Shown: positions 1-64,000 of the stretch, in pieces
Position numbering within the stretch: the stretch's first letter is position 1
How the letters are laid out: every line of letters begins with the position of its first letter
From: Hyaloraphidium curvatum SAG 235-1
Taxonomy: Eukaryota; Fungi; Monoblepharomycota
Length of the DNA stretch: 64,000 nt
Reading direction: 5' to 3'
Assembly (NCBI GenBank): GCA_025558095.1
Contig: JAIVFI010000003.1
Span: 1,090,632-1,154,631, forward strand
Made by a program: the position numbers and the translations under genes
The notes under the pieces: model-generated
What the model was told of the DNA's origin: nothing
Databases searched by the model: none
What the model saw: the letters and a program-made list of their open reading frames with translations, nothing else

Positions 1-315
1 GAGGACGATCCGGCATTGCAAGCGCGGCTGGAAGCCGTTTCTGGGCTGATCACGGGTGCGTTCTCTCCATTTGCCCTGTCGAACTCGCGACTGACGTCCT
101 TCCGAAGGCAAACCGTACGGCCCCTCCACCCTCTCCGCCGCATTCTCCGCCCTCGCATCCCATCTTTCCTCCTCCGCCCGCGATCCGCTCTCCGACCTCG
201 CCCGGGCGGTCGTGGAAGCCGCGTGACGTTTCGGGGACCCATTTGCCATCGGGGGACTCGTGCTGCGCCCGGGTCGGCGTCACACCGGGGAGCTTCCCGG
301 ACGCGATTCCCGCCG

Positions 316-2304
316 ATGCCGGCGCGATCGCGGCTGCAAACCGCACGGAATGGACGGACAAAGCGATGTCGTGGCGGCGGGGCGGGATTCGCGCGGGCAT
401 CGCTCTTGGCGGTCCTCGCGGCCTGCCTGCCGCACTTCCGCGCGGCATCGGCGCAGGCTGCCTCGCCGTGGGCCCCGCTGCTCTCCGCCTCGCTTTATTA
501 CTACGAGGCGCAGCGTGCGGGCAGGCTGCCGCCCGGAAATCGGGTCCCGTGGCGCGGGGACTCGGCACTGACGGACGGGCAGGACATCGGCGTGGACCTC
601 TCGGGGGGTTACTTTGACGCCGGGGACCACATGAAGTTTTCTTTCCCGCTGGGCAACGTGATTACCTCGCTGGCGTGGGGCGGCGTCGAGTTTGCGGACG
701 GGTTCGAGCGGGCAGGGGAGACGACCAACCTGAGGGCGGCGGTCAAGTGGGGCACGGACTGGCTCGCCGCCGCGCACTTCGAACCGCGCAAGCTGGCCGT
801 GCAGGTCGGCAACATGTCCGTGGACCACTCCCGGTGGACCTCGCACGAGGACCTGCCGCTCCCCCGGCCGACGCTCGTCATCGACGACCGGCGGCCGGGC
901 ACCGACGCCGCCGCGCAGGCCGCCGCCGCCCTCGCCGCCGCCTCGATGCTCTTCCTCCCCGACTCGCGCGGCGAGATCCCACCGGGATGGGGCCCGCGGT
1001 ACCCGAAATACCGGACGAGGCTGCTCCGCCACGCGCGCGAGCTGTTCGACTTCGCGCTCACCGCCCCGCGCGCGCGGTACCAGGATTCGGTCCCCGCCGC
1101 GGGCGAGGCGTACGCGTCGTCGGGGTACGACGACGAGCTGCTCTACGCCGCGCTGTGGCTGGCCCGGGCGACGGGGAGGAATGACTACGCGGAAGTGGCG
1201 GGGGAGATGTACGACCGGCTGGCGGTGGCAGGGATGGCCGAGGGCGGCGGGGAGGCGCCGGTGCACGATTGGAACAGCAAGTGGGGCGGGTGCATCGTGC
1301 TGGCCGCCTTGGTGCTCCCCGGCCTGCAGTACCCGCGCGCCGCGGCCAGGTACTTGGACCGCCTCATGCCGGGGCGCCACCCGTTCACCCCGGGGGGCAT
1401 GTGGTGGAGCGACGCCATGAGCAACTGGCAGTCCTTGGGAGGGGCGGGCAACCACGCGTTCCTCGCCGCCGTCTTTGCCCGCGGGGTGGTGGACCCGGGG
1501 CGGACGGGGAACGGGACGGCGAGCCCGGCGCGGAGGCGGGCCTACACCGATTTCGCGCGCAGCCAGGCGCGGTACATGTTCGGAGAGAACCCGCGCAACG
1601 CGACCTACATGGTCGGCGTCGCCGGAAACTCCCCGAAGCGGATCCACCACGCCACCGCCGCCGGGCCCGACCAGTACTCCCCCGGCCCGAATTTGCACAC
1701 CCTCACGGGGGCGATCGTCAACGGCCCCGGCAAATCTGACGAGTGGGCGGACGACAGGGCGGACTATGTCAGGAACGAGGCGGCACTGAACACAGCGGGC
1801 ATGTGGACGGGGGTGCTGGCGTTCCTCTGCGCCGAGGGGGGAGCGGGGCCGGCATTCAGCAACTCGACCTTGCGGGGCGGGGGGAACGTGCTGGGAACTT
1901 ACGACTGGGGGCAGAAGGACGAGCAGGATCCGTTTGGCGACGACGGGACGCCGTCCTCTGCTCCCGAGGCGACCTCCTCACCGACCCCATCCCCCCAACC
2001 TCCGGCCGGCACCTCCTCAGTCCTTTCGGCCCCCCCGCCGGCCTCCTTCTCCGCCGGCGCGATCGCCGGCATCGTGCTCGGCACCCTCCTCGGCCTGGCC
2101 CTCCTGCTCGTTTGCTGCTACGCCTGCTATTCCCGGTACCGCCGCCGCCGGGAGTGGCGCCGGCTGGGGGAGGAGAACGTGGACGGGTACGACTGGTCGA
2201 TGTTTGCCGCCAAGGGGGGGATGGACAAGGAGCTGCCGAGGACGAGCGAGGAGACGCTGGTGCCGAGCTCGGCAGGGTCCCTGGGGCGCAGCGAGGCCGG
2301 ATGA
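316..2304 (+). CDS. Glycoside hydrolase family 9 endoglucanase, secreted, with C-terminal transmembrane anchor
   Basis: GH9 motifs YYYEAQRAG, GGYFDAGDHMKF (catalytic Asp), SSGYDDELLYAALWL and DDRADYVRNEAALN (catalytic Glu). Hydrophobic signal-like N-terminus, S/T/P linker, TM helix GAIAGIVLGTLLGLALLLV followed by an Arg cluster. First in-frame ATG at 316. Confidence 0.92.
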   Translation: MPARSRLQTARNGRTKRCRGGGAGFARASLLAVLAACLPHFRAASAQAASPWAPLLSASLYYYEAQRAGRLPPGNRVPWRGDSALTDGQDIGVDLSGGYFDAGDHMKFSFPLGNVITSLAWGGVEFADGFERAGETTNLRAAVKWGTDWLAAAHFEPRKLAVQVGNMSVDHSRWTSHEDLPLPRPTLVIDDRRPGTDAAAQAAAALAAASMLFLPDSRGEIPPGWGPRYPKYRTRLLRHARELFDFALTAPRARYQDSVPAAGEAYASSGYDDELLYAALWLARATGRNDYAEVAGEMYDRLAVAGMAEGGGEAPVHDWNSKWGGCIVLAALVLPGLQYPRAAARYLDRLMPGRHPFTPGGMWWSDAMSNWQSLGGAGNHAFLAAVFARGVVDPGRTGNGTASPARRRAYTDFARSQARYMFGENPRNATYMVGVAGNSPKRIHHATAAGPDQYSPGPNLHTLTGAIVNGPGKSDEWADDRADYVRNEAALNTAGMWTGVLAFLCAEGGAGPAFSNSTLRGGGNVLGTYDWGQKDEQDPFGDDGTPSSAPEATSSPTPSPQPPAGTSSVLSAPPPASFSAGAIAGIVLGTLLGLALLLVCCYACYSRYRRRREWRRLGEENVDGYDWSMFAAKGGMDKELPRTSEETLVPSSAGSLGRSEAG

Positions 2305-2839
2305 CGCAAACTTTGTACCCGGAAGCTATCTACATGGCGTATTTGGCGACGATCGGGGCTTTCCAACCGCTCCTAGTGGGATGGGGGACGGGGCTGTCCG
2401 TGTTTGACGGCGGTTTGGGGCGTTTTGGCCGCCTGCCCGGCCGGGTGCGGCGCCTCCCTGTATCCCCCTGTAATTCCCCTATCTCCCAGCTATTTTCCCG
2501 TGCGATCGGGCGTCTTTTGGGCCTCCCCGGCGCGTGATTTTGTTGTTTGGGTTCATGGGTCACGTGCTCCCCGCCAGTGGCGCGCGGCCGCAGTGCGAGC
2601 CGAGCCGTACGCCCAGCGCAGACCGCTATTGAGCCCGCGCCGCACACCCGTCCGCCCCGTCTAATTCGGTGCGTGCCCGCCTTCCCCCGCGGCGCCCGGC
2701 CGACCCGCCGCGTCGCCCCGCGTGCGCCGCAGCCGCGCGGCGCCGCCGTATGCCGTTTCCGCGGGGCGGCCCGGGCGCCCGCCGGGACGCGCGCAACCGC
2801 TGACACCTCCCGCCCCCGCCAGACCTTAATCCCGCAAAT

Positions 2840-3588
2840 ATGCCCAAGGCGCCGAAGGAGCCCAAGGAGAAGAAGGTGCGAAACGCGCCGCCGGGGCTCC
2901 GGCACCCCCAGGCGGCCCGCTCACGCCCCATCCGCCGCCCCGCCCCGCCCCGCCGACCGCCCCCCGCAGGAGAAGGCCGGCGGCAAGAAGAAGGCCGACA
3001 AGGACCCCAACGCCCCCAAGAAGCCGGCTTCGGGTGGGTTTCTGGACGACTGGACCCCCCCGGACCCCCCTGACCGCCCAACCGTCGACCGTCCCAGCCT
3101 ACATGCTGTTCTCGTCCGCCAAGCGCGCGGAGGTCAAGGCCGAGAACCCTGACGCTGGCTTCGGTGCGCTGCCCTGCCGGTGGCCCCCCTGCGGACCGTT
3201 CTGACCCCTCCTTTTCATTTTGATCCGACCAACCGCGGCCTCCCTTGCCCCCTACCCCGCTTGTGACGGCAGGCGAAATCGGCAAGCTCCTCGGCGCGGC
3301 GTGGAAGGACGTCTCGGACGCGGAGAAGAAGAAGTACGAGGCGCTCGCCAAGGAGGCCAAGGAGCAGTACGAGAAGGACCTGGCCGAGTACAAGGTTCGG
3401 CGCTCGTTGCCCCATCCCGCACCTTGCTGATCCGTTGCTTTCCCCCCTCCTCCTGCCTTTCCTTCTTCCTCTCTCTTCCCTGCCCCTTCCCTCCTTCCCC
3501 TTCCTTTCCACTGTCGTGGCGTTGCCCCGTTCTGCAGAAGAGCGGCGGCGGCAAGGCCGAGAAAGCCGACGACGACGACGAGGAGTAG
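2840..3588 (+). CDS. Small HMG-box protein (NHP6/HMGB-like), 5 exons
   Basis: Spliced product MPKAPKEPKEKK|EKAGGKKKADKDPNAPKKPAS|AYMLFSSAKRAEVKAENPDAGF|GEIGKLLGAAWKDVSDAEKKKYEALAKEAKEQYEKDLAEYK|KSGGGKAEKADDDDEE; classic HMG-box signature. Confidence 0.93.
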
Positions 3589-4271
3589 CCCCCTCCTTCC
3601 GCCTTCAGTGCCGGGGTTCATCGTATGTAGCTTTTCCGTGGAATAATCGCGTTTGTTCGTAAGCTCTGGCGGTCCGACGCCGTCGGGCCGGGGAGGGGCG
3701 ACCTGCTGTGCAACAACGAGCGGCACGGCTAGGCCACGGTATGACGGGCGCCGGGAAGTACCGTCGCGCCGAACTATCCGTTAATTTGCTCCATGTCGCT
3801 CCGAGGCGAAGCGTTTCGTCCGGCGCCGGCCATCAACCGTCAGACCTGTTCCGTCGCGCTGCCGGTTGACGATTGACGACCGCACTGCCGGAGACAGGCG
3901 CCGAGCGGATCCGTCCAACGAAGACTGGGGCACATGGACCGCCATGTACATTGCGAATTAGCCCCCATTCGGCGTCGGTCGTCAGCGGCGGCTCATGCTC
4001 GCCTCCGCGGCCGCCCGAAGGACGCGGTCGGGGGCGCACACCGTGAACGGCGCCGAGAAGACTAAGGAGGGAGGTGAAGATTTCCTGCCAGCGGTTCTAT
4101 TGGAAGAATGCGCCCCGCGGCCGTTCCAAGGAGAGATGACGCTGAAACTCGAGGAGAGGGAAAGTTCCACCGCCGATTCTCGATCCATCGAACACTCCTT
4201 TCGCCACGCGTCTCCCACAAAGCATTGCCGCAATCGGCCCTCGTCGGACCGCTCCGCTGCACTCGTGAGCC

Positions 4272-5227
4272 ATGACGATCGAAGTCCTGGGCGGCGGCAT
4301 CCACCGCACCGGCACCGTCTCCCTCCGCGAGGCCCTGAACATCCTGGGCTACAAGTGCCTAGTAGGCACTTCGCATGGTGCGAGTGCAAGTCGTGCCGAT
4401 CCCCCCGCACGTGGGACGACGGGCAGCCGGCCTCGCCGTCGCCGCTGGATGCCATCAGGCAGAAGGGCGAGGTGCACGCTCGTACCAAGTGCTACCACTC
4501 CTTCGACTCGTTCCCCCACACGCCGGAAATTCTCCCCGTGACGTCCGGGTGGGCTCGCGCCCGGAACGCTGCCCCGCGAGCCGTCCTTGACGCCCTGCAG
4601 GGCCACCTTCCCCCTCGGGAACAAATTCATGTGGGACCTGGGGCTCGGCCGGTGGAACAACGATCTGCGGCCGGCGTGCGACGCGTTCTTCGGCCCCGGC
4701 GGGTACGACGCCGCCGTGGACCAGTGCTGGGCCTATCCCGAGCTCCGCCGCGCGTACCCGGATGCGAAGGTGATCCTGACCGTCCGCGATCCCGAGGAGT
4801 GGTATCGCAGCTACATGACCAACCTCGTGGCCTTTGATGCCTGCGCGATGATCGCCGACCTCGATGCGGGGGGCCATTTGGGGAACGGGGTGTCGCCCTT
4901 CCATCCCGGGGCAATGGGTGTGATGAGGATCCTCGGGAGCGATTACCGCAAGGTGGTATCGCCGTGCGATGGGAATCCCCTCGCCTGACACGTACCTGGG
5001 CCGCCTAGGAGCGGGCGATCCAGATCTTCAACGAGTGGAACGAGGCCATCAAGGCCGAGGTGCCCTCAGAGAAGCTCCTCGTCTTGGACGTCCGGCAGGG
5101 CTGGGAACCCCTCTGTCGGTTCCTAATTCGGATCGGCTCCCTTATGTTTGGTTGGAACGTGGGTTCGGCTGGGAGACGGTGTCAGCGCGGGAACCGCGCC
5201 TCGCGACGTATTCAGGATTCGGAGTAG
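4272..5227 (+). CDS. P-loop sulfotransferase-family protein (Sulfotransfer_4-like), spliced
   Basis: Motifs GGGIHRTGTVSLREALNILGY..CYH, YPDAKVILTVRDPEEWYRS and VPSEKLLVLDVRQGWEPLCRFL. Needs about 3 introns. The C-terminus after PLCRFL is atypical, so the end is uncertain. Confidence 0.8.
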
Positions 5228-5331
5228 CGGCTACTGCTTTTTCGCAAATAGGCTCTACTGATTGTCCATAAAGATCACCCAAAAAAGAGTAGAGAGACAA
5301 GCTTCTCCCTTTCTTCATGAACCCTTCCCCT

Positions 5332-7827
5332 CTAAACCAACACCGCGAAAGCGGCCGCGGCGGCCCCGATCACGGCCCCCACCGCCCCCGTGCCGAGGCG
5401 TCCGGCGGACGCGGGCTTGCTGGTCGAAACGGTGGCCGTGGCGGTGGCGGTCGGCGCAACCGTGGACGTGGTCGGGCTGCCCAGGGACTTGCACGCTGCG
5501 GCCGCAGACGGTCACGATCGCGGACGGGGTCACGGATCGTGCGGCACCCACTGAACTGCACCGAGTCCTCGACGTGGTGGAGCGGGAAGCCGGTGCAGAA
5601 GCCCAGGGTCGAGATCGTGGTGACGTTGGAGACGGCGGCGGAGCACTTGGAATCCGTGTAGAAAGCGACAGTGCGGGCGGTGCAGTCTCCCTTGGCTGCA
5701 ATCGGGGATTAGGAGCTGAGCATCCGTGCGTTGTCGTCCGCGATACTGGAACCCACCGTAAAAGGTCCCGGGCAGATCGGGATCCTCCAGCGCGACACAG
5801 CCTCCCGAAGGCACGGCGAGGATGTGCTCCACGGTTCCCGGGTGGCAACCCACGTCGCCGTACACGGTGCCGACGGCCCACTGCCCCGACGCCGAGGGCG
5901 GAACCACGAGCTCGAGCCTTTCGGTGCACGTGGAGATGTACGAGTGGCCGTCGGCGTCGGTCTCGCAGACGGAGGGGTCCTCCTTCGCGTGCTCGGCGCA
6001 GGTGGTGGCGTTGCCGGCGTCGGTCATTTCCGAGACGAAGATGACTGCGGCGGGCGATGGGTCAGTGGATGGGACAGTGCGGGCGAGGAGCGCGCACATT
6101 CAACAGCTCCCTGGTGAAACAGAAGGCGGCGATCAGTGAGACACTTCAAAAAGACAGGTCGTGCGCACGCACCGTGCAGTTCTTCCCGGCAAAGTAGGCC
6201 GACGACTCGTGCAGGGTCGGCGCGAGCTCCCGGCACACTGCGCTGCGTTAGGTCCCCGAAGGACTCATCGACTTGCGACGGCACCCACCGAACCTGATCG
6301 CGTCGTCCGAGTGGAAGAGCGGGAAGCCCGTGCAGACGTCGGTGGTCGGGACCGCAGAGACGTTGCCGACGGGCACGGTGCAGGCGGAGTTGGTGAACAC
6401 GGCGACGGTCCCAGCGGCGCAGTCGGCCTTGGCTGCGGGATCTTAAGCTTTTGCCCGCAATGAGCCTGCGCCGCAGGATACCCACCGTAGAACCCGTTGG
6501 CCGCGATGCTGTTGTCCCCGAGCGCGGTGCACGCCCCGCTCGGCAGCGCCATCACCTGCTCCGCCCCGCCCTCGGGGCAGGAGCGTCCCTCGTACAGCGT
6601 GCCGACGGCGAACTGCCCAGAGGCCCCCGCGGGGACGACCAGCTCGAGGTCCTGGGTGCAGGTGGTGCGGGAGCTGTGGCCGTCGGCGTCGGGTTCGCAG
6701 GTCGAGGGGTGGACCGTGTCGTGCTCGGCGCAGGTGGTGGCGTTGCCCCCGTCGGTCATGGCGTTGACGTAGATCACTGCGGGTGGAGTATTGGATCAGA
6801 TCAACCCAGCTGCGTGCGTCAGGTGACAGCTGCAAAGCCCACGTTCGATATTGCCCTGATTAGTACAAGGGCGGAGCGGGGTCAGATCTTCCGGCCGAGC
6901 AATTGCAAAGAACGATCTATACCGTGCAGTTCTTGCCGTTGTAGAACACCGTGTTCTCGTAGAGCTTGGCCCCTAGGGTCCTGCACTCTTTTTGCGGTCG
7001 CGGGTCAGCTCAGTCCGCGCTCGCCACCGCTTCGTCGTCTCACCAAACTGGATCGAGTCGTTGGCGTGCACCAGGGGGAAGGGGGCGCAGGTCCCGTTGG
7101 CGGCCAGCGTGGTGATGTTGCCCGTGGGCTTGGTGCAAGCGGCGTCGGTGTAGAAGGCGATGGATTCGGAAGCGCAGTTGGCCCTCGCTGCCGCGGAGAA
7201 GGTGGGCTTGGTTGGAGACGGAAGCTTCAAAGCCGGTTTGGCCCACCATAGAAGTTGCCCTCGGCCGTGGCACCCTCGAGCGCGGTGCACGCTCCGGCGG
7301 GCAGCGCGTGGATTTCCTCCGCGGTCCCATCCCCGCAACCCGGCCCATCAAACAGCGTGCCGACCATGAACTCGGCCGCGTATCCCTTGGGGAGCACGGG
7401 CTGGAGGCTGTCAGTGCAGCTGACGAAGACCGAGTGGCCGTCAGCGTCGGCCGCGCACTTTGGGACGTGCACGGCTTCGTGTTCGGCGCAGGTGGTGGCG
7501 TTGCCGGCGTCGGTCATGGCGCCGACGACGAGGTCTGGCGAGGGGAGGAGTGGCGTGAGTCAGGGAGGACGAAGAACGGGTGGCCGTCCCACATTCGACG
7601 GGGCCCTGGCGACGGCGAGGTCACCGACATCGAGTTTTGACGGGCGTCGTGCGAGGACGACGGGAGGAAAGTCGGTCAGTGCAGTCCGCGGTCCCGCGAG
7701 GGACGCGCACCGAGCAGTCCTTGGACGCGAAAAACGCCGAGCTCTCGTAAAGCTCGGCATCGGCGCCGCGTGCGGCAGCAAGAAACGCGAGGGCGAACAG
7801 CGCAACGGCAGCGGGAAGGCGCGGCAT
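5332..7827 (-). CDS. Secreted, probably GPI-anchored protein with three Cys-rich repeats (unknown family), multi-exon
   Basis: Signal peptide MPRLPAAVALFALAFLAAARGADA. Three repeats each contain MTD(A/G)GNATTCAEH...DADGHS...VGT...FYG and share intron positions. C-terminal S/T stalk plus hydrophobic tail PASAGRLGTGAVGAVIGAAAAAFAVLV*. Confidence 0.8.
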
Positions 7828-8754
7828 CGCGATGGTGCGTTGGGGGTTTGCGAGGGACGGCGAGGGATCGGGGTGGCGTTGACGAATCGGCGGGACGGCG
7901 GTGCGGTCGCCCAACGAGTCAAACGGGGGACCAGCAAAATTTCGCATGGTACGCGTCGCGCACTGCAGGACATTCGAATGCGGTCCGGTATGAATCCTTG
8001 CGCGGCTGTAGCGAGGCCAGAGCCGCACGCACTCGTGAGCAGGGGTGCAACGGTCATGGCTGAACCGCTGTGGCAAGCCGCCTTGCCGATATCGGCGGGG
8101 GTTTCAAGCAGACCATCGATTACCTTGAGAACGAACAGTTTGCTTGGTAGATTCCAATCATGGGCCGCCCCTCCGATCTATCCAAAGGACGCCGGCTGTC
8201 GGGATCTGTGTCAGTGTGGCGGTCGGTACCCCGTGACTGGCGGTAAGCAGCCTCACCCCATACGAATGCGCGCATGTGACAGGCGCTGAGAAGCTCCCAT
8301 GGTCAGAAGGTGCTATCATCGTGCCGCCCTTCCGTCGTCCATGAGGCTCGTCTTCCGGCGCCCTTCATGTCCGCGGCTAACTCCAAGCAGAGGAAGGCGG
8401 TCACAGCGCTCGATCTCAGCGACGCTTCCCAGCATCCCCAGCTGCCGCCTGGAGATTCTGGCCACCACGCGTATTTTATTGGGTGCTCCCCGACTCGGCC
8501 ACGAAGGGCCAGGCCGCACGGATGGGGATTGAGAAGTGCCGGCGCGAGGAAGCTTCCGCCGGGGGACGCAGCTCCATGACAGGTGCCGGGAAAATCCGTT
8601 CAGCGGAAAAGTTGCTGCTTTGATGCTTGTCCCTTCGAGACAGAGCTTGGTTTCCGGCGCCTGTCAAACCGCCTCGATAGCAGTGCGATCGAAAAGCGAG
8701 ACGACGCGACGAGCCTGCGGCATAAACATCGAGGTCGTATTCACGCGTGCCTCG

Positions 8755-10875
8755 ATGCGGGCCTTTTGGGCCCTCCGAACGCCTCTCATCGGCTCACCGG
8801 CATCTCATCTGCGCGGGCTTTCCGCCCGATGGGCTGCAGCGGAGCCGCGGTCGCCGTTCTGGCCCGGAATCGCGTCGGGGACCTGCGAACGCGGCGCGTC
8901 GCCTCTCTTGCGGTATTCCTCCCCCGCGACGCTCCTGCCGACGCGGTGCTTTTCGTCGGACGTTTTGCGAGGCGAGGATCCCCTAGGGCGGCTGCGGAAG
9001 GTCCTGCAGAGCGCAAGGAGCGGCCGCATCCCGCCCCGCGACGCCGCCGACAGGGTCTGGGAGGCCTATACCGCGCTCGGAAGCGCCCGCGGACTCGACA
9101 GCTACCTTGCCGCGGGTGTGGCACATCATTTGGCCGCCCATGCGGTCCAGGTGCAGGCCAGCCTCCGCGGGAAGGGCAAGGCCGGAAACCGGGACCGCGC
9201 CGAGGCATCGCTGGACCAGGCGGCGGAACGGATGGCTCGTCTTTTCACGGATGTCACCGAAGCTGGCATTGCCATTTCGCCGTTCGCCGTGACCAGATTC
9301 GTCCAGCTGAATGATCGCCACCTGGGGTGACTCGCGAGCGGCTGGGCACCTTGGAGCGAGGAGCTCTGACGTTCCGTGACCGCAGGTCGTACGCGGAATG
9401 CCGGAATGTGGTCGACTTTCTGCGGTTGAGATGCCGCGTCACGCTGACCCAGCGCACGTTGAGCGCGTCGCTGCGCAACGTTGCGCACCGCGGCAACTAC
9501 ACCGCGTTCCTCCGGCTCCTGTACGAGGAGCTGACGGCCAGCCCCGGCATCTCCATCGACGCGTTCATAATCAACCTTTTTCTCAAGGCTGTCGTCGAGG
9601 CGTCGCCATTGACTTAAGAAGACCTGGCAGGGTATCCACGCCGACAGACCTGTGTGGCGGACCTCGCAATCCCGCTGTGGGCTCTGACCAAGGACCAGCC
9701 CATCGTCCGGACTAGGAGCCTTGATCCTCGCGATCTGTATGCTTCGGAGCTGGCTCCAGACCCGGCTTCGTCTCTTCGGGAAGCAATCATGAGCGACCCG
9801 ATCCACGACACCGGTGCGGAAAATCGTGCAGCTTCTGTCGCTCGCGGCCGCTGGCTTTCGGCAGGGTCGGGAGGACGTGCTGAACGACCGCGTCGTCACG
9901 GTGGCTGTCGAAGCCTTCTGCGCTTGGAAGCATCCCAGGTGCGTCCTGGCCACCTCGGAACTGTTGGCAACGCCGCCGTTTCCGATTGCACCCCGTCCCG
10001 CGACATTCAACGTCTTGCTTGCCGATGCGTGCGATCGCCGGGACGCTGTTTCGGGCGAGGCGATCCTCGAGTGCATTCGGCAGGTGGGCTTGAAGCCGGA
10101 TCTGGAGTTGTTCAATACCATGATCCTTTTCTACGGGCGCACGGGGAGGCTCAAGCTTGCAAAGGAGACCCTGAAGGAGATGGTCACCGCAGGCTATAAG
10201 CCCAGCCCGCTGACCGGGATGGCGGTGCTGGAGGGCATCCTCGGGCCGAAGGCGGAGGACGTGGAGCGCGCAATGGACGTGCTCCTATCGGTGGGTATCG
10301 AGGTGTACGTGCAGCACTGGACGAAAGCTCTGCGCTGTTTTGCACAGCAACAGGATTTGTCGGGACTCATGCGGGTTTACGGGGCGATGACGGTGCCGCC
10401 GGATCGCGTAACAGTGTCGTTGATGGCAAAAGCGCTCGCCGATCTTGGGGGTGCGAGACAGATGACCGACTTCCTGAAGAGCGTTCCGCCGCATTTGATT
10501 GGGACATCGGAAACGTGGAGCGCCGCCATCACATCATTTACCAGGGAGTGGGCGTCTTCCGGGGACTTCGTTTTTCGGGACACCGCCTTCGCCCTGTCAT
10601 GTGCGGTGCTGGACCACACACAACTCACCACGGAATCCCTGCCGGCAGCGTTCCGCGAGCTACCTTTCGTGGACATGCACCCGCCCGTCCCCGCACCGGG
10701 GCTCATCCTGGTCATTTTTGTGCTTGCCACGCGGCTTCGCGGGGAGCAGCTGGGAATCATCACGGACAAGGGGAGGGCGTACCTGCGACGGAATGGACAC
10801 GCGGTGCCGGACGATGCGGAAGCACGAACGATGCTCGCGAGGCTTCAGCGGTTAGCAGGGATGCGCGCGGGATGA
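8755..10875 (+). pseudogene. PPR family copy A (pseudogene)
   Basis: Colinear with copies D and E, same intron (9327-9385). Premature TAA at 9615-9617 where paralogs have Ser, and a 44-nt frameshifting deletion at about 9800 relative to copy D. Confidence 0.88.
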
Positions 10876-12009
10876 GACGCCGAGCGACCCTGAACGAACG
10901 GCCTCTAGATCTTCGGCCGCCACAAAATGATCATGCCCTTGCACTGCAATGTAGCCACCCGAATTCATCGAGGAATAAGCACATCGATCCGCTCGGTGCC
11001 CTCATCACGGGCAAGGGCGGAGACTTCCTCGTCCGCATGGGCACATCGTTCCGGACTGTGCGGAAGACATGGTAACGATGCTTAGGCAGTCGGGCAGGCC
11101 GGGCACGAGGATCCTGGGCGTCTCAGACGGAGGCGGGAGCACGGCCGAACCTGATTCCTATAGTACGGACCGGGCGGACCTCGGGCCGTCAATTGAGGCA
11201 TGCAACAGGGCCTGGCGCCGGGAGGGAAGGCCACGAGTAGAGGGCTGGAGGGCAGAGAAGCTGTTCGACATTCCGTAGAAGGGCTGAGCGGTGGAAAACG
11301 GGCCGATCGGTCGCCTCTTTGCCACTTGTGGCATTAGATCATGTTTGGATGCGATGTCCTCGATGACCTGCATAGTCGTCCTATTGGTGGCCCACTAAGA
11401 CCCCCGGCCTTATCGTCTGCTTTCCGTCAGCGGCTTAGCGCTTTGCCACGGGCCCCCAAGGTCCCCTGCGCGGGGGATCTGGCGCGGGGGTCCGTTTGCG
11501 AGTGGGACCCCTGCGCTTGGCGGGCACGCTAAACCGCCAAACACTGTCCCCGCGCACGCACACTCCGCCGGCCGGACCGGGCCACGGGACGACCGGGGTT
11601 TGCTTGCGTGTGCTGTGAAAACCCGGTGCACGGAGTTCCTCGACACCGGTGTGGCCGTCGGTCGTCCGGGGAGGCCGGGGAGGTGACTCGGGCCGCGCAC
11701 GGCGGAGTTGGCCTGCGAGCCCAGACGCCGGCCGGACCGACGCCGGACGGCGCAGATACCTTTTTGAGTGCATGTTAGCCCGTTGCGGGCCACGGCGGTG
11801 CGGCTGGACGGCAGCGGACCGCGGGTGACTGGGTGTCCCACAACAACGGACAACAAGGACAACGCGCCTGGTCAGGCACGGCTACGAGGACTTGGGAGCT
11901 CTCTCTAGCGACTTGGACTGGCCTCTGTTTTTTTTTTGGAGGAGCCTGAGAAGCCGGCCTGCGGCTCGCAGCCACTCCTGGCATAGCCCCATCCTCAGCA
12001 ACTTCCGAC

Positions 12010-13894
12010 ATGGACGGCAACCCCGGCCCGGGCGTGCCGGGGCGTACACCCTCCCCACTACCCATGCCACTCTCTCTCTCCGCCCCCACGCCTTTGCTGC
12101 CCGGCGGCCGGCTCTTCAATGAGCCCGGCCCGGCCGAGCAGCGGGTGCCCTCCCCGGAGCGGCGCCTGCTCCTGGAGAAGGACCGCGGCTCGCCTTCCCC
12201 CGAGCGGGTCCCCGTGCACCGCGACTCCGCGGCCTCGGATGGCTCGTTGCTGGACGACGCTGACGAGCTGATGGCCGAGGCCGCGGCGGCGGTGCAGCCG
12301 GCCAGCGCAGACCAGGTCGCCGCCTTCCTCGCCCGCGCGGAGGGCCTCGTAATCGGCATGGCCGGCCTGAAGCTGGAATCGGAACCTCCTTTGCCGTCGC
12401 CGCTGGACGGTGCCACGGCGGACTCGCTGCTCGTCCTGGACGTGCGCCCGCGGGACGCCTTTGCCCGCCAAAGGTTGGCCGGGAGCGTCTCGGTGGCCCT
12501 GCCGCCCCTGTTTTCGCGGCGCATCCGGCGCAATCCCCGCGCGACCAAGTTTGCACTCGACAGCTTCGTCTCGCCCGAGGACAGGGACGTGCTTGACGCC
12601 TGGCGCGAGCGAGTCCGGGAGGGCTGCCTTGGCCAGCCGACCGTGCTGCTCGTCGACGAGGACATGTCGTCGCCCAGCCTCGAATGCGACGGCTGGACGC
12701 TGGCGCTGCTCCTGCAGCGCAACATGCGCGGCTCGACGCCGCTGCCGAGGCTGCCTATCTCGAGGGTGTCGTCGCTGAGCCCCGAGAGGAGCTCTACGGG
12801 AGGCAGCGTCGACGGGCCTCCCCGGGTTGAAATCACCCGCGCAGACACCACCACTTCCCCTCTCCGCTTTGTCTTCCTGAATCCCGGCTTCGAGGCAATC
12901 CTCGCGCACCCTCTGGCCTCGGCCATCCTCTCGCCAACCGACGAAGACTACGTCGAGGAGGAACCCCCGACGCCCCTCTCCTCCACCACCCTCCCAGCCA
13001 CTCCGGGCCCCGCAGGCGATGGCCTGGAGCGCTCCAGCTCCTTCTCCGGCCGCCGCGGCGGCTCCTCGCTCACCATCAACACCGACGGCCCCCGCGCGCG
13101 GCGCTCCCGCTCCCTCCGCAGCCGCCCTCGCGACTCCCCCGCCACCCTCCGCGGCTCGGGCGAGCTCACCACCCTCGGCTCGCGGGACCTCACCCCCGCC
13201 GGCCACGCCTCCTCCTCCCGCGGGAACACGCCCCTCAAGCCCCCGCCGTCGGACTCGCTCCCCAACTCCCCCGGCTCCGCCGCCCGCTCCGCATCCGGCT
13301 CCCCCTCCCCCGGCTCCCCTCCCCCGCCCTACACCCGCATCCGCGAGCGGCTGTACCTCGGCACCGACGAGCCGTGCGCGCCCGCGGGCTGGGGCATGCT
13401 GGCCGAGATGCGCGCGACGCACGTGCTCAACGTCGCCGTGGAGGTGGACGACGTCTTGCCGCCCGGGACGGTGGGGAGGAAGGTGGGGGTGCCGGATTCG
13501 GCGGGGGTGGATTGCGGGAGGGAGCTGCGCGACGGGGTCGCGTGGATCGGTACGTTCGCCGGGGTGCTGCTTCCGGTACCTGTCTGACCCCACAATGGCA
13601 GAGCGAGTGCTCCGAGACCCGGACGCCGTGGTCTACCTGCACTGCGCCCGCGGCATCTCCCGCTCCGCGGCCTTCGCCATCGGCGCGCTGATGCTTCTCT
13701 CCCGCGTCCCGCTGTCGGAAGCCTACGCCGAGGTGCGCGCGCGCAGGAGGGTTATGCCCAATCTCGGCTTGGTGCTGGCGCTGGGCGAGTGGGAGCGCGA
13801 GCTGGGGCTCGGGGACGGGATCGGGGGGAAGGCGGGGCTGGGTGGGCTGCTGCGCGAGGGCGGCGAGCGGGGGCAGGGATGGACGGACGCGTGA
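12010..13894 (+). CDS. Dual-specificity (MAPK-type) protein phosphatase with N-terminal rhodanese-like domain
   Basis: LLVLDVRPRDAF rhodanese-like motif; YTRIRERLYLG, THVLNVA, catalytic VYLHCARGISRS, and AYAEVRARRRVMPNLG. Intron 13550-13601. Confidence 0.9.
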
Positions 13895-14069
13895 TGCTGT
13901 ACATTCGACGTGTGGCGCGGGGAAGTGAAGAGAAGTTGTGGAGAGTCGACGTTGGTTCGGGCCGATTGCGAAAAGCCTTCCAACCTTGTCCATTACCCCG
14001 TGCATCCCGTGCATCCTTGTAAGCTACACCCGCGTTCCACCATCCATGACGATCCATTTGTAGTATCCC

Positions 14070-16640
14070 TCAACTGCCTTCGCCCGCCAACCTGGGCCCG
14101 ATGATCGCCGCCAGCGTAACCGGAGGCCCAGGCGGAGGCACGGCGTCCAGCTCCGGGTCGTAGGGCGCCAGCATCGACCTTGCCCTGTACTCGTCCTTTG
14201 TCCACGTGTCGTGCACGGACACGCGGTCCGCGAACCGCACGCGGCGGGGCCCCTCGTGGCCCAGCGCCCCGGGGTTGGATCCCGCGGTGGTCGAACGCAC
14301 GAGCCTGGGCGCCGGCATGCCCAGCGCCTCGTCCTCGTCCTCGTCCGCCTCGTCGTCGCCCGACATGCCGCCGGCGCCCTCGGCGGCGCAGATCCAGCAC
14401 CGCCCCTCGCGCGGGCCCGCGAACCCGGCCGCCGTGTGCGGGCACCGCGCCGCGACCTCCCTCGCCAGCCGCAGGATGCCCATCTCGCGGCCCGTCAGCG
14501 CGCGCACCTCGCCGTCCAGCATGCCCTGCAGCAGCAGCCTGGCGCCTTGCTGCGCCGGCCGCCCCGCCGCGGCCAGCAGCTCCAGGCACGCCTCGACGTC
14601 GCGCACCACCGACCCGTGCAGGTCCGCGGCCCGCGCCTGCTGCGCGTGCGTCGACGCCGCCGCCAGCCGCGCGAACCGCCGCAGCGTGAGCAGGTGCAGC
14701 CACGCGGCCTGCGTGGCGGCGTAGCACGCGATCGGCGCGAAGATGTTGCCGCCGATGCCGGCGGCGCCGAACCGCGCGACGGATGCGCGGCTGGACCGGG
14801 AGATGATCATGGCGTTGCGCGTGGCGGCCGCGAAGGAGGGTGAGAGGAACCACAGCTCGAGCAGCGGGTCCTCGCCGTCGCGGTCCTCGGCGTGGTCGAG
14901 CTCCAAGATCGACGAGTCGGCCGAGCTCGCCGACAGGTCCGAGGCGTCGTCGGACCCGTCCGCACCGGATTCGCCCACGTTCTCGTCCGACGGCGCGCGC
15001 GTCGCGGGCACCGCCATCCCGGTCAGGCCCAGCGGGAAGGTGCGCACGCCCCCCGGCGTGGGATGCGCCACGGCCGCCGCTGTGCCCCGCCGGCCCCCGC
15101 CGCCGCCCTTCCTGGCCCGTCGGCGCCCCGAGGCGTCCAGCTCCTCGAACGGCTCGGGGCTCACGAGCACCATCAGCATCTGCCGCAGGTGCGCCAGGTA
15201 CCCGACGAGGAGGAACGCCCGGCGCTGGGGCATGTACGAGACCTCGGCCAGCAGCGCGTCAAAGTCGGCCTCGCCGTAGGCCGTGGCGATGCGGTCCGGC
15301 AGCGCGGCCAGGATCGCGTCCACGGCGTCCTGCAGAAACTGCCGGCGGCGGATGGCCTCGTGTATGACCTGGTTGCGCAGCAGCCGCTCGGCGTAGCGCG
15401 CCGCGGCGCCGCCCAACGGCCTGTCCTCGGGCGCGCGGCCGAGCAGCTCGCCGGCGATGAGCACGTCCAGCACGCTCAGGTTGGCCGCCTCGCGGAGCCA
15501 CGAATTGTACTCGGCGATCTTGGCCGCGGCGAAGCTGAGGATGGCGCCGAGGTAGATGATGCCCACGCGGTGCAGGTCCGTGACCACGGCGGCGAGCACC
15601 TCGCCGCGTGCCGCCACGGCATCGGGGGCGGCCATGGGGTCCAACCAGCCGAGATACTGCCTGCACTGGAAAGCGGGGTAGGCTAGTAACTCGGGCGGGA
15701 TGGGGCCATTGGGGGGCCGCTCCGAGGCCGCGGGCAGTGCGGCCAGGGCGTGGGCGGGGATGCGGATGACGACGGAGCCAAAGTCCTGCAGGACGTCCAC
15801 GGCCGGGGGCTGGCGCGTGGCGGCTGCGGTCCAGAACTCCTGGATGAGGGGGATGAAGAAGCTGGCCGCCCAGTGCTGGCCAAAGAGTAGGTCGTCCAGG
15901 CCCCAGGTGGCGCCCGGGGGCGGGCGCGTCGGGGGGATGCCGGCGCGCTTCCAGATGGCCACCAGCTGGCGGCTGAGCGATTTTGCGGTGGCCATGCGGG
16001 CCAGCTGCAGGTCGGCGATGGTGATGGCCAGCACGATCGAGTAGGACAGGGCGAGGAAGTCGAGCGAGTGCAGCGCGGCGGGGTCGGCGCCGGCGTCGAC
16101 CGCGTCGGCGGCGAGCCAGAAGCGGCCGACGAGCCCCCGCAGCTGCGTCTCGTACTCGACCTGCATGCTGTCGGCCAGCTCCCGCAGCGGGCGGCCGGCG
16201 GCGCAGAACGAGGCGTCCTCGGGGTCGGCGCCGCGGTCCAGCAGGATGCACGCGCCGCCCCAGAAGAACACCGACACCATGACGTCGGAGCCGTAGAAAG
16301 TCAGCCAGCGTGGGTCGCCGGGAAAATTGCCCCGGGCGTCCTCCATATAGTTGGTGGCCGTGGCGTTGGAGTCCGTCGAGCCGAGCGAGGACAGCGGCGT
16401 GGGGCCGCCCGGGGGCGGCCATCCCCCGGTGGCCGCCGCCCTCCTCGCTCTCAGCACGTCCAAGAAGGTGCCGCGCTGGAACGGCGACCAGCCGGTGGGG
16501 ATGGCGTCGTAGACGGCGCGCACGAGCGCGTCTTCGGCGGCGGGCGTCGGGCGGCAGCCGGGCTGTTCCGGGCCGGGCTCCCCCGCGCCGCCGCCCTTCC
16601 GGTCCGCGGTCGCCATGAGGCGGGCGGGCCGTGCGGGCAT
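14070..16640 (-). CDS. Large hypothetical protein resembling a fungal transcription-factor middle region, with C-terminal PP1-docking-like motif
   Basis: Long ORF with protein-like composition (ATG at 16640 or 16616). Segments resemble the Zn2Cys6 gene at 56208 (WFLSPSFAAA vs WPRSPSFPRA). Ends with RRVRFADRVSVHDTWTKDEYRARS. Confidence 0.7.
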   Translation of the reverse strand: MPARPARLMATADRKGGGAGEPGPEQPGCRPTPAAEDALVRAVYDAIPTGWSPFQRGTFLDVLRARRAAATGGWPPPGGPTPLSSLGSTDSNATATNYMEDARGNFPGDPRWLTFYGSDVMVSVFFWGGACILLDRGADPEDASFCAAGRPLRELADSMQVEYETQLRGLVGRFWLAADAVDAGADPAALHSLDFLALSYSIVLAITIADLQLARMATAKSLSRQLVAIWKRAGIPPTRPPPGATWGLDDLLFGQHWAASFFIPLIQEFWTAAATRQPPAVDVLQDFGSVVIRIPAHALAALPAASERPPNGPIPPELLAYPAFQCRQYLGWLDPMAAPDAVAARGEVLAAVVTDLHRVGIIYLGAILSFAAAKIAEYNSWLREAANLSVLDVLIAGELLGRAPEDRPLGGAAARYAERLLRNQVIHEAIRRRQFLQDAVDAILAALPDRIATAYGEADFDALLAEVSYMPQRRAFLLVGYLAHLRQMLMVLVSPEPFEELDASGRRRARKGGGGGRRGTAAAVAHPTPGGVRTFPLGLTGMAVPATRAPSDENVGESGADGSDDASDLSASSADSSILELDHAEDRDGEDPLLELWFLSPSFAAATRNAMIISRSSRASVARFGAAGIGGNIFAPIACYAATQAAWLHLLTLRRFARLAAASTHAQQARAADLHGSVVRDVEACLELLAAAGRPAQQGARLLLQGMLDGEVRALTGREMGILRLAREVAARCPHTAAGFAGPREGRCWICAAEGAGGMSGDDEADEDEDEALGMPAPRLVRSTTAGSNPGALGHEGPRRVRFADRVSVHDTWTKDEYRARSMLAPYDPELDAVPPPGPPVTLAAIIGPRLAGEGS

Positions 16641-17445
16641 GTGGGACGCTGCGGAAATTTGCTTGCAAGCTGGCCGGCGGGGGGGCGGACCTGACGTGTC
16701 TTTGATTCTGGAACCCCGCCGCCGACCCGCCGCCGCCCCAAACAGCGGGATGCAACGCGCATCCTGGTCACGGGAAACCACGCCGGCCTCAGCCGATAGC
16801 ATTTTGGTGTCAAGGAGCTTCCTATGCTGAATTCTGGTGGTCCGCCGTGCATCTTCCGCGACCCCATTGGCCACCCACCGGCTTTGGCTCAACGACTTGG
16901 GACGCCTCGAAATCCGCCGTAGGGTTTCGCCAGAGCTCCGGGTTCTGGAGCGAAAACCCGAACAGCCGCTCCTCCCCACCGGCGCATCCCTCGGGACGCG
17001 GCGGCCCGACCTGCCGCCTCGAAAACGGCCGCGCGGAACAAGGCGGCCGGGCCGGTTTCGGCGTCATGGCTGGGCGTCAGCGGGATGCCCCGGAACCGAT
17101 TTCCCCCTCGGACCCCCGACCGCCGCTCCGCCGGCGGCATGTGACGCCGCCAAGGGCCCGCTCTCCTTCCCCGGACGGCAATCGGACGGGCCGGCGCGGG
17201 GACGGGCGGTGTGTCCGCGGGAATCGGGAGCGGCCGGGTCCGCGGCCTGGGCGGGCGGGGTTGCGACGGCCGCCGTGCGGCACTGCGGCATTTCGGAATC
17301 CGGGCAGGCCCGGGCCCCGCACTTGAGGCAAGGATGGCATCGCCGCGGCACGATGTCCCTTATTCTAGCTCGCGGCGCAACCGCGCGCCCCATCCGCCTC
17401 CCCGACAAATCAAGCACGCGACGCCGGCGCCACCCATCCTCCACG

Positions 17446-19357
17446 CTAGACCTTGACCACCTCGCACTCGAGCCCCTCCCGCAGGCCCAGCGTCAGCCCG
17501 AGGATGTACCTGCCCTCCTTGGTCTCGGGCAGCGAGTACTTTCCCGGGCGGTCCTCGTGCACCACGCGCAGGGAGAAGCGCCGCAGGACGGCGGCGAGGA
17601 AGACGACGGCCTCCTGGGTGGCCACTGCGGGCGGCGGGGAGCGGGTCAGGCGAACGAGGGGAGCGCGGCGGGCGGGGGAGCGCACTGTTCATGCCCAGGC
17701 AGATCCGCGGCCCCGCGTTGAAGACCGGCCACTTGAACTGGTTCTCCTTGACCAGCTGTCCCTTGTCGTCGAACCACCTCTCGGGCCTGAACACCTTGGC
17801 GTCGGGGCCCCAGATCCGCTCCAGGTACCCCATCGCGAACGACGAGACCTGCATGAAGTCGCCCTTGTACACCCGCGTGCCGGTGCCGGGGAGCACGCAG
17901 TCCTCGGTGACCACGCGGTTCTGCACGGGGACGTTGGCGTGCAGGCGGAGGGTCTCTGCATGGCGACACCGGGCAAGGTCAGCACGTTCCCGCGAACCCA
18001 CAGCCGCAGATAGAGACGAACCGTTGAACACCGCGGTGGCGTACTTCATGTCGCGCGTGTGCTCGTACGTGATCTCGCCGTCGCGCCCGCACACGGCCAG
18101 GATCTCCTCGCGGAGCTTGCGCTCCACCTCGGGGTTGCGCGAGAGCTCCCAGAAGGTCCAGGTGAGGGTCTGCGCGGTGGTGTCGCGGCCGGCGAGGACT
18201 TGGGAGGAAGAAAGTCAGGGTCGGCTCGGTGGAAGGGGTGGGGGGCGCGGCGGCGGTCCGGCATCGGCAACCCACCCATGTTGACGACGACGTCGCGCAG
18301 GAAGTCGTCCGAGAACTCGTTTCCGTTGTCGTCACGAAGGTTCATGAAGAGGTCCACCTTCGTTTGTTCCGTTAGAGCCTCGGGCACGAACGGCAGCGGC
18401 TTCGACCCACCATGTCGCTCTCCTTCCCGCTCTTGTTCCCCTCCTTGCGCTTCTTGGCGATCACCTCCCTCGCGAACCTGTCCAGCCCCCCCACGGCGGC
18501 CTTGTACCTTTCCCTCGTCCCGTCGCGCGCCTCGGTCGTCTGCCAGAACGGGTTCTGCCCGCGCGAGGCAGTTATGTGCGTCGCCTCGTCCAGCGCGTCC
18601 GCGAACGGGACCGAGGGCAGGTGGTACCGCCTGTACTTGTTACCGCGGGCGTCGACGGCTTCCTCGACCGTGTGGGGCACCTCGAGCGCGCCGATGTCCT
18701 TGCCCAGGGCGACCTGCGCGAACGTGTCGGCGGTCGAGAGGAGCAGGATCTCCTGCATGTCCACGACCAGGCCCAGATCGGCGGCGCGCGCGAGGTGCGT
18801 GACGATGTGGTCCGCGTCGCGGGTGAAGACGGGGGAAAAGACCTCGCGGAAGTTGCGGGCGTTGAAGATGTTGCTGGCCGTCTTCCTCTGCCCCTTCCAC
18901 TGGTCGCCGTCCGAGGCGAAGATGCCGTGGCCGAGGAACTCGCGCGTGGTGGCCTGCACGCCAGGGCCCTTGATGAAGCGCCACGGGTCGCGGTACACGA
19001 ACTCTGAACGGGGGGATGTCGATCAGAGTTCCTCGTGGTTGCGGCCTCCACAGGCAACCCACCGACGTCCTGCACGTTGGTCAAAAAGTAAATCTCCATG
19101 ACCCCGTTGATGGGCGAGTAGAAGGTCGACCTGACGACCTCCCCGAACCGCTCTGCGACCTCCACGGCGCGCTCCAGCCTGCGGCCGACGAACCTGCGCA
19201 GCGCCAGCTGGTGCCCGATCAGCGGCCACGCGCCGTCGGCCACGGGCACGTCCCTGCGCACGCGCGAGCCGAGCACGGTGTTGGGGTACAGGTAGAGCAG
19301 CACGGCCAGCGCGGCCAGGGGGACGAGGAGCCAGGGGGAGAGCAGCAGGCCCAGCAT
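17446..19357 (-). CDS. Cytochrome P450 (CYP52/CYP86-like, possible fatty-acid omega-hydroxylase), multi-exon
   Basis: N-terminal TM anchor, LGHGIFASDGDQWK, I-helix AGRDTT, ETLR, FRPERW and heme motif FNAGPRICLG. Confidence 0.95.
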
Positions 19358-20082
19358 GGCTGCGGGGGGCGGACTCGCTGAATTGACGATCGGAGTTGCT
19401 TCGGCGAGCTCCGTAGGCTGACCGAGGGCGGTTTAAGGGCGGAAACGGCGATCGGAGGTGAGGCCGCGGTCGGCGGATCCGGTTGCCCCGCGGTGCCCAC
19501 CTCGCGTTTGCGCGGCCGCCGCGGGCGGAACAAGCGCGCGGTGCTGAGAGGTCTGCGGCGCGACGGCCGCCGGGGAGGTCGCGGGGGAAGCGCGGCCGTC
19601 GGGGAGCGGGGCGCGGGAGCGGAGGGCGGGAGAAGGCCGACGCACTCACTCGCCCTCGGCAGCTGCCGAGCGCAAGGGCCCTCGGCACTGCACTGCGTCC
19701 CGCGGCCCGCACGGGGGAAAAAACAGGTCGGCGGATGAACCGAGTTGCGGAAGAAGTGCCGCGAATATGGCCGTTTGTTCCGGTAGCTGCCGCCGAGTCT
19801 GTTGGATGGGACGCAGCTAGCGGGCAGGGATTGGGGGACCCCGCCCGCCTCACTCCCATCCCCAGGGACCTCCGACGCGGGGACTCGAACGAACCCGACG
19901 TCCCTGACCAATGTATCATTCCCAGGGCACTGCCAGTACATCTGGCGGCGCTTGGCGGCAACTCCCGCGTACCAGAGACGACCGACCAGTCCCGCCACTT
20001 AGCGACGCTCCGCTCCCCGATGTCCACCTCATCCATGGCACACCTCCGGGCATCAGACTCCATGAATAGCCCCCCCAGTCCA

Positions 20083-21036
20083 TCACGCCCTCCCGAACAA
20101 GCTCCCGATGAAGCTCGACCGCCGCGGCCGCGCCTGGCGCGGTGCTTCGGCCCCTCCCTCGACGGCCAAGGGCACCAGGAGCTGGCCGGGTGGCGTGGGT
20201 TGGCCCGCCGGCGTTGCCGGGCTCGCCGTGCGCGCGGTTGCCGGGCTCGCCGTTGCCCCGCTCCCGTCCCGCGACCCGTCCAAGGCCATCTCCCAGTCCC
20301 CGCCCACGGCCAACTTGTCGGCCGCCTCGCCGGCCCCGGCCAGCACCTCCGCCGCGTGTTCGTACCCCACGACCCTGCACCGCTCCTCCTCCCGCCTCAG
20401 GCTCTCCCGCGTGCTCGTCCGGCACACCACCGTCTCGGCCGGGCAGCGGTGGAGCAGGTAGCCGCTGCACGACCCCAGGAAGGCGCCGCCCACGGAGCCC
20501 GTGAGCCCCCGCGTGCCCAGCACGAGCAGGTCCGGCCGCAGCGCCCGCGCGATCTCGTCGATCGCCGACCGCGGCTCGTCCGCCCACGCGAGCTTGATGG
20601 TCATCCGCGCCCGCTGCCGCTTGCCGTCCCTCAGCGAGGTCAGCAGCCTCTTGAGGCCCGCCACGAACCGCTTCTCCACGGCCCGCTGCAGGTCCCGCAG
20701 CGTCTTGCCCGCGGCGATGTCGTCCAGCGACAGCAGCGGCTCGCGCAGCACGCAGAGGCACGTCAGGTGGTCGGGCCGCGCGCCGGGCGGCGGCGGGCGC
20801 ACGATGTGCTCAAACACAAACTCGAGCGCGTCGATCGACGCCGGCGACGAGTCGATCCCCACGAGGATGTGCCGCTCGGGGCCGTCGCCGCCGGGGCGCT
20901 CGTCGTCGTCGTGGGAGCGCGACCGCGGGAGGGGGGACGGCGGGCGGGGGGAGGGCGTGCGCGGCGGCGGCGGCGTGCGGCGCGGCACGGGGAGGGAGGC
21001 CGGCGAGGGCTCGACGACGAGCTTTTTGAAGTACAT
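20083..21036 (-). CDS. Universal stress protein (USP) domain protein
   Basis: HILVGIDSSPASIDALEF and DLLVLGTRGLTGSVGGAFLGSCSGYLLHRCP. A small upstream exon near 21139 is possible. Confidence 0.85.
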   Translation of the reverse strand: MYFKKLVVEPSPASLPVPRRTPPPPRTPSPRPPSPLPRSRSHDDDERPGGDGPERHILVGIDSSPASIDALEFVFEHIVRPPPPGARPDHLTCLCVLREPLLSLDDIAAGKTLRDLQRAVEKRFVAGLKRLLTSLRDGKRQRARMTIKLAWADEPRSAIDEIARALRPDLLVLGTRGLTGSVGGAFLGSCSGYLLHRCPAETVVCRTSTRESLRREEERCRVVGYEHAAEVLAGAGEAADKLAVGGDWEMALDGSRDGSGATASPATARTASPATPAGQPTPPGQLLVPLAVEGGAEAPRQARPRRSSFIGSLFGRA

Positions 21037-21409
21037 CCCGAGGCAGCAGAGGCCGGAAACGAGGTCGTTTTGCCGACAACTCCGCGAAGGATCTCAGAAC
21101 CGGGCCGGCCGGCCGCGCGGTACGTCTTGAGATGGACATCAACGAAGCTGTCCTTTCGCAGCCCGGCCTAGCCCCGCCCGTGTGCCGACCGCCTGAGCAT
21201 CGCCAGCATCTCCCGCGCGCCCGCGCGCCCGCGCCCTCCGGCACGGGGTGCCGCCGTGGATGACATCACGCCCGACCGCTCGACACTCCAAGAGCAGGAC
21301 GCGGCGGAGACCCCGTCTTTGCCTTCCGGTCTCTGACGAAGCTCGATGAAACACGACGTGCTTCTCGCATCGAGCACAAAAAGAGAGGCGAAAGCAAAGC
21401 CCGCTTGCG

Positions 21410-22767
21410 TCACAGGACGGCCGACGCCTCCCCGCCCCACAGCCGCTTGCTGGCCACCTTTGCCCCCTCCGCCAGCGCCTTCAGCTTGGCCCACACGATC
21501 CCCTCCACCACCGGCCCGAAGCCCGCGGACGTCTCGAACCCGCAGTCGGTCCCAGCCATCACCTTGTCCCTCCCGACCTTGCTCGCCGCGCGCTCCAGCG
21601 AATCCGCCACCACCTCGGGGTGCTCCACGTAGCTCGTCGTGGTGTCGATGGCGCCGACCACGATCGTGCCCTTGTACGAGCCGGGGAGGACGCGCCACTC
21701 GTGCGAGTGCCGAGGGTTGGCGAGCGAGAGCAGGATGGCGCCGGCGGTGCACTTGGCAATCGTGGGCCAGATGTCGGCGAGGGCGACGTCGAGGTCGTGC
21801 GGGCCGTTCTACAACGGGAACGAGCGCGTGAGCTTCGCGGGGGCCGGACAGACGAAGGACCACCCACGTAGTTCCCGTAGCAGACGTGCAGCCGCACGCG
21901 GTCCTTGGGCAGCGGCTCGATGGCGGCGTTGATGGCGTCCACGACGGTCGCGGCAAAGGCGACGAACTCCTCCAGCGGCTTGTCGCGGAAGAGGGTGTGG
22001 CGCTCCATGGCCAGGTCGGGCGCATCGATCTGCAGGACGAGGCCGGCGTCGGTGATGGCCTTGTACCTGTGGGCGCCTGCCGTCAGCCATGCTTATCCGG
22101 CAGACCCGAACCAGTTTCATGGCAGACACCCACTCGACCGCCAGCGCCTTCCCCAGCGCCTGAATGTAGCTCTTCATGTCGGGGTAGAACTTGTTCTCCA
22201 TCCCAGCCGCCACGATCCCCGGAGACGCGGAGCTCATGAACGCGTCCTGGAACACCTTTTCCCCGCGCTCCCTGCGCCGCGCCAGGACATCCTGCAGCCG
22301 GGCGATCTCGGCGTCCACCGCCGCGGTGCTCGGGTACGTGACCTCGCCGGTGCAGGCGGGCGGGGCGACGAGGCTGACGGCGTCGCTGGCAAAGTGCGTC
22401 TGCAGGAGCTTCTCCATGAATCCTTCGTACCTGAAATGTCGCGAATGAGATTCAAGTGACGAGGTGGAAATGGAGGCGCGACTAACTCGAACATGTCCGC
22501 GAACCCGCGCGGGGAGCCCTGACCGCCGAAGCCCGTCATGCGCAGCCTGACGTAGGTGAAGAAGCTCTCCCTGCCCATCTCGCCGTCGTTCCCGATGTCG
22601 ATGCCCGCCGCGACCTGCTTCGCGACGACGGCCTCGACCGCCGCGTCGATATCGCGCGCCATCTCGCCGGCGTCCACGGGCTCCCCGCGCGACAGCCTGG
22701 CGTGCAGCGAGACGAGCGACTTGGGCTTGGGCAGGCTGCCCGAGTGCGTGGTGACGATGCGCGACAT
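21410..22767 (-). CDS. Cobalamin-independent methionine synthase II family protein (MetE C-terminal-like, bacterial type), spliced
   Basis: MSRIVTTHSGSLPKP, GIDIGNDGEMGRESF, LQIDAPDLAM, LHVCYGNY, NPRHSHEW, GAIDTTT and AGTDCGF. Confidence 0.88.
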
Positions 22768-22992
22768 GGCGGGCGGCGTCGGTGGGAGACGGCGGTGGTT
22801 TCGGGTTTGGGAGACGGGACGGCGAAACCGAAAGTGGCGAAGGCGGGATGGATCACTCAACGACGATGCGATGCGATTCGGAGGATCGTCCGTTCGTCGG
22901 TCTCTATCTGATTCACTCTAAGTCAAACCACCGCTCAGGATGCCAGCGATAGCGCGGTATTCCGTGGAGTCGCCGCGGGATCCCGCATCGAG

Positions 22993-24225
22993 CTATCTCC
23001 GGCGCTGGCGGGGTCTCGAGCCTGGCAAGGATAGCTTAACGGTTGCCAGCATCGCTCGCGCATCGGCGCCGTCCGGCACGCGGTGCCCGTTCCGAACAAG
23101 GTAGCCCCTCCCCTTCTCCGTGATGATCTGCCCTCGCTCGCCTCGCAATCTTGTGGCAAGGTCGAAAATGACCAGCATGAGACCGGCCTCCGGGATGGGT
23201 GGACGCAGCCCCACGAAAGGGAACTCCTCGCGCAAAGCAGCTGGCAGGGCCTCCGCCTTGACAGGTACCTGATCCAGCACAGCGCACGAGAGCCCGAAAG
23301 CAGCGTCCCGAGAATCGAGGTCCCCATCGGAACCCCAACCCCACTGCCTTGAAAAAGCCGAGATAACCGCGCTCCAAGTCGACGACTGCCCCAGGAGGTC
23401 CTGCGGAATGTCCTTCAGAAACTCCAGTAGCTGGCTGGCGTTCCCGAAATCGGCGTAGGCCTTCACCATGAGGGTCACTGCGATGTCGTCCGGCGGTACG
23501 GACATCGCTTTCCAGACCCGAACCAGGCCCGCAAAGTCCCCATGTTGACGGAAGTGACGGAGCGCAGTCGTCCAATGAGCAACGTCCACTACGACACCTG
23601 AAGATGCAAGCACCGCCATTGTCTCCTCCAACTTTTCCACGGTTGTCTGCGTTGACAAAATCTCCCCCAGGAGCAGCAATGTGGTCACCCTATCGGGCTT
23701 AAAACCGGCGGCGTCCATCTCCTGCAACGTCTCCTTAACACGATCAAGCCTTCCCGCCATTCCGTGGAACCCAATCATGCTGGTGAACAAAAATTTGTCC
23801 GGTTTCACACACCATAGTCGCATCTTCTCCAGAACAGCGTCTCCTGCCTCCGGGTCCTGGCTGCGGCACGCATCCGCAAGGAGCGGGGTAAAACTCTGTG
23901 CAACGGGCTCCAGAGCAAATGGTTCCGAAGTGAAGAGCTCTAGCGAGGCGCGGGCGCATCGGCGGTGCTTCCAGGCAGCGAACGCTTCGATGGCCGCCGC
24001 GACTACATGGCTGTCGAGCACGTCCTGCCGACCGCGACAAAAGCCCGCGGCGGTGTACGATAGAAGTTGCACGATCTTCCGTGCCGGCGACAGCGAACCG
24101 ACCGGCATCCCCGGCCGGCACAGGTCCAGAATGCTCGGCGCCACCCCGTCCATGACTGCGTGGCGGAGAGCCGACGTCGGGTTTGGCGCCGCTTCCAGAG
24201 AATCCAGATCACGGGGATCAAGAGC
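22993..24225 (-). pseudogene. PPR family copy B (3' half only, divergent)
   Basis: Homology to the other copies starts abruptly at LDPRDLDSLE and covers all PPR motifs and the C-terminus. Exon 1 and the start of exon 2 are missing. Confidence 0.85.
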
Positions 24226-24245
24226 AATGGAAGCTGACCGTGCAG

Positions 24246-24758
24246 GGGAGCTGGCTGCTCGTCCTCCCGAAAGGGGACGGCGACCCCAGCGGCACACTGC
24301 CCTCCCTCCGCGAGCTGTCGCTCGGCCTGCAGAGCCCGATCCCGGTCGTGACCGAGGACCAGACCTCCCACATCCTGATGCAGCGGTTTTTTGCCGCTCG
24401 TTCCCGGCCCGGTGCGCGCCCCCTGCTCGGCCGCGTCGTCGTGGACGCCTGCATCGAGTGGGACGTGCACGGTGCCGAGGCGCGCGCCGCGACCGACAAC
24501 TTTGCAGCGCGAAGGACGGGGAACGGCTGCCCGCCTCCCGAGCTGGCGCTTCGGGTCGCGAGGAGGGGCAAGGCCGACCGGGCGCCGGACGGAAGCTGGG
24601 AGATCGACGTCCGGCCGCGCGGTCCGTTGGACACGGACCCCGAGCCCGTGGCTGTGCCGGAAGGTGAAGAGCAGGACGACATGGGCTGGGTGGACACGGT
24701 GGTGGCGGATGACGATGAACACTTTGCGGCGGAGACGTGGGTTGCGGCAGGCAACTGA
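24246..24758 (+). pseudogene. Orphan terminal exon of a decapitated gene (possibly LRR/F-box-like)
   Basis: Preceded by a branch point and acceptor (gCTGACcgtgCAG, ending 24245) but no upstream exon. Reads GSWLLVLPKG...LPSLRELSL...acidic tail, stop at 24758. Confidence 0.5.
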
Positions 24759-24803
24759 TACTTCATTCGTATTCGACCAACGTGACTATCCTCCGTGTCC
24801 CCA

Positions 24804-25765
24804 TCACGCATCCTCGTCGTCCTCCTCCGCCGCCTCCTTGTCCTTCCGCACGATCAGCCTCCGCCCCGCGACGAACTCGACCCTCTTCCCCGCCAGCGTG
24901 CACCCCTCGAGCACCAGCGGCGCCCCGCACGCCGCGTCCGCGCACACGTTCAGCAGCAGCCGCACGCAGTCCTCCGTCTCCCCGACGACCTCGTTGTACG
25001 GGCGGATCCGCGCGCGGCCGCAGTTTCCGCACACGACGCGCGGCTCGATGCGCAGGCCGGGGGTGCGGCGCACGGCGAGGCGGGGGGCGGTGTTGGGGAG
25101 GCGGAAGGGGAGGCGCCCTTCGTATCGCACCGAGACGAGGGTGTTTTCGTCGGGGGGCACGATGATGGAGGCGGGCGGGGAACGTGCGGCCCTCCTCTTC
25201 TTCTTCTGGGGCGTCGCAGAGGTCGGGTCGTCGTCGGAGGACGACGACGACGAGTCCGAGGAGTCCCGCTTGCGCTTTGCGGCGCGGAGGAGCGCGGCGA
25301 ATCCGAGCGACGACGGCGGGCCCAGCGCCTGGCGGGCAGGTGGCTTCAGCGCGTGCGATGATCTGGCGGTGCGTCCCCGACGAACCTTGTCGTTGGCGGC
25401 CCGCTTCTCGTCCGCGGCTTCCAGACAGGCTTCGACGGCGGCCTCGGCGTCGTAGTCCCTGCTGCGGAGCACGTAGGCGACGAAGACCGGGCCGAGCGGT
25501 CCGCCAACGATCAGGAGGGGCAGCTCCTGCGGATCGCGGAGCTTCAGCGCAATGCAGCGGCGGCACAGTACGTCGACCAACCCTTAGTGCGCTCTTGAGA
25601 CGCCTCGTCTTCCTCCTGGTGACCTCATTCTCGCCGGCGTCCCTCTGCGGCGGGCGAGGTGCCAGTCGGGGGGCGTCGCGGGAGGAGTCGGACCGCACTG
25701 ACCAGGAACCGCTTCAGCTCCGAAGAAGACGGGAGCTCGTAGAACGTTCGGGAATGCTTCGCCAT
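24804..25765 (-). CDS. Hypothetical protein with C-terminal CxxC...CxxxxC zinc-ribbon-like motif
   Basis: Protein-like ORF 24804-25580 with NLS-like KKKRR, acidic Ser run and VVCGNCG...NVCADAACG. 5' exons uncertain. Confidence 0.55.
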
Positions 25766-25915
25766 GGTTGGTGTCGCGTTGGCCACCCCGGCTGCGCGAT
25801 GCGATGTGGTGTTGGTGTTTGATGACGCGACGGTAAACACGGGACGCGTCTGGCATGCACCGCCGTTTCAGCCCTCGCCGGCCCTCTTTGGGCATTGCGG
25901 CGGGTCTAGGGCACC

Positions 25916-26895
25916 ATGAGAGCGCGTTTAGCTCTACAAGGCGTGGCTTGGCGGAACTGCTCGCCCGCTGTTCGGACGGACAGGCGGGACGAGCGCTCCC
26001 AGTCCACGCAGGACATCGTTGCGCCTGTCCTGCCGACGCGATTCTTCGCTTCGAATGTGCCGCGAGGCGAAGATTCCAGGGGCCGGCTCCTGAAGGTCCT
26101 GGAGAGCGCGACGGACGGCCGAATCGCGCCCCGGGACGTTGCAGATCGGGTCTGGGAGGCCTACTCCGCGCTCGGATCTGTCCAGGGACTCGACGAACGG
26201 GCTGTTTGGAGCATCGTGGACCACGTGACTGCCCGTGCGGTCAAGGAACAGGCAAGGCTACGGCACAAAGGAAACCAGTCGCCGCCCGGGCACCGTAAAG
26301 CCACAGACGTCCTGCTCGACACGGCATCGGAACGGGTGGAACGCGTTCTAGCCTATGCTACCGATGCCGGTGTTCTCATTTTCAGTGCTCCTGCCACCCG
26401 GTACATTCAAGTGAAGGATCACCGCCTGGGGTGGGTTGCGAAGGCGGTTCCATTCAGCTGCTTCAGCTCACGCGGAGTGTCACCAGCTCTTACGCAGAGT
26501 GTCGGAAGGTGGCCGATTTCCTGCGGGCGAAGTGCCGCATGACTCTGAATGAGAAGAACCTGTGCGCGTTGGTGCGCAGCCTGGCACAGCGTTTCTTGCG
26601 GCTACTACACGAGGAACTGATCGCGAACCCCACGCTCGTGGTGAGCGCCCTCATCTGGAACCTCTGTCTGAAGGTCATCGCGGAGGCGACGCCGTTGTCT
26701 TCGGAGGATCTCGCAGGGTATCCCTGCCGACAGAGCTGCGTCGGCGACCTCGCAGTGCCGCTTTGGGCCTTGAACAAGGAAGAGAAGCTCATCTCTCGCA
26801 CCGCACGTGTGGACTCGCGCGACCTGCATGCTTTGGAATTGGACCCGCTAACCGCTGCCGATCGCAAATCCAACGAGATCGACGGCGGCCCGTGA
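25916..26895 (+). pseudogene. PPR family copy C (5' half only, divergent)
   Basis: Presequence-like exon 1 (PTRFFAS, DRVWEAYSALG, KDHRLG) and intron 26431-26486. Exon 2 homology is lost after DSRDLHALELDP (about 26850), next to the 3' end of the non-LTR element. Confidence 0.85.
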
Positions 26896-27047
26896 TGATG
26901 TGCCAGTCCATCAATTCGAAGCTGCAGTCTGCTTGGAATAAGGTAACTCAAATCCATGTGCAATCAAACGGTCACGTCGTGGTGCACGCGCGCCCAGAGA
27001 GTGTGTAATGAGGAGCTAGCAATCCCACCGTACACTTAGAAATCCCC

Positions 27048-30000
27048 CTACGCCCCAAGAATCAGCTCCTCATCGACATTCAAACCAAAAGCGACCGGCG
27101 CGGGGGCCGGAGCGTTGACAGCGGCGGCTTCGGTGCACAGCTGAAGCCAGTGTTGGAGTTGGGCCGCGACGCCAAGAGCCCAGGCCACCGCGATCCGTTC
27201 GCGGAAGCGCCGCACAAAACGAGAGTAAAGGCCATCGAGGTCCACGGGCTGCCCATCGCGGCCGACGATCCCGGGATACTGGATGCGCCCCATCTCCGAG
27301 GAGAAGCGCGAGAAAGTGTCAGAGACAGCGCTGTACGAATCAAAAGCAATCACGATCAGAGGGTAGAAGTTGGCGTTGAAGACGAAATGGGAGTAGTCCT
27401 TCCTGGCGGCCTCGACCCGCCGTTCGACTGCGTGGCCCGGGACCGAGAAGACCAGGCCCGTGTGCAAATGGGCCATAGAGGTGAGGGTCTTGATCTCGAG
27501 CAACCACCGTTTCCGGGTTTCGCGGTGCGTGATGAGAACGTCTCCAAGGCGGCCAGCATCCGCAGGCGTGGGCGGGGTGACAGTCTCGTAGCCATGTGCA
27601 AGGAGGTTTGGCGGCATGGGGTGCACGCGGAGGAGCGGGATGGAGCGAAGCGCCGCGCGGATGGCCGCGCAAATGTCGTCGTGACCAGGTCTGAAGAGAT
27701 CCCGGCCATAGCAGCCCGAGAACGCGTGCTCCCCCGTCAGCGACATGGCCGATCGCTTGCATCCCCGCCGGCAGGGCAAGGAAAGACCAGGGTAGTCGGC
27801 CTCGTGCAGGAGCGGGAGGCAAAGCCGGAAGCGTACAAGTAAGCGGAAAAAGTAGTTGCGAATGTGGTTGGCAAGCAGCGCGGGAGAGGCAGTCAGGAAA
27901 GCCGACAGGCCGTCCTGCGCCTGGACGAGCCGCTTGCGGCGCTCCAGACCAGCGGAAGTGTCGGGTTGCAAGGCAATCAGAGCCGCGAGGCGGCGCTGGT
28001 CCTCGAGACGCGTAAGGTCGCTCTGCAGGCCGTGCCAGACCGGCTGAGCGAAGAAACTGGCGTCCGCAGGGAGCGTACGGCGGACGGGCGCGGCGCCCAC
28101 CGGTTGCCCAGCACGCGCAGCCTCGGCGTACGCTGCGGCCGTGTCATCCTCGACACGCTCAAAGGCAGGGCGGAGGGCCTCGATGATGGGAACCAGTTCC
28201 CGCACGTGCTCCACGCCCACACCCCGGGCCGAGGTTCGAAGACCAAGCATGGCGTCCAAGGGGCCCGCCGTGAGGTTGAATGAAGACAGGTAAGCCGCCG
28301 AGGCCACCTTCTCCGATGACAGAAGCCCCATCCCCGAGTAGTGCAGACCCAAGAATACCTGCTCCCGCACAGTCCGACCCTCCACCGACAGCGGATCCAG
28401 ATCCTCGGCCCGATCTCCCAGCAAGCGCAAGAAGGTGGTGAAAAGCGCGTTGTCAAGACGTCGAGCAAAGGGTTGGGTAACCGAGGGGGGGAGAATGCGG
28501 AGCCAAAACGAGAAGAGCTGGGTCACACAGAGACGGAGGAGGGAGTACAGGCCCTGGAGGGAGGGGATGTCGGCCGGCATGGCGTAGCCGAGCGCAGCGC
28601 GCTCGATTTCATCGAGAAGAGCGGCAATGGAGTCGATCTTGGCCGCGAGGAACGACTCCACATAGGCAGGGGTGCCGACCGGGGCACCGACCACCTTGAG
28701 GCCGCACGAGCGAGCGAAGTCAGGCGAGCCCGGGGCCGACGCCGTGGCATGCACCTCGGGGTCGGCCTCGTGAGGCGGGAAGCCAGCGACGCGGATGTTG
28801 TGGGCCGCACCGGCCGCGCGCACCCGCTCCAGCACGGCCGGGTCCGTCGAGAGCGAAAGCAGGTAGCTCTTGTCCGGGCGGTGGGTCATGCCGAGGGAAG
28901 CAAGGCCGTCACGCACCTCTCCCAGGACGGCCATGACCGAGTTGAGCGGCCCGACCACGGTGAGGTCGTCGAGGTACCCAAGGATGAGGCAGTCGGGGTG
29001 CCCAGAGCGGATGGGCCGCAGCATGCGGCTCATGGCGCAGGAGAAGATGGCAGACGACAGCGGGTCGCCCTGGATGTTGCCCTCGTACATGGTGATCCGG
29101 AAAAGGAGCTCCGCCGAGCGCCGGTCGCGGAAGTAGGCGTGGGAAGGGCGCGAGTAAACGAGGTTGTAGTACGGGATAAGCTGAGGCACCTGGCGGACCA
29201 CCTCGCGCGCGAAGAGGCGGCGCAGCGTATTGAAGGCGTTCCTAGAGTCGACCTTCATGACGACGTGGTCGGGGAAGGCCGCCAGCCACGCATTCACCGC
29301 GTGGGCGGTCGCCTCCGCGCCCCCGTCCACCCCGTGACCCAGGTCCTCCTGCTGTTGGAGCTTCCTCAGAAGAGCCTTGTGCCGCACGGCCAGGTACGAG
29401 CCCGCGAGCCGCGTGATGCCCTCCATAATGCCAATCGGCCGGAGCCCCCCCTCCGGCTTGAGCAGAGGGACGAGGATTTGATCCGTGAGGAGCGGCCGGA
29501 GCATGGGGGTGTCGAGTCGGCCAGTGCACACGCCGTGCACCATGGCCGCCAGCGGGCGGAGCTTCCGCCGCGTCGCGTCGTTCTCGCAGTTGTGCACGAT
29601 GAAAAGTTTGGCCATGCTGAAACCCGACATGCCGGCCCCCACGCCGTCCTTCTTCCGGCGCAACCTGGCCCAGATGTCCTCCAGGAAAGCCGCGTCCGTG
29701 TAGGCAGGGCAGGGCGCGGGCGCGTTGGGGGGCAGAGACAGCCGACACAGCGGCTCTCCCTCCCGCGGCCCCGGGTACAGCTCCTCCAGTTCCGCCTGCA
29801 GCGTGGGCGTGAAGCCAGCCGGCACGGCCTCCCCCGAGAGGGCCGCGGACGCAGCACCAGGAGCGCCCTTCAAGGCGGCAAGCACGATGGCCTTGAAGAG
29901 CTGGTAGTTGAGCGGCCGCAGCCCGTCCCGCCGCGCGCCCCGGTTGACCTGACGGGCGGCGAAGTAGTTCTGCTCGTACATGTAGTCCCCCGACATGACG

Positions 30001-30959
30001 TAGCCGCCAAAAGCAAGGTAGGCGGTGAGAGTGCGGTGCAGGTCAGTTTCCGGTGCCGCCGGGTCCTCGTAGGCCCGTTGGAAAGACTCGCTGGCCCGGA
30101 AGGCGAGCGTGCTCCAGGTGGTGGTCCGGTAGCGGTGCTTCAGCGGCTCCGGCGGCGGCGCCCCCGCGCCCCCGCCCGGCGGCGGATCAGGCCCGGGACC
30201 CCCGGGTGGACCACCGTCGCCCGGGTCGCCCGGATCACCGCCGTTGCCGTGCCCGCCAGCCGCGGCGTTGCCGCCCGGCGCGCCGTCGCCGCCTGGGGGA
30301 TCACCGCCGTCCGGGGCGGCACGCGCCGCCGCCGCCGCCGCCGCCAGCGCCGCCCGTTGCGCCTGGCCGTCCTGCGGGGCGTCGGCCGCAACCCGGGCGG
30401 CCGCAAGGGCCGCCAGCAGCGCGGGCGCGGGTGGCGAAGCACGGGGAGATGCCGACGATGCCGCCGGTGACGCCGGTCCCTCCGCGCGTCCCGTAGCAGC
30501 CGCCCGCGCGGCACGCACGCGGTCGAGGAACTCGACGAGATCGGGTGGAAGCGAAGCTAAAGAGACGCCGAGTGGCGGGTTAGCTGCGTCCGGGTTGCAC
30601 GAGGTGTGCTGTCCAGAAACACCGGCACCAGAGGCGTTTGCGGCGTAGGGACGCCGGCAACCCCCGCACCGCGCTAGCCCCATGGCGCGCAACGCATCGG
30701 CAGACAGGCGCTGCATCGCCAACCAGTGCTCCGGGCTCCGTGTGACCCGAAGATGACCGTCCCGTTTGTTTTTGTTTGGAGTTGGCTGGAAGCGGCAACC
30801 ATCAACCGGGCACGCATGGAGGCCGGGTTCAGCAGGCGCCTCCGCCATCGGCACATCGCCGTCGATGCAAGATTGGTGATGATGAGATAGAGCTCCGATG
30901 TTGGCGAAAGCTGCCGCGCAGCCGTGGCAGCTGTAAGGCAGGAGCGGCGTGCGGCTCAT
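27048..30959 (-). mobile_element. Non-LTR retrotransposon ORF (zinc fingers, RT, CCHC, restriction-like endonuclease), CRE/Cnl1/MoTeR-like
   Basis: Intronless 1303-aa ORF. N-terminal C2H2-like fingers; RT motifs LLKPEGGLRPIGI, KVDSRNAFN, QGDPLS, YLDD and GLKVVGAPVG; CRRGC..HAFSGC knuckle; RPGHD, RLGDVLI and LEIKT (PD-D/ExK type). Confidence 0.92.
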
Positions 30960-31405
30960 GGCGAATACGGTGGCGGCGGCGATGCCGGTGTCCCGCCGCC
31001 AGGATCAGCTACCGCGGACGGTGCCTTGTCCGACGAGATCTCCCAATCGTCGAGCGCATGTGTCCGCATCCAAACCTCCTGTGACTCGGTCAGGTCGCCC
31101 CCCGCCCTGTGCCAGGCCGCAAGCGCCGACCACGCGTCACCGATAGCGTCACGGCCGCCGTCATCGAGGAGCTCGGAACCTGGCCATTCGAGGTGCGCCG
31201 GCGAACCGGGCTCCGTGTGAGCATACCAAGGAGGCAAGGTGCGCGTCGGAGTGGATACTTCCGAGGAGCTCTGCCCCCCCCCGGCCGTTGGTGCCGGCGG
31301 CGTGCCGGGGGTTGTGCGGGGCGGCGCAGGCGGCAGCTGCAAGCTCGGCACGGCGGTTGCAGCTGGGATTTCCCACGGAGGATGGCCTGGGTGCGCCGAG
31401 AGCAT
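30956..31405 (-). CDS. Possible small ORF1 of the non-LTR element
   Basis: Pro/Trp-rich ORF whose TGA (30958-30956) overlaps the RT ORF ATG (30959-30957) as ATGA. Confidence 0.35.
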   Translation of the reverse strand: MLSAHPGHPPWEIPAATAVPSLQLPPAPPRTTPGTPPAPTAGGGQSSSEVSTPTRTLPPWYAHTEPGSPAHLEWPGSELLDDGGRDAIGDAWSALAAWHRAGGDLTESQEVWMRTHALDDWEISSDKAPSAVADPGGGTPASPPPPYSP

Positions 31406-31518
31406 GGAAGCGGCCGAAGCCAGGGCATCAGCGATCAAGATCTGCGATGACGAGGAGGGAGATACGCGCGCCCACTGACACCTCTCAGCAAGGGGGCGTC
31501 ACTCTCAACTTCATCGCG

Positions 31519-32627
31519 ATGCCCTCCGTGGGGCCGTCCGCCGCCGTCCTGGCGGCGCGGCAGCGCGCGGACGCTGCGCGGCGCATGTTGGCCGAGGCGG
31601 AGAAGGAGCTCGCGCGGCTCGACGAGGCGGAGGAGGCCGGAGTGCCCGGGCCGCCGCTGGACCGGGCGACGCTGGAGAGGGCGCTGAGGATGGAGAATGA
31701 TATCAGGATGGGGGAGGAGGGCCAGAGGCGGTTTGCGGAGGCGGAGAGGAGGGAGGACACGGACTGGTGCGTGCACTGCTCGGACTCGACTTGCCCCCCT
31801 TTCTGACTCCCGGTTCCCCTTCGCCTTGCCCCGATTTCCTGCTTGATCTTTGCAATGTTGTTTTATTGGAACTCGCTCGCAATCGCCGCAACCCCATTTT
31901 CCGTCCTTCCAGGATGACGGAGGCCGACCTCATCCAGCGCGAGGTGCTCCGCTCGCTCGGCGTGCGCCCCGCCAACGAGGCCCGCGCCCTCGCCCAGTTC
32001 CGCGCCGCCGTCGCCGGCCCCGACGCCGATCCCGAGCTCGCCAAGATCCCCGTCTACGTGCGCTTCCAACGCGCCCGCCGCGGCACCCTCCACCCCCCGT
32101 GCTCGGCCCCCGACGTCGCCCTGTACACCCTCGAAGGCACCGCCACCACCCTCCTGGCCCAGCAGCGCCCCGGCATCCCCCTCGTCGTCGTCGCCGGCAG
32201 CCACTCCTGACCTCCGTTCCGCGGGCTCGTCCCCGCCCTGCACTCGCTGCGGGACGAGCTCGCGGGAAGGGCAGACCTGCTCGCCGTGTACATCCGCGAG
32301 GCGCACGCGAGCGACGAGTGGCCCATCCGCAGCGCGCGGTTCGCGCGGGACGGGAAGCCCGTCGAGGTGCGAGCGCACGTGAGCTTGAACGACAGGGCGA
32401 GGGCGGCGGCGGGGTTCAGGGACGCGTTCGGGTTCCGCGTGCCGATCCTGCTCGATGGGATGGACGACGCGTTCGACGCCGCCTACGCGCCCTGGCCCAT
32501 CAGGTTCTTCGTGCTGCAGGACGGGCGCGCCGAGTTCGTGTCGGAGCCCGTGGGGGCGGAGATCGACGTGGCCACGCTGGGGTGCTGGCTGCGCGAGAGG
32601 CTCGGGGAGAGCGGACAGGTGGCGTGA
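31519..32627 (+). CDS. Iodothyronine deiodinase-like (DI-like) selenoprotein, about 320 aa, Sec encoded by TGA at 32208-32210
   Basis: Exons 31519-31766 and 31913-32627. Reading through the TGA gives PLVVVAGSHS-U-PPFR...VYIREAHASDEWP...LDGMDDAFDAAYAPWPIRFFV, matching the deiodinase motifs GSxxUPPF, YIxEAHxxDGW and Y.a.P.R. A SECIS lies downstream. Confidence 0.93.
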
Positions 32628-32673
32628 TTTCGAGTGCTGGGTGAGGACTTGACACAAGCCCCGCGGACGACGA

Positions 32674-32747
32674 CGTTCGAGCGCCATGACGGGGCGGCCG
32701 GCAAACCTCATCCGAGGATGGCCGCCCCTGAGGTTTGCGCGCGGACG
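32674..32747 (+). promoter_or_regulatory. Eukaryotic type II SECIS element in the 3' UTR of the DI-like gene
   Basis: ATGAC (32686-32690); helix II GGGGCGGCCG / TGGCCGCCCC; unpaired AAA (32703-32705); mini-helix CCTC/GAGG; 3' TGAG (32729-32732); helix I CGTTCGAGCGC / GCGCGCGGACG. Confidence 0.92.
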
Positions 32748-33012
32748 GATGGTGCCACGGATGCTATCTTTGACAGGGTTGGTGGACGGTGGATTCGAAC
32801 CGTAGCATTCGCATCAGTATCAGTAGATTCTTTAGCAGGCCCTGCGTTGCGCTCAAGGCGTGTCCGATTTTTGAGAAGAGCTGGTGCCGAGGGCGTGCTT
32901 GTTGAAGGAACGACAGAGATGGTACAGCTTGATGTCGTCGGCGGAAGGACGGATAGCCGGAGAGCACACACGGACAGCGACGCCTTATAAACAACCCACG
33001 AACCGTCCGGCG

Positions 33013-35173
33013 ATGCACGTTCGCCGGCGACTATTCTGCCTCTTTCGCGATGCCGCGGTCTTTCCAGGGCAAGTGCCTCGTGCGCCCGGGCCCGGGTCTC
33101 ATTCCTGGTTGCCGTGTGCACGCGCCGCCGGGTCACGGACGGAGGAACGCGCCTGCGGCGGCCGCGTGCCGCCTCTTCCGGGTGTTGCCTCTCTCGTACC
33201 GAAACGGTGCTTTTCTTCCAATATGCCGCATGGGAGCGACCCGAAGGAACGGCTGCTGAACGTCCTCGAGAGCGCATCGAGCGGCCGGATCGCGCCTAGG
33301 CAGGCTGCGGACAGGGTCTGGGAGGCCTATACCGCGCTCGGAACCGCCCGCGGACTCGAGAGCTACCTCGTTGCGGGCGTGGCACATCATTTGGCCGCCC
33401 ATGCGGTCCAGGTGCAGGCCAGCCTCCGCGGGAAGGGCAGGGCCGGAAACCGGGACCACGCCGATGCCTCGCTGGACCAGGCGGCGGAACGGATGGTTCG
33501 GCTTCTCGCGGACGCCACCGAAGCAGGCATTGCCATCTCGTCGTCTGCCGTGACGAGATTCGTCCAGCTTAAGGATCGCCACCTGGGGTAGGTCGCGGAA
33601 GGGCAGGCTACTCTCGGGCTTTCTGAAGATCCTTGTGCCCAGGTCGTACGCGGAGTGCCGGAAGGTCGTCGACTTTCTGCGGTTGAAGTGCCGTGTCACG
33701 CTGAACCATCTCATGTTAAGCGCGTTGCTGCGCAACGTCGCCCACCGCGGCAACTACACCGCGTTCCTCCGGCTCCTGTACGAGGAGCTGACGGCCAGCC
33801 CCGGCATCTCCATCGACGGGTTCATAATCAATCTTTTTCTCAAGGCGGTCGTCGAGGCGTCACCCCTGACGTCGGAGGATTTGGCAGAGTATGCGCGCCG
33901 ACAGACCTGCGTGGCGGACCTCGCAATCCCGCTGTGGGCTCTGACGAAGAACGAGCCCTTCGCTCGGACTAGAAGCCTTGATCCTCGCGATCTGGATGCT
34001 TTGGAGCTGGCTCCAGACCCTGCTTCGGCTCTTCGGGAAGCAATCGTGAGCGGCCCGGCGCCCAGCATCCTCGACCTCTGCCGCCCGACGATACCGGCTG
34101 GATCCACGACACCGGTGCGGAAGATTGTGCAGCTTCTGTCGCTCGCGGCCGCTGGCTTTCGGCAGGGTCGGGAGGACGTGCTGGACGGCCACGTCGTCGT
34201 GGCGGCTGTCGAAGCCTTCTGCGCTTGGAAGCACCCCAGGTGCGCACTGGCCACCTCGGAATTCTTCACAATGGCGCCATTTCCTATTGCGCCCCGTCCC
34301 CAGACGTTCAACATCTTGCTTGCCGATGCCTGCGATCGCCGGGACGCCGTTTCGGGCGACGCGATCCTCGAGCGCATTCGGCAGGTGGGCTTGAAGCCGG
34401 ATCTGGAGTTGTTCAATACCATGATCCTTTTCTACGGGCGCACGGGGAGGCTCAAGCTTGCAAAGGAGACCCTGAAGGAGATGGTCACCGCAGGCTATAA
34501 GCCCAGCCCGCTGACCGGGATGGCGGTGCTGGAGGGCATTCTCGGGCCAAAGGCGACGGTCGAGGACGTGGAGCGCGCAATGGACGCGCTCACATCGGTG
34601 GGTATCGACGTGGATGCGCCCAACTGGAACAAGGCTCTCCGGCACTTCGCGCAGCAGCGGGATCTGCAAGGGCTCATGCGGGTTTACGGGTTGATGACGG
34701 TGCAGCCAAGTCCCGTAACGGTGTCCTTGGTGGCAAAGGCGCTCGCGGATCTTGGGGATACGGGCCAGATGATCGACTTCCTGATCAGCGTTCCACCGCA
34801 TCTGGTCGGAAGATCCGCAACTTGGAGCGCCGCCATAACAGCCTTCGCAAGGCGGTGGACATCTTCCGGGGACTCGATTTGTCGGGACGCTGCCTTTGCT
34901 CTCTCGTGTGCCGCGGTGGACCACACACCACCGAGCAAGGAATCACTGCCGGCATCAGTCCGCGAGCTACCTTTCGTTGGCATGCGCCCGCCCGTCCCAG
35001 AATTCGGCCTCATGCTGGTCATTTTTGAGCTTGCCACGCGGCTTCGTGGGGAGCAGCTGCGAATCATCACAGACAAGGGGAGGGCGTACCTGCAACGGAA
35101 TGGGCATGCGCTGCCGGACGGTGCGGATGCACGGACAATGCTCGCGAGGCTTAGGCGGTCTCTATTGCGCTGA
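33013..35173 (+). CDS. PPR family copy D (intact, about 701 aa, putative mitochondrial PPR protein)
   Basis: Arg-rich N-terminus ending KRCFSS. Intron 33588-33642. Tandem PPR motifs at 34298-34711, e.g. PQTFNILLADACDRRDAVSGDAILERIRQVGLKPD and LELFNTMILFYGRTGRLKLAKETLKEMVTAGYKPS. Confidence 0.88.
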
Positions 35174-35489
35174 GCTCCGACGGCGGACGGCCCCGTTCGT
35201 GGCCGCAAAAAGCGCCTTGATATCTACGTCTCCACCGTTGGAAACGGCCTCGAAGACACGAATATATCAATTATTAGCACGTCGATCCGGGTCGCCTGCC
35301 CTCCTTTACGCCTTTGCATTTGTCCTTGTGTATCAGTACCCAGGATGGGTCTTCACGCCCCCGGGGAGGGTTGATAAGCGCCGGAAAGGGCGTTCCTGGC
35401 TCGGTCCATGCGACTTTCGAGAGCGGCATTTCTCGCCCGCGGGAGCTTTCCCCCGCGTCCTTGAACAGTTTGGTCGTCAGCGCGAGGGC

Positions 35490-35935
35490 AAAGCAGGCCA
35501 GGGCGGCTTGACAGGCGCCTGTCGACACGCTCATTCTCGCAGGATAGAGAGGCATGGAAAGGTGCTGTTCCTCGCGAGGAAGCTTACAGGCACTTTCCAG
35601 GACGAGGCCGGACAGAATGCACGCTGCATCCGGAAAGAAGAAGCAGCGTGGACTCATGCTGTTCTTCGAAACGAAGGTGGAGCGCTCGAGCGCTTGGGCG
35701 AAGCTGGCCAGGGCGGCTTGACAGGGCCGGAATGCAAGCTCCATTCGGAATGAAAAGGAAGCGTGGAATCATGCTGTTCCGCGCGACGAAGCTTCCCGGC
35801 GTCTGTCAAGGGCGTGCGTCCCCGGCGGAGCGTTCTAGAGCTCGGGCGAAGCTACCCAGGGCGGCTTGACAGGCGCCGGAATGCAAGCTCCATTCCGAAT
35901 GAAAAAGAAGCGGGGCAACATGATGTTCCGCGCAG
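35490..35935. repeat. Degenerate tandem repeat (3-4 units of about 100-200 bp)
   Basis: CAGGGCGGCTTGACAGG recurs at about 35499, 35709 and 35857. GAATGCA(A/C)GCT recurs at about 35615, 35730 and 35879. Confidence 0.7.
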
Positions 35936-36186
35936 GTACCCGAGCGATGTGGCACTTATGGGGCGGTCCTTCAGGTGACAAGCAGGATGATTGGAGGTCG
36001 GCCTCCGCAGACGGGGCGACTCGTGGCGGGAATTATCGGTTTGCTCCGATGGCTGTTCTTAGAAAGTGCAGGCGAATACGGAGATGATTGCTTCAGCATC
36101 TGGTCCTTCCCTCAGGAGGAATGGGAGGCGCTGCGTCAGGCCAACCACGCACCTCGAACCCCGCGCCGCCATCCGCCCCGCGCGCC

Positions 36187-36480
36187 ATGTCCGCCAACGG
36201 CGCGCCCGCCGACGCGCTCCCCGACTCGGCGCTCGACATCCCGCCGTTCCCCACCGGCGCCTCGCCCGACGCCGCGGACCCCGCGGCCGAACCCCCGCTC
36301 GACCGCGAAGGGGAGGACGCCGCGGGTTCCGAGGACTCGCTGGAGGTGCTCGCCGAGATGGACGCGCGGTCTGCAAATACCGAGAAGGGGGAGAGGGGGC
36401 GGGGCGCGCAGCTGATGGACGATATACGGCGGGCGGACGAGCGGGCGGCGGCGGAGGGGCGGGAGGGGCCGGGGAGCTGA
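36187..36480 (+). CDS. Small acidic hypothetical protein
   Basis: MSANGAPADALPDSALDIPPF...EGPGS*, good start context (gccATG), codon usage like neighbouring genes. Confidence 0.5.
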   Translation: MSANGAPADALPDSALDIPPFPTGASPDAADPAAEPPLDREGEDAAGSEDSLEVLAEMDARSANTEKGERGRGAQLMDDIRRADERAAAEGREGPGS

Positions 36481-36959
36481 GCCGCGGCCCGCACCCTTCG
36501 GCGATCGGAAGGATTCATTGGACGCGTCTTGGGGTTGTTGGGCGGGTGGGGGGACATGGACGCGGGAGGGAGCACAACGGGCGAGGTGGAACAAGTGGGA
36601 CGCGCTTCCCGGGCGGAGGGACCACTCTAATCCCGCGAGAGAGGACTGCTTCGTTCTTTATTCAAGTTTATTTCATTGTTGGACGCGTGCGACGGTGTCT
36701 GGCGTCCCGAGGAGGCCCGAGTTCGTTGCCCGCCGCATCCCCGTGGACCGCGGCGCAACGCAGACCCCTTCCCGGCCCAGTTGGATGTGCATCTAGCCTT
36801 GAAGTCGGATCGCTTCCCCTCCCGTCCCCGTGCTCACTCCCGTTCATGTGGACTCCGCCCGATGAGGGTGGCGAGCCTTGGGCTTGAGAGTCCGCTGCTG
36901 TGCTCCAACCCGTCTCTCTCCACGCCAAATGCAATCGCTTTGTTCGGACCCCGCGGATT

Positions 36960-37135
36960 GCAGCCATATGAAGTGTTTAGCTGACGACCGGTTCTTCGAG
37001 GATCCGCGGGCGGTGCGGGTGCATGGCGGCGGGTGGACGCCGTGCTGGAGGGGCGGCTGCGCGTGCTGAACGTCGCCCTGGGCACGCACGGCCGCAGAAA
37101 CGGCACGCTGCAGTTCTGGATCAACAGGAAAAACA
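36960..37135 (+). pseudogene. Possible FkbM-family methyltransferase remnant
   Basis: DAVLEGRLRVLNVALG...GTLQFWIN resembles FkbM-type segments. In-frame stop upstream and no complete gene. Confidence 0.3.
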
Positions 37136-37341
37136 CATGTCGTTCACGAGCCGGCTCTGTGGCTCGCCGAGCAACTCAGCGCGTAAGAATTACGCTTACC
37201 AAGGCCACTAGGCTACCTCGGAAGCATAGTTCGCCCCCGGGCGAATTCGGGAGGCGCCTGTGATATATTATATATTTGGGTTGCTTCGTCATGATTGCCA
37301 TGTGCGAGACCGATTGGCGCCCTCCGGAAAAGCAGCGCAGT

Positions 37342-39551
37342 TCAGTAACGACCGACCCCGCCCGCCTTTTTCCCCACCCTTGGTCCACTCCTCCTTCCCG
37401 CCTCGGCCTGGAGTATTGCATGCATCGCCCTCGCGTCCGCGCCACCCCAAACCGCGTATCCGTTCCGAACCAGATAGGCCCGCCCTTTGTCCGTCAGCAT
37501 CTGCAGCTGCTCCCCCTGTAGCCGCGTGGCCAGATCGAATATCACCAGCGTGAGCCCCGCTTCAGGGACGGGCGGGCGCATGTCCACGAAAGGTAGCTCG
37601 CGGAGGGCTGTCGGCAGGGATTCCTTGGTGAGTTGTGCGTGGTCCAGCGCCGCACATGACAGGGCGAAGGCGGCGTCCCGAAAAACAAAGTCCCCGGACG
37701 ACGCCCACTCCCTGGCGAATGATGCGATGGCAGTGCTCCAGGTTGCGGATATCCCGATCAAATGCGGCGGAACGCTCTTCAGGAAGTCGATCATCTGGCT
37801 CGTGCCCCCAAGATCGGCGAGCGCCTTTGCCATCAACGACACGGTCACCTCGTTTGGTGGCACGGTCATCGACCCGTAAACCCGCATGAGCCCTTGCAGA
37901 TCCTGTTGCTGTGCAAAACAGCGCAGCGCTTTCGTCCAGTGGTGCACGTCCACGTCGATGCCTACCGAGGCAAGCACCTTCATGGCGTGCCCCACGTCCT
38001 CGACCGTCGCGTTCGGCCCGAGGATGCCCTCCAGCACCGCCATCCCGGTCACCGCGTTGGGCTTGTAGCCTGCGGCGACCATCTCCTTCAGGGTCTCCTT
38101 TCCCAGCTCGAGCCCCCCCGTGCGCCCGTAGAAAAGGATCATGGTAGTGAACAACTCCAGATTCGGCTTCACGCCCAGCTGCCGCATGCGCTTGAGGATC
38201 GCCTCGCCCGAAACAGCGTCCCGGCGATCGCAGGCGTCGGTAAGCAAGACGTTGAATGTGTCGGGACGGGGCGGAATCGGAAACGGCGCGGTTGAGAAGA
38301 GTTCCGAGGTGGCCAGGGCGCACCTGGGGTGCTTCCAAGCGCAGAAGGCTTCGACAGCCCCAGTGACGACGTGGCCGTCCAGCACGTCCTCCCGACCCTG
38401 CCGAAAGCCAGCGGCAGCGAGCGACAGAAGCTGCACAATCTTCCGCACCGGTGTCGTGGATCCAGCTGGCATCGCCGGGCGGCAGAGTTCGCGAATGTCC
38501 GGCGCCGGGCCACTCATGATTGCTTCCCGAAGAGCCGAAGCCGGGTCTGGAGCCGATTCCGAAGCATCCAGATCGCGAGGATCAAGGATCGCAGTCCGGA
38601 CGACGCGCTGGTCCTTCGTCACAGCCCAGAGCGGGATCGCGAGGTCGGCCACGCTGCCCTGTCGGCGCGGATACTCCGCCAGATCCTCCGACGTCAGGGG
38701 CGAAGCTTTAGCGACGGCAGCCAGATAGAGGTTGAGGATGTACGAGTGCACAACTAGGTCGGGATTGGCCGTCAGCTCTTCGTGGAGGAGCTTGAGGAAA
38801 GCCGTGTAGTTGCCGCGGTGCGCCACGTTGCGCAGCAACGCGCTCAACAGGTGCTTGTTCAGCGCGACGCGGCACCTCAACCGCAGAAAGTCGACCACCT
38901 TCCGGCATTCCGCGTACGACCTGCGGACACGGAACGTCAGAGGTCCTCGCTCCGAGGTGCGCGGGCGCTCGCGACTCACCCCAGGTGGCGATCCTTCAGC
39001 TGGACGAATCTGGTCACGGCGGGCGGCGAAATGTCGATGCCAGCTTCGGTAGCATCCGCGAAAAGCTGAACCATCCGCTCCGCCGCCTGGTCCAGCGAGG
39101 CCCAGGCGCGTTCCCGGTGCCCTGTCCTGCCCTTGCCCCGCAACCCGGCCTGCTGCTCAACCGCATGGGATGCCAAATGATGTGCCACACCCGCAACGAG
39201 GTAGCTGTCGAGTCCGCGGGCGGTTCCGAGCGCGGTATAGGCCTCCCAGACCCTGTCCGCGGCCTGGTGCGGAGGGATCCGCCCGTTCTTCGCGATCTGC
39301 AGGACCTCTCTCAACCGTCCTAGGGGATCGCTCCCTCGAGAAACACCGGAAGAGAAGCACCGCGTCGAGAGGAGGGCCGGGGACGAGGCCAGGGGCGGCA
39401 CGCGAGGGCGGACGCGTTCCGCCTTCCGTGACCAGGCGGCGCGTGCAGACGGCGCCCAGGCAGGAAGTCCGGGCTCGGTCGCCAGAGCCACATGCCCTCG
39501 AACCGTCAAGGGATAGTTCAAGAGGCGGAATAGACGCCGGTGGCCTTGCAT
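37342..39551 (-). CDS. PPR family copy E (intact, about 716 aa)
   Basis: MQGHRRLFRLL...TRCFSS presequence, intron 38921-38979, complete PPR array. The extreme C-terminus differs from the other copies. Confidence 0.88.
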
Positions 39552-40112
39552 CGCCGGGCAGTTCGTGTGGAGGGCTTGTTTACGTGGCGTCGGCGGGACA
39601 CAAGGAAAACGGAGGAACGCAAGTGGCGGAAGGCCAGGATCTGCATACGTCGAGCAAACGATTCTACTCTTCATCAACTATAACACACGGCCCGACATGC
39701 GAGAATGCGAGGCCGACAAGCAGCCCCCGTGCCCCCGAAGACGGCAGCCGCCATGCCCCGCCCTGCTCAGATCAATTCGCCGAGCATCGTGTTTGGAGCG
39801 CGGCCACGGCAGGAACTCCGATGAGCTTGCACGGCCTTGTGCCCCTGCGTCGGAGGAAACGCGTCAGCCCCCGCTCGCTCCCGCCCCGAAACAACGCCGC
39901 CGTGTCGTATCGGCTCAGAAACCGTGGTAATTATGTTTGTTCTCATCGGCCGGCCTTGCCGGGCTCGATATTTGATAGTATAGAGCATCACCGCCGCGAC
40001 CGTCCCGCCTGTGCGGGAACGTGGGGACTCACCGTTGATCTTGAGCCAAGGCCGTCCCAATGTCCACGACGCCGTGAATCGATGGTGTCCGATGGATGTC
40101 CGGGAAGGCCGC

Positions 40113-41084
40113 TCAGTCCGGCCCCGTCTCGCCGCGCCGGATCTCCCATATCTCGATCCCCGGCCTCTCCCACTCCCCGCCCGCTTCCATCCCCTCCCAT
40201 CGCACCAACTCCCTCGTCAACCCCCTCTCCTCCAAGCCCCGAAGAAAAAGGTCCGTCGTCCGCGCGCTGCGCTCCTGGTATCCCATCAGCATCCTCCCCT
40301 CCCGCCCGAGCAACCGGTCGACCACGTCCAGCAGCGGGGCGACGAGGTGCGGCAGCCAGACGACATCCGCGGCGAGCAGCACATCCGGCATGCGGTCCGG
40401 AAGGAGGAGGGGGTGCGTGGTGGGGAAGGAGGTCCAGTCCAGCGGTTCCAGGGCGACGCGGGGGGAGGAGGGGGGAATGGAGTTGAGCGCGAGGATGGGG
40501 GGGAGGAGAGAGACGAGGGGGGGGAGGTCGGTGAGAGTGACGTGGGCGGTGGGCAGGTGGAAGGCAGCGATGCCGAGGAGGCCGAGGCCCGAGCCCTGCA
40601 ATGCACACGTGGCAAGCCTGAGTGCGGTTCCAAAGCAACAAAAGGCGCGGCTACTGACCAGCTCGACGACGCGCTTCCCCTCGACGCTGAACCGCGCCCG
40701 GTAGGCCGGATCCGGGTGGTGCGTGGCGTGCTCGAGGAACTTTGCCAGCACCACGGCGCAATCCCACAGCGACGTCCCCGTGCGTGCCGCGTGGTCCTCT
40801 GGGGCCAGTCCCGCGTTGTCGGGGGAAACGTGTTCGGCGAGATCGGGGTCGGGAAACAGGAAGATCGGGCGGCCGGCGATGGTGAACCTGTACTTTGTTG
40901 AAGCTCCGGCGTGGAAGTCGAGGCGGTGGAAGTACGAGGCCGGCGGGAGCAGCAGAGGTGCCTTGGCGGATTGCACTGCATTTTCAGAGCCAGCGCGAGC
41001 CCCAGGATGCCCGGCCTGGGCCATCGCCAGCACGCAAAAGACGGCGACCAGAAGGAGAGAAAACAAAGGGCTGCGCCGCGTCAT
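40113..41084 (-). CDS. Protein-lysine methyltransferase (METTL21/Efm-like)
   Basis: TGTSLWDCAVVLAKFL, KRVVEL|GSGLGLLGI (split by an intron), VTLTDL, LDW and DVLLAADVVW. The start could instead be 41024. Confidence 0.9.
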   Translation of the reverse strand: MTRRSPLFSLLLVAVFCVLAMAQAGHPGARAGSENAVQSAKAPLLLPPASYFHRLDFHAGASTKYRFTIAGRPIFLFPDPDLAEHVSPDNAGLAPEDHAARTGTSLWDCAVVLAKFLEHATHHPDPAYRARFSVEGKRVVELVSSRAFCCFGTALRLATCALQGSGLGLLGIAAFHLPTAHVTLTDLPPLVSLLPPILALNSIPPSSPRVALEPLDWTSFPTTHPLLLPDRMPDVLLAADVVWLPHLVAPLLDVVDRLLGREGRMLMGYQERSARTTDLFLRGLEERGLTRELVRWEGMEAGGEWERPGIEIWEIRRGETGPD

Positions 41085-41415
41085 CCGGGCCCGCGCCGGC
41101 GGCCCGACGCGTCACCGCGGCCGATGCATCGTCGGCGACCGCGGACGCGTGCCGGCGGGCTCCGCACGGTCCGCCGAGCGCGGTGATGGGCGCCCGCGGC
41201 CGAAGGCTACAGCGGCAACGAAAGGGTTTGGTCGCCGCCGCCGTTCGAACTGGATCCGTGTTTCCCTATCTGCCTCTAGCCGGCGCTTTAAGCACCCGTG
41301 TGCTGCCGGGGCTGCCACGGCCGACGCGTCTTCCGCTCCCCGAGCGCCGTCTGAAATGCTGCACGCGGCGCGGACGCGTCGGACGTCCCGCAGCCCCGTG
41401 TCTTCTTCCAGCCAG

Positions 41416-43719
41416 ATGGACTCGGGGGCGCAGGCCGCGGCGGAGCGGTACGACCCGCGAGCGGTGACGTTCGCCGACGACAGCGAGCTGGATGAACCCG
41501 AGCACGACAACCGACCTGCGGAAGGCACCCCGGGCCCCGAAATCTCCTTGACGGCATCGAATGGAGCCCTGTCTGCCGAGTCAGCTGCAGCCGCTGTGCC
41601 ACCCACCGACACAATCATCGACGTCGCGGCACCCCAATCGCCCCCGGCGCGGAGCCAATCCGAGCCCGTCGTCGAACACTCACCCCCCGCCCCCCGGCGC
41701 ACAAACACCCAGCACCTCGACGCCCTCTCCAAGACGATCCTGCTGGCGCCTGAGGACGCGGCCAAGCTCCGGGAGGCGCAGGAAGCCCGGCGCCAGCAGC
41801 TGTCGCGGTGGACCTCGCTGAGGACAAAGGTCAACGCCATCAGCACGCTCGTCCACCCGCCGGGGTCCGGTGGGGACGACCTTGGCTCGCTCCACGACTG
41901 GGATACAGAGCGTGACTTCGACACGGACGTCTCGGACGGCATCCCGTTCGACGTCGTCGAGCCCGTCCACGCCGTAGGCGCGGAGCCCGGTATCCTCCCC
42001 ACCCGGCGGCGCTCCTCCGCCGAAATCAAGCCCCCGCCCATCGTCGCCCAACCCCCCTCCGTCACCCTCCCCCCCACGCGCCGCTCCTCCTCCTCCTCCC
42101 GGCCCCCCGGCCCGCGCGGCCTCTCCGCCTTCGGCCTCAGCGCGCAACTCCGCTCGCAGCTCTCCCCCACCTCCGAGGTCCGCATCATCGACTACTCCCC
42201 GTCGCGTATCCGCTCGCTCCCCGTGTGCGACGGCGCCGCGGCGTTCGGGGAGGCGCTGGACCTCCATCCGAAGCCGGCGTGGGCGGCGGCGAGGTTTATT
42301 GCGGTGGACGGGATTTCGGCGGACGCGGTGCATGCGGTCGCGGAGAGGCTGCAGCTGCATCCGCTGGCGGTCGAGGACATTTTTCACCTGCCGCAGAGGG
42401 TCAAGGTCGATTACTGTGGGTTCCGCTGCGGTTGGTTGCTGGCCTCCGAGCAGGAAGCCCACGCCCGCTCCCCACCCTCCTGCAGACGAAAACTTCACGT
42501 TCGTGAGCGTGCACCTCATCGGCTTTGCCGACCAGATCTTTGGCGACTCCCCCGACGCCCCTCCCGCCCCACCAGCTCCCACCCCGTTCAAGCTCTACGA
42601 CCCCCGCACGTGGCACTCCCCCCCTCCCCTTTCCGACCTTTCCGACACCGCCTCCACCCAGATCTTCCTCATCCTCACCCCCCCGCCCTCCGACACCCTC
42701 GTCATGTTCTGCCAGCATTCCTCCCGCCCCCTCGCCGCCCCCATCGTCAGCCGGCTGCGCAACCCGTCCACCCTCCTCCGCACCTCGGGCGACCCGAGCT
42801 TCCTCCTGTACGCCCTCCTGGACTGCATCGTCGACCACGCCGTCGTCCTGGTGCGGAGCTACCAAGCCCGCATGGCGGAGCTCGAGGCCGCCGTGTTCCG
42901 GCGCGCGCTGAGCTTGTACACCAAGGACCTGCAGTTCCTGCGGGGGGAGATCCAGGGGATCCGGATCGCGGCGAGCCCGCTGAGGGGGGTGGTGGCGCAG
43001 CTGCGGACCGTCAGGAAGGGAGGGGGGAGGCGGAGGGGGAGGAAGGAGGCGAGGGAGGAGGATGCGGACGCGGCGGCGGGAGGGGTGGAAGAGCTCTACA
43101 GCCCCGCCGACGACCGCCCCGGGGTGGAAAAGGCGCCCACGGGCACGGGGCTCGGGTTCGCGTACGCGCTGACGGCAGGCGCGTTCGGGACCGAGGACGT
43201 GGCGAGCGGGGCCGGGGCGGCGCAGATGCTGGGGCCGGATCTGGTGAGCCCGCTGAGCAAGCTGTTTCTGGGGGACGTGCTGGATCACCTGAGCACGGTG
43301 CTGGACGTGGTGGACCTGCTCGAGAGGAGCGCGGGGGATCTGATCGACCTCATCTTCAACACCGTGGGTTCCTCCCGGCCACCGCCTCTCCATTCGCCCA
43401 CCGTTGCGCCCGCCCGCAGATTGCGACCAACACCAACGACAACATGCGCATTCTCGCCATCGTCTCGGTCGTCTTTGTCCCCTGCACCTTCCTCACGGGC
43501 TTCTTTGGCCAGAACCTCGTGTACTTCCCCGAGCTCGAGATCCCCGGCGGCTCGCAGACCATCTGGCTCGTGTGCGCGGGGATCATGCTGTTCACGCTGG
43601 TGCTGCTGGGGGTGATGGGGATGCTGGACTGCGAGTGCTGCTATGCCAAGTCGGTGCAGCTGAGGAGGAGGAGGCTGAAGAGGGGGCCGGAGAAGGTGCA
43701 GCCGCCGCCATACTATTGA
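41416..43719 (+). CDS. CorA-family divalent cation transporter (GQN variant), spliced
   Basis: LHPLAVEDI...QRVKVDY, SFLLYALLDCIVD, LFLGDVLDHL, NDNMRILAIVSVVFVPCTFLTGFFGQN and a second TM helix. Confidence 0.92.
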   Translation: MDSGAQAAAERYDPRAVTFADDSELDEPEHDNRPAEGTPGPEISLTASNGALSAESAAAAVPPTDTIIDVAAPQSPPARSQSEPVVEHSPPAPRRTNTQHLDALSKTILLAPEDAAKLREAQEARRQQLSRWTSLRTKVNAISTLVHPPGSGGDDLGSLHDWDTERDFDTDVSDGIPFDVVEPVHAVGAEPGILPTRRRSSAEIKPPPIVAQPPSVTLPPTRRSSSSSRPPGPRGLSAFGLSAQLRSQLSPTSEVRIIDYSPSRIRSLPVCDGAAAFGEALDLHPKPAWAAARFIAVDGISADAVHAVAERLQLHPLAVEDIFHLPQRVKVDYCGFRCGWLLASEQEAHARSPPSCRRKLHVRERAPHRLCRPDLWRLPRRPSRPTSSHPVQALRPPHVALPPSPFRPFRHRLHPDLPHPHPPALRHPRHVLPAFLPPPRRPHRQPAAQPVHPPPHLGRPELPPVRPPGLHRRPRRRPGAELPSPHGGARGRRVPARAELVHQGPAVPAGGDPGDPDRGEPAEGGGGAAADRQEGRGEAEGEEGGEGGGCGRGGGRGGRALQPRRRPPRGGKGAHGHGARVRVRADGRRVRDRGRGERGRGGADAGAGSGEPAEQAVSGGRAGSPEHGAGRGGPAREERGGSDRPHLQHRGFLPATASPFAHRCARPQIATNTNDNMRILAIVSVVFVPCTFLTGFFGQNLVYFPELEIPGGSQTIWLVCAGIMLFTLVLLGVMGMLDCECCYAKSVQLRRRRLKRGPEKVQPPPYY

Positions 43720-43858
43720 ACGTCGAATGTGTTATGGCGTTCGTCAATTCTATTCGCTGCTCATTGGCTTGGCGTGGTTGGGGCAGCCGAGGTGAATCAC
43801 TTGAATCGGCGGTCGACTCCCGCCGCCACGTGGCTTTCCGCCCCAACCTCCAACCGCC

Positions 43859-44739
43859 ATGAGCGCCTACTCCCCCCTCGGCGCCCCGCGCCACACCCGC
43901 ACCCTCCCCCTCCGCCCCTTCCTCGTCCTCCCCGCGACCGCCCTGCTCGCCCTCGCCTGCGCCGCCGCCCTGTTCTCCGCCCGCCCGCGGGCTCAGCAGC
44001 CCGCTTCGCTCCCCTCCCCCGCGGAACACGGCGCCACCGTCCTCCCGTCGTACATCACCGCGCTGCACTCGCTGCGTTCGCAGCTGGCCGGGGCGATGAA
44101 CGTTTCGGAGGGGGAGCTGGTGTTCGAGGGGCATTCGGGGCAGAGCGTGGAGCAGACGGTGTACTACGCGACGGTGATGGCGAGGGAGGGGTGGATAAGG
44201 AGGATATGCGAGACGGGGTTCAATGCCGGTGGGAATCGTCGGTGCTCACGGTCAGAGCGTCCGCGTTCTGACGTCCGTGCTTTGAATCCATTCCCACAGG
44301 GCACAGCGCCGTCACCTTCCTCTCGTCGAACCCGAACGCCGAGCTGTACTCGTTCGACTACCTCGGCCACGGCTACTCCCTCGCCGCGCGCGAGGCCGTC
44401 TCGGCCCTCTTCCCCGGGCGCCTCCGAGTCATCGGCGGCGACTCGGCCGCCACCGTCCCCGCATTCGCCGCGGAGCACCCCGACCACAGGTGCGACTTCA
44501 TCAGCGTCGACGGCGGGCACTCGTACGAGCTCGCGACCGCGGACCTGCGCAACTTTGCGCGGATGGCGGCCGAGAGGAACCTCGTGGTGATCGACGACGT
44601 CGAATGCGCGGAGCACTACTGCGAGGGCCCCAAGCGCGCGTGGGAGGATGTGAAGAGGGAGGGGCTGGTGAGGGAGATGGCGTGCTACCCGCTGGACTTT
44701 GGCAAGAGGGGGTTCTGCATCGGGAGATACGAGGTGTGA
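43859..44739 (+). CDS. Class I SAM-dependent methyltransferase (Methyltransf_24-like) with N-terminal TM anchor
   Basis: ICETGFNAG|HSAVTFL, LYSFD, IGGDSAATVP, CDFISVDGGHSYE and LVVIDD; one intron. Confidence 0.87.
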
Positions 44740-44952
44740 TCGCGGATCGGCGGGGGCGGGTGGCAACTTGGAGGCGAAAACTGGGCTCTGGCGGATCTTG
44801 GACATTGCTGATGGATCTTGATTCACGATAGATTTGTCTCTCTGCCTTGGCGTCTGGCGATCGGGAGTGTTCAGCAGGAGCAACGGGCGGCACCCGCAGG
44901 GTCTCCCATCGCCACCTTTGAGGGTTCAGATAGAGCCATCCCCGCCGCCGCG

Positions 44953-46320
44953 ATGGCCGACAAGGCGCCCGCCCCGGCTTCCGACGCGCGGCTGTCAGCG
45001 CTCGAGGCGCGCGTCGACGCGCTGCACGCCGAGGGCGACCGCCGCCGCCGCTGGGGAACGCGCATCGCGGCCGTCGGCATTCTCGCGTGGATAATCGCGG
45101 CGGCAATCGCTGGTACTGTTTTCACCCATTGCAATAACTGCGATTCGGTGCTGATTGTGCCGGCAGACTTCGGCGCGCCGTCGGGCTCCGATGTGGCGGC
45201 GGCCGGCAGCAGCGAGGCGGCCGTCGTGTGGTTCCTCCCGGCCATCCTGGCCAAGGGCGGCAAAGGCGGCAAGAAGAAGCCCAAGGAGCCCAAGCAGCCC
45301 CCGCCCGGCGACGGTGGCGGCGGCAAGACGTGCAAGAAGGCGCCCGTCGAGGGCTCCGAGAACGGCGAACCCGACTTCCTGGTGCGTCGTCCTTGCAGCG
45401 CGTGATCGTGCGCATCCGACTCATTTGTGTGCCGTTAGAACACCGTTTCCGGCCTCAAGTACCCCGGCGAGCCCGGCAAGGGCTACCCCGGCTACCCCGG
45501 TGCACCCGGCGGCGGCTACCCGGGCGCTCCGGGCGGCGGCCAGCCCGGCAACCCGGGAGGCGGCTACCCTGGCTACCCTGGCAACCCCGGCGGCGGCTAT
45601 CCCGGTCAGCCCGGCCAGCCCGGTCAGCCCGGCCAGCCTGGCAACCCCTACCCAGGCCAACCTGGTCAGCCCGGGCAACCCGGGCAACCCGGGCAACCCG
45701 GCAACCCGTACCCCGGCCAACCCGGTCAACCCGGCCAGCCCGGCGGCGGGTACCCCGGCCCCCCCACCGACCCCTCGCCCCCTTACACCGTGATCGCCAA
45801 CGGCACCGGCCACGAGATCCGCCTCTACAGGAACCTCACCCTCGCCACAGTCTCGCTCCCCGGCGGCTCGGTCGTCTATCCGCCCGGCGACGCGGTGGGC
45901 AAGCTTACGGCTTACTGGTACGGCGCCAACAACGACACCGAGACGGGCGAGTGCTGGCTGCTCCCCGCCACCTCGCCCTTGTTCTCGTCCAAGAAGAAGG
46001 CCGGCGACGACGCGACGCAGGTCCGCCGCCCGCTCCCGCAGGGCCTGCCCCGCGTCCCCGTGCCCACCGACGCCGAGATATCCGTCGGGACGGTGGCCAA
46101 GTGGAAGGCCGCCGTGGCGCCCATCCCGGGGTACTGGGTGACCCCCGACGCGTTCGAGGAGGCCGAGGCCGAGCTGAGGGGCAGGATCGGGAAGGGGTTC
46201 GAGGCGGTGGGCAGCGCGTGGCTGGCGAGGTACGGGTACGGGACGAGGAGCGAGGTGTTCCTGCCCGTGAAGAAGGTCAAGAAGGGCAGGGGAGGCAAGG
46301 GGGAGGAGGACGACGAGTAA
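44953..46320 (+). CDS. Membrane-anchored protein with G/P/Q/Y repeat linker and C-terminal SOUL heme-binding-like domain
   Basis: TM helix near the N-terminus, PGGGYPG and PGQPGNPY repeats, then [33 protein letters not shown] and ARY...RSEVFLPV, resembling SOUL motifs. Confidence 0.68.
45459..45760 (+). repeat. Coding tandem repeats ([15 protein letters not shown])
   Basis: Repeated cccggc/cccggt-cag/caa and ggcggctac units. Confidence 0.85.
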
Positions 46321-46371
46321 CGGGGGCCCGGGGCCAAGATTTGGATGGGGAATAGACGGACCCTACACCGT

Positions 46372-47344
46372 TCATGCCGCGTCCGCCCAGTTCCGCACGT
46401 CGCGGATGCCGTCGACGCCGATGCCGCAGCAGCCGCCAATGGCCCGCGCACCCTTGCGCTTCCACTCCTCCAGCAGCGTCCGGCTGAAGCCCTCGACGCC
46501 GGCGCCGTGCCATTCGTAGGTCGTGCCGTCCCACACCCGTCCCCTGGGCGAAGCGGGTGCATGAGCGGGATGCGCCGGGAGCGGCAACGGCGGCGTCGAC
46601 CCACCAGTTGGCGTAGACGACCAGCGGCAGGTCCGTCGCCGACCTCGCCTCGTCCAGCAGCGACGACACGTGCTGCGGCGGCGTGCAGTTGATCCCCACC
46701 GCCACCAGGCACTTCGGCTTGCGCGCCGTGACCGCCCTAATGGCGTCGGCGAGCGGCGTCCCGTCCGAGATGTGCTTCCCGTCCTTGCAGGCAAAGGTGA
46801 CCCATGCCGGCACCTCCACGCCTTCGAGGATCTCGCCGAGGACGGCGGCCTCGCGCCCGTTGGGTATCGTCTCTATCGCGAGCAGGTCCGGCTTCGCCTC
46901 GCAGAGCGTGGCGATCCGCGCCGCCTGCTCCTTGCGTATCTCGCCGTCCGCGGTCGACTTGTAGTCCCCGGTGTACTCGGACCCGTCGGCCAGCACCACG
47001 GCGTACGGCCCGACCGAGGCGGCGACAAAGGTCTCCCTGTCCTTCGGCTGGGCCTCCCTCGCCAGCTCCACGCTCAGCTTCAGCAGCCTGGCCGTCTCCT
47101 CCCGCGAGAACCCCTTGCTGGCGAACCCGGCATAGCTCGCGTGGTACGACGCGGTGATCGCCACGTCGGCGCCGGCGGCGAAGAACTCCGCGTGCGCGCG
47201 GACGACGGCCGGCGGGTCGTCGCGCAGGAGCCGCGCGGACCACAGCGCGTCGCGGAGGTCGTGGCCGTGCGACTCGAGGAGCGTGGCAAAGCCGCCGTCC
47301 AGGACAACTTCGCGCGAGGCGAGGAAGGCCGGGAAGTCCGGCAT
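46372..47344 (-). CDS. mmuM: Homocysteine S-methyltransferase (MmuM/SAM4-like)
   Basis: VLDGGFATLLE, LWSARLL, AGADVAITASY, ASVGPYAVVLADGSEYTGDY, AIETIP, and Zn-ligand motifs GINC and IGGCCG. Confidence 0.93.
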
Positions 47345-47516
47345 GGCGGGGAGCGCTTTGTTGATGGTGCCAGAAGAGGGCGGCGATCGACGCTGATCGG
47401 CGATGCCGGGGAGGTTCGCGAGCGGATTCCGCGCTTCCACTATAGAGACGGGCGCGGCGAGGGAACTCCTCTAGCATTCGAACAGCAGAGGGGACGCGAA
47501 GGAGCGAGCCTGGGGA

Positions 47517-49028
47517 ATGCGGCCCTTCACCGTCCTCCTGAACGATGCCTTGGCCGCCCTTCGAATCGATGCCTACGCGCTCTCGTGCGCCTTCATCTTC
47601 CTCGTCGGCCAGCTGTTCGTGCTCGTCCCCGTGCTCGGCTCCTGGACCGCCATTCCGACGGGAGCGGACTGGGTCGTCATAACATGTGTCATGATCGCTG
47701 ACCGCGGAGTGTTCGGTTCCGTGGTCAAGTTTGGGCTGCTCCGGATCATGGGGACTCTGCTTGGGGTGGGGATCTCGGTGGCTCTGATCCTGGGCCTGTG
47801 GCACACGCCACCAGTCGGCTGCATCGGCTGCGAATGGAAGCCCTACGTCTACGCGGTCGTCTTTGCGTTCCTTTCCTACGGCTGCGTGTTCCTCAAGACG
47901 CGCCACGTCGACTACGACTACTGTTTCCTCTACGTGCTCCTGACGGTCTGCATCGTCGGCAACACGGCCTACCTCGAACTGGTCCACGACAGCGGGGAGC
48001 AGGTGAACCTGGTCATGTTCTACGCCGTCGGCCGGAGCATCGGCATCCTCATAGGCGTCGGTATCTGCGTCGTGTTTGGTCTTCTTCTCTCCCCCAAGGC
48101 GCGGCACAAGTTTTCGTCGGGGATGGCTGCGGTGCTCGAGAGCCTGGCGGGGACGGCCGAGCTGACGATCGGCGGCACGGTGCTCGAGGACTTCGCCGCT
48201 CGCAACCCTCCCCCCCGCCGCGCCGCGCTCTCCGCCCGCGGGAGGCCGCTGCTCGACAAGGCGCGCAACACCCTCGAGTCCTTGCGCACCCTCGTCGAGG
48301 GTTCCTTCGCGTTCGAGCTGACCCCCGCGCGGCCGCACAGGGTCGACAAGCGGCCGGCGCTCGAGGTGCTCAGGGGGGCGAGGCTGGCATACGGCTGCCT
48401 CGCGGGTATGTACTTTGGGAAGCTGTCGGCGCTGGCGTTTCTGGACCTCGAGGGGGCGGCATCGATACCAGTCGGGGCCGCCGAGGCCGCGGGTAAGGTG
48501 GGATCGGAGGACGCGGCAGCACCGCCCGCGGATCCGGATTCCAAGGAACAGTCGGACGCGGACGGCGACGCAACCCCCATGGATGCCCTCCCACCCGGCC
48601 CAACGGACCCGGACAAGGCGACCGCCCCCCCTCCTGACAATCCGCCCTCCGCTCCCTCCGCCGACGACGGCCACCTCCTCGCCCTCGGCATCCCCGCCTC
48701 CCTCTCCTCGCTCCCCACGCAGCGCGCCGCGATCGAACGCGCGATGCTCGCCTCCTGCTCCGAGCTGCGCCGCCTCTCGGGCAAGTTCGCCCTCCAAGCA
48801 CGCGGGGAACCGGCAGAGTCCGCGGCCCCGGATCCGGATCCCCTCGCGGGCGCGCTGGCCTCCCTGGCGGCCGGGATGGCGGGGATCAGGAGCGGGATGC
48901 GGGGTGCCGGGGACGGCGAGGCGCTGGGGATGTTCGCGGTGTGGGCCGAGATGGAGAGGACGAGGACGGTGGTGCTCGCGGTCGCCGAGCTGAGGGACAG
49001 GTGCGACCGGGTGCTGGCCGGGGCGTAG
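47517..49028 (+). CDS. ALMT/FUSC-like (aromatic acid exporter superfamily) membrane transporter
   Basis: About 6 N-terminal TM helices with WVVITCVMI..GSVVKFGLLRIMGTLLG and RSIGILIG, followed by a helical soluble domain. Confidence 0.75.
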   Translation: MRPFTVLLNDALAALRIDAYALSCAFIFLVGQLFVLVPVLGSWTAIPTGADWVVITCVMIADRGVFGSVVKFGLLRIMGTLLGVGISVALILGLWHTPPVGCIGCEWKPYVYAVVFAFLSYGCVFLKTRHVDYDYCFLYVLLTVCIVGNTAYLELVHDSGEQVNLVMFYAVGRSIGILIGVGICVVFGLLLSPKARHKFSSGMAAVLESLAGTAELTIGGTVLEDFAARNPPPRRAALSARGRPLLDKARNTLESLRTLVEGSFAFELTPARPHRVDKRPALEVLRGARLAYGCLAGMYFGKLSALAFLDLEGAASIPVGAAEAAGKVGSEDAAAPPADPDSKEQSDADGDATPMDALPPGPTDPDKATAPPPDNPPSAPSADDGHLLALGIPASLSSLPTQRAAIERAMLASCSELRRLSGKFALQARGEPAESAAPDPDPLAGALASLAAGMAGIRSGMRGAGDGEALGMFAVWAEMERTRTVVLAVAELRDRCDRVLAGA

Positions 49029-49225
49029 TGCCGGGGCGGGTTGTCCAGGACGTGGGATGGCGACGGTTGGCGGAGACCGGGATGATCAACGCAGGCATGA
49101 ACCTCTCTCGTTTGAAGAATTGAAGTATATGGTACAGCTTGATCGGCGGAAGGATGGCGAGCGGGAGAGCACGGTGACAGTGTAGCGCCTCGACGCTGGA
49201 AAAACAACCGGCGAACCGCCCGGCG

Positions 49226-50913
49226 ATGCACGTCCGCCGGCGACTATTCTGCCTCTTTCGCGATGCCCCGGTATTTCCGGGCCACGTGGCTCGTGCGCCC
49301 GGGCCCGGATTTCCTGCCTGGGCGCCGTCTGCACGCGCCGTCGGGTCACGGACGGCAGAACGTGTCGCCCGGTGCCTACTGCCGGCTCTGCCCCGGAATG
49401 CCCCCTCTCGGGCCCCCTCGCCTACGCGATGCTTTTCTTCCGGTGTTCCTCGAGTGGAAGATCCCCTAGGACGGCTCCGGAAGGTTCTGCAGAGCGCAGG
49501 GAGCGGCCGGATCCCGCCCCGTCGCGCCGCCGACAGGGTCTGGGAGGCCTATTCCGCGCTCGGATCCGCCCGGGGACTGGACAGCTACACGATTGGAGGC
49601 GTGGCACGTCATTTGGCGGCCCATGCCGTGGAGCTTCAGGCCGGGTTGCGGGGCAACGCGGGGTCAGGACACCGGGACCGCGCCTGGGCCTCGCTGGACC
49701 AGGCTTCGGAGCGGATGGCCCGGCTCTTCGTGGATGCCACCGAAGCTGGCATTGCCATTACGCCGTCCGCCGTGACGAGATTCGTCCAGCTGAAGGATCG
49801 CCACCTGGGGTGAGTAGAGAGAGGCGGGGCACCTTGGAGCCAGGAGCTCTGACGTTCTGTGTCGGCAGGCCGTACGCGGAATGCCGGAGGGTGGTCGACG
49901 TTCTGCATTTGAGGTTCCGCGTCACGCCGAACCAGCGCACGTTGAGCGCGTTGCTGCGCAACGTTGCGCACCGCGGCAATTACACCGCGTTCCTCCGGCT
50001 CCTCTATGAGGAGCTGACCGGGAATCCCGATCTAGTTGTGCACTCGTACATCCTCAACCTCTATCTGGCTGCCGTCGCTAAAGCTTCGCCCCTGACGTCG
50101 GAGGATCTGGCGGAGTATCCGCGCCGACAGGGCAGCGTGGCCGACCTCGCGATCCCGCTGTGGGCTCTGACGAAGGACCAACCCGTGGTCCGGACTGCGA
50201 GCCTGTATTCTCGCGATCTGGATGCTTCAGAACTGTCTCCAGACCCGGCTTCGGCTCTTCGGGAAGCAATCGTGAGCGGCCCGGCGCCCAACATCCTCGA
50301 CCTCTGCCGCCCCGCTATGCCTTCTGGATCCACGACACCGGTGCGGAAGATCGTGCAGCTTCTGTCGCTCGCTGCCGCTGGCTTTCGGCAGGGTCGGGAG
50401 GACGTTTTGGACGGCCGTAGTGTCACCGAGGCTGTCGTAGCCTTCTGCGCTTGGAAGCACCCCAGGTGCGCCCTGGCCACCTCGGAACTCTTTGCTACCG
50501 CGCCGTTTTCGATCCCGCCCCTTCCCGCGACATTCAACGTCTTGCTTGCTGATGCCTGCGATCGTAGGGACGCCGTTTCGGGCGAGGCGATCCTCGAGCG
50601 CATGCGGCAACGGGGCGTTAAGCCTCATCTGGAGATGTTCAATACCATTATCCTCTTCTACGGGACCACGGAATCCCTGCCGACAGCCCTCCGCGAGCTA
50701 CCTTTCGTGGGCATGCGCCCGCCCGTCCCCGAACCGGGTCTCACGCTGGTCATTTTCGACCTCGCCACGCGGCTTCGCGGGGAGCAGCTGCGGATCATCT
50801 CGGACAAGGGCAGGGGCTACCTCATCAGGAGCGGGTACCGCGTTCCTGACTGCGCCAACGCCCGGGAGATGCTGGCGATGCTCCTGCGGTCTGCAGCACG
50901 CACGCGGGGTTAG
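49226..50913 (+). pseudogene. PPR family copy F (open frame, but about 165 codons of the PPR array deleted)
   Basis: Intron 49810-49868. ...IILFYG joins directly to TTESLP at about 50664, whereas copy G has about 165 aa between these points. Confidence 0.85.
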
Positions 50914-51057
50914 TTCGCGCCGCGGGGTGACGCGAGCGACCCTGAACGAATCGTCTCTCGATCCTCGGCCGTCGGAAAATGACCCTGCTTTTGAATTGCA
51001 ATGTAGCCACCCGAATACATCGAGGAATAAACACGTCAATCCGCTCGCTGCCCTCCT

Positions 51058-51507
51058 CTACGCCTTGGCCGCCTCCTGCCCGACGAAGGCGGGCGCTGCG
51101 GGCGCCGGCGCCGTAGCTGCCCCCGCGAACCACTCGTCAGAAGTCGGCAACGACCCAAAGCGCGTACGCAGACCCACCGAGCCCTCCCTGCTCCCTCGCA
51201 ATCTCCTGCGAGATCCTGAGACCCTCCTGCGCCGCCTTGCGCTGCTGCTCCAGCGGCATGTCCGGTCCGAGCGCCTGGCCTGCGGGGCGGCAGCGCGTCG
51301 GCACGGGTGTTTGCAGCGCGGCAATAACGTCGACGCACCCTCCTGGAACGAATTGTACCCCCTCGGCCCGGTCTTGTCTGCCGTCCGCGGGCGGCGAAGA
51401 AGAGGTCAGCCCCGCGTCCTGCCCGCGCATCGATCCGGAAAGAGCGCTCCCGCGAACGCACCGACTTCCGTGGTGTCGCCGCAGATGCGGCACATGGTCT
51501 GGCCCAT
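51058..51507 (-). CDS. Small putative N-acylated protein, paralog 1 (4 exons)
   Basis: Spliced product MGQTMCRICGDTTEVDKTGPRGYNSFQEGQALGPDMPLEQQRKAAQEGLRISQEIAREQGGLATAPAPAAPAFVGQEAAKA; exon structure mirrored in paralog 2. Confidence 0.75.
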
Positions 51508-51976
51508 CGCTGCGGAGGCTCACTTGCTTGCGGGGGATCGGCGAAGGGATTGCGCTTCTGCGGCCGAGGCTTGGGCTGATCCCTGAAGGATTCCGAGAAC
51601 AATACCGTTCCGAGCGACCACGAGAGGATCCCATGCTTCCTACAGGCAATGGCCCGGGGTCCCGTGAGCGCTGCCCCCCGTGAGATCAGAGACTGATCCG
51701 GCCCGTGATCCTTCCTGCTCTGTTTCTCCGCACCTTTCCCGGCTTCCGAAACGGCCGCTAGCTGCTCTTCGTCGTGCGATCCAATTGAAGCTGCCGGCTG
51801 TGTTGTTAGCCTTCCAGCTCCCCTTCCCCGGCAGACAGATCAGGTGGCCGGAGACGACCGCTCCTGATCGGCCGCAACGCTGGACGCAAACAAAGACACC
51901 GAAATCCACAGCAAAGGCGGCCGAATATATCGAGGATTGAACATGCCGAAGTCCTGCTGCATGGCCCTAGTCCTCC

Positions 51977-52398
51977 CTACTTTGCCGCGGCGGGCGGCGC
52001 CGGCGCCGGGTGCCCCGCTGTCCGCGCCCGGTCAGCCGCGCTCTCGGCACCCCATCGAAAGCGGAGCACCCACCCAGCGACCCCTGCGTGTTTGCGATCT
52101 CCTGCTCGATCCGCAGCGCGTCCTGCGCCGCCTTGCGCTGCTGCTCGACGGACTGGTCGGGGCCGGTGGGCTGGCCTGCGGACGTAAGTGTGGGCGCCGT
52201 CAGCCGAAAGGGCGGCGCTGAAGCGGCCGTGACGCACCCTCCGCGAACGAGTTGTAGCCCCTCGGGCCGGTGTGGTCTGCAGATTGCGCCGGGGGCCGAG
52301 GGGCGGTCAGCGACCCCGCTCTGCGGCGCGGCGCCGGCCTGCGGAACCCCACTCGTCTCCGTGGTATCCCCGCAGATGGCGCACATCGTGTTGCCCAT
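51977..52398 (-). CDS. Small putative N-acylated protein, paralog 2 (4 exons)
   Basis: Spliced product MGNTMCAICGDTTETNHTGPRGYNSFAEGQPTGPDQSVEQQRKAAQDALRIEQEIANTQGSLAGHPAPAPPAAAK. Confidence 0.75.
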
Positions 52399-52823
52399 GG
52401 CGGTGTGGCGGTCGGTTCTGTTTGCGGTCGGGGGACGGATGGCGACAGTGGGTCCTAGGGCAAGGGATTGTTTGGCCGACCGCGCCAAGACTGGCGCCCC
52501 CTACGGATCGAGGAACCGCGCGTCTTCGGTGGAGTATGTCACTTTGTTTTGCGACTGGTGGAGAAGGGGGGCTACGATCATCGCCTCCCACCGGGGATCG
52601 CCCCCCACCGGAGATCGCCCTCAAAGGGGCCAGCCCCGCGAATCGACGTATACCTTGATTCGACCAGCGGGTTGAAGAATCCTTCAGCATTCTCTGCCAT
52701 AGATGACCGCTCTAGAACGGAACCCGTAGCGGGGAAGTGCCTGGGGAACTGGGCGAGGTGGCGCATTCCCGCCCGCCCCAGGGCCCGCCACCCCGAACCC
52801 CCGTCCCCGCTCATCCCCACGAG

Positions 52824-53240
52824 ATGGACGCCGCCCGCCCCCCCGCCGCCGGCCCCCCGCCCGCATCGTCCGTCGACGCCGCCGAGGCCGACCTCGCGCG
52901 GGTCAAGGCGTCGCTGGGCGGACCGGGGGATCTCAAGGCCGACTGGGACCTCGAGAGGGAGATCAGGCAGGCCGAGAAGCAGGCGGCCGCCGCGGGGGTG
53001 CGTTGCGCGCGTGGCGGGGAAGCGATGGGATGGCTGACGTTGGGGCAGGCCGAGGTCAAGCAGTACGGCGTGGAGCTCGAGGCGGCCAAGCGGACGGGCC
53101 AGATTCCGGGGCTCAAGCACGGCCCGACCAACCCGCAGGAGCTCGACGCCGAGAGGAGGGAAGCCAACGCGGAGAGGACCGCGGTGCTCGAGGCGGCGTT
53201 CATGCCCGGCGGCGGGGTGAGCCCCGAGCCGGACCCGTAG
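52824..53240 (+). CDS. Small hypothetical protein
   Basis: MDAARPP...ADWDLEREIRQAEKQ...EAAFMPGGGVSPEPDP*, with a probable in-frame intron at about 52998-53048. Confidence 0.6.
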   Translation: MDAARPPAAGPPPASSVDAAEADLARVKASLGGPGDLKADWDLEREIRQAEKQAAAAGVRCARGGEAMGWLTLGQAEVKQYGVELEAAKRTGQIPGLKHGPTNPQELDAERREANAERTAVLEAAFMPGGGVSPEPDP

Positions 53241-53428
53241 GGCGGACCTGGGGCTGGGCACCGAGGACACCAAGCTAGACAGCAATGATTTCGTCACACG
53301 CGGGGAATGATCAGCTATATCTACGGCTCCACTGCTTGGGCTCCGCGTCCCTGCGTGGTCCCGTGGCTGTTCCGAGCCCCACAGCCGGCGCCCGCGTGCC
53401 TTGATCCCCGCTCCCCGCCACACACACC

Positions 53429-54710
53429 TCACAACCTGAAGGCCCGGATCTCGCTGCTGGGCGCCGCCGGCAGCTCCCACCCCATCCCGTCGTCCCCCAG
53501 CACCCACGTCTCCCTCCCCAGCCCAAACCACCCCGCCCGCCTCGGCCTCTCCGCGTGCACCTCCCTGACAAACACCCGCTCCAGGAACGCGTTCGGCGGC
53601 GCAGGGATGAGGTGCGTGAACACAAGCAGTCGCGCGCCGCACGCGTTGGCCACCCTGGCGGCCTCGAGCGGGGTGGTGTGGTAGGAAACGATGTCGTTGA
53701 GGATGCGGGCGCCGTTGCGCTGCGCGGGCGCCAGCGCGCCGGGGTCGGCGGCGGCGATGCCCTCGAGCGCGCCGCGGGCGGCGGCGAGGATGTGGTTCGC
53801 CTGCGCCTCGTGCACCAGCACGTCGCAGTTTTCTGCGGCGCGGGCGAGCGACGGCGAGTCGGCGGAGCAGTCCCCCGAGATGACGATGGTGCGGCCGAGG
53901 TAGCGGAAGCGGTAGCCCACGGCGGGGTCGGCGGGGTGGTGCGAGACCGGGAAGGCGGTGATCTCGAGCCCCGTCTCGGCGTCCTTGAGCACGGTGACCT
54001 CGGCGTCGCCGTCGAGCGCAAACGGCCTCGCGACCATGGTCCCCCTTTCCGGATCCGCCACCGCGGCGCCGTGGTGCGCCGTCCTGTAGCCCCTGTCCAG
54101 CGCGTACGCCTCGTTGTACCCCGCGACGACCCGGTCGACCCCCGGCGGGCCGTGGACGTCCAGCGTGCCCGGCCGCCCGCCGACCCACGTCATCAGGTTC
54201 ACCTCGCCCAGGTCGGCGATGTGGTCCGAGTGGTAGTGCGTGAAGAGGACTCCGGCGACGTGGGCAAAGGGCGCGCGGAGCAGGGACAGCGAGTTGGAGA
54301 CCATGGGGCCGGTGTCGACGAGCCACAGCTTGCCCCCCGCTGGCGAGCACATACCCGGGGAGGGCGATCGATCAGGGGACGGATGATCGGCGCGGGCGTT
54401 TTGGCAACCCACCGACGACGCCGGTGCAGCTCTTTGCCCTGCGCGGATGCACCAGCGGGCTCGCCGTGCCCACGAGCACCACCGCAAACTGCCTCTTCCG
54501 CGCCTCCGCGTCGTCGATCCCCTCGCCTTCCGCCAGCCCGAACCACCGCCGGGCCCCCGCCGCCACGCGCAGCGCCCCCGCGCGCGCAAACGCCCGCAGC
54601 AGCGCGTCCTGCACGCGCCACAGCGACGCGGCGCCGCGGAGGGCGAGCACCGCAGACAGCGCGAAGAGCACGGCGCGGGCGGGGCGGGGGAGCCGCGCGA
54701 GGGCGTCCAT
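53429..54710 (-). CDS. Metallo-beta-lactamase fold hydrolase, RNase Z/ElaC (AtsA)-like
   Basis: LVGTASP, WLVDTGP, FTHYHSDH, VSHHP, VGYRF, VISGDC, LVHEA, YHTT and FTHLIP; one intron. Confidence 0.9.
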
Positions 54711-56207
54711 CGCAGGTCGGTTGGAGAGGGAGACAGTTGCGGGCGGGTCGGGAAATCGGGGGTTCGGTCGGTCGGGAGCTCGCGGCGCGTCAACCGGTTC
54801 TCGCTATCCGCAGCCGGGGCCAGGGGTTGGCCGAGGAGGCAAACGGACTGCAACGAAGGCGTCGGATGGACAGCCAGGACGATTTTGGATGGAAGGCACC
54901 CCGAGGGGGAGGGGCTGCGGGGGAGCGGCCGGAGATGGCGCCATCCCCGAGGATACCGGCCACTTCGCGGGGTCCCCAATAAAAATTGTCCAACCGCCCG
55001 AAACCGGTTTCGCTCAGGTCTCCCGATCTCATACTTGCCGCTTCCGAGCTTGGGGGCGGCTCCGGGTCGCGTCCGGGCCAGCACTGCGGGTCAAAGCGCT
55101 TGGCCACCGGGGACCCCCGTCGCATCAGCAAACGCGTGCCGTTCAGCTCCTATTCCCGTTCTGCGCTATCAATTCAAACAGGGCACCGCATCCCGCATGG
55201 GGATGCATCGTGCTACCGGCCGGGAAATGGAATTCCGCACGGCTGTGCCTGCGTCCGGGGTCCGCCAAGCCCCTGTCAGCACCCGTCGCGCCCCTAGATG
55301 GCCCACTCTGTTGTTCCATCCCAAGAGGAGCCGGGCCGACCCGTTGCGGAGCCCGGGAAGCAGTGCGCGGTCGGCGGTGGTTCGTTGGGTCCCCAGGTGC
55401 CTGGCGGCCGCCCGCCGCGAACAACCTCACGGGCCCAACGGGAACGCGCCGTCCCCACGGCAGCAGACACTCCGCATCGTTTACACTGTCTCAAGACCTT
55501 TGTTTCAGGCGTCATCCCGCCGCCGCGCTCGGCATCGGGATCGGAGTCGGGGCTGGGGCGCCGCGCCGCGCCGCGCCGCGTTTCCCGCATGCGGCTTGGT
55601 AAGCGCCGCGCCGGAGCCGGTCCCAAGGCTCTTTTGGCCGGAACGGCGGCCGCGATCGGGGGACCGGTTTCGGAACGGTCCCGCCGGACCGGATCGAGGG
55701 CGCACGGATGCGATCCAGGGGGCGTCCGACGGATCCCGGGGTTGGCCGTTTGGCGGGTCTCGGCCCCGTCGGCCGCCTTGATATGGGGAGCTTTCGGGGC
55801 GCCATCCGCCCCCGGTCGGGCAGGCGCCCGGACGCGAGGACGCGGTTGCGAACCGGTAGTTTGCCGCACGCATTTGCCCCGCAGCCTGCCCGCGGCGCCG
55901 CGGGTGATGGGGTCCGAATCGGGCCGGCGGCTGGGGCGGCGATTGAAGCCCCGGAGCCCCGGTGCTGGAACCCCGCCTGGGCGCGCCGCCGAACCCCCGC
56001 AGCCCCGGCGATAGGCATTGCGGGTGCAGGCAAATTGAGAGCGGAGGCGCCCGACCAGCTGTGTGCATCGGCAGGCCGGGTGCCGGGGTCCGCTGCCAGG
56101 GCCTCGCTGCGGCGAAAGTGCCTCGGGGCGGCGGGCGGTCGCCGACGCGGGTCGTTTCGCGGGGGGCGCGGCAGAGGACGCCTCCGCGGCACGGCGCACC
56201 GGCGGAG

Positions 56208-58903
56208 ATGTCCGGCGAAGTCCCGCCCGACGCGCCGCGGCCGGTGCGCGCCCACACCGCGGTGTCGTGCCAGGCGTGCCGGACGCGGAAGACGCGATGC
56301 GGCGGCGACGGGGCCTCTGCCTGCCCCTTCTGCATGTCGCGGGGGCTGCAGTGTGTTTACCCGCAGACGCGGCGGGCGCAGATACGGCACCCTGCGGTGC
56401 CCAGGGCGGCGGCGGCGGGCCAGGGGCCGCCGGCCCCCGGGTGGCCGTATGCCGGCTACGGCCAGCCCGCCCCCAGCTACGGCCAGCCCGCAGGTTATCC
56501 GGCCTACCCGCCCTACGACGCCGCGTGGAGGGACGGCGGGTGGCGAGCCGACGGGGCGTGGAACCCCGGGCAGCCGGCCAACGCCCCGCCCCACAGGCCG
56601 CCGTACCCCCCCTACGCCTCGCCGCAGCCGCCGGCCTACCCCGCCTTCCCCTCGCGCCCGATGGACTCGCTGCTGGCCGCCGTGCACATGGACCCCGCGG
56701 TGGCAAACACGCGCTGGCCGGCCCCCTACCCGCAGCAGCCGCAACCGCTGCCGCCGATCCAGCAGTCGCTGTCGCAGCAGCAACTGGCGCCCCAGCAGGC
56801 CGCCGGCTACGGGTACCCGCAGACGGGGGGCGACAGGCGGCCGTCGTGGGGCGACGCCGACGCCAACCTGGAGCGGAGGCCCTCGTGGACGGACAGGCTG
56901 TTCGAGCAGGCCAGGCCCGTTGTGGCGCCTGATGCGGAGCCCTCGCCTGCGGAAACGGCCCCGTCACCGGCCGCAGCTGGCATGCCTTCCCCGGCTCCGG
57001 CCCTGGGCACCCCGTCGCCCGCAAACGCCCCCTCGCCCGGGAACGCCTCCAACTCCCCCGCGCCCGACGCGCGGCGCCCGATCGCGGACCTGTACCCCGC
57101 CGTGGCCCCCGGCATCTTGCCCCCGCTGCGCACGGTGCTCGCCCTCGCGGACCTGCACCTCGAGTACCGCAACACCTTCTGGAACTTCCTCCACTTCCCG
57201 ACCCTGAAGCACCGCATCGGCCTGGGCACCGCCGACCCGGCGCTGCTGCTCGCGGTCATGTACAGCGGCGCGCACGTCGTCGAGCTGGACCGCCGCCCCG
57301 CGTCGTCGGGCGACATCGCCCCCTTTGCCGACGACGACCCGCTGGACGCGCTCGCGGCGACCCCGGACGAGATCGAGGCCGAGTGCCTCAGGCTGCTGCG
57401 CGCGCGTACCGAGGCGTTCGCCGTGGCCGCCGAGCGCGGCGAGCCCCCGGAGCCGGCCGCCGTCCTGGACGTCCTGCAGGCCCTGACGTTCGCCCGGCCC
57501 GTCATCTCGCTCAAGAACCACGTCGCCGCCCTCGTGGAAATCACCCTCTCGATCGACGAGCTGTTCCCCCTCGCGCGGCTGGGCTTGCTGCCGGAGGACC
57601 GCCCCGGCGCCCGGGACCCGCGCAACCTCGCCGCCTGGATCGCCGCCGAGGAGCGGTGCCGCGCCAACGCCGTCTTCCTCGTCGCCGACGTCGCCCGCGC
57701 CGCCTCGACGCGCACCGTCTCGCGGCTGCTGCCGGCGCGCCAGGGGGCCGACCAGCCCTGGCTCGACATGCCCGCCCCCGCCCCCGACCTGGTCTTCGAA
57801 TCCCTGCCCCCCTCGCCCAGCACCCCCGCGGAGTGGGACGAGTGGTCCCGGCGGGACCGCGCCTCGGGCGGCATCCTCGACCCCGTGCGCCCGCCCCCGC
57901 TCCGCGGCGCCGTCACCTGGCCCGACCTCCCCCGCGGCCACCCCGAGCGCGACGCCGTGCTGCGCGCCGCCGTCGGCGGGATGCTCCGCAACGGGATGAA
58001 CGCGGGGATGCCGGTGGTCAACGACCTGTGGGCGCGGGCGCTGGTGGTCTGCGAGGCGTTCCGCCGGGCGGGGCTGAGGGTGTACGCGCCGCCCGCCGGG
58101 GGGGAGGTGGCACAGGCGAGGGCGGGGCTGGTGGAGGCAGCGGACGAGTTCTTTGCCAATTTGCCGGCGGAGATGAGGGAGTTCGATGCCAGGCAGGGGG
58201 ACAAGGGGGACTGGCACGAGGTCGGGGCCAGGTGGTGGGGCAAGGCGAGGAGGTTCCGCATGTGGGTTCGACCGTCGCGGGACGTCGACCCAGCGCAGAT
58301 GCTGACCTTCCGCCCTTTGGCAGCGCGCCGATGCTCTTCTTCAGCCACCTCATCCTCGTCCTCCTGCACTCCCCCGACGACTGCGCCGCCCAGCTGGAGC
58401 ACCCCGACCCCGACTGGCCGCGCTCGCCCTCCTTCCCCCGCGCGCTGGCGGAAGCCGACGCGGTCTCGGACCTCGTCCTCGCCGTCCTGCGCCCGCGCGC
58501 CCCCGGCGGCGGCGCGGGCGAGCTCACGGCCAGGGAGCTCCGCGCCGAGCGGGCCAAGCTGCTCGTGCCGATCTGGTCCTACGCCGTCTCGCGGACCGCG
58601 TGGGTGCACTGCATGCGCGCGCGGCAGCTCCGCGATTCCCTGCTGGCAGGCGACCCCGAGGCCGCGGACGGCATGGCCGCGCTGAGGGCTCGGATGGCGG
58701 GCGTGCTGGCCGGCCTCGAGGGGATGGCGGAGCACGGCCCCGCGTGGGGCAGCATGCGCGCCGCGTACGGGGTGCTGTGCGACGCGGCGGGGAGGATCAT
58801 GGAGGGGGGGTACGTGCCCGGGCAGGGGGAGCTGTTTTCGGCGGAGGAGACGAGGAGGTTGGGCTGGTGGGCGAGCAGCTCGTCGGTGTTTGTCTACAGC
58901 TAG
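56208..58903 (+). CDS. Zn(II)2Cys6 fungal transcription factor
   Basis: CQACRTRKTRCGGDGASACPFCMSRGLQC cluster, Pro/Tyr/Gln-rich region, FWNFLHFPT middle-homology motif; one intron near 58263-58323. Confidence 0.92.
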
Positions 58904-59228
58904 GGGGTTCGGGGGGGGAGGCAAGGGGACGCGGGGGACATGCACGGGATGGGCGGATGAACGATCGTAGGGAGAGAGCGTAGCTAGTCAGGGGTAAATC
59001 GACTTGGGTGAGATGCGGACGGTCGGAGCTGCGAACGTACCCGTCGAAATCGCCCCGGACTGAATCCAGGTAGACGCCCAGCTAGCCAGTTTTGCTTGCG
59101 CCGCCATACAGGCCCGCCTCGAAGTGACGTTGCGGACGGCGGGCGCGGGTCAGACAGACCCTGACGGACCCCACCCTGAATCCCCGCTCCCCGTCTCCCG
59201 CCCGCGAAACCGACAAGACAGCAACAGG

Positions 59229-59600
59229 ATGGCCGAAGCCGCCGCCGTACGTGCCGCACCCGCTTGCTCTGCGCGGCCGCTGACGGATCGCAGGAAACCG
59301 CCGCGCCCGCCGCCGTCGACCCCGCCGCGCCCGCCGTTCCCGCCGTTCCCGACGCCGCGGGGTGCGAACGCCGCTGTCGATCGGGCGCGCACTGCCGGCT
59401 GACGCCATCCCGCCGACAGCGCCGCCAAGCCCGCCGGCTCGGACTCGGAGTCGAGCGGCAGCGGCAGCGACAGCGACAAGGACGACCCGGAGAAGGCGGC
59501 AAAGAAGGCCGCAAAGAAGGCGGAGAAGGAGGCCAAGAAGGCCGCCAAGAAGGAGGGCAAGGAGAAGAAGGACAAGGGGGAGAAGGACAAGAAGAAGTGA
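59229..59600 (+). CDS. Small low-complexity Ala/Lys-rich protein (3 exons)
   Basis: MAEAAA|ETAAPAAVDPAAPAVPAVPDAA|..SDSESSGSGSDSDKDDPEKAAKKAAKKAEKEAKK...KDKKK*. Confidence 0.6.
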
Positions 59601-59857
59601 GGAGGCGTCGGCGGAAGGGGTGGCACGGGCGGGGCGCGCGTCAGCGCGCATCGTGTAGGGCGTGCCGCCACGCCACTATAGCCCTCAGACGGCACATGCA
59701 CTGTGCACGAGCGATTCTGGTGTACAAAGCGGCCTGCCCGTTGGCGGCCCGCAAGGACGTTCGGTTCTCCCGCTTCTATTTCTCTACCCGCGCTCGCGCA
59801 ACAATCCAGGGCATCCGACTCTCCCGCACCGCACACCGTCTCCGTTTCCGGTGATGG

Positions 59858-61096
59858 TCAGCCGAGCGGCACCGGGTTGATCGGCGGTTCCCCCCTCGCG
59901 GCCGCCAACACCTCCCTCGCCACGCCCTCCGCTGTCCTGGGCAGCGTGCCCTCGCCCGACCACGCCACGTGCGGCGTCATCCATACCCGGTCGGGGTGGT
60001 ATTTCCACAGCGGGGAGTAGGTCGACGGGGGCTCGTCGGGGTCGTGCACGTCCAGGGCGGCGCCGGAGATGTTGGAAGAGTCGAGGGCGCGGAGGAGGGC
60101 GGGCGTGGAGATGAGCGCGCCGCGGCTAGAGGGAAAAAGGTCAGCGGGAGAGGAAGGACCCGGAAAACGGGTCGGACGTACCCAACGTTGATGACGTATG
60201 CCCCCTTTTTGAGCATCCCCAGCACGGCGTCGTCCACCACCTCCCGCGTGCCCTCGGTCAGTGGCGCAGCGCACACCAGAAAGTCCACCTCCCCGAGCAC
60301 CTCGGGCACCTTCCAATCTCGGTCCCCAAACACATTTTCGACGTGCGGCACCGCCCCGGGCGTCTGCTTCGAGCCCCACACCCGCATCCCGAATCCGGCG
60401 GCGCACCGCCGCGCGACCTCGGCGCCGATGCTCCCCAGCCCGATCACAAAGACGGTGCGGCCGAGGAGCTCGGACATTTCCATCTGGCGGGACTTGCCCT
60501 TCCAGAAGTCGGTGCGCTCGCGGACGTCGAGGGGTTCGGGAGAATAGGGGTCGGGGGCGGGGCCGGAGGGGTCGGGGGCGGGGAGGGAGAGGTAGTGCCG
60601 CGCGAGCTTGGCCTTGGCGAGCATGAACTTTGGGCGCAGAAGGTGTGCCGGTTAGCAGTTCGTCCAGGAGCGCGTGTCGTCCCCGCACCATTAGGACGAA
60701 CTCGGCGATGGGCGCCGCGTTGGCGCCCCTCGCATTCGTCAAAATGACGTCCCTCTGGTTCCCCTTTCGCAGATAATTGGCGGTCATGACGTGTTCGAGG
60801 CCGACCTGCGCGATGTGCACGCGGCGGACGTGCGGGAACGCGTCCAGAACCGCATCGACCGTCTCGGCGGGCCGCACGTTGGCCGACCCGGAAAAGGGCC
60901 CCACAAACAGCTGCGCCTTATCGGCGAGCTCGCGCTGCGAGTCGTCTTCCAGGGAGACGCGCGGCGGGCCGTGCGACGGATAGTCCACTTTGAGCACGAC
61001 GGGCAGCACGCCGCGGGGCGTGCCGGTCGCGCCGAACAGCACGCGGCCCACGATCGGCAGGCAGAGGAACGGGATGCGCGTCTCGGCGGCGGCCAT
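59858..61096 (-). CDS. D-isomer-specific 2-hydroxyacid dehydrogenase
   Basis: LTNARGANAAPIAEF, VIGLGSIG, APLTEGT, INV|RG, GAALDVH and MTPHVAW; two introns. Confidence 0.92.
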   Translation of the reverse strand: MAAAETRIPFLCLPIVGRVLFGATGTPRGVLPVVLKVDYPSHGPPRVSLEDDSQRELADKAQLFVGPFSGSANVRPAETVDAVLDAFPHVRRVHIAQVGLEHVMTANYLRKGNQRDVILTNARGANAAPIAEFVLMVRGRHALLDELLTGTPSAPKVHARQGQARAALPLPPRPRPLRPRPRPLFSRTPRRPRAHRLLEGQVPPDGNVRAPRPHRLCDRAGEHRRRGRAAVRRRIRDAGVGLEADARGGAARRKCVWGPRLEGARGARGGGLSGVRCATDRGHAGGGGRRRAGDAQKGGIRHQRWVRPTRFPGPSSPADLFPSSRGALISTPALLRALDSSNISGAALDVHDPDEPPSTYSPLWKYHPDRVWMTPHVAWSGEGTLPRTAEGVAREVLAAARGEPPINPVPLG

Positions 61097-61488
61097 CGCG
61101 CGGGATGCGGGGAGGTTTCGGGCGAGCGGTTGGGAGTCGGGCCGATCGAAGATCGCGCCACGTACCGGCACGGGCAGGATCCTGCCTCAAGGTCGCTACC
61201 GGACTAGGACCCCGAATGCATTTCTATCGGATGGTTTGATGGTGAACAGGTTCAAGGAGGCCTGTACTCGGTAGCTCGGTGGACATCTAACCTCTCCCCT
61301 CTTTCCCCGAATATGGCGTGACGTGATGTATCAGGGTTGGGGGGCGCGCAACGCCTGTGATACAGATCTGATGAGCGCTCGATGTATTCGGGTGGCTACA
61401 GCGCAGTGCCGAAGCCGGGTCATTTTCCGACGGCCGAGGATCGAGAGGCGGTTCATTCAAGGTCGCGCGCGTCACCCCGCGGCGCGAA

Positions 61489-62724
61489 CTAACCCTGCGT
61501 GCGTGCTGCAGACCGCAGGAGCATCGCCAGCATCTCCCGGGCGTTGGCGCCGTCAGGAACGCGGTACCCGCTCCTGATGAGGTAGCCCCTGCCCTTGTCC
61601 GAGATGATCCGCAGCTGCTCCCCGCGAAGCCGCGTGGCGAGGTCGAAAATGACCAGCGTGAGCCCCGGTTCGGGGACGGGCGGGCGCAAGTCCACGAAAG
61701 GTAGCTCGCGGAGGGCTGTCGGCAGGGATTCCGTGGTCAGCTGTGCGTGGTCCAGCGCCGCACATGACAGGGCGAAGGCGGTGTCCCGGAAAACAAAGTC
61801 CCCGGAAGACGCCCACTCCCTAGCGAATGATGCGATGGCGGTGCTCCACGTTGGCGATGTCCCAATCAAATGCGGCGGAACGCTCTTCAGGAAGTCGATC
61901 ATCTGGCTCGTGCCCCAAAGATTGGCGACCGCCTTGGCCACCAGTGCCACGGTCACCTCGTTTGGAGGCACGGTCATAACACGATAAAGGCGCATGAGCC
62001 CTTGCAGATCCCGCTGCTTCGCGAAATGCCGGAGGGCCTTGTCCCAGTGCTGCACGTTCACCTCGATACCTGCCGAGGCAAGCACCTTCATTGCGTGCTC
62101 CACCACCTCGACCGTCACCTTCGGCCTGAGGATGCCCTCCAGCAGCGCCATCCCAGTCACCGCGGTTGGTTTGTGGCCCGCGCCAGCCATCTCCTTCAGG
62201 GTCTCCCTCGCCAGCTCGAGCCACCCCGTGCGCCCGTAGAAAAGGATAATGATATTGAACATCTCCAGATGCGGCTTCCCCCCCCGTTGCCGCATGCGCT
62301 TGAGGATCGCCTCGCCCGAAACGGCGTCCCTACGATCGCAGGCATCAGCAAGCAAGACGTTGAATGTCGCGGGAAGGGGCGGGATCGAAAACGGCGCGGT
62401 AGCAAAGAGTTCCGAGGTGGCCAGGGCGCACCTGGGGTGCTTCCAAGCGCAGAAGGCTACGACAGCCTCGGTGACACTACGGCCGTCCAAAACGTCCTCC
62501 CGACCCTGCCGAAAGCCAGCGGCAGCGAGCAACAGAAGCTGCACGATCTTCCGCACCGGTGTCGTGGATCCAGAAGGCATAGCGGGGCGGCAGAGGTCGA
62601 GGATGTTGGGCGCCGGGCCGCTCACGATTGCTTCCCGAAGAGCCGAAGCCGGGTCTGGAGCCAGCTCCAAAGCATCCAGATCGCAAGGATCAAGCCACAG
62701 CCCGATCGCGAGGTCCGCCACGCA
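61489..62724 (-). pseudogene. PPR family copy G (5'-truncated by LTR insertion)
   Basis: Near-identical to copy F where they overlap. Starts at CVADLAI directly against the LTR edge at 62725, and has a 13-codon deletion before LDP. Confidence 0.88.
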
Positions 62725-62950
62725 TGTCAGGGACTACGCCACCCTAGAACGTTCTGAGGCTTTCCCGGACTCTTCCTGGCTCCGCCACACGCACCTACGC
62801 CTCACGCTTGCGCGGACCGGACTATATAAACCGATAGATCTTTGCCTGTACAACCCGAACGTTCAGATAGAGTTACAAGCCCCCGTACCCCGTCTACCCG
62901 TCCTCCCGATCCCGCAGGCCAGGACCGGCCTCCCACGGCCTCTCCTGACA
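62725..62950 (+). mobile_element. LTR (226 bp) of a Ty3/gypsy, Tf1/sushi-like retrotransposon
   Basis: Ends TGTCAGG...CCTGACA (7-bp inverted, TG..CA). TATATAAA at 62823-62830. Followed by a PBS-position sequence complementary to the LTR interior and a gag-like start. Confidence 0.82.
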
Positions 62951-62993
62951 TTATCCGAACGTTCACCCCGACACCCGACATCCCGACCCGACC

Positions 62994-63106
62994 ATGGACC
63001 CCAACGAGATGCTCGCCCAGATGGCGACGCAGATCCAACAGCAGCACCAGTTCAACCAGCAGATGCTCGCTGTCGTTCGACAACTCCAAGCCCAGCAGCA
63101 ACCTAG
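62994..63106 (+). pseudogene. Truncated gag-like N-terminus
   Basis: MDPNEMLAQMATQIQQQHQFNQQMLAVVRQLQAQQQPS starts 43 nt after the LTR. A Q-rich coiled start is common in Ty3/gypsy Gag. The sequence changes character after about 63106. Confidence 0.55.
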
Positions 63107-63838
63107 TACCCTGTTGGGCGTAGAAACGGCGTTTCTACGAGTCGCCACAAGTCACCAGCCGGGTGGCGACTCCCAGAAACGGCGTTTCTAGGCGTCACCT
63201 CCGTCCCCCACAGCTGCGGAACGCAACCCTGCCCACAATTCGGCGTAGAAACGGGTCTCCTGGGCACTGCCGACACCGCCAGCTCCGGCGCTATCCACCA
63301 GTAGGCTGCTAGCCCGGGAGAGGGTGTAGTGCGCGGACGCCGGCGAGAAAGGAGCCCGGAGGTCGTGGTCCGCCTGGTGGAGGTCCGTCGCTTCCACGTC
63401 CGCCGGCCGCTCGACCCAAGCGCTGAATACATGCCGCGTGGCGGACTAGCCCGTGGCCGGAGGAGCCGATTCGAGGTCATTTCCCGGAGGGGTGGGCCTG
63501 CCTCGCTTGGAGGGTACCCTCGTCCCGGGACCCCCTCGCGGCGCCGCCGCCCGTTCCCCTGCCCTTCCTCTCCCGACCTTGACCTTCCCGTCAACTCGAC
63601 GCAATAAGCGCCTTTCCAACCATGCGGCGTCGCGGGGTCCCAGGACCATTTGGGCACCGGCGCCGACCCCGTGAAGCGGACCGACATGGCCACGCCCGTG
63701 GCACTCTCCCTCGCCGTCCTGCCGCGCCCTGGCGCGCCCCCCGTGCTTTTTGGATACCAGCGCGTGGGCTCCGGCGGTGGCAGGCGCCCTGACCGGATTG
63801 TGCGCGTGGGACTTCTCCCCGGACCGGCTCCTCGCACT
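63107..63838. other. Telomere-adjacent block with palindromes
   Basis: GTAGAAACG-G-CGTTTCTAC (63120-63138), GAGTCGCCAC...GTGGCGACTC, and further AGAAACGG copies at about 63175 and 63247. No recognisable protein. Confidence 0.5.
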
Positions 63839-64000
63839 TTAGGGTTAGGTTAGGTTAGGTTAGGTTAGGTTAGGTTAGGTTAGGTTAGGTTAGGTTAGGT
63901 TAGGTTAGGTTAGGTTAGGTTAGGTTAGGTTAGGTTAGGTTAGGTTAGGTTAGGTTAGGTTAGGTTAGGTTAGGTTAGGTTAGGTAGGTTAGGTTAGGTA
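63839..64000 (+). repeat. Telomere, (TTAGG)n of about 31 units, preceded by one TTAGGG
   Basis: Terminal pentamer array with the G-rich strand running toward the end; one TAGG variant near 63985. Confidence 0.95.

Follow-up and report, generated by a model that had tools for sequence, protein, structure and literature searches.

The end of this chromosome raises the question why a fungus should carry so many copies of one PPR gene. In fungi, PPR genes are few in number and occur as single copies. PPR genes that are clustered, evolve fast and have hypervariable recognition residues have been regarded as a hallmark of conflict between nucleus and mitochondrion in flowering plants. The terminal 55 kb of one chromosome of Hyaloraphidium curvatum contain two intact members of one family and four or five broken ones, all within the 64,000-nt stretch of DNA analysed here (the window). 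A first-pass annotation read them as a subtelomeric birth-and-death family of putative mitochondrial PPR genes resembling the restorer-of-fertility-like (RFL) genes of plants. We consider it probable that they belong to a lineage-specific nuclear family that encodes mitochondrion-targeted P-type PPR proteins and is shaped by distal duplication, conversion and loss; the likeness to RFL genes holds in part.

The assignment to the PPR superfamily (Pfam PF01535, PF13041, PF13812) is borne out at several levels. In the intact copies D and E the PPR_2 profile scores 30.2 and 39.4 bits (Pfam cut-off 30) and PPR_3 scores 28.6 and 35.2 bits (cut-off 25), whereas across the family PPR_2 and PPR are each matched in 10 of 17 members. 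Against the PDB, the family profile finds designer PPR proteins (E = 1e-89, up to 9 matched stretches) and also maize PPR10; the motif register was set residue by residue against dPPR10. Full-length analyses are based on the database protein of copy E (P0002), and searches with D used its exons separately. The AlphaFold2 model of E (pLDDT 83.7) is disordered over residues 1-73 and all-helical from residue 76, and its best Foldseek matches are dPPR, PPR10 and mitoribosomal PPR proteins (approximately 6e-9). Judged by profiles and model together, these are true P-type PPR proteins with a predicted all-helical solenoid.

The protein of about 700 aa would comprise four parts. A putatively cleavable Arg-rich presequence is followed by a module of about 330 residues, which appears to consist of degenerate PPR-like helical hairpins; modelled alone (pLDDT 91.7), the N-terminal half has PPR proteins as its best structural matches (Z 10-13). 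This module is interrupted by a strongly conserved insert of about 85 residues, predicted to be non-helical (residues 263-347 of E), with the motifs GNYTAFL, SEDLxGYP, ADL and DLCxPxMPxGSxTPVxK. Six canonical 35-residue PPR motifs (residues 410-617 of E) and a probably helical C-terminal cap complete the protein. The code pairs of motifs 1, 2 and 4 are canonical, being N/D, N/S and N/S in D against N/N, T/N and T/N in E. With six motifs, the recognised sequence is too short for target prediction. An extra C-terminal domain was considered for a 1291-aa open frame on contig C8 and rejected, as the downstream part has no Pfam match.

The N-terminus looks like a presequence, as first proposed from its Arg-rich composition and the RCFSS at its end. 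The first 60 residues contain 6-14 Arg/Lys against 1-3 Asp/Glu (the broken copy C has 6 Asp/Glu), and residues 64-68 read RCFSS or, in some copies, RYFSS, giving a conserved R-x-F/Y-S-S motif. In the model a disordered Arg-rich stretch of about 70 residues precedes the helical part. PPR proteins are generally organellar. Based on this general location, the residue composition and the motif, we predict import into the mitochondrion.

A tblastn search with the two exons of copy D recovered seven homologous pieces (A to G; E-values 1e-28 to 0) at the positions first annotated. Only two are intact. Copy D (33013..35173, plus strand, 701 aa; tblastn match 33013-35170) is open from ATG to stop, with exon 1 at 33013-33587, an intron at 33588-33642 and exon 2 at 33643-35173; in the database it is represented by model P0001, which begins at an internal Met and does not include the presequence. 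Copy E (37342..39551, minus strand, 716 aa; match 37408-39551) is likewise open from ATG to stop, with exon 1 at 39551-38980, the intron at 38979-38921 and exon 2 at 38920-37342. D and E lie tail-to-tail, and the arms are 83% complementary over 1520 nt.

Lesions could be mapped in all other pieces, so that the statement that D and E alone are intact stands. Copy A (8755..10875, plus strand; match 8926-10851, ATG at 8755, intron 9327-9385) is a pseudogene with a TAA stop at 9615 and a frameshifting deletion of 44 nt after 9799, lesions that its database model P0003 (577 aa) spans by means of an extra intron. Copy F (49226..50913, plus strand; match 49226-50901, intron 49810-49868) retains an open frame, but an in-frame deletion of 495 nt after 50664 has removed PPR motifs 2-6, i.e. 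most of the PPR tract. Copy G (61489..62727, minus strand; match 61501-62727) is a 5'-truncated fragment that misses everything upstream of approximately 62727; it has a 39-nt deletion and a residual ORF of 363 aa (P0004), and is the final gene before the telomere. F and G are 95-97% identical over 50207-51024.

The two remaining pieces may belong together. Copy B (22993..24297, minus strand; match 23026-24225) is a 3' fragment containing the PPR tract and C-terminus, with about 57% amino-acid identity to D, and its homology starts at 24222, corresponding to D 33977. Copy C (25916..26895, plus strand; match 26018-26886) is a 5' fragment with exon 1, the intron (26431-26486) and the first 120-140 or so codons of exon 2, in which a 15-nt deletion after 26592 takes out the conserved GNYTA motif. 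Its nucleotide homology runs up to 26837 (D 34005) and its protein-level match up to 26886. Since B opens at D 33977 where C closes at D 34005, and since both lie 1.7 kb apart in opposite orientation and are equally diverged from the other copies, they probably derive from a single copy that an inversion has cut in two. The seven pieces initially described would then represent six loci in the window.

Each copy that retains the 5' part (A, C, D, E and F) has the same GT..AG intron of 55-59 nt at one codon (RHLG|SYAEC), and the site is identical in all paralogues examined on other contigs. The retained intron supports duplication at the DNA level, as had been suggested. Alignment also recovers the shared flanks described before, namely a 5' string in D and F and a 3' string in A, F and G. 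Two breakpoints are associated with other elements: a retroelement ORF of 1303 aa with a reverse-transcriptase domain (27048..30959, minus strand) starts about 150-210 bp past the broken end of C, and G is truncated right next to a repeat (62724..62951) that recurs with 96% identity near the telomeric end of contig C5. Neighbouring genes were named from Pfam scans of long ORFs. The window terminates in a plus-strand telomere array, (GGTTA)31.6 or TTAGG repeats (63843-63999), which places these copies next to a telomere.

Across the whole genome we obtained 43 matches in 12 clusters, amounting to approximately 30 loci, of which about half are degenerate. The clusters are biased towards contig ends (KS p = 5.5e-4). 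The family nonetheless extends beyond subtelomeres, as most clusters lie 60-110 kb from a contig end and one is mid-contig; contigs C17 and C8 start without telomere repeats, and distances there are to the contig end rather than the chromosome end. The window holds six or seven copies within 54 kb and a second cluster is found on C17, and the two clades are separate local expansions. Together with the proportion of dead copies, in the window as well as genome-wide, this pattern agrees with birth-and-death turnover.

The family is not purely recent, however. Window copies differ by a dS of 0.3-0.47, but paralogue identity falls as low as 21-25%, most of the old, deep paralogues are still intact, and a related species carries two members as well. 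In a search of 1.84 billion representatives, the profile is matched over its full length, among the matches listed, only by H. curvatum proteins and two proteins of one other sample. The YVC1 protein of that sample is 68% identical to H. curvatum YVC1; by sequence, the sample is a relative of H. curvatum. Outside the family, generic PPR proteins are matched by the profile only over the repeat tract (profile positions of about 215-410). A homologue search with the family protein P0019 gave P0019 itself as sole match, and a literature search for this family yielded no description.

Selection and sequence exchange have both left traces. Overall, dN/dS among the window copies is approximately 0.4. 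D and E, both fully open at a dS of 0.39, have a dN/dS of 0.41, which indicates purifying selection since their divergence; the value for F versus G is 0.83. Identity along the genes is mosaic between copies, and runs of shared polymorphic sites are longer than chance for A-D and E-F (p <= 2e-4). In sequence terms, the copies are mosaics produced by gene conversion.

Differences between the copies are not spread evenly over the motifs. Variability at position 5 and the last position is 0.41 against 0.19 elsewhere (Mann-Whitney p = 5e-4, permutation p = 0.002) in a test on five window copies, three of them pseudogenes. When motif positions are ranked among close paralogues, the last (35), 2, 32 and 5 come out on top. 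Likewise, pN at positions 2, 5 and last is 0.24-0.30 compared to 0.08-0.14 in the rest of the tract, i.e. 2-3 times higher. There is thus an excess of substitutions at the recognition positions. The pN/pS at recognition codons is 0.5-1.4 (17 codons) and not clearly above 1, so that relaxed constraint on exposed residues would still be compatible with the data.

Taken as a lineage-specific PPR family, the system might work as follows. Judging from other PPR proteins, the most likely role of each member is to bind a short single-stranded segment of a mitochondrial RNA, which would then be stabilised, processed with help, or activated for translation. The family grows in distal chromosome regions, where copies are duplicated locally at the DNA level; paralogues exchange sequence by gene conversion, and copies are lost through stops, deletions, truncations and rearrangements. 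Among young paralogues the base-reading residues (5, 35 and 2) appear to change fastest, and new copies therefore probably differ in RNA specificity. Searching the genome assembly for COX1 gave no match, from which we conclude that the mtDNA is absent from this assembly.

Three other explanations have to be weighed. The occurrence of gene-sized units amid unrelated genes, in both orientations, would be explained if the gene were the cargo of a mobile DNA element, and the homology between copies indeed ends within about 35-100 bp ahead of the ATG and 0-130 bp past the stop codon. These boundaries vary from one pair of copies to another, however, no terminal inverted repeats are reported around the window copies, and conversion tracts account for similar gene bodies beside diverged older flanks. 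We rejected this idea because of the varying boundaries and the lack of terminal repeats seen around the copies, and regard it as very improbable. Neutral amplification, by contrast, is conceivable, though we think it unlikely. Ectopic recombination near chromosome ends would supply duplicates, a few old members would do housekeeping, and the copies in the window and on C17 would be redundant and decaying, with the variability at positions 2, 5 and 35 reflecting weak constraint on exposed residues. This would suit the four or five broken copies among six or seven in the window, the ratio of 0.83 for F versus G, a pN/pS near rather than well above 1 at recognition codons, and the retroelement and shared end repeat at two breakpoints. 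It does not suit the purifying selection seen between D and E, and drift would scatter changes evenly instead of concentrating variability at 3 of 35 motif positions.

The first-pass annotation itself leaned towards conflict. Here the turnover would be driven by an arms race against selfish elements of the mitochondrion (such as novel ORFs, mobile introns, linear-plasmid-like DNA or mitoviruses), in which new paralogues are selected to bind and silence the RNAs of such elements. Clustering, recombination among paralogues and a diversity peak at base-recognising residues are known from plant RFL genes (PMC5075784). All three are found in H. curvatum, along with many dead copies. Against this, the recognition codons have a pN/pS that is not clearly above 1, the six canonical motifs and the conserved extra module are unlike RFL proteins, and the age and mostly intact state of the deep paralogues fit housekeeping roles. 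The mtDNA of H. curvatum, to go by the title of a 2002 report by Forget et al. that is cited in PMC6131824, is said to be linear, with tRNA editing, which would favour conflict. Altogether we consider such an arms race rather improbable, and it is equally doubtful that this early-diverging fungus independently evolved an RFL-like repertoire whose RNA-reading residues track changing mitochondrial targets.

The comparison with angiosperm RFL genes is informative in both directions. In common are, on sequence, a probable mitochondrial P-type PPR protein, clustered genes, recombination or gene conversion among paralogues, many truncated or dead copies, and amino-acid diversity that peaks at motif positions 5 and 35, and also 2. 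RFL proteins, however, are P-class proteins that consist almost wholly of 15-20 PPR motifs without extra domains (PMC5075784), whereas the H. curvatum family is fungal and has six canonical motifs, a family-specific conserved N-terminal module of about 330 residues with its non-helical insert, and one conserved intron. In addition, the H. curvatum family is not known to have a sterility-type target, and the signs of shared descent with the RFL clade are confined to the PPR repeat itself. The proposed resemblance therefore stands for the conversion mosaics and the variability peak, but not for the architecture, and a dN/dS of about 0.4 with recognition codons at only 0.5-1.4 does not strengthen it.

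Among fungal proteins, the nearest language-model feature clusters are mitochondrial PPR proteins of 650-800 aa (scores 0.95-0.97, 194-208 shared features). These include Dikarya clusters named Complex I intermediate-associated protein 84 (CIA84), which are of similar length (650-820 aa) and in which Pfam likewise detects few PPR motifs within a longer helical protein; this likeness, in language-model features, is a lead only. To our knowledge the CIA84-type proteins of Dikarya are single-copy in their genomes, unlike the approximately 30 rapidly turned-over loci of H. curvatum. A second parallel is offered by Pet309, Aep3, Rmd9 and similar helical-repeat proteins of yeast, which stabilise individual mitochondrial mRNAs or activate their translation in a gene-specific manner and with which the family may share its mode of action, one helical-repeat protein per mitochondrial RNA. 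Aep3 and Rmd9 are among the structural matches (Z 8.4-9.8, a range common for helical repeats), whereas sequence homology to these yeast proteins is confined to the PPR motifs. The yeast genes are not known to be clustered or multi-copy.

In a monoblepharid fungus, some 30 loci of one family show clusters, conversion, dead copies and change centred on positions 35, 2 and 5, which suggests that this evolutionary mode is not tied to plant male sterility. If the repertoire did prove to be RFL-like, it would amount to a nuclear system that defends the mitochondrial transcriptome in an organism other than a plant. The H. curvatum mtDNA (AF402142), about 30 kb in size and reportedly described as linear by Forget et al. 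in 2002, would make a small test case for what drives PPR diversification. Finally, the strongly conserved non-PPR insert of the N-terminal module is an uncharacterised feature of these proteins.

The evidence supports reading these probably mitochondrial PPR genes of H. curvatum as a distal family that evolves by birth and death, with dynamics like those of the plant RFL clade. A tblastn search that used both exons of copy D as queries recovered all seven pieces proposed in the first-pass annotation, and their anatomy was mapped to window coordinates from a seven-way DNA alignment. Only D (33013-35173, + strand) and E (39551-37342, - strand) proved intact and open throughout, as proposed; the other five carry lesions or are fragments. 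Copy A (8755-10875, +) is interrupted by a TAA stop at 9615 and has lost 44 nt after 9799. Copy F (49226-50913, +) is in frame and lacks 495 nt after 50664, so that PPR motifs 2-6 are gone. Copy G (-), starting at approximately 62727, is 5'-truncated, B (22993-24297, -) is a 3' fragment and C (25916-26895, +) is a 5' fragment, in which the GNYTA motif is missing as well. The homology of B to D begins at 33977 in D, and that of C stops at 34005. These two pieces lie 1.7 kb apart in opposite orientation and are equally divergent from the remaining copies; they are probably a single copy split by an inversion. Approximately 150-210 bp beyond the broken end of C starts an ORF of 1303 amino acids (27048-30959, -) with a reverse transcriptase domain (RVT_1, 5.5e-10).

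Database gene models are unreliable for copies D, A and F. Model P0001 (copy D) begins at an internal methionine and misses about 160 N-terminal residues, whereas in P0003 (copy A) and P0005 (copy F) extra introns bridge a stop, frameshift or divergent stretch, which is why these broken copies appear as database proteins. ORFs of the window have identical counterparts in the database under the name Hyaloraphidium curvatum. Pfam searches of the long intervening ORFs bore out that the copies are separated by unrelated genes, among them a GH9 glycosidase, a CorA-like transporter, a Zn2Cys6 factor and a 2-hydroxyacid dehydrogenase.

A, C, D, E and F each carry a GT..AG intron of 55-59 nt that splits the equivalent codon (RHLG|SYAEC). 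In all the paralogues from other contigs that were examined, read-through translations show an intron at this position, and the database models P0002 (copy E) and P0006 to P0008 are spliced at the same site. Given that the intron is kept at one site across copies, duplication took place at the DNA level, as the first reading had argued.

Pairwise comparisons among A, D, E, F and G, except F-G, give a dS of 0.32-0.47 and a dN/dS of 0.39-0.47 (D against E: 0.39 and 0.41). For F against G these values are 0.13 and 0.83, and for B and C dS exceeds 1. Identity varies along the genes in a mosaic fashion. In some 150-nt blocks A and D are 90-98% alike; in others this falls to 75-80% and A matches E instead. 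E and F have a 93% block in common. Runs of shared polymorphic sites exceed all 5000 shuffles for A-D (twice) and E-F. Outside the coding region, homology between copies extends for no more than approximately 100 bp, to end points that vary by pair. The simplest reading of these sequence patterns is that the loci are older than the gene bodies imply, conversion having homogenised the bodies while the flanks diverged.

Across the genome we found 43 matching stretches in 12 clusters. About 14-16 look full-length and the remainder are truncated, frameshifted or fragmentary; the family accounts for the majority of the genome's PPR_2 matches. The tree places the window copies and those of contig C17 in two separate, well-supported local clades; its deep branches are unresolved. 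A subtelomeric location, as initially proposed, holds in part. The window is the distal 64 kb of contig C3 (1,154,631 bp; assembly of 31.9 Mb in 55 contigs) and ends in a telomere array, (GGTTA)31.6, at 63843-63999 (+). Of the 12 clusters, 10 lie in the outermost 30% of the half-contig concerned (KS p = 5.5e-4). The usual distance from the contig end is, however, 60-110 kb, one cluster lies mid-contig, and two contig starts (C17 and C8) carry no telomere repeat. The mid-contig member (L020, G000:C20:355133-359014) is frameshifted, since its match to copy E passes through three reading frames in succession. A member on C8 (L022, G000:C8:42672-47135) has a 1291-aa open frame that also spans a second partial match downstream; no Pfam domain was found in that downstream part, and the arrangement may reflect a partial duplication in tandem and in frame.

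The telomere unit of H. curvatum is the pentamer TTAGG, against TTAGGG usual in fungi. All 703 matches to the pattern fall on the forward strand, the reverse strand having none; in the contigs listed, C1 to C5, which all end in this repeat, they lie at the 3' end. Exactly at the truncation point of G begins a 228-nt stretch (62724-62951) that is 96% identical to L043:8681-8908, a segment of C5 approximately 0.5-0.7 kb short of its telomeric end; a longer stretch is 78% like sequence close to the end of C2. A repeat common to subtelomeres is one possible identity, the terminus of a mobile element another.

That the proteins belong to the PPR superfamily is clear: PPR_2 and PPR_3 score above the Pfam cut-offs in D, E and most family members, confirming the initial identification. 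A 17-member family profile matches designer PPR proteins in the PDB (E = 1e-89, up to nine stretches) and maize PPR10 (3e-47). Full-length analyses used P0002, D being searched exon-wise, and the motif register was set by aligning E with dPPR10. Six motifs start at E residues 410, 445, 480, 516, 548 and 582, consistent with the helix pairs of the AlphaFold2 model (pLDDT 83.7, pTM 0.76), for which Foldseek ranks PPR proteins on top. In this model residues 1-73 are disordered and the chain is helical from residue 76, except for a confidently modelled, largely non-helical insert (263-347). The N-terminal half (74-405), modelled separately (pLDDT 91.7), has PPR proteins as best structural matches at Z 10-13, a range that is ambiguous for helical repeats, with one family dominating the list. 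The most conserved family residues lie in the insert and adjoining helices (GNY, SEDLxGY, ADL, DLCxPxMPxGSxTPVxK). The Arg-rich N-termini ending in RCFSS noted at first are also seen here: they are poor in acidic residues and in the window and C17 clades end in R-C/Y-F-S-S at residues 64-68, compatible with an R-3 type mitochondrial processing site.

Variability is concentrated at the base-recognising positions. For positions 5 and last of motifs 1-6, the mean pairwise amino acid difference in the two young clades is 0.41, against 0.19 elsewhere (Mann-Whitney p = 5e-4, permutation p = 0.002). Ranked among all 35 motif positions, the last (0.52) and position 2 (0.50) are followed by 32 (0.39) and 5 (0.38). 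Between D and E, motif 1 differs in its last position and motifs 2 and 4 in both code positions: the code pairs of motifs 1, 2 and 4 read N/D, N/S and N/S in D and N/N, T/N and T/N in E. Positions 2, 5 and last, represented by 17 codons, have a pN of 0.24-0.30 (0.08-0.14 in the remaining tract) and a pN/pS of 0.5-1.4 (against 0.3-0.4). Since these codons are few and three pseudogenes are included, this is an excess of change rather than proof of positive selection.

The same excess at base-recognising positions is reported for plant RFL genes (PMC5075784), and the suggested RFL resemblance stands for the dynamics and the variability of recognition residues. It does not extend to architecture: the family has six canonical motifs against 15-20 in RFL proteins, together with a conserved extra module, and there is no sign of common descent beyond the PPR repeat itself. 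The family is thus not a member of the RFL clade, though it behaves like it. Fungal mitochondrial PPR proteins of similar length, CIA84 among them, make up the clusters closest to the family in language-model features, a likeness that serves as a lead. The mtDNA is absent from the H. curvatum assembly. The conflict function once suggested for the family is a hypothesis that we consider unlikely.

The family profile, searched exhaustively against 1.84 billion representatives, had 24,326 hits, in which generic PPR proteins match repeatedly, only at profile positions ~215-410. In the top 150, the only full-length matches in a single stretch are those of H. curvatum and of two proteins of Logan assembly SRR26194948, which pair together in the tree; weaker full-length relatives could rank below generic PPR hits. 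These two members have no intron at the conserved site. Their contigs carry fungal genes at approximately 53% GC, against 62-77% in the window (2-kb steps). The organism is a relative of H. curvatum, because its YVC1 protein shares 68% identity with that of H. curvatum and with no other protein found. There is no synteny between the two, H. curvatum YVC1 lying on a contig without a family member. Our literature search found no description of PPR expansion in chytrids or Hyaloraphidium.

Two further repeat tracts occur in the window. Degenerate 9- to 33-nt tandem repeats at 45456-45773, inside an ORF without Pfam match (45228-46355, +), encode a Gly/Pro/Tyr/Gln-rich stretch with GYPG and QPG units. 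Just downstream of D, the D-E spacer (35479-35933) holds three to four degenerate direct repeats of approximately 100 nt with 70-87% identity.

Follow-up and report, generated by a model that had tools for sequence, protein, structure and literature searches.

A deiodinase-like fungal gene with an in-frame UGA selenocysteine codon and a canonical type II SECIS element

The window (the whole stretch of 64,000 nucleotides of Hyaloraphidium curvatum DNA that was analysed) contains a reading frame that is interrupted by a TGA and then continues. The question raised by this locus is whether the TGA ends a protein or encodes selenocysteine (Sec) in a member of the deiodinase family, and, in the latter case, what kind of enzyme the gene specifies. 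The locus is a real, transcribed deiodinase-family gene with a UGA-encoded active-site selenocysteine. As an overall explanation, a functional selenoprotein gene, recoded through a SECIS element, encoding a deiodinase-like (DI-like) enzyme and derived from a ubiquitin-fused form, is very probable. The gene consists of two exons with a soluble product of 320 residues (Table 1). The exons were sent to the searches separately and were joined only for the codon count, the hydropathy and the folding energies.

Table 1. Features of the DI-like selenoprotein gene, in positions of the window
Feature	Positions	Strand	Basis
Exon 1, 82 codons and two bases of a split Trp codon	31519..31766	+	Reading frame, splice site, RNA contig
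Intron, spliceosomal, 146 nt, GTGCGT...CAG	31767..31912	+	Skipped in contig X1; GT..AG ends
Exon 2, last exon, with the Sec codon and the stop codon TGA 32625-32627	31913..32627	+	Reading frame, contig X1
Conserved helical pre-domain, split by the intron	31621..32090	+	Alignment A3 of 18 relatives
T4_deiodinase (PF00837), thioredoxin-fold catalytic domain	32091..32591	+	Profile search through the TGA, Dio alignments
UGA codon 182, read as Sec, motif S-H-S-U-P-P-F	32208..32210	+	Alignment, relatives, contig X1
Hairpin with 17-bp stem, possible Sec redefinition element (SRE)	32217..32267	+	Folding, window scan, resampling
Type II SECIS, 3' UTR	32679..32742	+	Rfam, folding, relatives; within X1

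The initial annotation aligned the TGA with the Sec of deiodinases, and the profile match through the TGA and the alignments to Dio2 and Dio3 bear this out. The frame is otherwise unbroken around the codon (...VVVAGSHS-TGA-PPFRGLVPALH...), and the 138 residues past it match the Pfam T4_deiodinase profile (1.1e-16; 61.3 bits, cut-off 27) from profile position 115, which lies directly after the Sec position of the family. When the six-frame search is carried through the TGA, the match covers profile positions 74-233 with 77.4 bits, and it is the only T4_deiodinase copy found in the genome by that search. The alignments to the solved Dio2 and Dio3 structures begin at PPF, the residues adjoining their Sec.

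The segments EAHASDEW, AHVSLNDR and PIRFF align with Dio3, and equivalents are present of Ser167, Thr169 (Ser here), Sec170, Glu200, His202, Trp207, His219 and Arg275. The roles of the Dio residues in catalysis and in holding the substrate have been described (PMC7506546). In the same alignment Cys168 and Cys239 of Dio are absent, their positions being occupied by His and by Val/Pro, respectively. No membrane segment is found in the product (maximum 19-residue hydropathy of 0.98, with X placed at the UGA). The absence of both a membrane anchor and the two cysteines excludes the designation 'vertebrate-type DIO', but not 'DI-like'.

For the chemistry, the sequence suggests that the enzyme may be a reductive dehalogenase whose selenolate attacks the halogen of a halogenated phenolic or aromatic acid, after which an external thiol would regenerate the oxidised selenium; we regard this as falling just short of evenly balanced. 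The substrate had been proposed from the start to be possibly a halogenated organic compound, and this is still a conjecture. The main alternative, which accepts the same selenoprotein and differs in the chemistry alone, is a peroxiredoxin-like thiol/peroxide reductase or a thiol-disulfide oxidoreductase, and it is a serious possibility, albeit less likely than not. Fungi are not known to have thyroid hormones, which counts in its favour, as does the replacement of the His219 equivalent by Pro in most relatives (alignment A1). The deiodinase fold is itself peroxiredoxin-like, and the family stands among the thioredoxin-fold redox enzymes (PMC7506546). On the other hand, the window protein has no nearby resolving cysteine, unlike a typical peroxiredoxin, and the equivalents of His202, Trp207, His219 and Arg275, which shape the substrate pocket of Dio3 (PMC7506546), are kept both here and in the nearest relatives.

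A second alternative concerns the TGA itself, which might be a genuine stop, so that the locus would be a pseudogene or would yield a 181-residue product only. UGA does serve as a real stop in this gene, at its very end. However, the frame stays open for a further 138 codons, and it is over these that the domain is best conserved. Moreover, the Sec site is occupied by TGA in 76 of the 77 metagenomic relatives and by TGT in the remaining one, and TGA is found there also in the relatives L014, L015, L020, L024 and L022. The TGA is therefore not a chance stop. It lies in the last exon, the sole intron being upstream of the recoding site, so that a stop at codon 182 would have no exon junction after it. 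Considering in addition that the gene is expressed, that the SECIS is present and co-varies among the relatives, and that the genome has the Sec machinery, as described below, a genuine stop is very unlikely.

The initial annotation also described a canonical type II SECIS some 46 nt past the stop codon. The element is there with all its parts, but the distance is not as given, since 59 nt separate the stop codon from the AUGA, and 52 nt separate it from the start of the model match. The Rfam SECIS_1 model matches with 32.8 bits (E 1.2e-4), 2 bits short of the gathering score of 35. The AUGA (32686-32689) is followed by a helix II of about 10 bp, the AAA (32703-32705), a CCUC/GAGG mini-helix and the UGAG (32729-32732), and folding gives a z-score of -3.4 relative to shuffled sequences. 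An equivalent hairpin is present 40-79 nt past the stop codon in four eukaryotic relatives, and alignment folding yields compensatory changes at 10 of its 14 pairs. The hairpins of the relatives were identified by eye, with a simple scanner and by alignment folding; the Rfam search of the relatives gave no SECIS match.

The expectation that the genome encodes the Sec machinery is confirmed. The absence of tRNA-Sec or eEFSec had been named as evidence that would speak against a selenoprotein, and both are present: a tRNA-Sec with the anticodon TCA (78.2 bits), and domains III and IV of eEFSec. SepSecS is found as well, together with an SPS2 that is itself interrupted by an in-frame TGA, within the motif KG-U-GCKV. 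The search for PSTK led to a KTI12-family locus on contig C22, possibly KTI12 itself, and to a weak match to the PSTK model at C2:720017. The search for SBP2 gave only a weak candidate, an L7Ae domain in a 437-aa open frame (C10:437052-437579).

A contig from a public run, X1, covers 31520-31765 and then 31912-32823 contiguously with no mismatches. Its label as RNA is a guess, which the exact skip with GT..AG ends supports. The intron is spliced out in X1, while the TGA and the SECIS are both retained at 100% identity. Transcripts across the TGA had been suggested as a check on the initial reading, and in X1 the codon is unspliced and unchanged, with no TGC or TGT. An artefactual TGA (a misassembled TGC or TGT, a codon that is spliced out, or bacterial contamination) is improbable in the extreme, as an independent run shows identical letters over the site and no splice beyond the upstream intron, and as the gene has both a eukaryotic SECIS and a spliceosomal intron and its contig, of 1.15 Mb, terminates in telomere repeats.

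The splice junction is also consistent with the intronless relative L014, which reads straight across it (...DWDW-MSEADLIQ...). The 5' end and the start codon are uncertain, because X1 begins at 31520 and leaves the ATG at 31519 uncovered; the in-frame ATG at 31585 is the other candidate and may be the true start. In the databases, the eight relatives are without exception fragments beginning right after the UGA, where gene callers cut the family, and the present gene is therefore probably mis-annotated.

Besides the SECIS, a possible Sec redefinition element lies within the coding sequence. Its stem begins 6 nt past the UGA (-45.4 kcal/mol, z -3.45), and stems of at least 17 bp occur in 0.02% of the 81-nt windows of the 64 kb. 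In synonymous resampling the z-score is -2.65, with 11 of 1000 sequences equally stable, which is beyond the expectation for a coding sequence. Relatives do not keep the hairpin in register, as L014, L020 and L024 fold differently, and a comparable one is found in only two of the four selenoprotein genes of the genome that were checked. The G+C content of the genome, 64-74%, likewise counts against the element.

A long N-terminal extension had been noted, and it is indeed present, but as a conserved domain rather than a loose tail. This pre-domain is 63% identical to that of L014 (48% over residues 35-82, E 5e-11) and is particular to the eukaryote-type DI-like proteins. An AlphaFold model, made on L014 and not on the window protein, has five helices with a pLDDT of 84 in the equivalent region. 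No relative of the pre-domain is found in Pfam, the PDB or the protein Atlas, and fold searches give only Foldseek E values above 1 and Atlas TM scores below 0.5. The best fold match, with a Z of 5.2, is meaningless for a helical bundle.

In relatives, a ubiquitin precedes the pre-domain in frame; in some the two are joined directly, and in others one stop intervenes, which is always TGA. The ubiquitin ends in LRLRGG with the rest of the protein directly after it, so that the layout is ubiquitin, tail, linker, helical pre-domain and DI-like domain. Many relatives have two in-frame UGAs and one 3' UTR. The linker around the first UGA is basic and unconserved, and the codon is not part of a redox motif; as a single in-frame linker UGA it is found in at least six deep branches, and it matches the codon at which stand-alone ubiquitin-tail genes stop. 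With the ubiquitin-to-Sec protein of L046 as query, a word search returned only that protein and one relative. The ubiquitin fusion with a second in-frame UGA in these relatives is previously unreported.

The window gene has no such upstream part. No ubiquitin-tail match is found on the contig that carries it, a synteny check reveals no conserved ubiquitin gene beside it, and a young retrotransposon ends at 31465, 53 nt upstream of the ATG at 31519. Residues 1-34 resemble the coiled coil of the ubiquitin tail weakly (7.3 bits; BLASTP E 0.72), which is only a hint that the two may be homologous. It may be that the ancestral gene encoded a ubiquitin-fusion polyprotein in which one SECIS recodes two UGAs, the first serving as a selenium-dependent gate, and that the window gene is a ubiquitin-less derivative with the hairpin compensating; the balance is somewhat against this scheme. 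As a gate, the first UGA would decide whether a short ubiquitin-tail product or the full enzyme is made. If this is true, the ubiquitin-UGA-DI-like layout is a new coupling of protein output to selenium supply, and, if the layout holds, the origin of the N-terminal extension is explained.

The proposed mechanism is then as follows. An SBP2-type factor and eEFSec would use the SECIS to bring Sec-tRNA(Sec) to UGA-182, and the hairpin past the UGA may aid recoding by slowing the ribosome. The predicted protein is soluble, has some 300-320 residues and consists of the conserved helical domain followed by a deiodinase-type thioredoxin fold. The gene would have descended from a ubiquitin-fused form through loss of the ubiquitin part, the retrotransposon now lying upstream.

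Of the known systems, the vertebrate enzymes DIO1-3 (PF00837; PDB 4TR3, 9H48) have in common with the window protein the thioredoxin fold, the motif S-x-(S/T)-U-P-P-F and a SECIS in the 3' UTR, as well as the equivalents of Glu200, His202, Trp207, His219 and Arg275. The similarity to vertebrate Dio is low (37 and 33 bits), and, in contrast to DIO1-3, the window protein has a helical pre-domain in place of the N-terminal membrane anchor and lacks Cys168 and Cys239. The DI-like selenoproteins of bacteria, among them L022 and most of L056-L118, have the same domain and Sec position, with the motif LVFGSxT-U-PPFRR, but they form a separate branch of the tree, and their genes have a recoding hairpin directly past the UGA and neither a helical pre-domain nor ubiquitin.

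The SRE of the SelenoN/SEPN1 mRNA is a stable stem-loop inside the coding sequence that begins 6 nt past the UGA. The hairpin of the window gene has the same 6-nt spacing, but is not conserved in register. Ubiquitin-fusion genes of the UBA52/RPS27A type and multi-UGA selenoprotein mRNAs such as that of SelenoP are likewise known. The likeness to these two belongs to the relatives, as the window gene has neither ubiquitin nor a first UGA; the relatives in turn differ from mRNAs such as that of SelenoP in the location of the first UGA in an unconserved linker.

The closest parallel is found among the fungi. The initial annotation mentioned a DI-like Sec protein in Gonapodya, and such a selenoprotein has been reported for Gonapodya prolifera (Mariotti et al., bioRxiv 10.1101/314781; Nat Microbiol 2019). 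Since this related fungus has one, a DI-like selenoprotein is to be expected in the lineage. The Gonapodya protein, likened here by description, is likewise a member of the deiodinase family whose Sec is encoded by UGA, and it comes from an early-branching fungus with eukaryotic Sec machinery. A SECIS was found in only 5 of the 16 fungal selenoprotein genes of that study (Mariotti et al., bioRxiv 10.1101/314781), whereas the window gene has a canonical one of type II, whose covariation among relatives helps to define the appearance of a fungal SECIS. The Gonapodya case precedes the present one, and the window gene adds to the known DI-like selenoproteins, bringing to the small fungal set a well-supported selenoprotein with transcript evidence.

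The gene in the window is an expressed member of the deiodinase family with a UGA at the Sec position and a SECIS after the stop codon, and its genome encodes the core Sec machinery; Sec would be inserted by the standard eukaryotic route. The spliced CDS comprises 963 nt (321 codons), and its internal TGA lies in VVVAGSHS-TGA-PPFRGLVPALH. The 138 residues following the TGA match the Pfam family T4_deiodinase (1.1e-16, 61.3 bits, cut-off 27), in an alignment that opens at profile position 115, immediately past the Sec position. Among solved structures, the same piece matches mouse Dio2 (9H48, 2.4e-8) and Dio3 (4TR3, 6.1e-7), and both alignments open at PPF next to the Sec position of these enzymes. 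Searched in six frames with T4_deiodinase, the complete genome yielded a single locus, the window gene (77.4 bits, profile positions 74-233, one TGA inside). These alignments, together with the TGA codons of the relatives described below, bear out the deiodinase-family gene with a TGA at the active-site Sec that was proposed in the initial annotation; the observation is real and its reading as a selenoprotein is correct. The downstream neighbour is an ORF for a PPR-repeat protein (PPR_2, PPR_3; window 33635-35173, + strand).

Features of the window gene, of its genome (contigs C1, C2 etc. of G000) and of related loci (L numbers)
Feature	Location	Strand	Basis or detail
Exon 1 start ATG / donor GTGCGT	31519 / 31767	+	ORF reading
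Acceptor CAG, frame resumption	CAG ends 31912	+	Trp codon split TG/G
Internal TGA (codon 182)	32208-32210	+	Sole internal stop of frame
Stop codon TGA (codon 321)	32625-32627	+	ORF reading
SECIS AUGA	32686-32689	+	
SECIS helix II			~10 bp
SECIS AAA	32703-32705	+	
SECIS mini-helix (type II)			CCUC/GAGG
SECIS UGAG	32729-32732	+	
Young multi-copy retrotransposon	27048-31465	minus	RVT_1 ORF
tRNA-Sec	C14:445030-445115		78.2 bits (cut-off 47); ARAGORN: tRNA-SeC, anticodon TCA
SepSecS	C8, three exons		198.9 + 64 + 27 bits
SelD/SPS2	C2		169.8 bits combined; own in-frame TGA in KG-U-GCKV
SPS2 (L006)	G000:C2:991466-991939	minus	Sec codon in KG-U-GCKV
eEFSec domains III + IV	C1:403987-404920		54.5 and 41.2 bits
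Ubiquitin-TGA-DI-like locus L014	1094-2902		
Ubiquitin-TGA-DI-like locus L020	225-1928		
Stand-alone ubiquitin-tail genes, three tandem (one degenerate)	G000:C26:265999-269886 (L120, L121, L123)		
Stand-alone ubiquitin-tail gene	G000:C8:733380-733724 (L122)		

The Rfam model SECIS_1 matches end to end at 32679-32742 (+), scoring 32.8 bits against a gathering score of 35 (E 1.2e-4). The element folds at -43.3 kcal/mol (z -3.4), and none of 200 shuffled sequences folds as well. All parts of the canonical type II SECIS claimed earlier are present. Its start was put at about 46 nt after the stop codon in the initial annotation; the model match opens 52 nt past the stop codon, and the AUGA lies 59 nt past the stop codon and 476 nt past the Sec codon. 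No SECIS was recovered by Rfam in the relatives. Four of their loci (L014, L015, L020 and L024) each have a hairpin of the form AUGA...A-rich...mini-helix...UGA, 40-79 nt past their stops, and when the five sequences are aligned, 10 of the 14 predicted pairs retain pairing via two-sided changes, while ATGA and the 3' TGA are invariant. On this alignment, the structure and position of the SECIS are conserved and its sequence is not.

The search of the genome (31.9 Mb, 55 contigs) upheld the expectation that it encodes Sec machinery, in that tRNA-Sec, SepSecS, SPS2 and eEFSec were found, with weak candidates for PSTK and SBP2. Neither of the two eEFSec domain models matches any of 14 prokaryote controls. 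The PSTK search led to a KTI12-family locus on C22, possibly KTI12 itself, and the archaeal PSTK model matches weakly at C2:720017, within a P-loop protein. For SBP2, L7Ae-domain matches were obtained, one of them inside a 437-aa open frame (C10:437052-437579). UxxC sites were located in the DsbA-like and AhpC-like genes, and the SelK-like gene has a C-terminal GGGS-U-GR.

A contig of 1182 nt from a public run (X1) aligns to 31520-31765 and 31912-32823, with no differing letter from the window over those parts. Between them it omits exactly 146 nt bounded by GT..AG, and past 32823 it runs into Illumina adapter. The run is classed as RNA by guess; the exact skip is as expected of spliced RNA, and X1 is taken as such. 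Therefore, the predicted intron is removed, the TGA is retained, being neither spliced out nor read as TGC or TGT, and the SECIS lies within the 3' UTR. The Sec codon sits in the last exon. Since the contig begins one base past the A of the ATG at 31519, that ATG falls outside the transcript support; another ATG follows in frame at 31585 (codon 23). Short contigs of two freshwater metagenome runs (X2 and X3) are 100% identical to window 31508-31701 and 32372-32522, which places the organism, or a strain very close to it, in fresh water.

In a word search, eight proteins of 115-155 residues were found, all of which begin just past the Sec position, and were therefore cut at the UGA by gene callers. 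TGA stands at the homologous codon in the eukaryote-type loci L014, L015, L020/L021 and L024, and also in L022, which has bacterial neighbours and a hairpin directly after the UGA. Among 80 metagenomic loci, the active site is readable in 77, with TGA in 76 and TGT in one. In the tree, the window protein, L014 and L015 (62% identity) fall together within a eukaryote-type group, which is marked by xAGSxS-U-PP and separate from a bacterial LVFGSxT-U-PPFRR group. L015 has an intron of about 60 nt (L015:396-460, GTGAGT...CAG) beginning one base past the Sec codon; its exon junction is thus downstream of the UGA, unlike that of the window gene. Language-model look-alikes of the pre-Sec fragment L014:2018-2479 in a protein atlas (clusters of about 150 aa, score 0.95-0.96) are recorded from Rotifera and Nucleocytoviricota, a hint that this UGA-truncated family also occurs in rotifers and giant viruses.

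The N-terminal extension forms a conserved domain rather than a loose tail. Identity to L014 is 48% over exon-1 residues 35-82 (E 5e-11) and 63% over the pre-Sec part of exon 2 (E 3e-42), and the block L..L.RE..LR.S...Q.RF..AE....W..V....Q..VL.E.G...YVR.NRAR.G.L..G..APDV occurs in all 18 aligned eukaryote-type sequences. It has no sequence match in Pfam or PDB. The structure of the intronless L014 equivalent, predicted from the 18-sequence alignment (mean pLDDT 84; 86-98 over residues 10-100), has five helices, after which the thioredoxin fold begins with its first strands; fold searches yielded no convincing relative.

In L014 and L020, the ORF upstream encodes a ubiquitin domain ending in LRLRGG; after this come M.H.S.G.., a small domain and a coiled coil. 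This ORF shares its frame with the DI-like one, and a single TGA divides the two. Exactly one linker stop is present in nine loci (L014, L020, L042, L043, L044, L050, L051, L054/55 and L057); it is TGA in all nine, with the frames always coincident, contig G+C of 36-72% and 128-195 codons from this first TGA to the Sec codon. Five others (L046, L048, L052, L059 and L100) are direct fusions with no stop from ubiquitin to the Sec codon. The ubiquitin assignment is confirmed by Pfam for L050, L051 and L046, the last in one open frame from ubiquitin to Sec (locus L046:1000-2542). L014, L044, L050 and L054 have no ATG in the stretch from the first TGA to the conserved block, and the homology of L014 to the window protein starts 7 residues past the first TGA. 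In the tree, the forms with this TGA are spread over at least six deep branches, and direct fusions are interspersed among them. The stand-alone ubiquitin-tail genes of the window's genome have the layout ubiquitin-LRLRGG-M.H.SSGMRGY-small domain-coiled coil-basic tail, and end at the equivalent basic tail (...KRARRS-stop) by TAA, TAG or TGA; their tail has no Pfam family. On the simplest reading of these frames, the DI-like part would be translated as a continuation of the ubiquitin-tail ORF. Where the linker stop persists, it would have to be recodable by the SECIS, and the one-stop loci may encode a polyprotein whose two UGAs share a single SECIS. No report of the layout was found in the literature searched.

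The window's contig has no match to the ubiquitin tail. The immediate upstream neighbour of the gene is an ORF of 1303 aa that includes a reverse-transcriptase domain (27048-30959, minus strand). At least 25 genome copies of the retrotransposon end, 98-99% identical, all cease matching at 31465, where an X1 contig of the repeat also diverges; this puts the end of the element 53 nt ahead of the ATG at 31519. Residues 1-34 bear a weak likeness to the ubiquitin-tail family's coiled coil (7.3 bits; BLASTP E 0.72), and it is plausible that the window gene is a 5'-shortened descendant of the ubiquitin-fused form. The retrotransposon is highly represented in X1, whose repeat contig has G for window A at 31368 and 31422, probably stemming from another copy. 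The window and contig C3 end in 31.6 tandem copies of GGTTA (TTAGG) at 63843-63999. This telomere-like array has a repeat unit of 5 nt, and the gene lies about 31 kb away from it.

An uninterrupted 17-bp stem with two G-U pairs (32217-32233 / 32251-32267) begins 6 nt past the UGA; the folding energy across 81 nt is -45.4 kcal/mol (z -3.45). When 4736 windows of this length were taken from the 64 kb on both strands, 1.4% matched its stability and 0.02% contained a stem of at least 17 bp; synonymous resampling under local codon usage gave an equally good fold in 11 of 1000 sequences (z -2.65). The SPS2 gene has a perfect 12-bp stem about 10 nt past its UGA (-49.3 kcal/mol over 81 nt), and a comparable stem is absent from the AhpC-like and DsbA-like genes. 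The geometry matches that of a Sec redefinition element; since the hairpin is not conserved in the relatives, which fold differently, it is regarded as a candidate for such an element.

With Dio3 residues numbered as chain index + 113 from the alignment to the solved structure, the window protein retains Ser167, Thr169 (as Ser), Glu200, His202, Trp207, His219 and Arg275; Cys168 is replaced by His and Cys239 is absent. In Dio3, Glu200 belongs to an anchor network, His202 and Trp207 to the pocket wall, His219 has a structural and substrate-binding role, and Arg275 forms a carboxylate clamp (PMC7506546). The His219 equivalent is confined to the window protein and the relatives nearest to it, more distant ones having Pro. 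The retained Dio3 pattern favours reductive dehalogenation, in which the substrate would be a halogenated phenol or aromatic acid and an external thiol would serve as the reductant; we predict this only tentatively, at a little under an even chance. The main rival reading is a peroxiredoxin-like redox role.

The vertebrate deiodinases have a membrane segment, whereas the hydropathy check found none in the window protein. Closer to hand, a DI-like selenoprotein has been reported from Gonapodya prolifera, as the initial annotation stated, in addition to SPS, AhpC, MsrA and TR (bioRxiv 10.1101/314781), and Amses et al. (2022) mapped Sec use onto 11 genomes of early-diverging fungi. Hyaloraphidium curvatum belongs to the Monoblepharomycota (NCBI taxonomy). 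The window gene is thus an expected, though apparently undescribed, member of the DI-like selenoproteins, to which it adds a canonical co-varying SECIS, a conserved helical pre-domain and, in its relatives, the ubiquitin-UGA layout.

What the first reader, a model, noticed from the sequence alone, without database searches (positions are those of the whole stretch)
34298..34711. PPR specificity residues (position 5 and last) vary between otherwise similar paralogs
Seen, as 5th/last residue. Motif 1: ND (A,D), NN (E), NH (F,G), TD (B). Motif 2: NS (A,D), TN (E), NT (G), TD (B). Motif 4: NS (D), TD (A,B), TN (E), DN (G). Most scaffold residues stay constant among A, D, E and G. Known: in the plant PPR code ND=U, NS=C, NN=C/U, TN=A and TD=G, and diversifying selection at these sites marks RFL genes. 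Inference: each paralog reads a different RNA sequence, giving a diversifying repertoire of RNA binders.
Basis: partly seen in the sequence, partly recalled or inferred. Interest (0 to 1): 0.85.

Follow-up and report, generated by a model that had tools for sequence, protein, structure and literature searches.

The report
Fast-evolving PPR gene cluster in a fungus
The window is the last 64 kb of a chromosome of the chytrid-like fungus Hyaloraphidium curvatum, and it holds seven copies (two intact) of a PPR RNA-binding-repeat gene family in which the residues that read RNA bases in plants change about three times faster than the rest of the protein, much as in plant fertility-restorer genes, although selection for change is not proven.

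Summary
Window 34298-34711 encodes four consecutive PPR motifs of an intact two-exon gene (copy D).

The organism is the fungus Hyaloraphidium curvatum, not a plant. The family has about 24 loci genome-wide, mostly in clusters near chromosome ends; this cluster ends 1.1 kb from a (TTAGG)n telomere. Pfam, a profile search against solved designer PPRs (E about 1e-99), AlphaFold and Foldseek all support the PPR call, and the position-5/35 register is fixed by alignment to dPPR crystal structures.

My codon-likelihood test on two young clades gives omega 0.85 (0.6-1.2) at the 5th and last positions against 0.30-0.33 elsewhere (p about 0.002). Positions 2, last and 5 rank 1st, 2nd and 4th of 32 motif positions, which is the plant RFL pattern. 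Omega is not significantly above 1, and the sites most likely to be under positive selection lie elsewhere.

Five of the seven window copies are broken, and copy A is a D/E gene-conversion mosaic. Only 4-5 motifs are canonical.

Verdict: a new fungal variant of an RFL-like, birth-and-death PPR repertoire. Different RNA specificities among paralogs are plausible; adaptive diversification is unproven.

The parts
33013..35173 (+). Copy D, the focal gene and intact. Exon 1 is 33013-33587, a GT-AG intron is 33588-33642, and exon 2 is 33643-35173 including the stop. Part of it is the NCBI model P0001.
   Evidence: ORFs and sequence; tblastn with the full-length paralog P0002; a 100% match to the H. 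curvatum protein P0001.
34298..34402 (+). PPR motif 1 of D (35 aa), with N at position 5 and D last.
   Evidence: Alignment to dPPR-U10/U8C2; motif table; helix pair in the AF2 model of paralog E.
34403..34507 (+). PPR motif 2 of D (35 aa), N5/S35. This is the best Pfam PPR_2/PPR match.
34508..34615 (+). PPR-like motif 3 of D (36 aa), M5/D-last. The position-5 residue is non-canonical.
34616..34711 (+). PPR-like motif 4 of D (32 aa, short), N5/S-last.
34712..34813 (+). PPR-like motif 5 of D (34 aa), S5/R-last.
37342..39551 (-). Copy E, intact, equal to the NCBI model P0002 (716 aa). It is 77% identical to D in exon 2. Pairs are NN, TN, MD, TN.
8836..10875 (+). Copy A, broken. A deletion with a frameshift near 9790-9810 removes about 13 conserved residues. 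It is a D/E mosaic.
23035..24222 (-). Copy B, 5'-truncated. It holds only the equivalent of P0002 residues 303-695, preceded by unrelated Arg/Gly-rich sequence. It is 57% identical to D.
26027..26919 (+). Copy C, an N-terminal fragment only. It ends in stop codons next to the retroelement ORF.
49226..50913 (+). Copy F. An in-frame internal deletion removes the region from the second helix of motif 2 to beyond motif 5 (P0002 residues about 479-621). It is the NCBI model P0005.
61489..62721 (-). Copy G, 5'-truncated, with a stop and unrelated sequence upstream and a 13-aa internal deletion. It lies 1.1 kb from the telomere repeat.
27048..30959 (-). Retroelement ORF (1303 aa, reverse transcriptase) abutting fragment C.
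63840..64000 (+). Telomere repeat (TTAGG)n at the contig end. It places the cluster in the last 56 kb of a chromosome.

Best explanation
The finding lies in one intact member (D) of a lineage-specific nuclear gene family of Hyaloraphidium curvatum.

Architecture. The family encodes proteins of about 640-730 aa. Each has an Arg-rich, acid-poor N-terminal extension that is probably a mitochondrial presequence (inferred). The rest is a PPR-like alpha-solenoid. Its centre carries 4-5 canonical P-type PPR motifs, flanked by family-specific conserved regions.

Evolution. The family evolves by local duplication, gene conversion or unequal crossing-over, and frequent decay, in clusters that mostly lie near chromosome ends. 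The scaffold is under purifying selection (omega about 0.3). The three residues per motif that face RNA in solved PPR-RNA complexes (2, 5, last) change at about the neutral rate (omega about 0.85-1.07). At positions 5 and last they mostly stay within the residue set used by the PPR code (N/T/S at 5; D/N/S/T/H last; position 2 was not checked in this respect).

Most likely mechanism (inferred). Intact paralogs bind short, different RNA elements of the 30-kb linear mitochondrial genome's transcripts. For example, D would read U-C-x-C and E would read Y-A-x-A by the plant code. Point changes at code positions plus exchange of motif blocks between paralogs generate new specificities. Whether this turnover is adaptive or merely tolerated is open.
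For: Identity of organism and family:
- Only H. curvatum proteins hit at full length.
- There are 40 genomic matches, in clusters on C3, C17, C35, C8 and C20.

PPR membership:
- Pfam PPR_2 and PPR_3 score above their cut-offs, and 15-16 of 20 family members hit PPR models.
- The family profile hits designer PPRs at E=3e-99.
- The position 5/35 register is fixed by alignment to 5i9f and 5i9g.
- The AF2 model has pLDDT 82 and regular helix pairs.
- Foldseek's top hits are dPPR and PPR10, and the atlas shape search gives plant P-class proteins, including an RFL cluster, at TM 0.5-0.58 over 440-486 residues.

Rate contrast:
- Code positions vs the rest: 0.85 vs 0.30-0.33 (p=0.002 against all other sites; 0 of 20,000 random sets against other tract sites).
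- The same direction is seen in both clades taken separately, C3 (p=0.001) and C17 (p=0.013 against tract sites).
- By motif position, the triple 2/5/last ranks in the top 0.34% of all 4960 triples.
- The synonymous rate at these codons is ordinary (alpha=1, beta=0.85), so this is not a mutation hotspot.
- Pairwise dN at code sites is 2-4.6 times the rest in 8 of 10 pairs.

Scaffold constraint: pairwise omega is 0.34-0.5.

Code-type residues: 36 of 38 position-5 residues in motifs 1, 2 and 4 of the 13 C3/C17 genes are N, T or S.

Mosaic structure and decay.

Chromosome-end location: the telomere is at the window end. In 10 of 12 contigs that carry the family, members lie within 100 kb of a contig end.

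Presequence-like N-termini.
Against: - Omega at code positions is not significantly above 1, and approximate site-model tests are marginal. Their top sites lie mostly in the C-terminal region, not at code positions.
- Only 4-5 motifs are canonical, which is too few for a unique RNA address by themselves.
- Motifs 3 and 5 carry non-code residues (M, L, A at position 5; R, I, Y last).
- Five of the seven window copies are broken.
- The pair 5/last alone is not significant in the C17 clade (p=0.10).
- Recombination violates the single-tree assumption.
- The plant code has not been validated for fungal PPRs.
Confidence: 0.6

Rival explanations
1. Tolerated drift, not diversification. The paralogs are redundant or on their way to decay. 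Positions 2, 5 and last are simply the least constrained exposed positions, so they drift at the neutral rate, and no new specificity is being selected or used.
For: - Omega at code positions is about 1 (0.6-1.2) and cannot be told apart from neutrality.
- Five of the seven window copies are broken.
- The G-F pair has omega 0.75.
- The sites with the highest posterior for omega>1 are elsewhere.
- Position 18, which is not an RNA contact, is also fast (0.95).
Against: - The same positions are fast in the C17 clade, whose genes look intact.
- D and E are both intact and under scaffold constraint (omega 0.34), yet differ at 6 of 10 code positions.
- Residues at positions 5 and last stay within the code-competent set rather than wandering freely.
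- In PPR proteins with conserved targets these positions are normally well conserved (established knowledge).
Confidence: 0.25
2. The family is a set of protein-binding scaffolds or assembly factors, like fungal CIA84, which has a PPR-like fold but works by binding proteins. The PPR code would then be irrelevant, and the variable positions would line a protein-contact or unused surface.
For: - The feature search of residues 75-405 puts clusters named for complex I intermediate-associated protein (84) at ranks 1 and 12 (scores 0.95 and 0.92).
- CIA84 is a fungal PPR-like protein that binds ND2, NDUFC2, NDUFAF1 and tafazzin (PMC9668296).
- The best-conserved parts of the family are the non-PPR insert and the flanks.
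Against: - CIA84 has no detectable PPR sequence motifs (PMC9668296), whereas this family scores E=3e-99 against designer PPRs and keeps N/T/S at position 5 and D/N/S/T at the last position.
- No CIA84 chain appears in the PDB profile search at E<=0.01 or among the Foldseek hits listed.
- The feature score is a lead only.
Confidence: 0.1
3. Chance or artefact. The variation at the 5th and last positions is what any set of paralogs that are about 80% identical would show, or it comes from misalignment or a wrong repeat register.
For: - 36% of all columns vary among A, D, E and G.
- Only 10-15 codons carry the signal.
Against: - The a priori set of all five motifs is still enriched (Fisher p=0.006; randomisation p=0.002; motif-position permutation p=0.003) and shows the same direction in a second clade.
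- The young-clade alignments are essentially gap-free.
- The register is fixed by alignment to crystallised dPPRs.
Confidence: 0.04

Closest known systems
Restorer-of-fertility-like (RFL) P-class PPR genes of angiosperms
   Same: - Closely similar paralogs sit in genomic clusters and are more alike within the species than to anything outside it.
- Substitution rates are high at the base-recognising positions within otherwise conserved motifs.
- Recombination or gene conversion occurs between cluster members.
- The clusters are littered with truncated or deleted copies (PMC5075784).
- The proteins are predicted to be mitochondrial.
   Different: - This is a fungus, not a plant, and an independent origin. 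Outside fungi only the PPR tract matches.
- There are only 4-5 canonical motifs instead of 15-20.
- Large conserved family-specific N- and C-terminal regions and an 85-residue non-PPR insert are present.
- Omega above 1 is not demonstrated.
- No cytoplasmic male sterility or comparable conflict is known in this organism.
NCL (NCC-like) OPR-RAP paralog cluster of Chlamydomonas reinhardtii
   Same: It is a non-plant example of a recently expanded subfamily of helical-repeat organellar RNA binders, in which single changes alter the target (Boulouis et al. 2015, as summarised in PMC8635915).
   Different: The repeat type is OPR, not PPR. A RAP domain is present. The target organelle is the chloroplast. 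The lineage is an alga.
Fungal mitochondrial PPR proteins (for example yeast Aep3, Rmd9, Pet309-type gene-specific factors)
   Same: These are fungal, mitochondrial, degenerate PPR solenoids with a few recognisable motifs. Aep3 (9hm0) and Rmd9 (7a9w) appear as weak hits.
   Different: As far as I know those are single-copy genes, each with a fixed target. Here there are about 24 paralogous loci with clustered recent duplicates, and the motifs are much more canonical (plant-like).
Short PPR proteins and domains (THA8-type; the five-motif PPR domain of PRORP)
   Same: They have four to five PPR motifs embedded in, or attached to, other structure. PRORP1 chains hit weakly.
   Different: This family has no nuclease domain. 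The rest of the protein is a continuous PPR-like superhelix.
CIA84, fungal complex I assembly factor
   Same: It is fungal and mitochondrial, of similar size, with a PPR-like fold. It is the nearest named cluster by language-model features.
   Different: CIA84 lacks PPR sequence motifs and acts by protein binding (PMC9668296). No sequence or Foldseek match to it was found here.

Membership tests
PPR (pentatricopeptide repeat) proteins | Sequence match to curated PPR models above their cut-offs. | tested here: met
   - D scores 30.2 bits on PPR_2 (cut-off 30) and 28.6 on PPR_3 (cut-off 25).
- E scores 39.4 and 35.2.
- 15-16 of 20 family members hit PPR or PPR_2.
- The family profile hits dPPR-U8C2 at E=2.7e-99.
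PPR (pentatricopeptide repeat) proteins | Tandem repeats of about 35 residues, each a pair of antiparallel helices forming a superhelix. | tested here: met
   - The AF2 model (pLDDT 82) has helix pairs with periods of 35, 35, 36, 32 and 34 residues.
- Foldseek's top hits are designer PPRs and PPR10.
- The atlas shape search gives TM 0.5-0.58 to plant P-class PPRs.
PPR (pentatricopeptide repeat) proteins | Code-type residues at positions 5 and 35, in register with solved PPR-RNA complexes. | tested here: met
   - N5/D35 and N5/S35 of D align with those of dPPR-U10 and dPPR-U8C2.
- 36 of 38 position-5 residues in motifs 1, 2 and 4 are N, T or S.
- Motifs 3 and 5 are non-canonical.
PPR (pentatricopeptide repeat) proteins | Sequence-specific binding of single-stranded RNA. 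| not testable with these tools
   No binding data exist. The predicted preferences (D: U-C-x-C; E: Y-A-x-A) follow the plant code by inference only.
PPR (pentatricopeptide repeat) proteins | Organellar (mitochondrial) targeting. | tested here: inconclusive
   The first 40 residues of nine full-length or near-full-length H. curvatum models (eight of them 700 aa or more) hold 4-9 R/K and 0-1 D/E. In the one model folded (P0002), residues 1-73 are modelled as disordered. No targeting predictor or experiment was available.
RFL-type PPR genes (angiosperm restorer-of-fertility-like) | P-class proteins made almost entirely of 15-20 canonical 35-aa motifs. | tested here: not met
   Only profile positions 214-400 (4-5 motifs) match generic PPRs. 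The flanks are family-specific.
RFL-type PPR genes (angiosperm restorer-of-fertility-like) | Genomic clusters of paralogs more similar to each other than to genes of other species. | tested here: met
   - There are seven copies in 54 kb here and at least seven in 42 kb on C17.
- The nearest proteins outside the species are 25% identical.
RFL-type PPR genes (angiosperm restorer-of-fertility-like) | Diversifying selection (omega>1) at base-recognising positions. | tested here: inconclusive
   - The rate is raised about threefold (omega 0.85 vs 0.30-0.33; p=0.002), and positions 2, last and 5 rank 1st, 2nd and 4th of 32.
- The CI includes 1.
- Only 'last' in the window clade reaches 1.92 (1.07-3.45).
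- Approximate M1a/M2a tests give p=0.035 and 0.067.
RFL-type PPR genes (angiosperm restorer-of-fertility-like) | Recombination between cluster members, and many fragments or pseudogenes. | tested here: met
   - A is 97-100% identical to D over codons 225-295 and 88-92% identical to E over codons 360-430.
- A, B, C, F and G are broken.
RFL-type PPR genes (angiosperm restorer-of-fertility-like) | Descent from the angiosperm RFL clade. | tested here: not met
   Full-length relatives are found only in H. curvatum and one unidentified fungus. Similarity to plant proteins is limited to the repeat tract.
CIA84-like fungal assembly factors | Detectable sequence or fold match to solved CIA84. | tested here: not met
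   No CIA84 chain appears in the PDB profile search (E<=0.01) or among the Foldseek hits listed. Only a language-model feature score supports it.

The most novel reading that the evidence does not exclude
A fungus runs an RFL-like nuclear-mitochondrial arms race. A repertoire of short-PPR genes near chromosome ends is kept diversifying, by point changes at positions 2/5/35 and by gene conversion of motif blocks. This lets it track changing RNA targets in the small linear mitochondrial genome of Hyaloraphidium, or in selfish elements within it. That would be convergent with plant restorer genes and would show that the PPR code operates natively in fungi.
Probability: 0.25. Interest if true: 0.8.

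Novelty: new variant of a known kind. Interest (0 to 1): 0.6.

Why it matters
Clustered, recombining PPR repertoires with hypervariable base-reading residues are known from flowering plants, where they are read as the footprint of nuclear-mitochondrial conflict.

Finding the same signature in an early-diverging fungus would show that this mode of evolution is not tied to plant male sterility. The fungal family has a different architecture and lies close to telomeres.

It would also offer a compact system for testing whether the PPR code holds outside plants and what drives such repertoires. The system comprises a 32-Mb nuclear genome, a 30-kb linear mitochondrial genome (the Forget et al. 2002 reference, cited in PMC6131824), and 4-5 readable motifs per protein.

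The full-text search found no paper that links Hyaloraphidium with pentatricopeptide proteins.

Tried and rejected
- **Ancestral-state counting.** I did not reconstruct ancestors by other means. Instead I wrote a pruning-likelihood codon model that sums over ancestral states.
- **iqtree codon runs.** The run with bootstrap failed on thread limits and then timed out. I used a DNA-model topology with scaled branch lengths. PAML and HyPhy are not installed, so M7/M8, MEME and GARD were not run. My M1a/M2a comparison is a grid approximation with fixed branches.
- **Earlier findings.** The search of earlier findings returned nothing near the window.
- **Identifying the second fungus (SRR26194948).** Searching with a neighbouring GH2 gene gave only bacterial-like hits at 40-45% identity. 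Searching with P0021 found only itself.
- **CIA84 lead.** The lead from the atlas feature search was checked against the PDB profile search and the Foldseek results and was not supported.
- **Target prediction.** I did not scan the mitochondrial genome for targets, because four to five readable motifs give a 4-5-nt pattern that occurs everywhere.
- **Complex prediction.** None was run, because no protein-protein claim is made.
Full report
**What and where.** The window is G000:C3:1090632-1154631, the last 64 kb of a 1.15-Mb contig of a 31.9-Mb genome. Proteins encoded here are identical to NCBI entries of Hyaloraphidium curvatum, a chytrid-like fungus of the Monoblepharidomycetes. The window ends in a (TTAGG)n array at 63840-64000. 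The same repeat ends contigs C1-C5, C9, C30, C35 and C39, so it is the telomere.

**The focal gene.** The finding's coordinates, 34298-34711, lie in the large second exon of an intact gene, copy D. Exon 1 is 33013-33587, a 55-nt GT-AG intron is 33588-33642, and exon 2 is 33643-35173. The coordinates are exactly four consecutive repeats of 35, 35, 36 and 32 residues.

**The copies in the window.** tblastn and blastn find seven copies in 54 kb, on both strands, interspersed with unrelated genes: GH9, a CorA-like transporter, a Zn2Cys6 factor and a 2-hydroxyacid dehydrogenase.
- D and E (37342-39551, minus strand, equal to the 716-aa model P0002) are intact.
- A has a deletion with a frameshift near 9800.
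- B lacks the 5' half.
- C is an N-terminal fragment ending beside a 1303-aa reverse-transcriptase ORF.
- F has an in-frame deletion that removes most of the repeat tract.
- G is 5'-truncated and lies 1.1 kb from the telomere.

**Check of the observation.** The register is not a matter of taste. phmmer aligns D to the crystallised designer proteins dPPR-U10 (5i9f) and dPPR-U8C2 (5i9g). The N of TFN/LFN falls on N5, and the D/S of KPD/KPS falls on residue 35.

**Is it PPR?** Yes.
- Pfam PPR_2 and PPR_3 pass their cut-offs for D and E, and 15-16 of 20 members hit PPR models.
- A profile of 20 members hits designer PPRs at E=2.7e-99 and maize PPR10 at 7e-54.
- AlphaFold2 on that alignment gives pLDDT 82.4 and pTM 0.74. 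The model is a continuous alpha-solenoid from residue about 75 to 701, with regular helix pairs over the tract.
- Foldseek ranks designer PPRs and PPR10 first.
- The atlas shape search aligns 440-486 residues with plant P-class PPRs at TM 0.5-0.58, one cluster being named restorer-of-fertility-like.

**Extent of the PPR similarity.** An exhaustive profile search of 1.84 billion representatives finds full-length matches only in H. curvatum and in two proteins of one unidentified fungus. These are P0021 and P0022 from SRR26194948: 25% identity, 53% GC, and no second family gene in the 18-kb loci fetched around them. All other hits match only profile positions about 214-400, the repeat tract. The architecture is therefore 4-5 canonical motifs inside family-specific conserved flanks. 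It includes an 85-residue non-helical insert that holds many of the family's invariant residues.

**The family in the genome.** There are forty six-frame matches, about 24 distinct loci. Clusters lie on C3 (this window), C17 (at least seven genes in 42 kb), C35, C8 and C20. In 10 of 12 contigs that carry the family, members lie within 100 kb of a contig end (binomial p about 7e-4 against a 34% expectation). Telomere repeats are verified at the relevant ends of C3, C5, C30, C35 and C39. The C17 and C8 clusters sit near contig starts that have no telomere repeat, and C20 and C9 are internal.

Two young clades have unsaturated synonymous divergence (dS 0.13-0.42) and an overall omega of 0.34-0.5, or 0.75 for the degenerate pair G-F. 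They are D, A, E, G, F in this window, and L005-L008 plus L010 on C17. I therefore wrote a GY94-F3x4 pruning likelihood on a fixed topology, with kappa, omega and a branch scale fitted, and profiled omega per site and per site class.

- The ten a priori code sites (5th and last of five motifs) give omega 0.85 (support interval 0.6-1.2). All other sites give 0.33, and other tract sites give 0.30.
- Random sets of ten sites reach this value in 0.18% of draws, or 0 of 20,000 within the tract.
- The direction is the same in each clade: C3 1.2 vs 0.30 (p=0.001), and C17 0.6 vs 0.26 in the tract (p=0.013).
- On the deeper 13-gene tree the values are 0.46 vs 0.25 (p=0.026).
- Pooling by motif position, the fastest four of 32 positions are 2 (1.07), last (1.07), 18 (0.95) and 5 (0.67).
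- The triple 2/5/last ranks in the top 0.34% of all 4960 triples (0.6% in C3 and 1.1% in C17). The pair 5/last gives p=0.018 overall but 0.10 in C17.
- A class-specific synonymous rate is ordinary (alpha 1.0, beta 0.85), so this is not a mutation hotspot.
- Tree-free NG86 counts give dN at code sites of 2-4.6 times the rest in 8 of 10 pairs.
- The two intact window genes differ at 6 of 10 code sites against 23% overall (p=0.013).

**Limits.**
- Omega at code sites is compatible with 1. Only 'last' positions in the window clade nominally exceed it (1.92, 1.07-3.45, LRT 3.9).
- Approximate M1a/M2a comparisons give p=0.035 (C3), 0.067 (C17) and 0.8 (joint). The sites with the highest posterior for omega>1 are mostly in the C-terminal region.
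- The paralogs recombine. A is 97-100% identical to D at the nucleotide level across codons 225-295 (motifs 1-2), 71-83% across codons 300-440 where it is E-like (88-92% over codons 360-430), and D-like again at the 3' end. Support inside the C17 clade is 44-53%.
- Recombination undermines single-tree site tests. It affects all site classes alike, so the contrast between classes and the pairwise results stand.

**Reading.**
- Shown: this is a real PPR family that is lineage-specific and clustered (this cluster ends at a telomere). It undergoes duplication, gene conversion and decay. The scaffold is under purifying selection, and the three RNA-facing positions per motif turn over at about the neutral rate. 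Positions 5 and last keep code-type residues (36 of 38 position-5 residues in motifs 1, 2 and 4 are N, T or S).
- Inferred: the proteins are mitochondrial, because their N-termini are Arg-rich, acid-poor and disordered. They bind RNA, and intact paralogs differ in preference. By the plant code D reads U-C-x-C and E reads Y-A-x-A.
- Open: whether the turnover is selected (RFL-like conflict) or merely tolerated.
- Weaker alternative: a protein-binding role like that of fungal CIA84. CIA84 lacks PPR sequence motifs (PMC9668296) and does not match this family by sequence or fold.

**Comparison with the known.** The behaviour matches what is described for angiosperm RFL clusters in clustering, in recombination, in fragments littering the clusters and in high diversity at the base-recognising positions (PMC5075784). 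The family fails RFL membership on architecture and descent. The nearest non-plant analogue is the NCL subfamily of OPR paralogs of Chlamydomonas (PMC8635915). No paper in the library combines Hyaloraphidium with pentatricopeptide, and a search for fungal PPR expansions gave nothing relevant.

**Verdict.** This is a new variant of a known kind. Interest is moderate to high, because the pattern is unexpected in a fungus and is directly testable.

Noticed in passing
window 63840-64000; also the ends of G000 contigs C1, C2, C4, C5, C9, C30, C35 and C39: The telomere repeat has a five-base unit, (TTAGG)n, with occasional TTAGGG or TTTAGGG units. I recall TTAGG as the arthropod-type unit and TTAGGG as the usual fungal one. 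Almost all matches are on the forward strand at contig 3' ends (756 forward, 2 reverse), so contig starts are mostly not telomeric.
   Followed up: partly
G000 contigs C3, C5, C8, C10, C16, C17, C23, C30, C35 and C39 (places listed): In 10 of 12 contigs that carry the PPR family, members lie within 100 kb of a contig end (binomial p about 7e-4). The C5 fragments are 4 kb from a telomere and copy G is 1.1 kb from one. Exceptions are C20 (mid-contig) and C9 (213 kb from the end).
   Followed up: partly
window 27048-30959 (-): A 1303-aa ORF with a reverse-transcriptase domain (RVT_1, E=5e-10) is probably a retroelement. It lies directly after the truncated end of family fragment C and may have caused the truncation. 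Fragment B, the complementary 3' part, lies inverted 2 kb upstream of C.
   Followed up: partly
window 35479-35933: Three to four direct repeats of about 110 bp (75-87% identical) lie just downstream of copy D.
   Followed up: no
P0002 residues 263-347 (window about 38130-38400, minus strand; equivalent to about 33850-34110 in D): An 85-residue mostly non-helical insert interrupts the solenoid. It is modelled with high confidence and holds many of the family's invariant or near-invariant residues (E269, Y274, D283, P317, L321, R322, G344). Its function is unknown. It is the best-conserved part of the family and a candidate partner-binding site.
   Followed up: no
L031 6215-8149 and L032 5833-7761 (Logan assembly of SRR26194948): Two full-length relatives (P0021 and P0022, about 25% identity to E) occur in an unidentified fungus with 53% GC. 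In the 18-kb loci fetched, each is the only family member among unrelated genes. This suggests that the family predates the H. curvatum expansion.
   Followed up: partly
L031 13948-16923: In that second fungus, a GH2 beta-galactosidase (called as two adjacent genes) has its best matches, at 40-45% identity, to actinobacterial and other bacterial enzymes. It may have been acquired horizontally.
   Followed up: no
window 16-2304 (+): An ORF matches glycosyl hydrolase family 9 (cellulase) strongly (E=3e-115). It lies at the centromere-proximal edge of the window.
   Followed up: no
exon 2 codons about 398-503 of the family (window about 34840-35150 in D): The sites with the highest posterior for omega>1 in my approximate site model cluster in the C-terminal helical region, not in the PPR tract. 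Examples are exon-2 codons 398, 407, 461, 462, 483 and 503. This region may be a second fast-evolving surface.
   Followed up: partly
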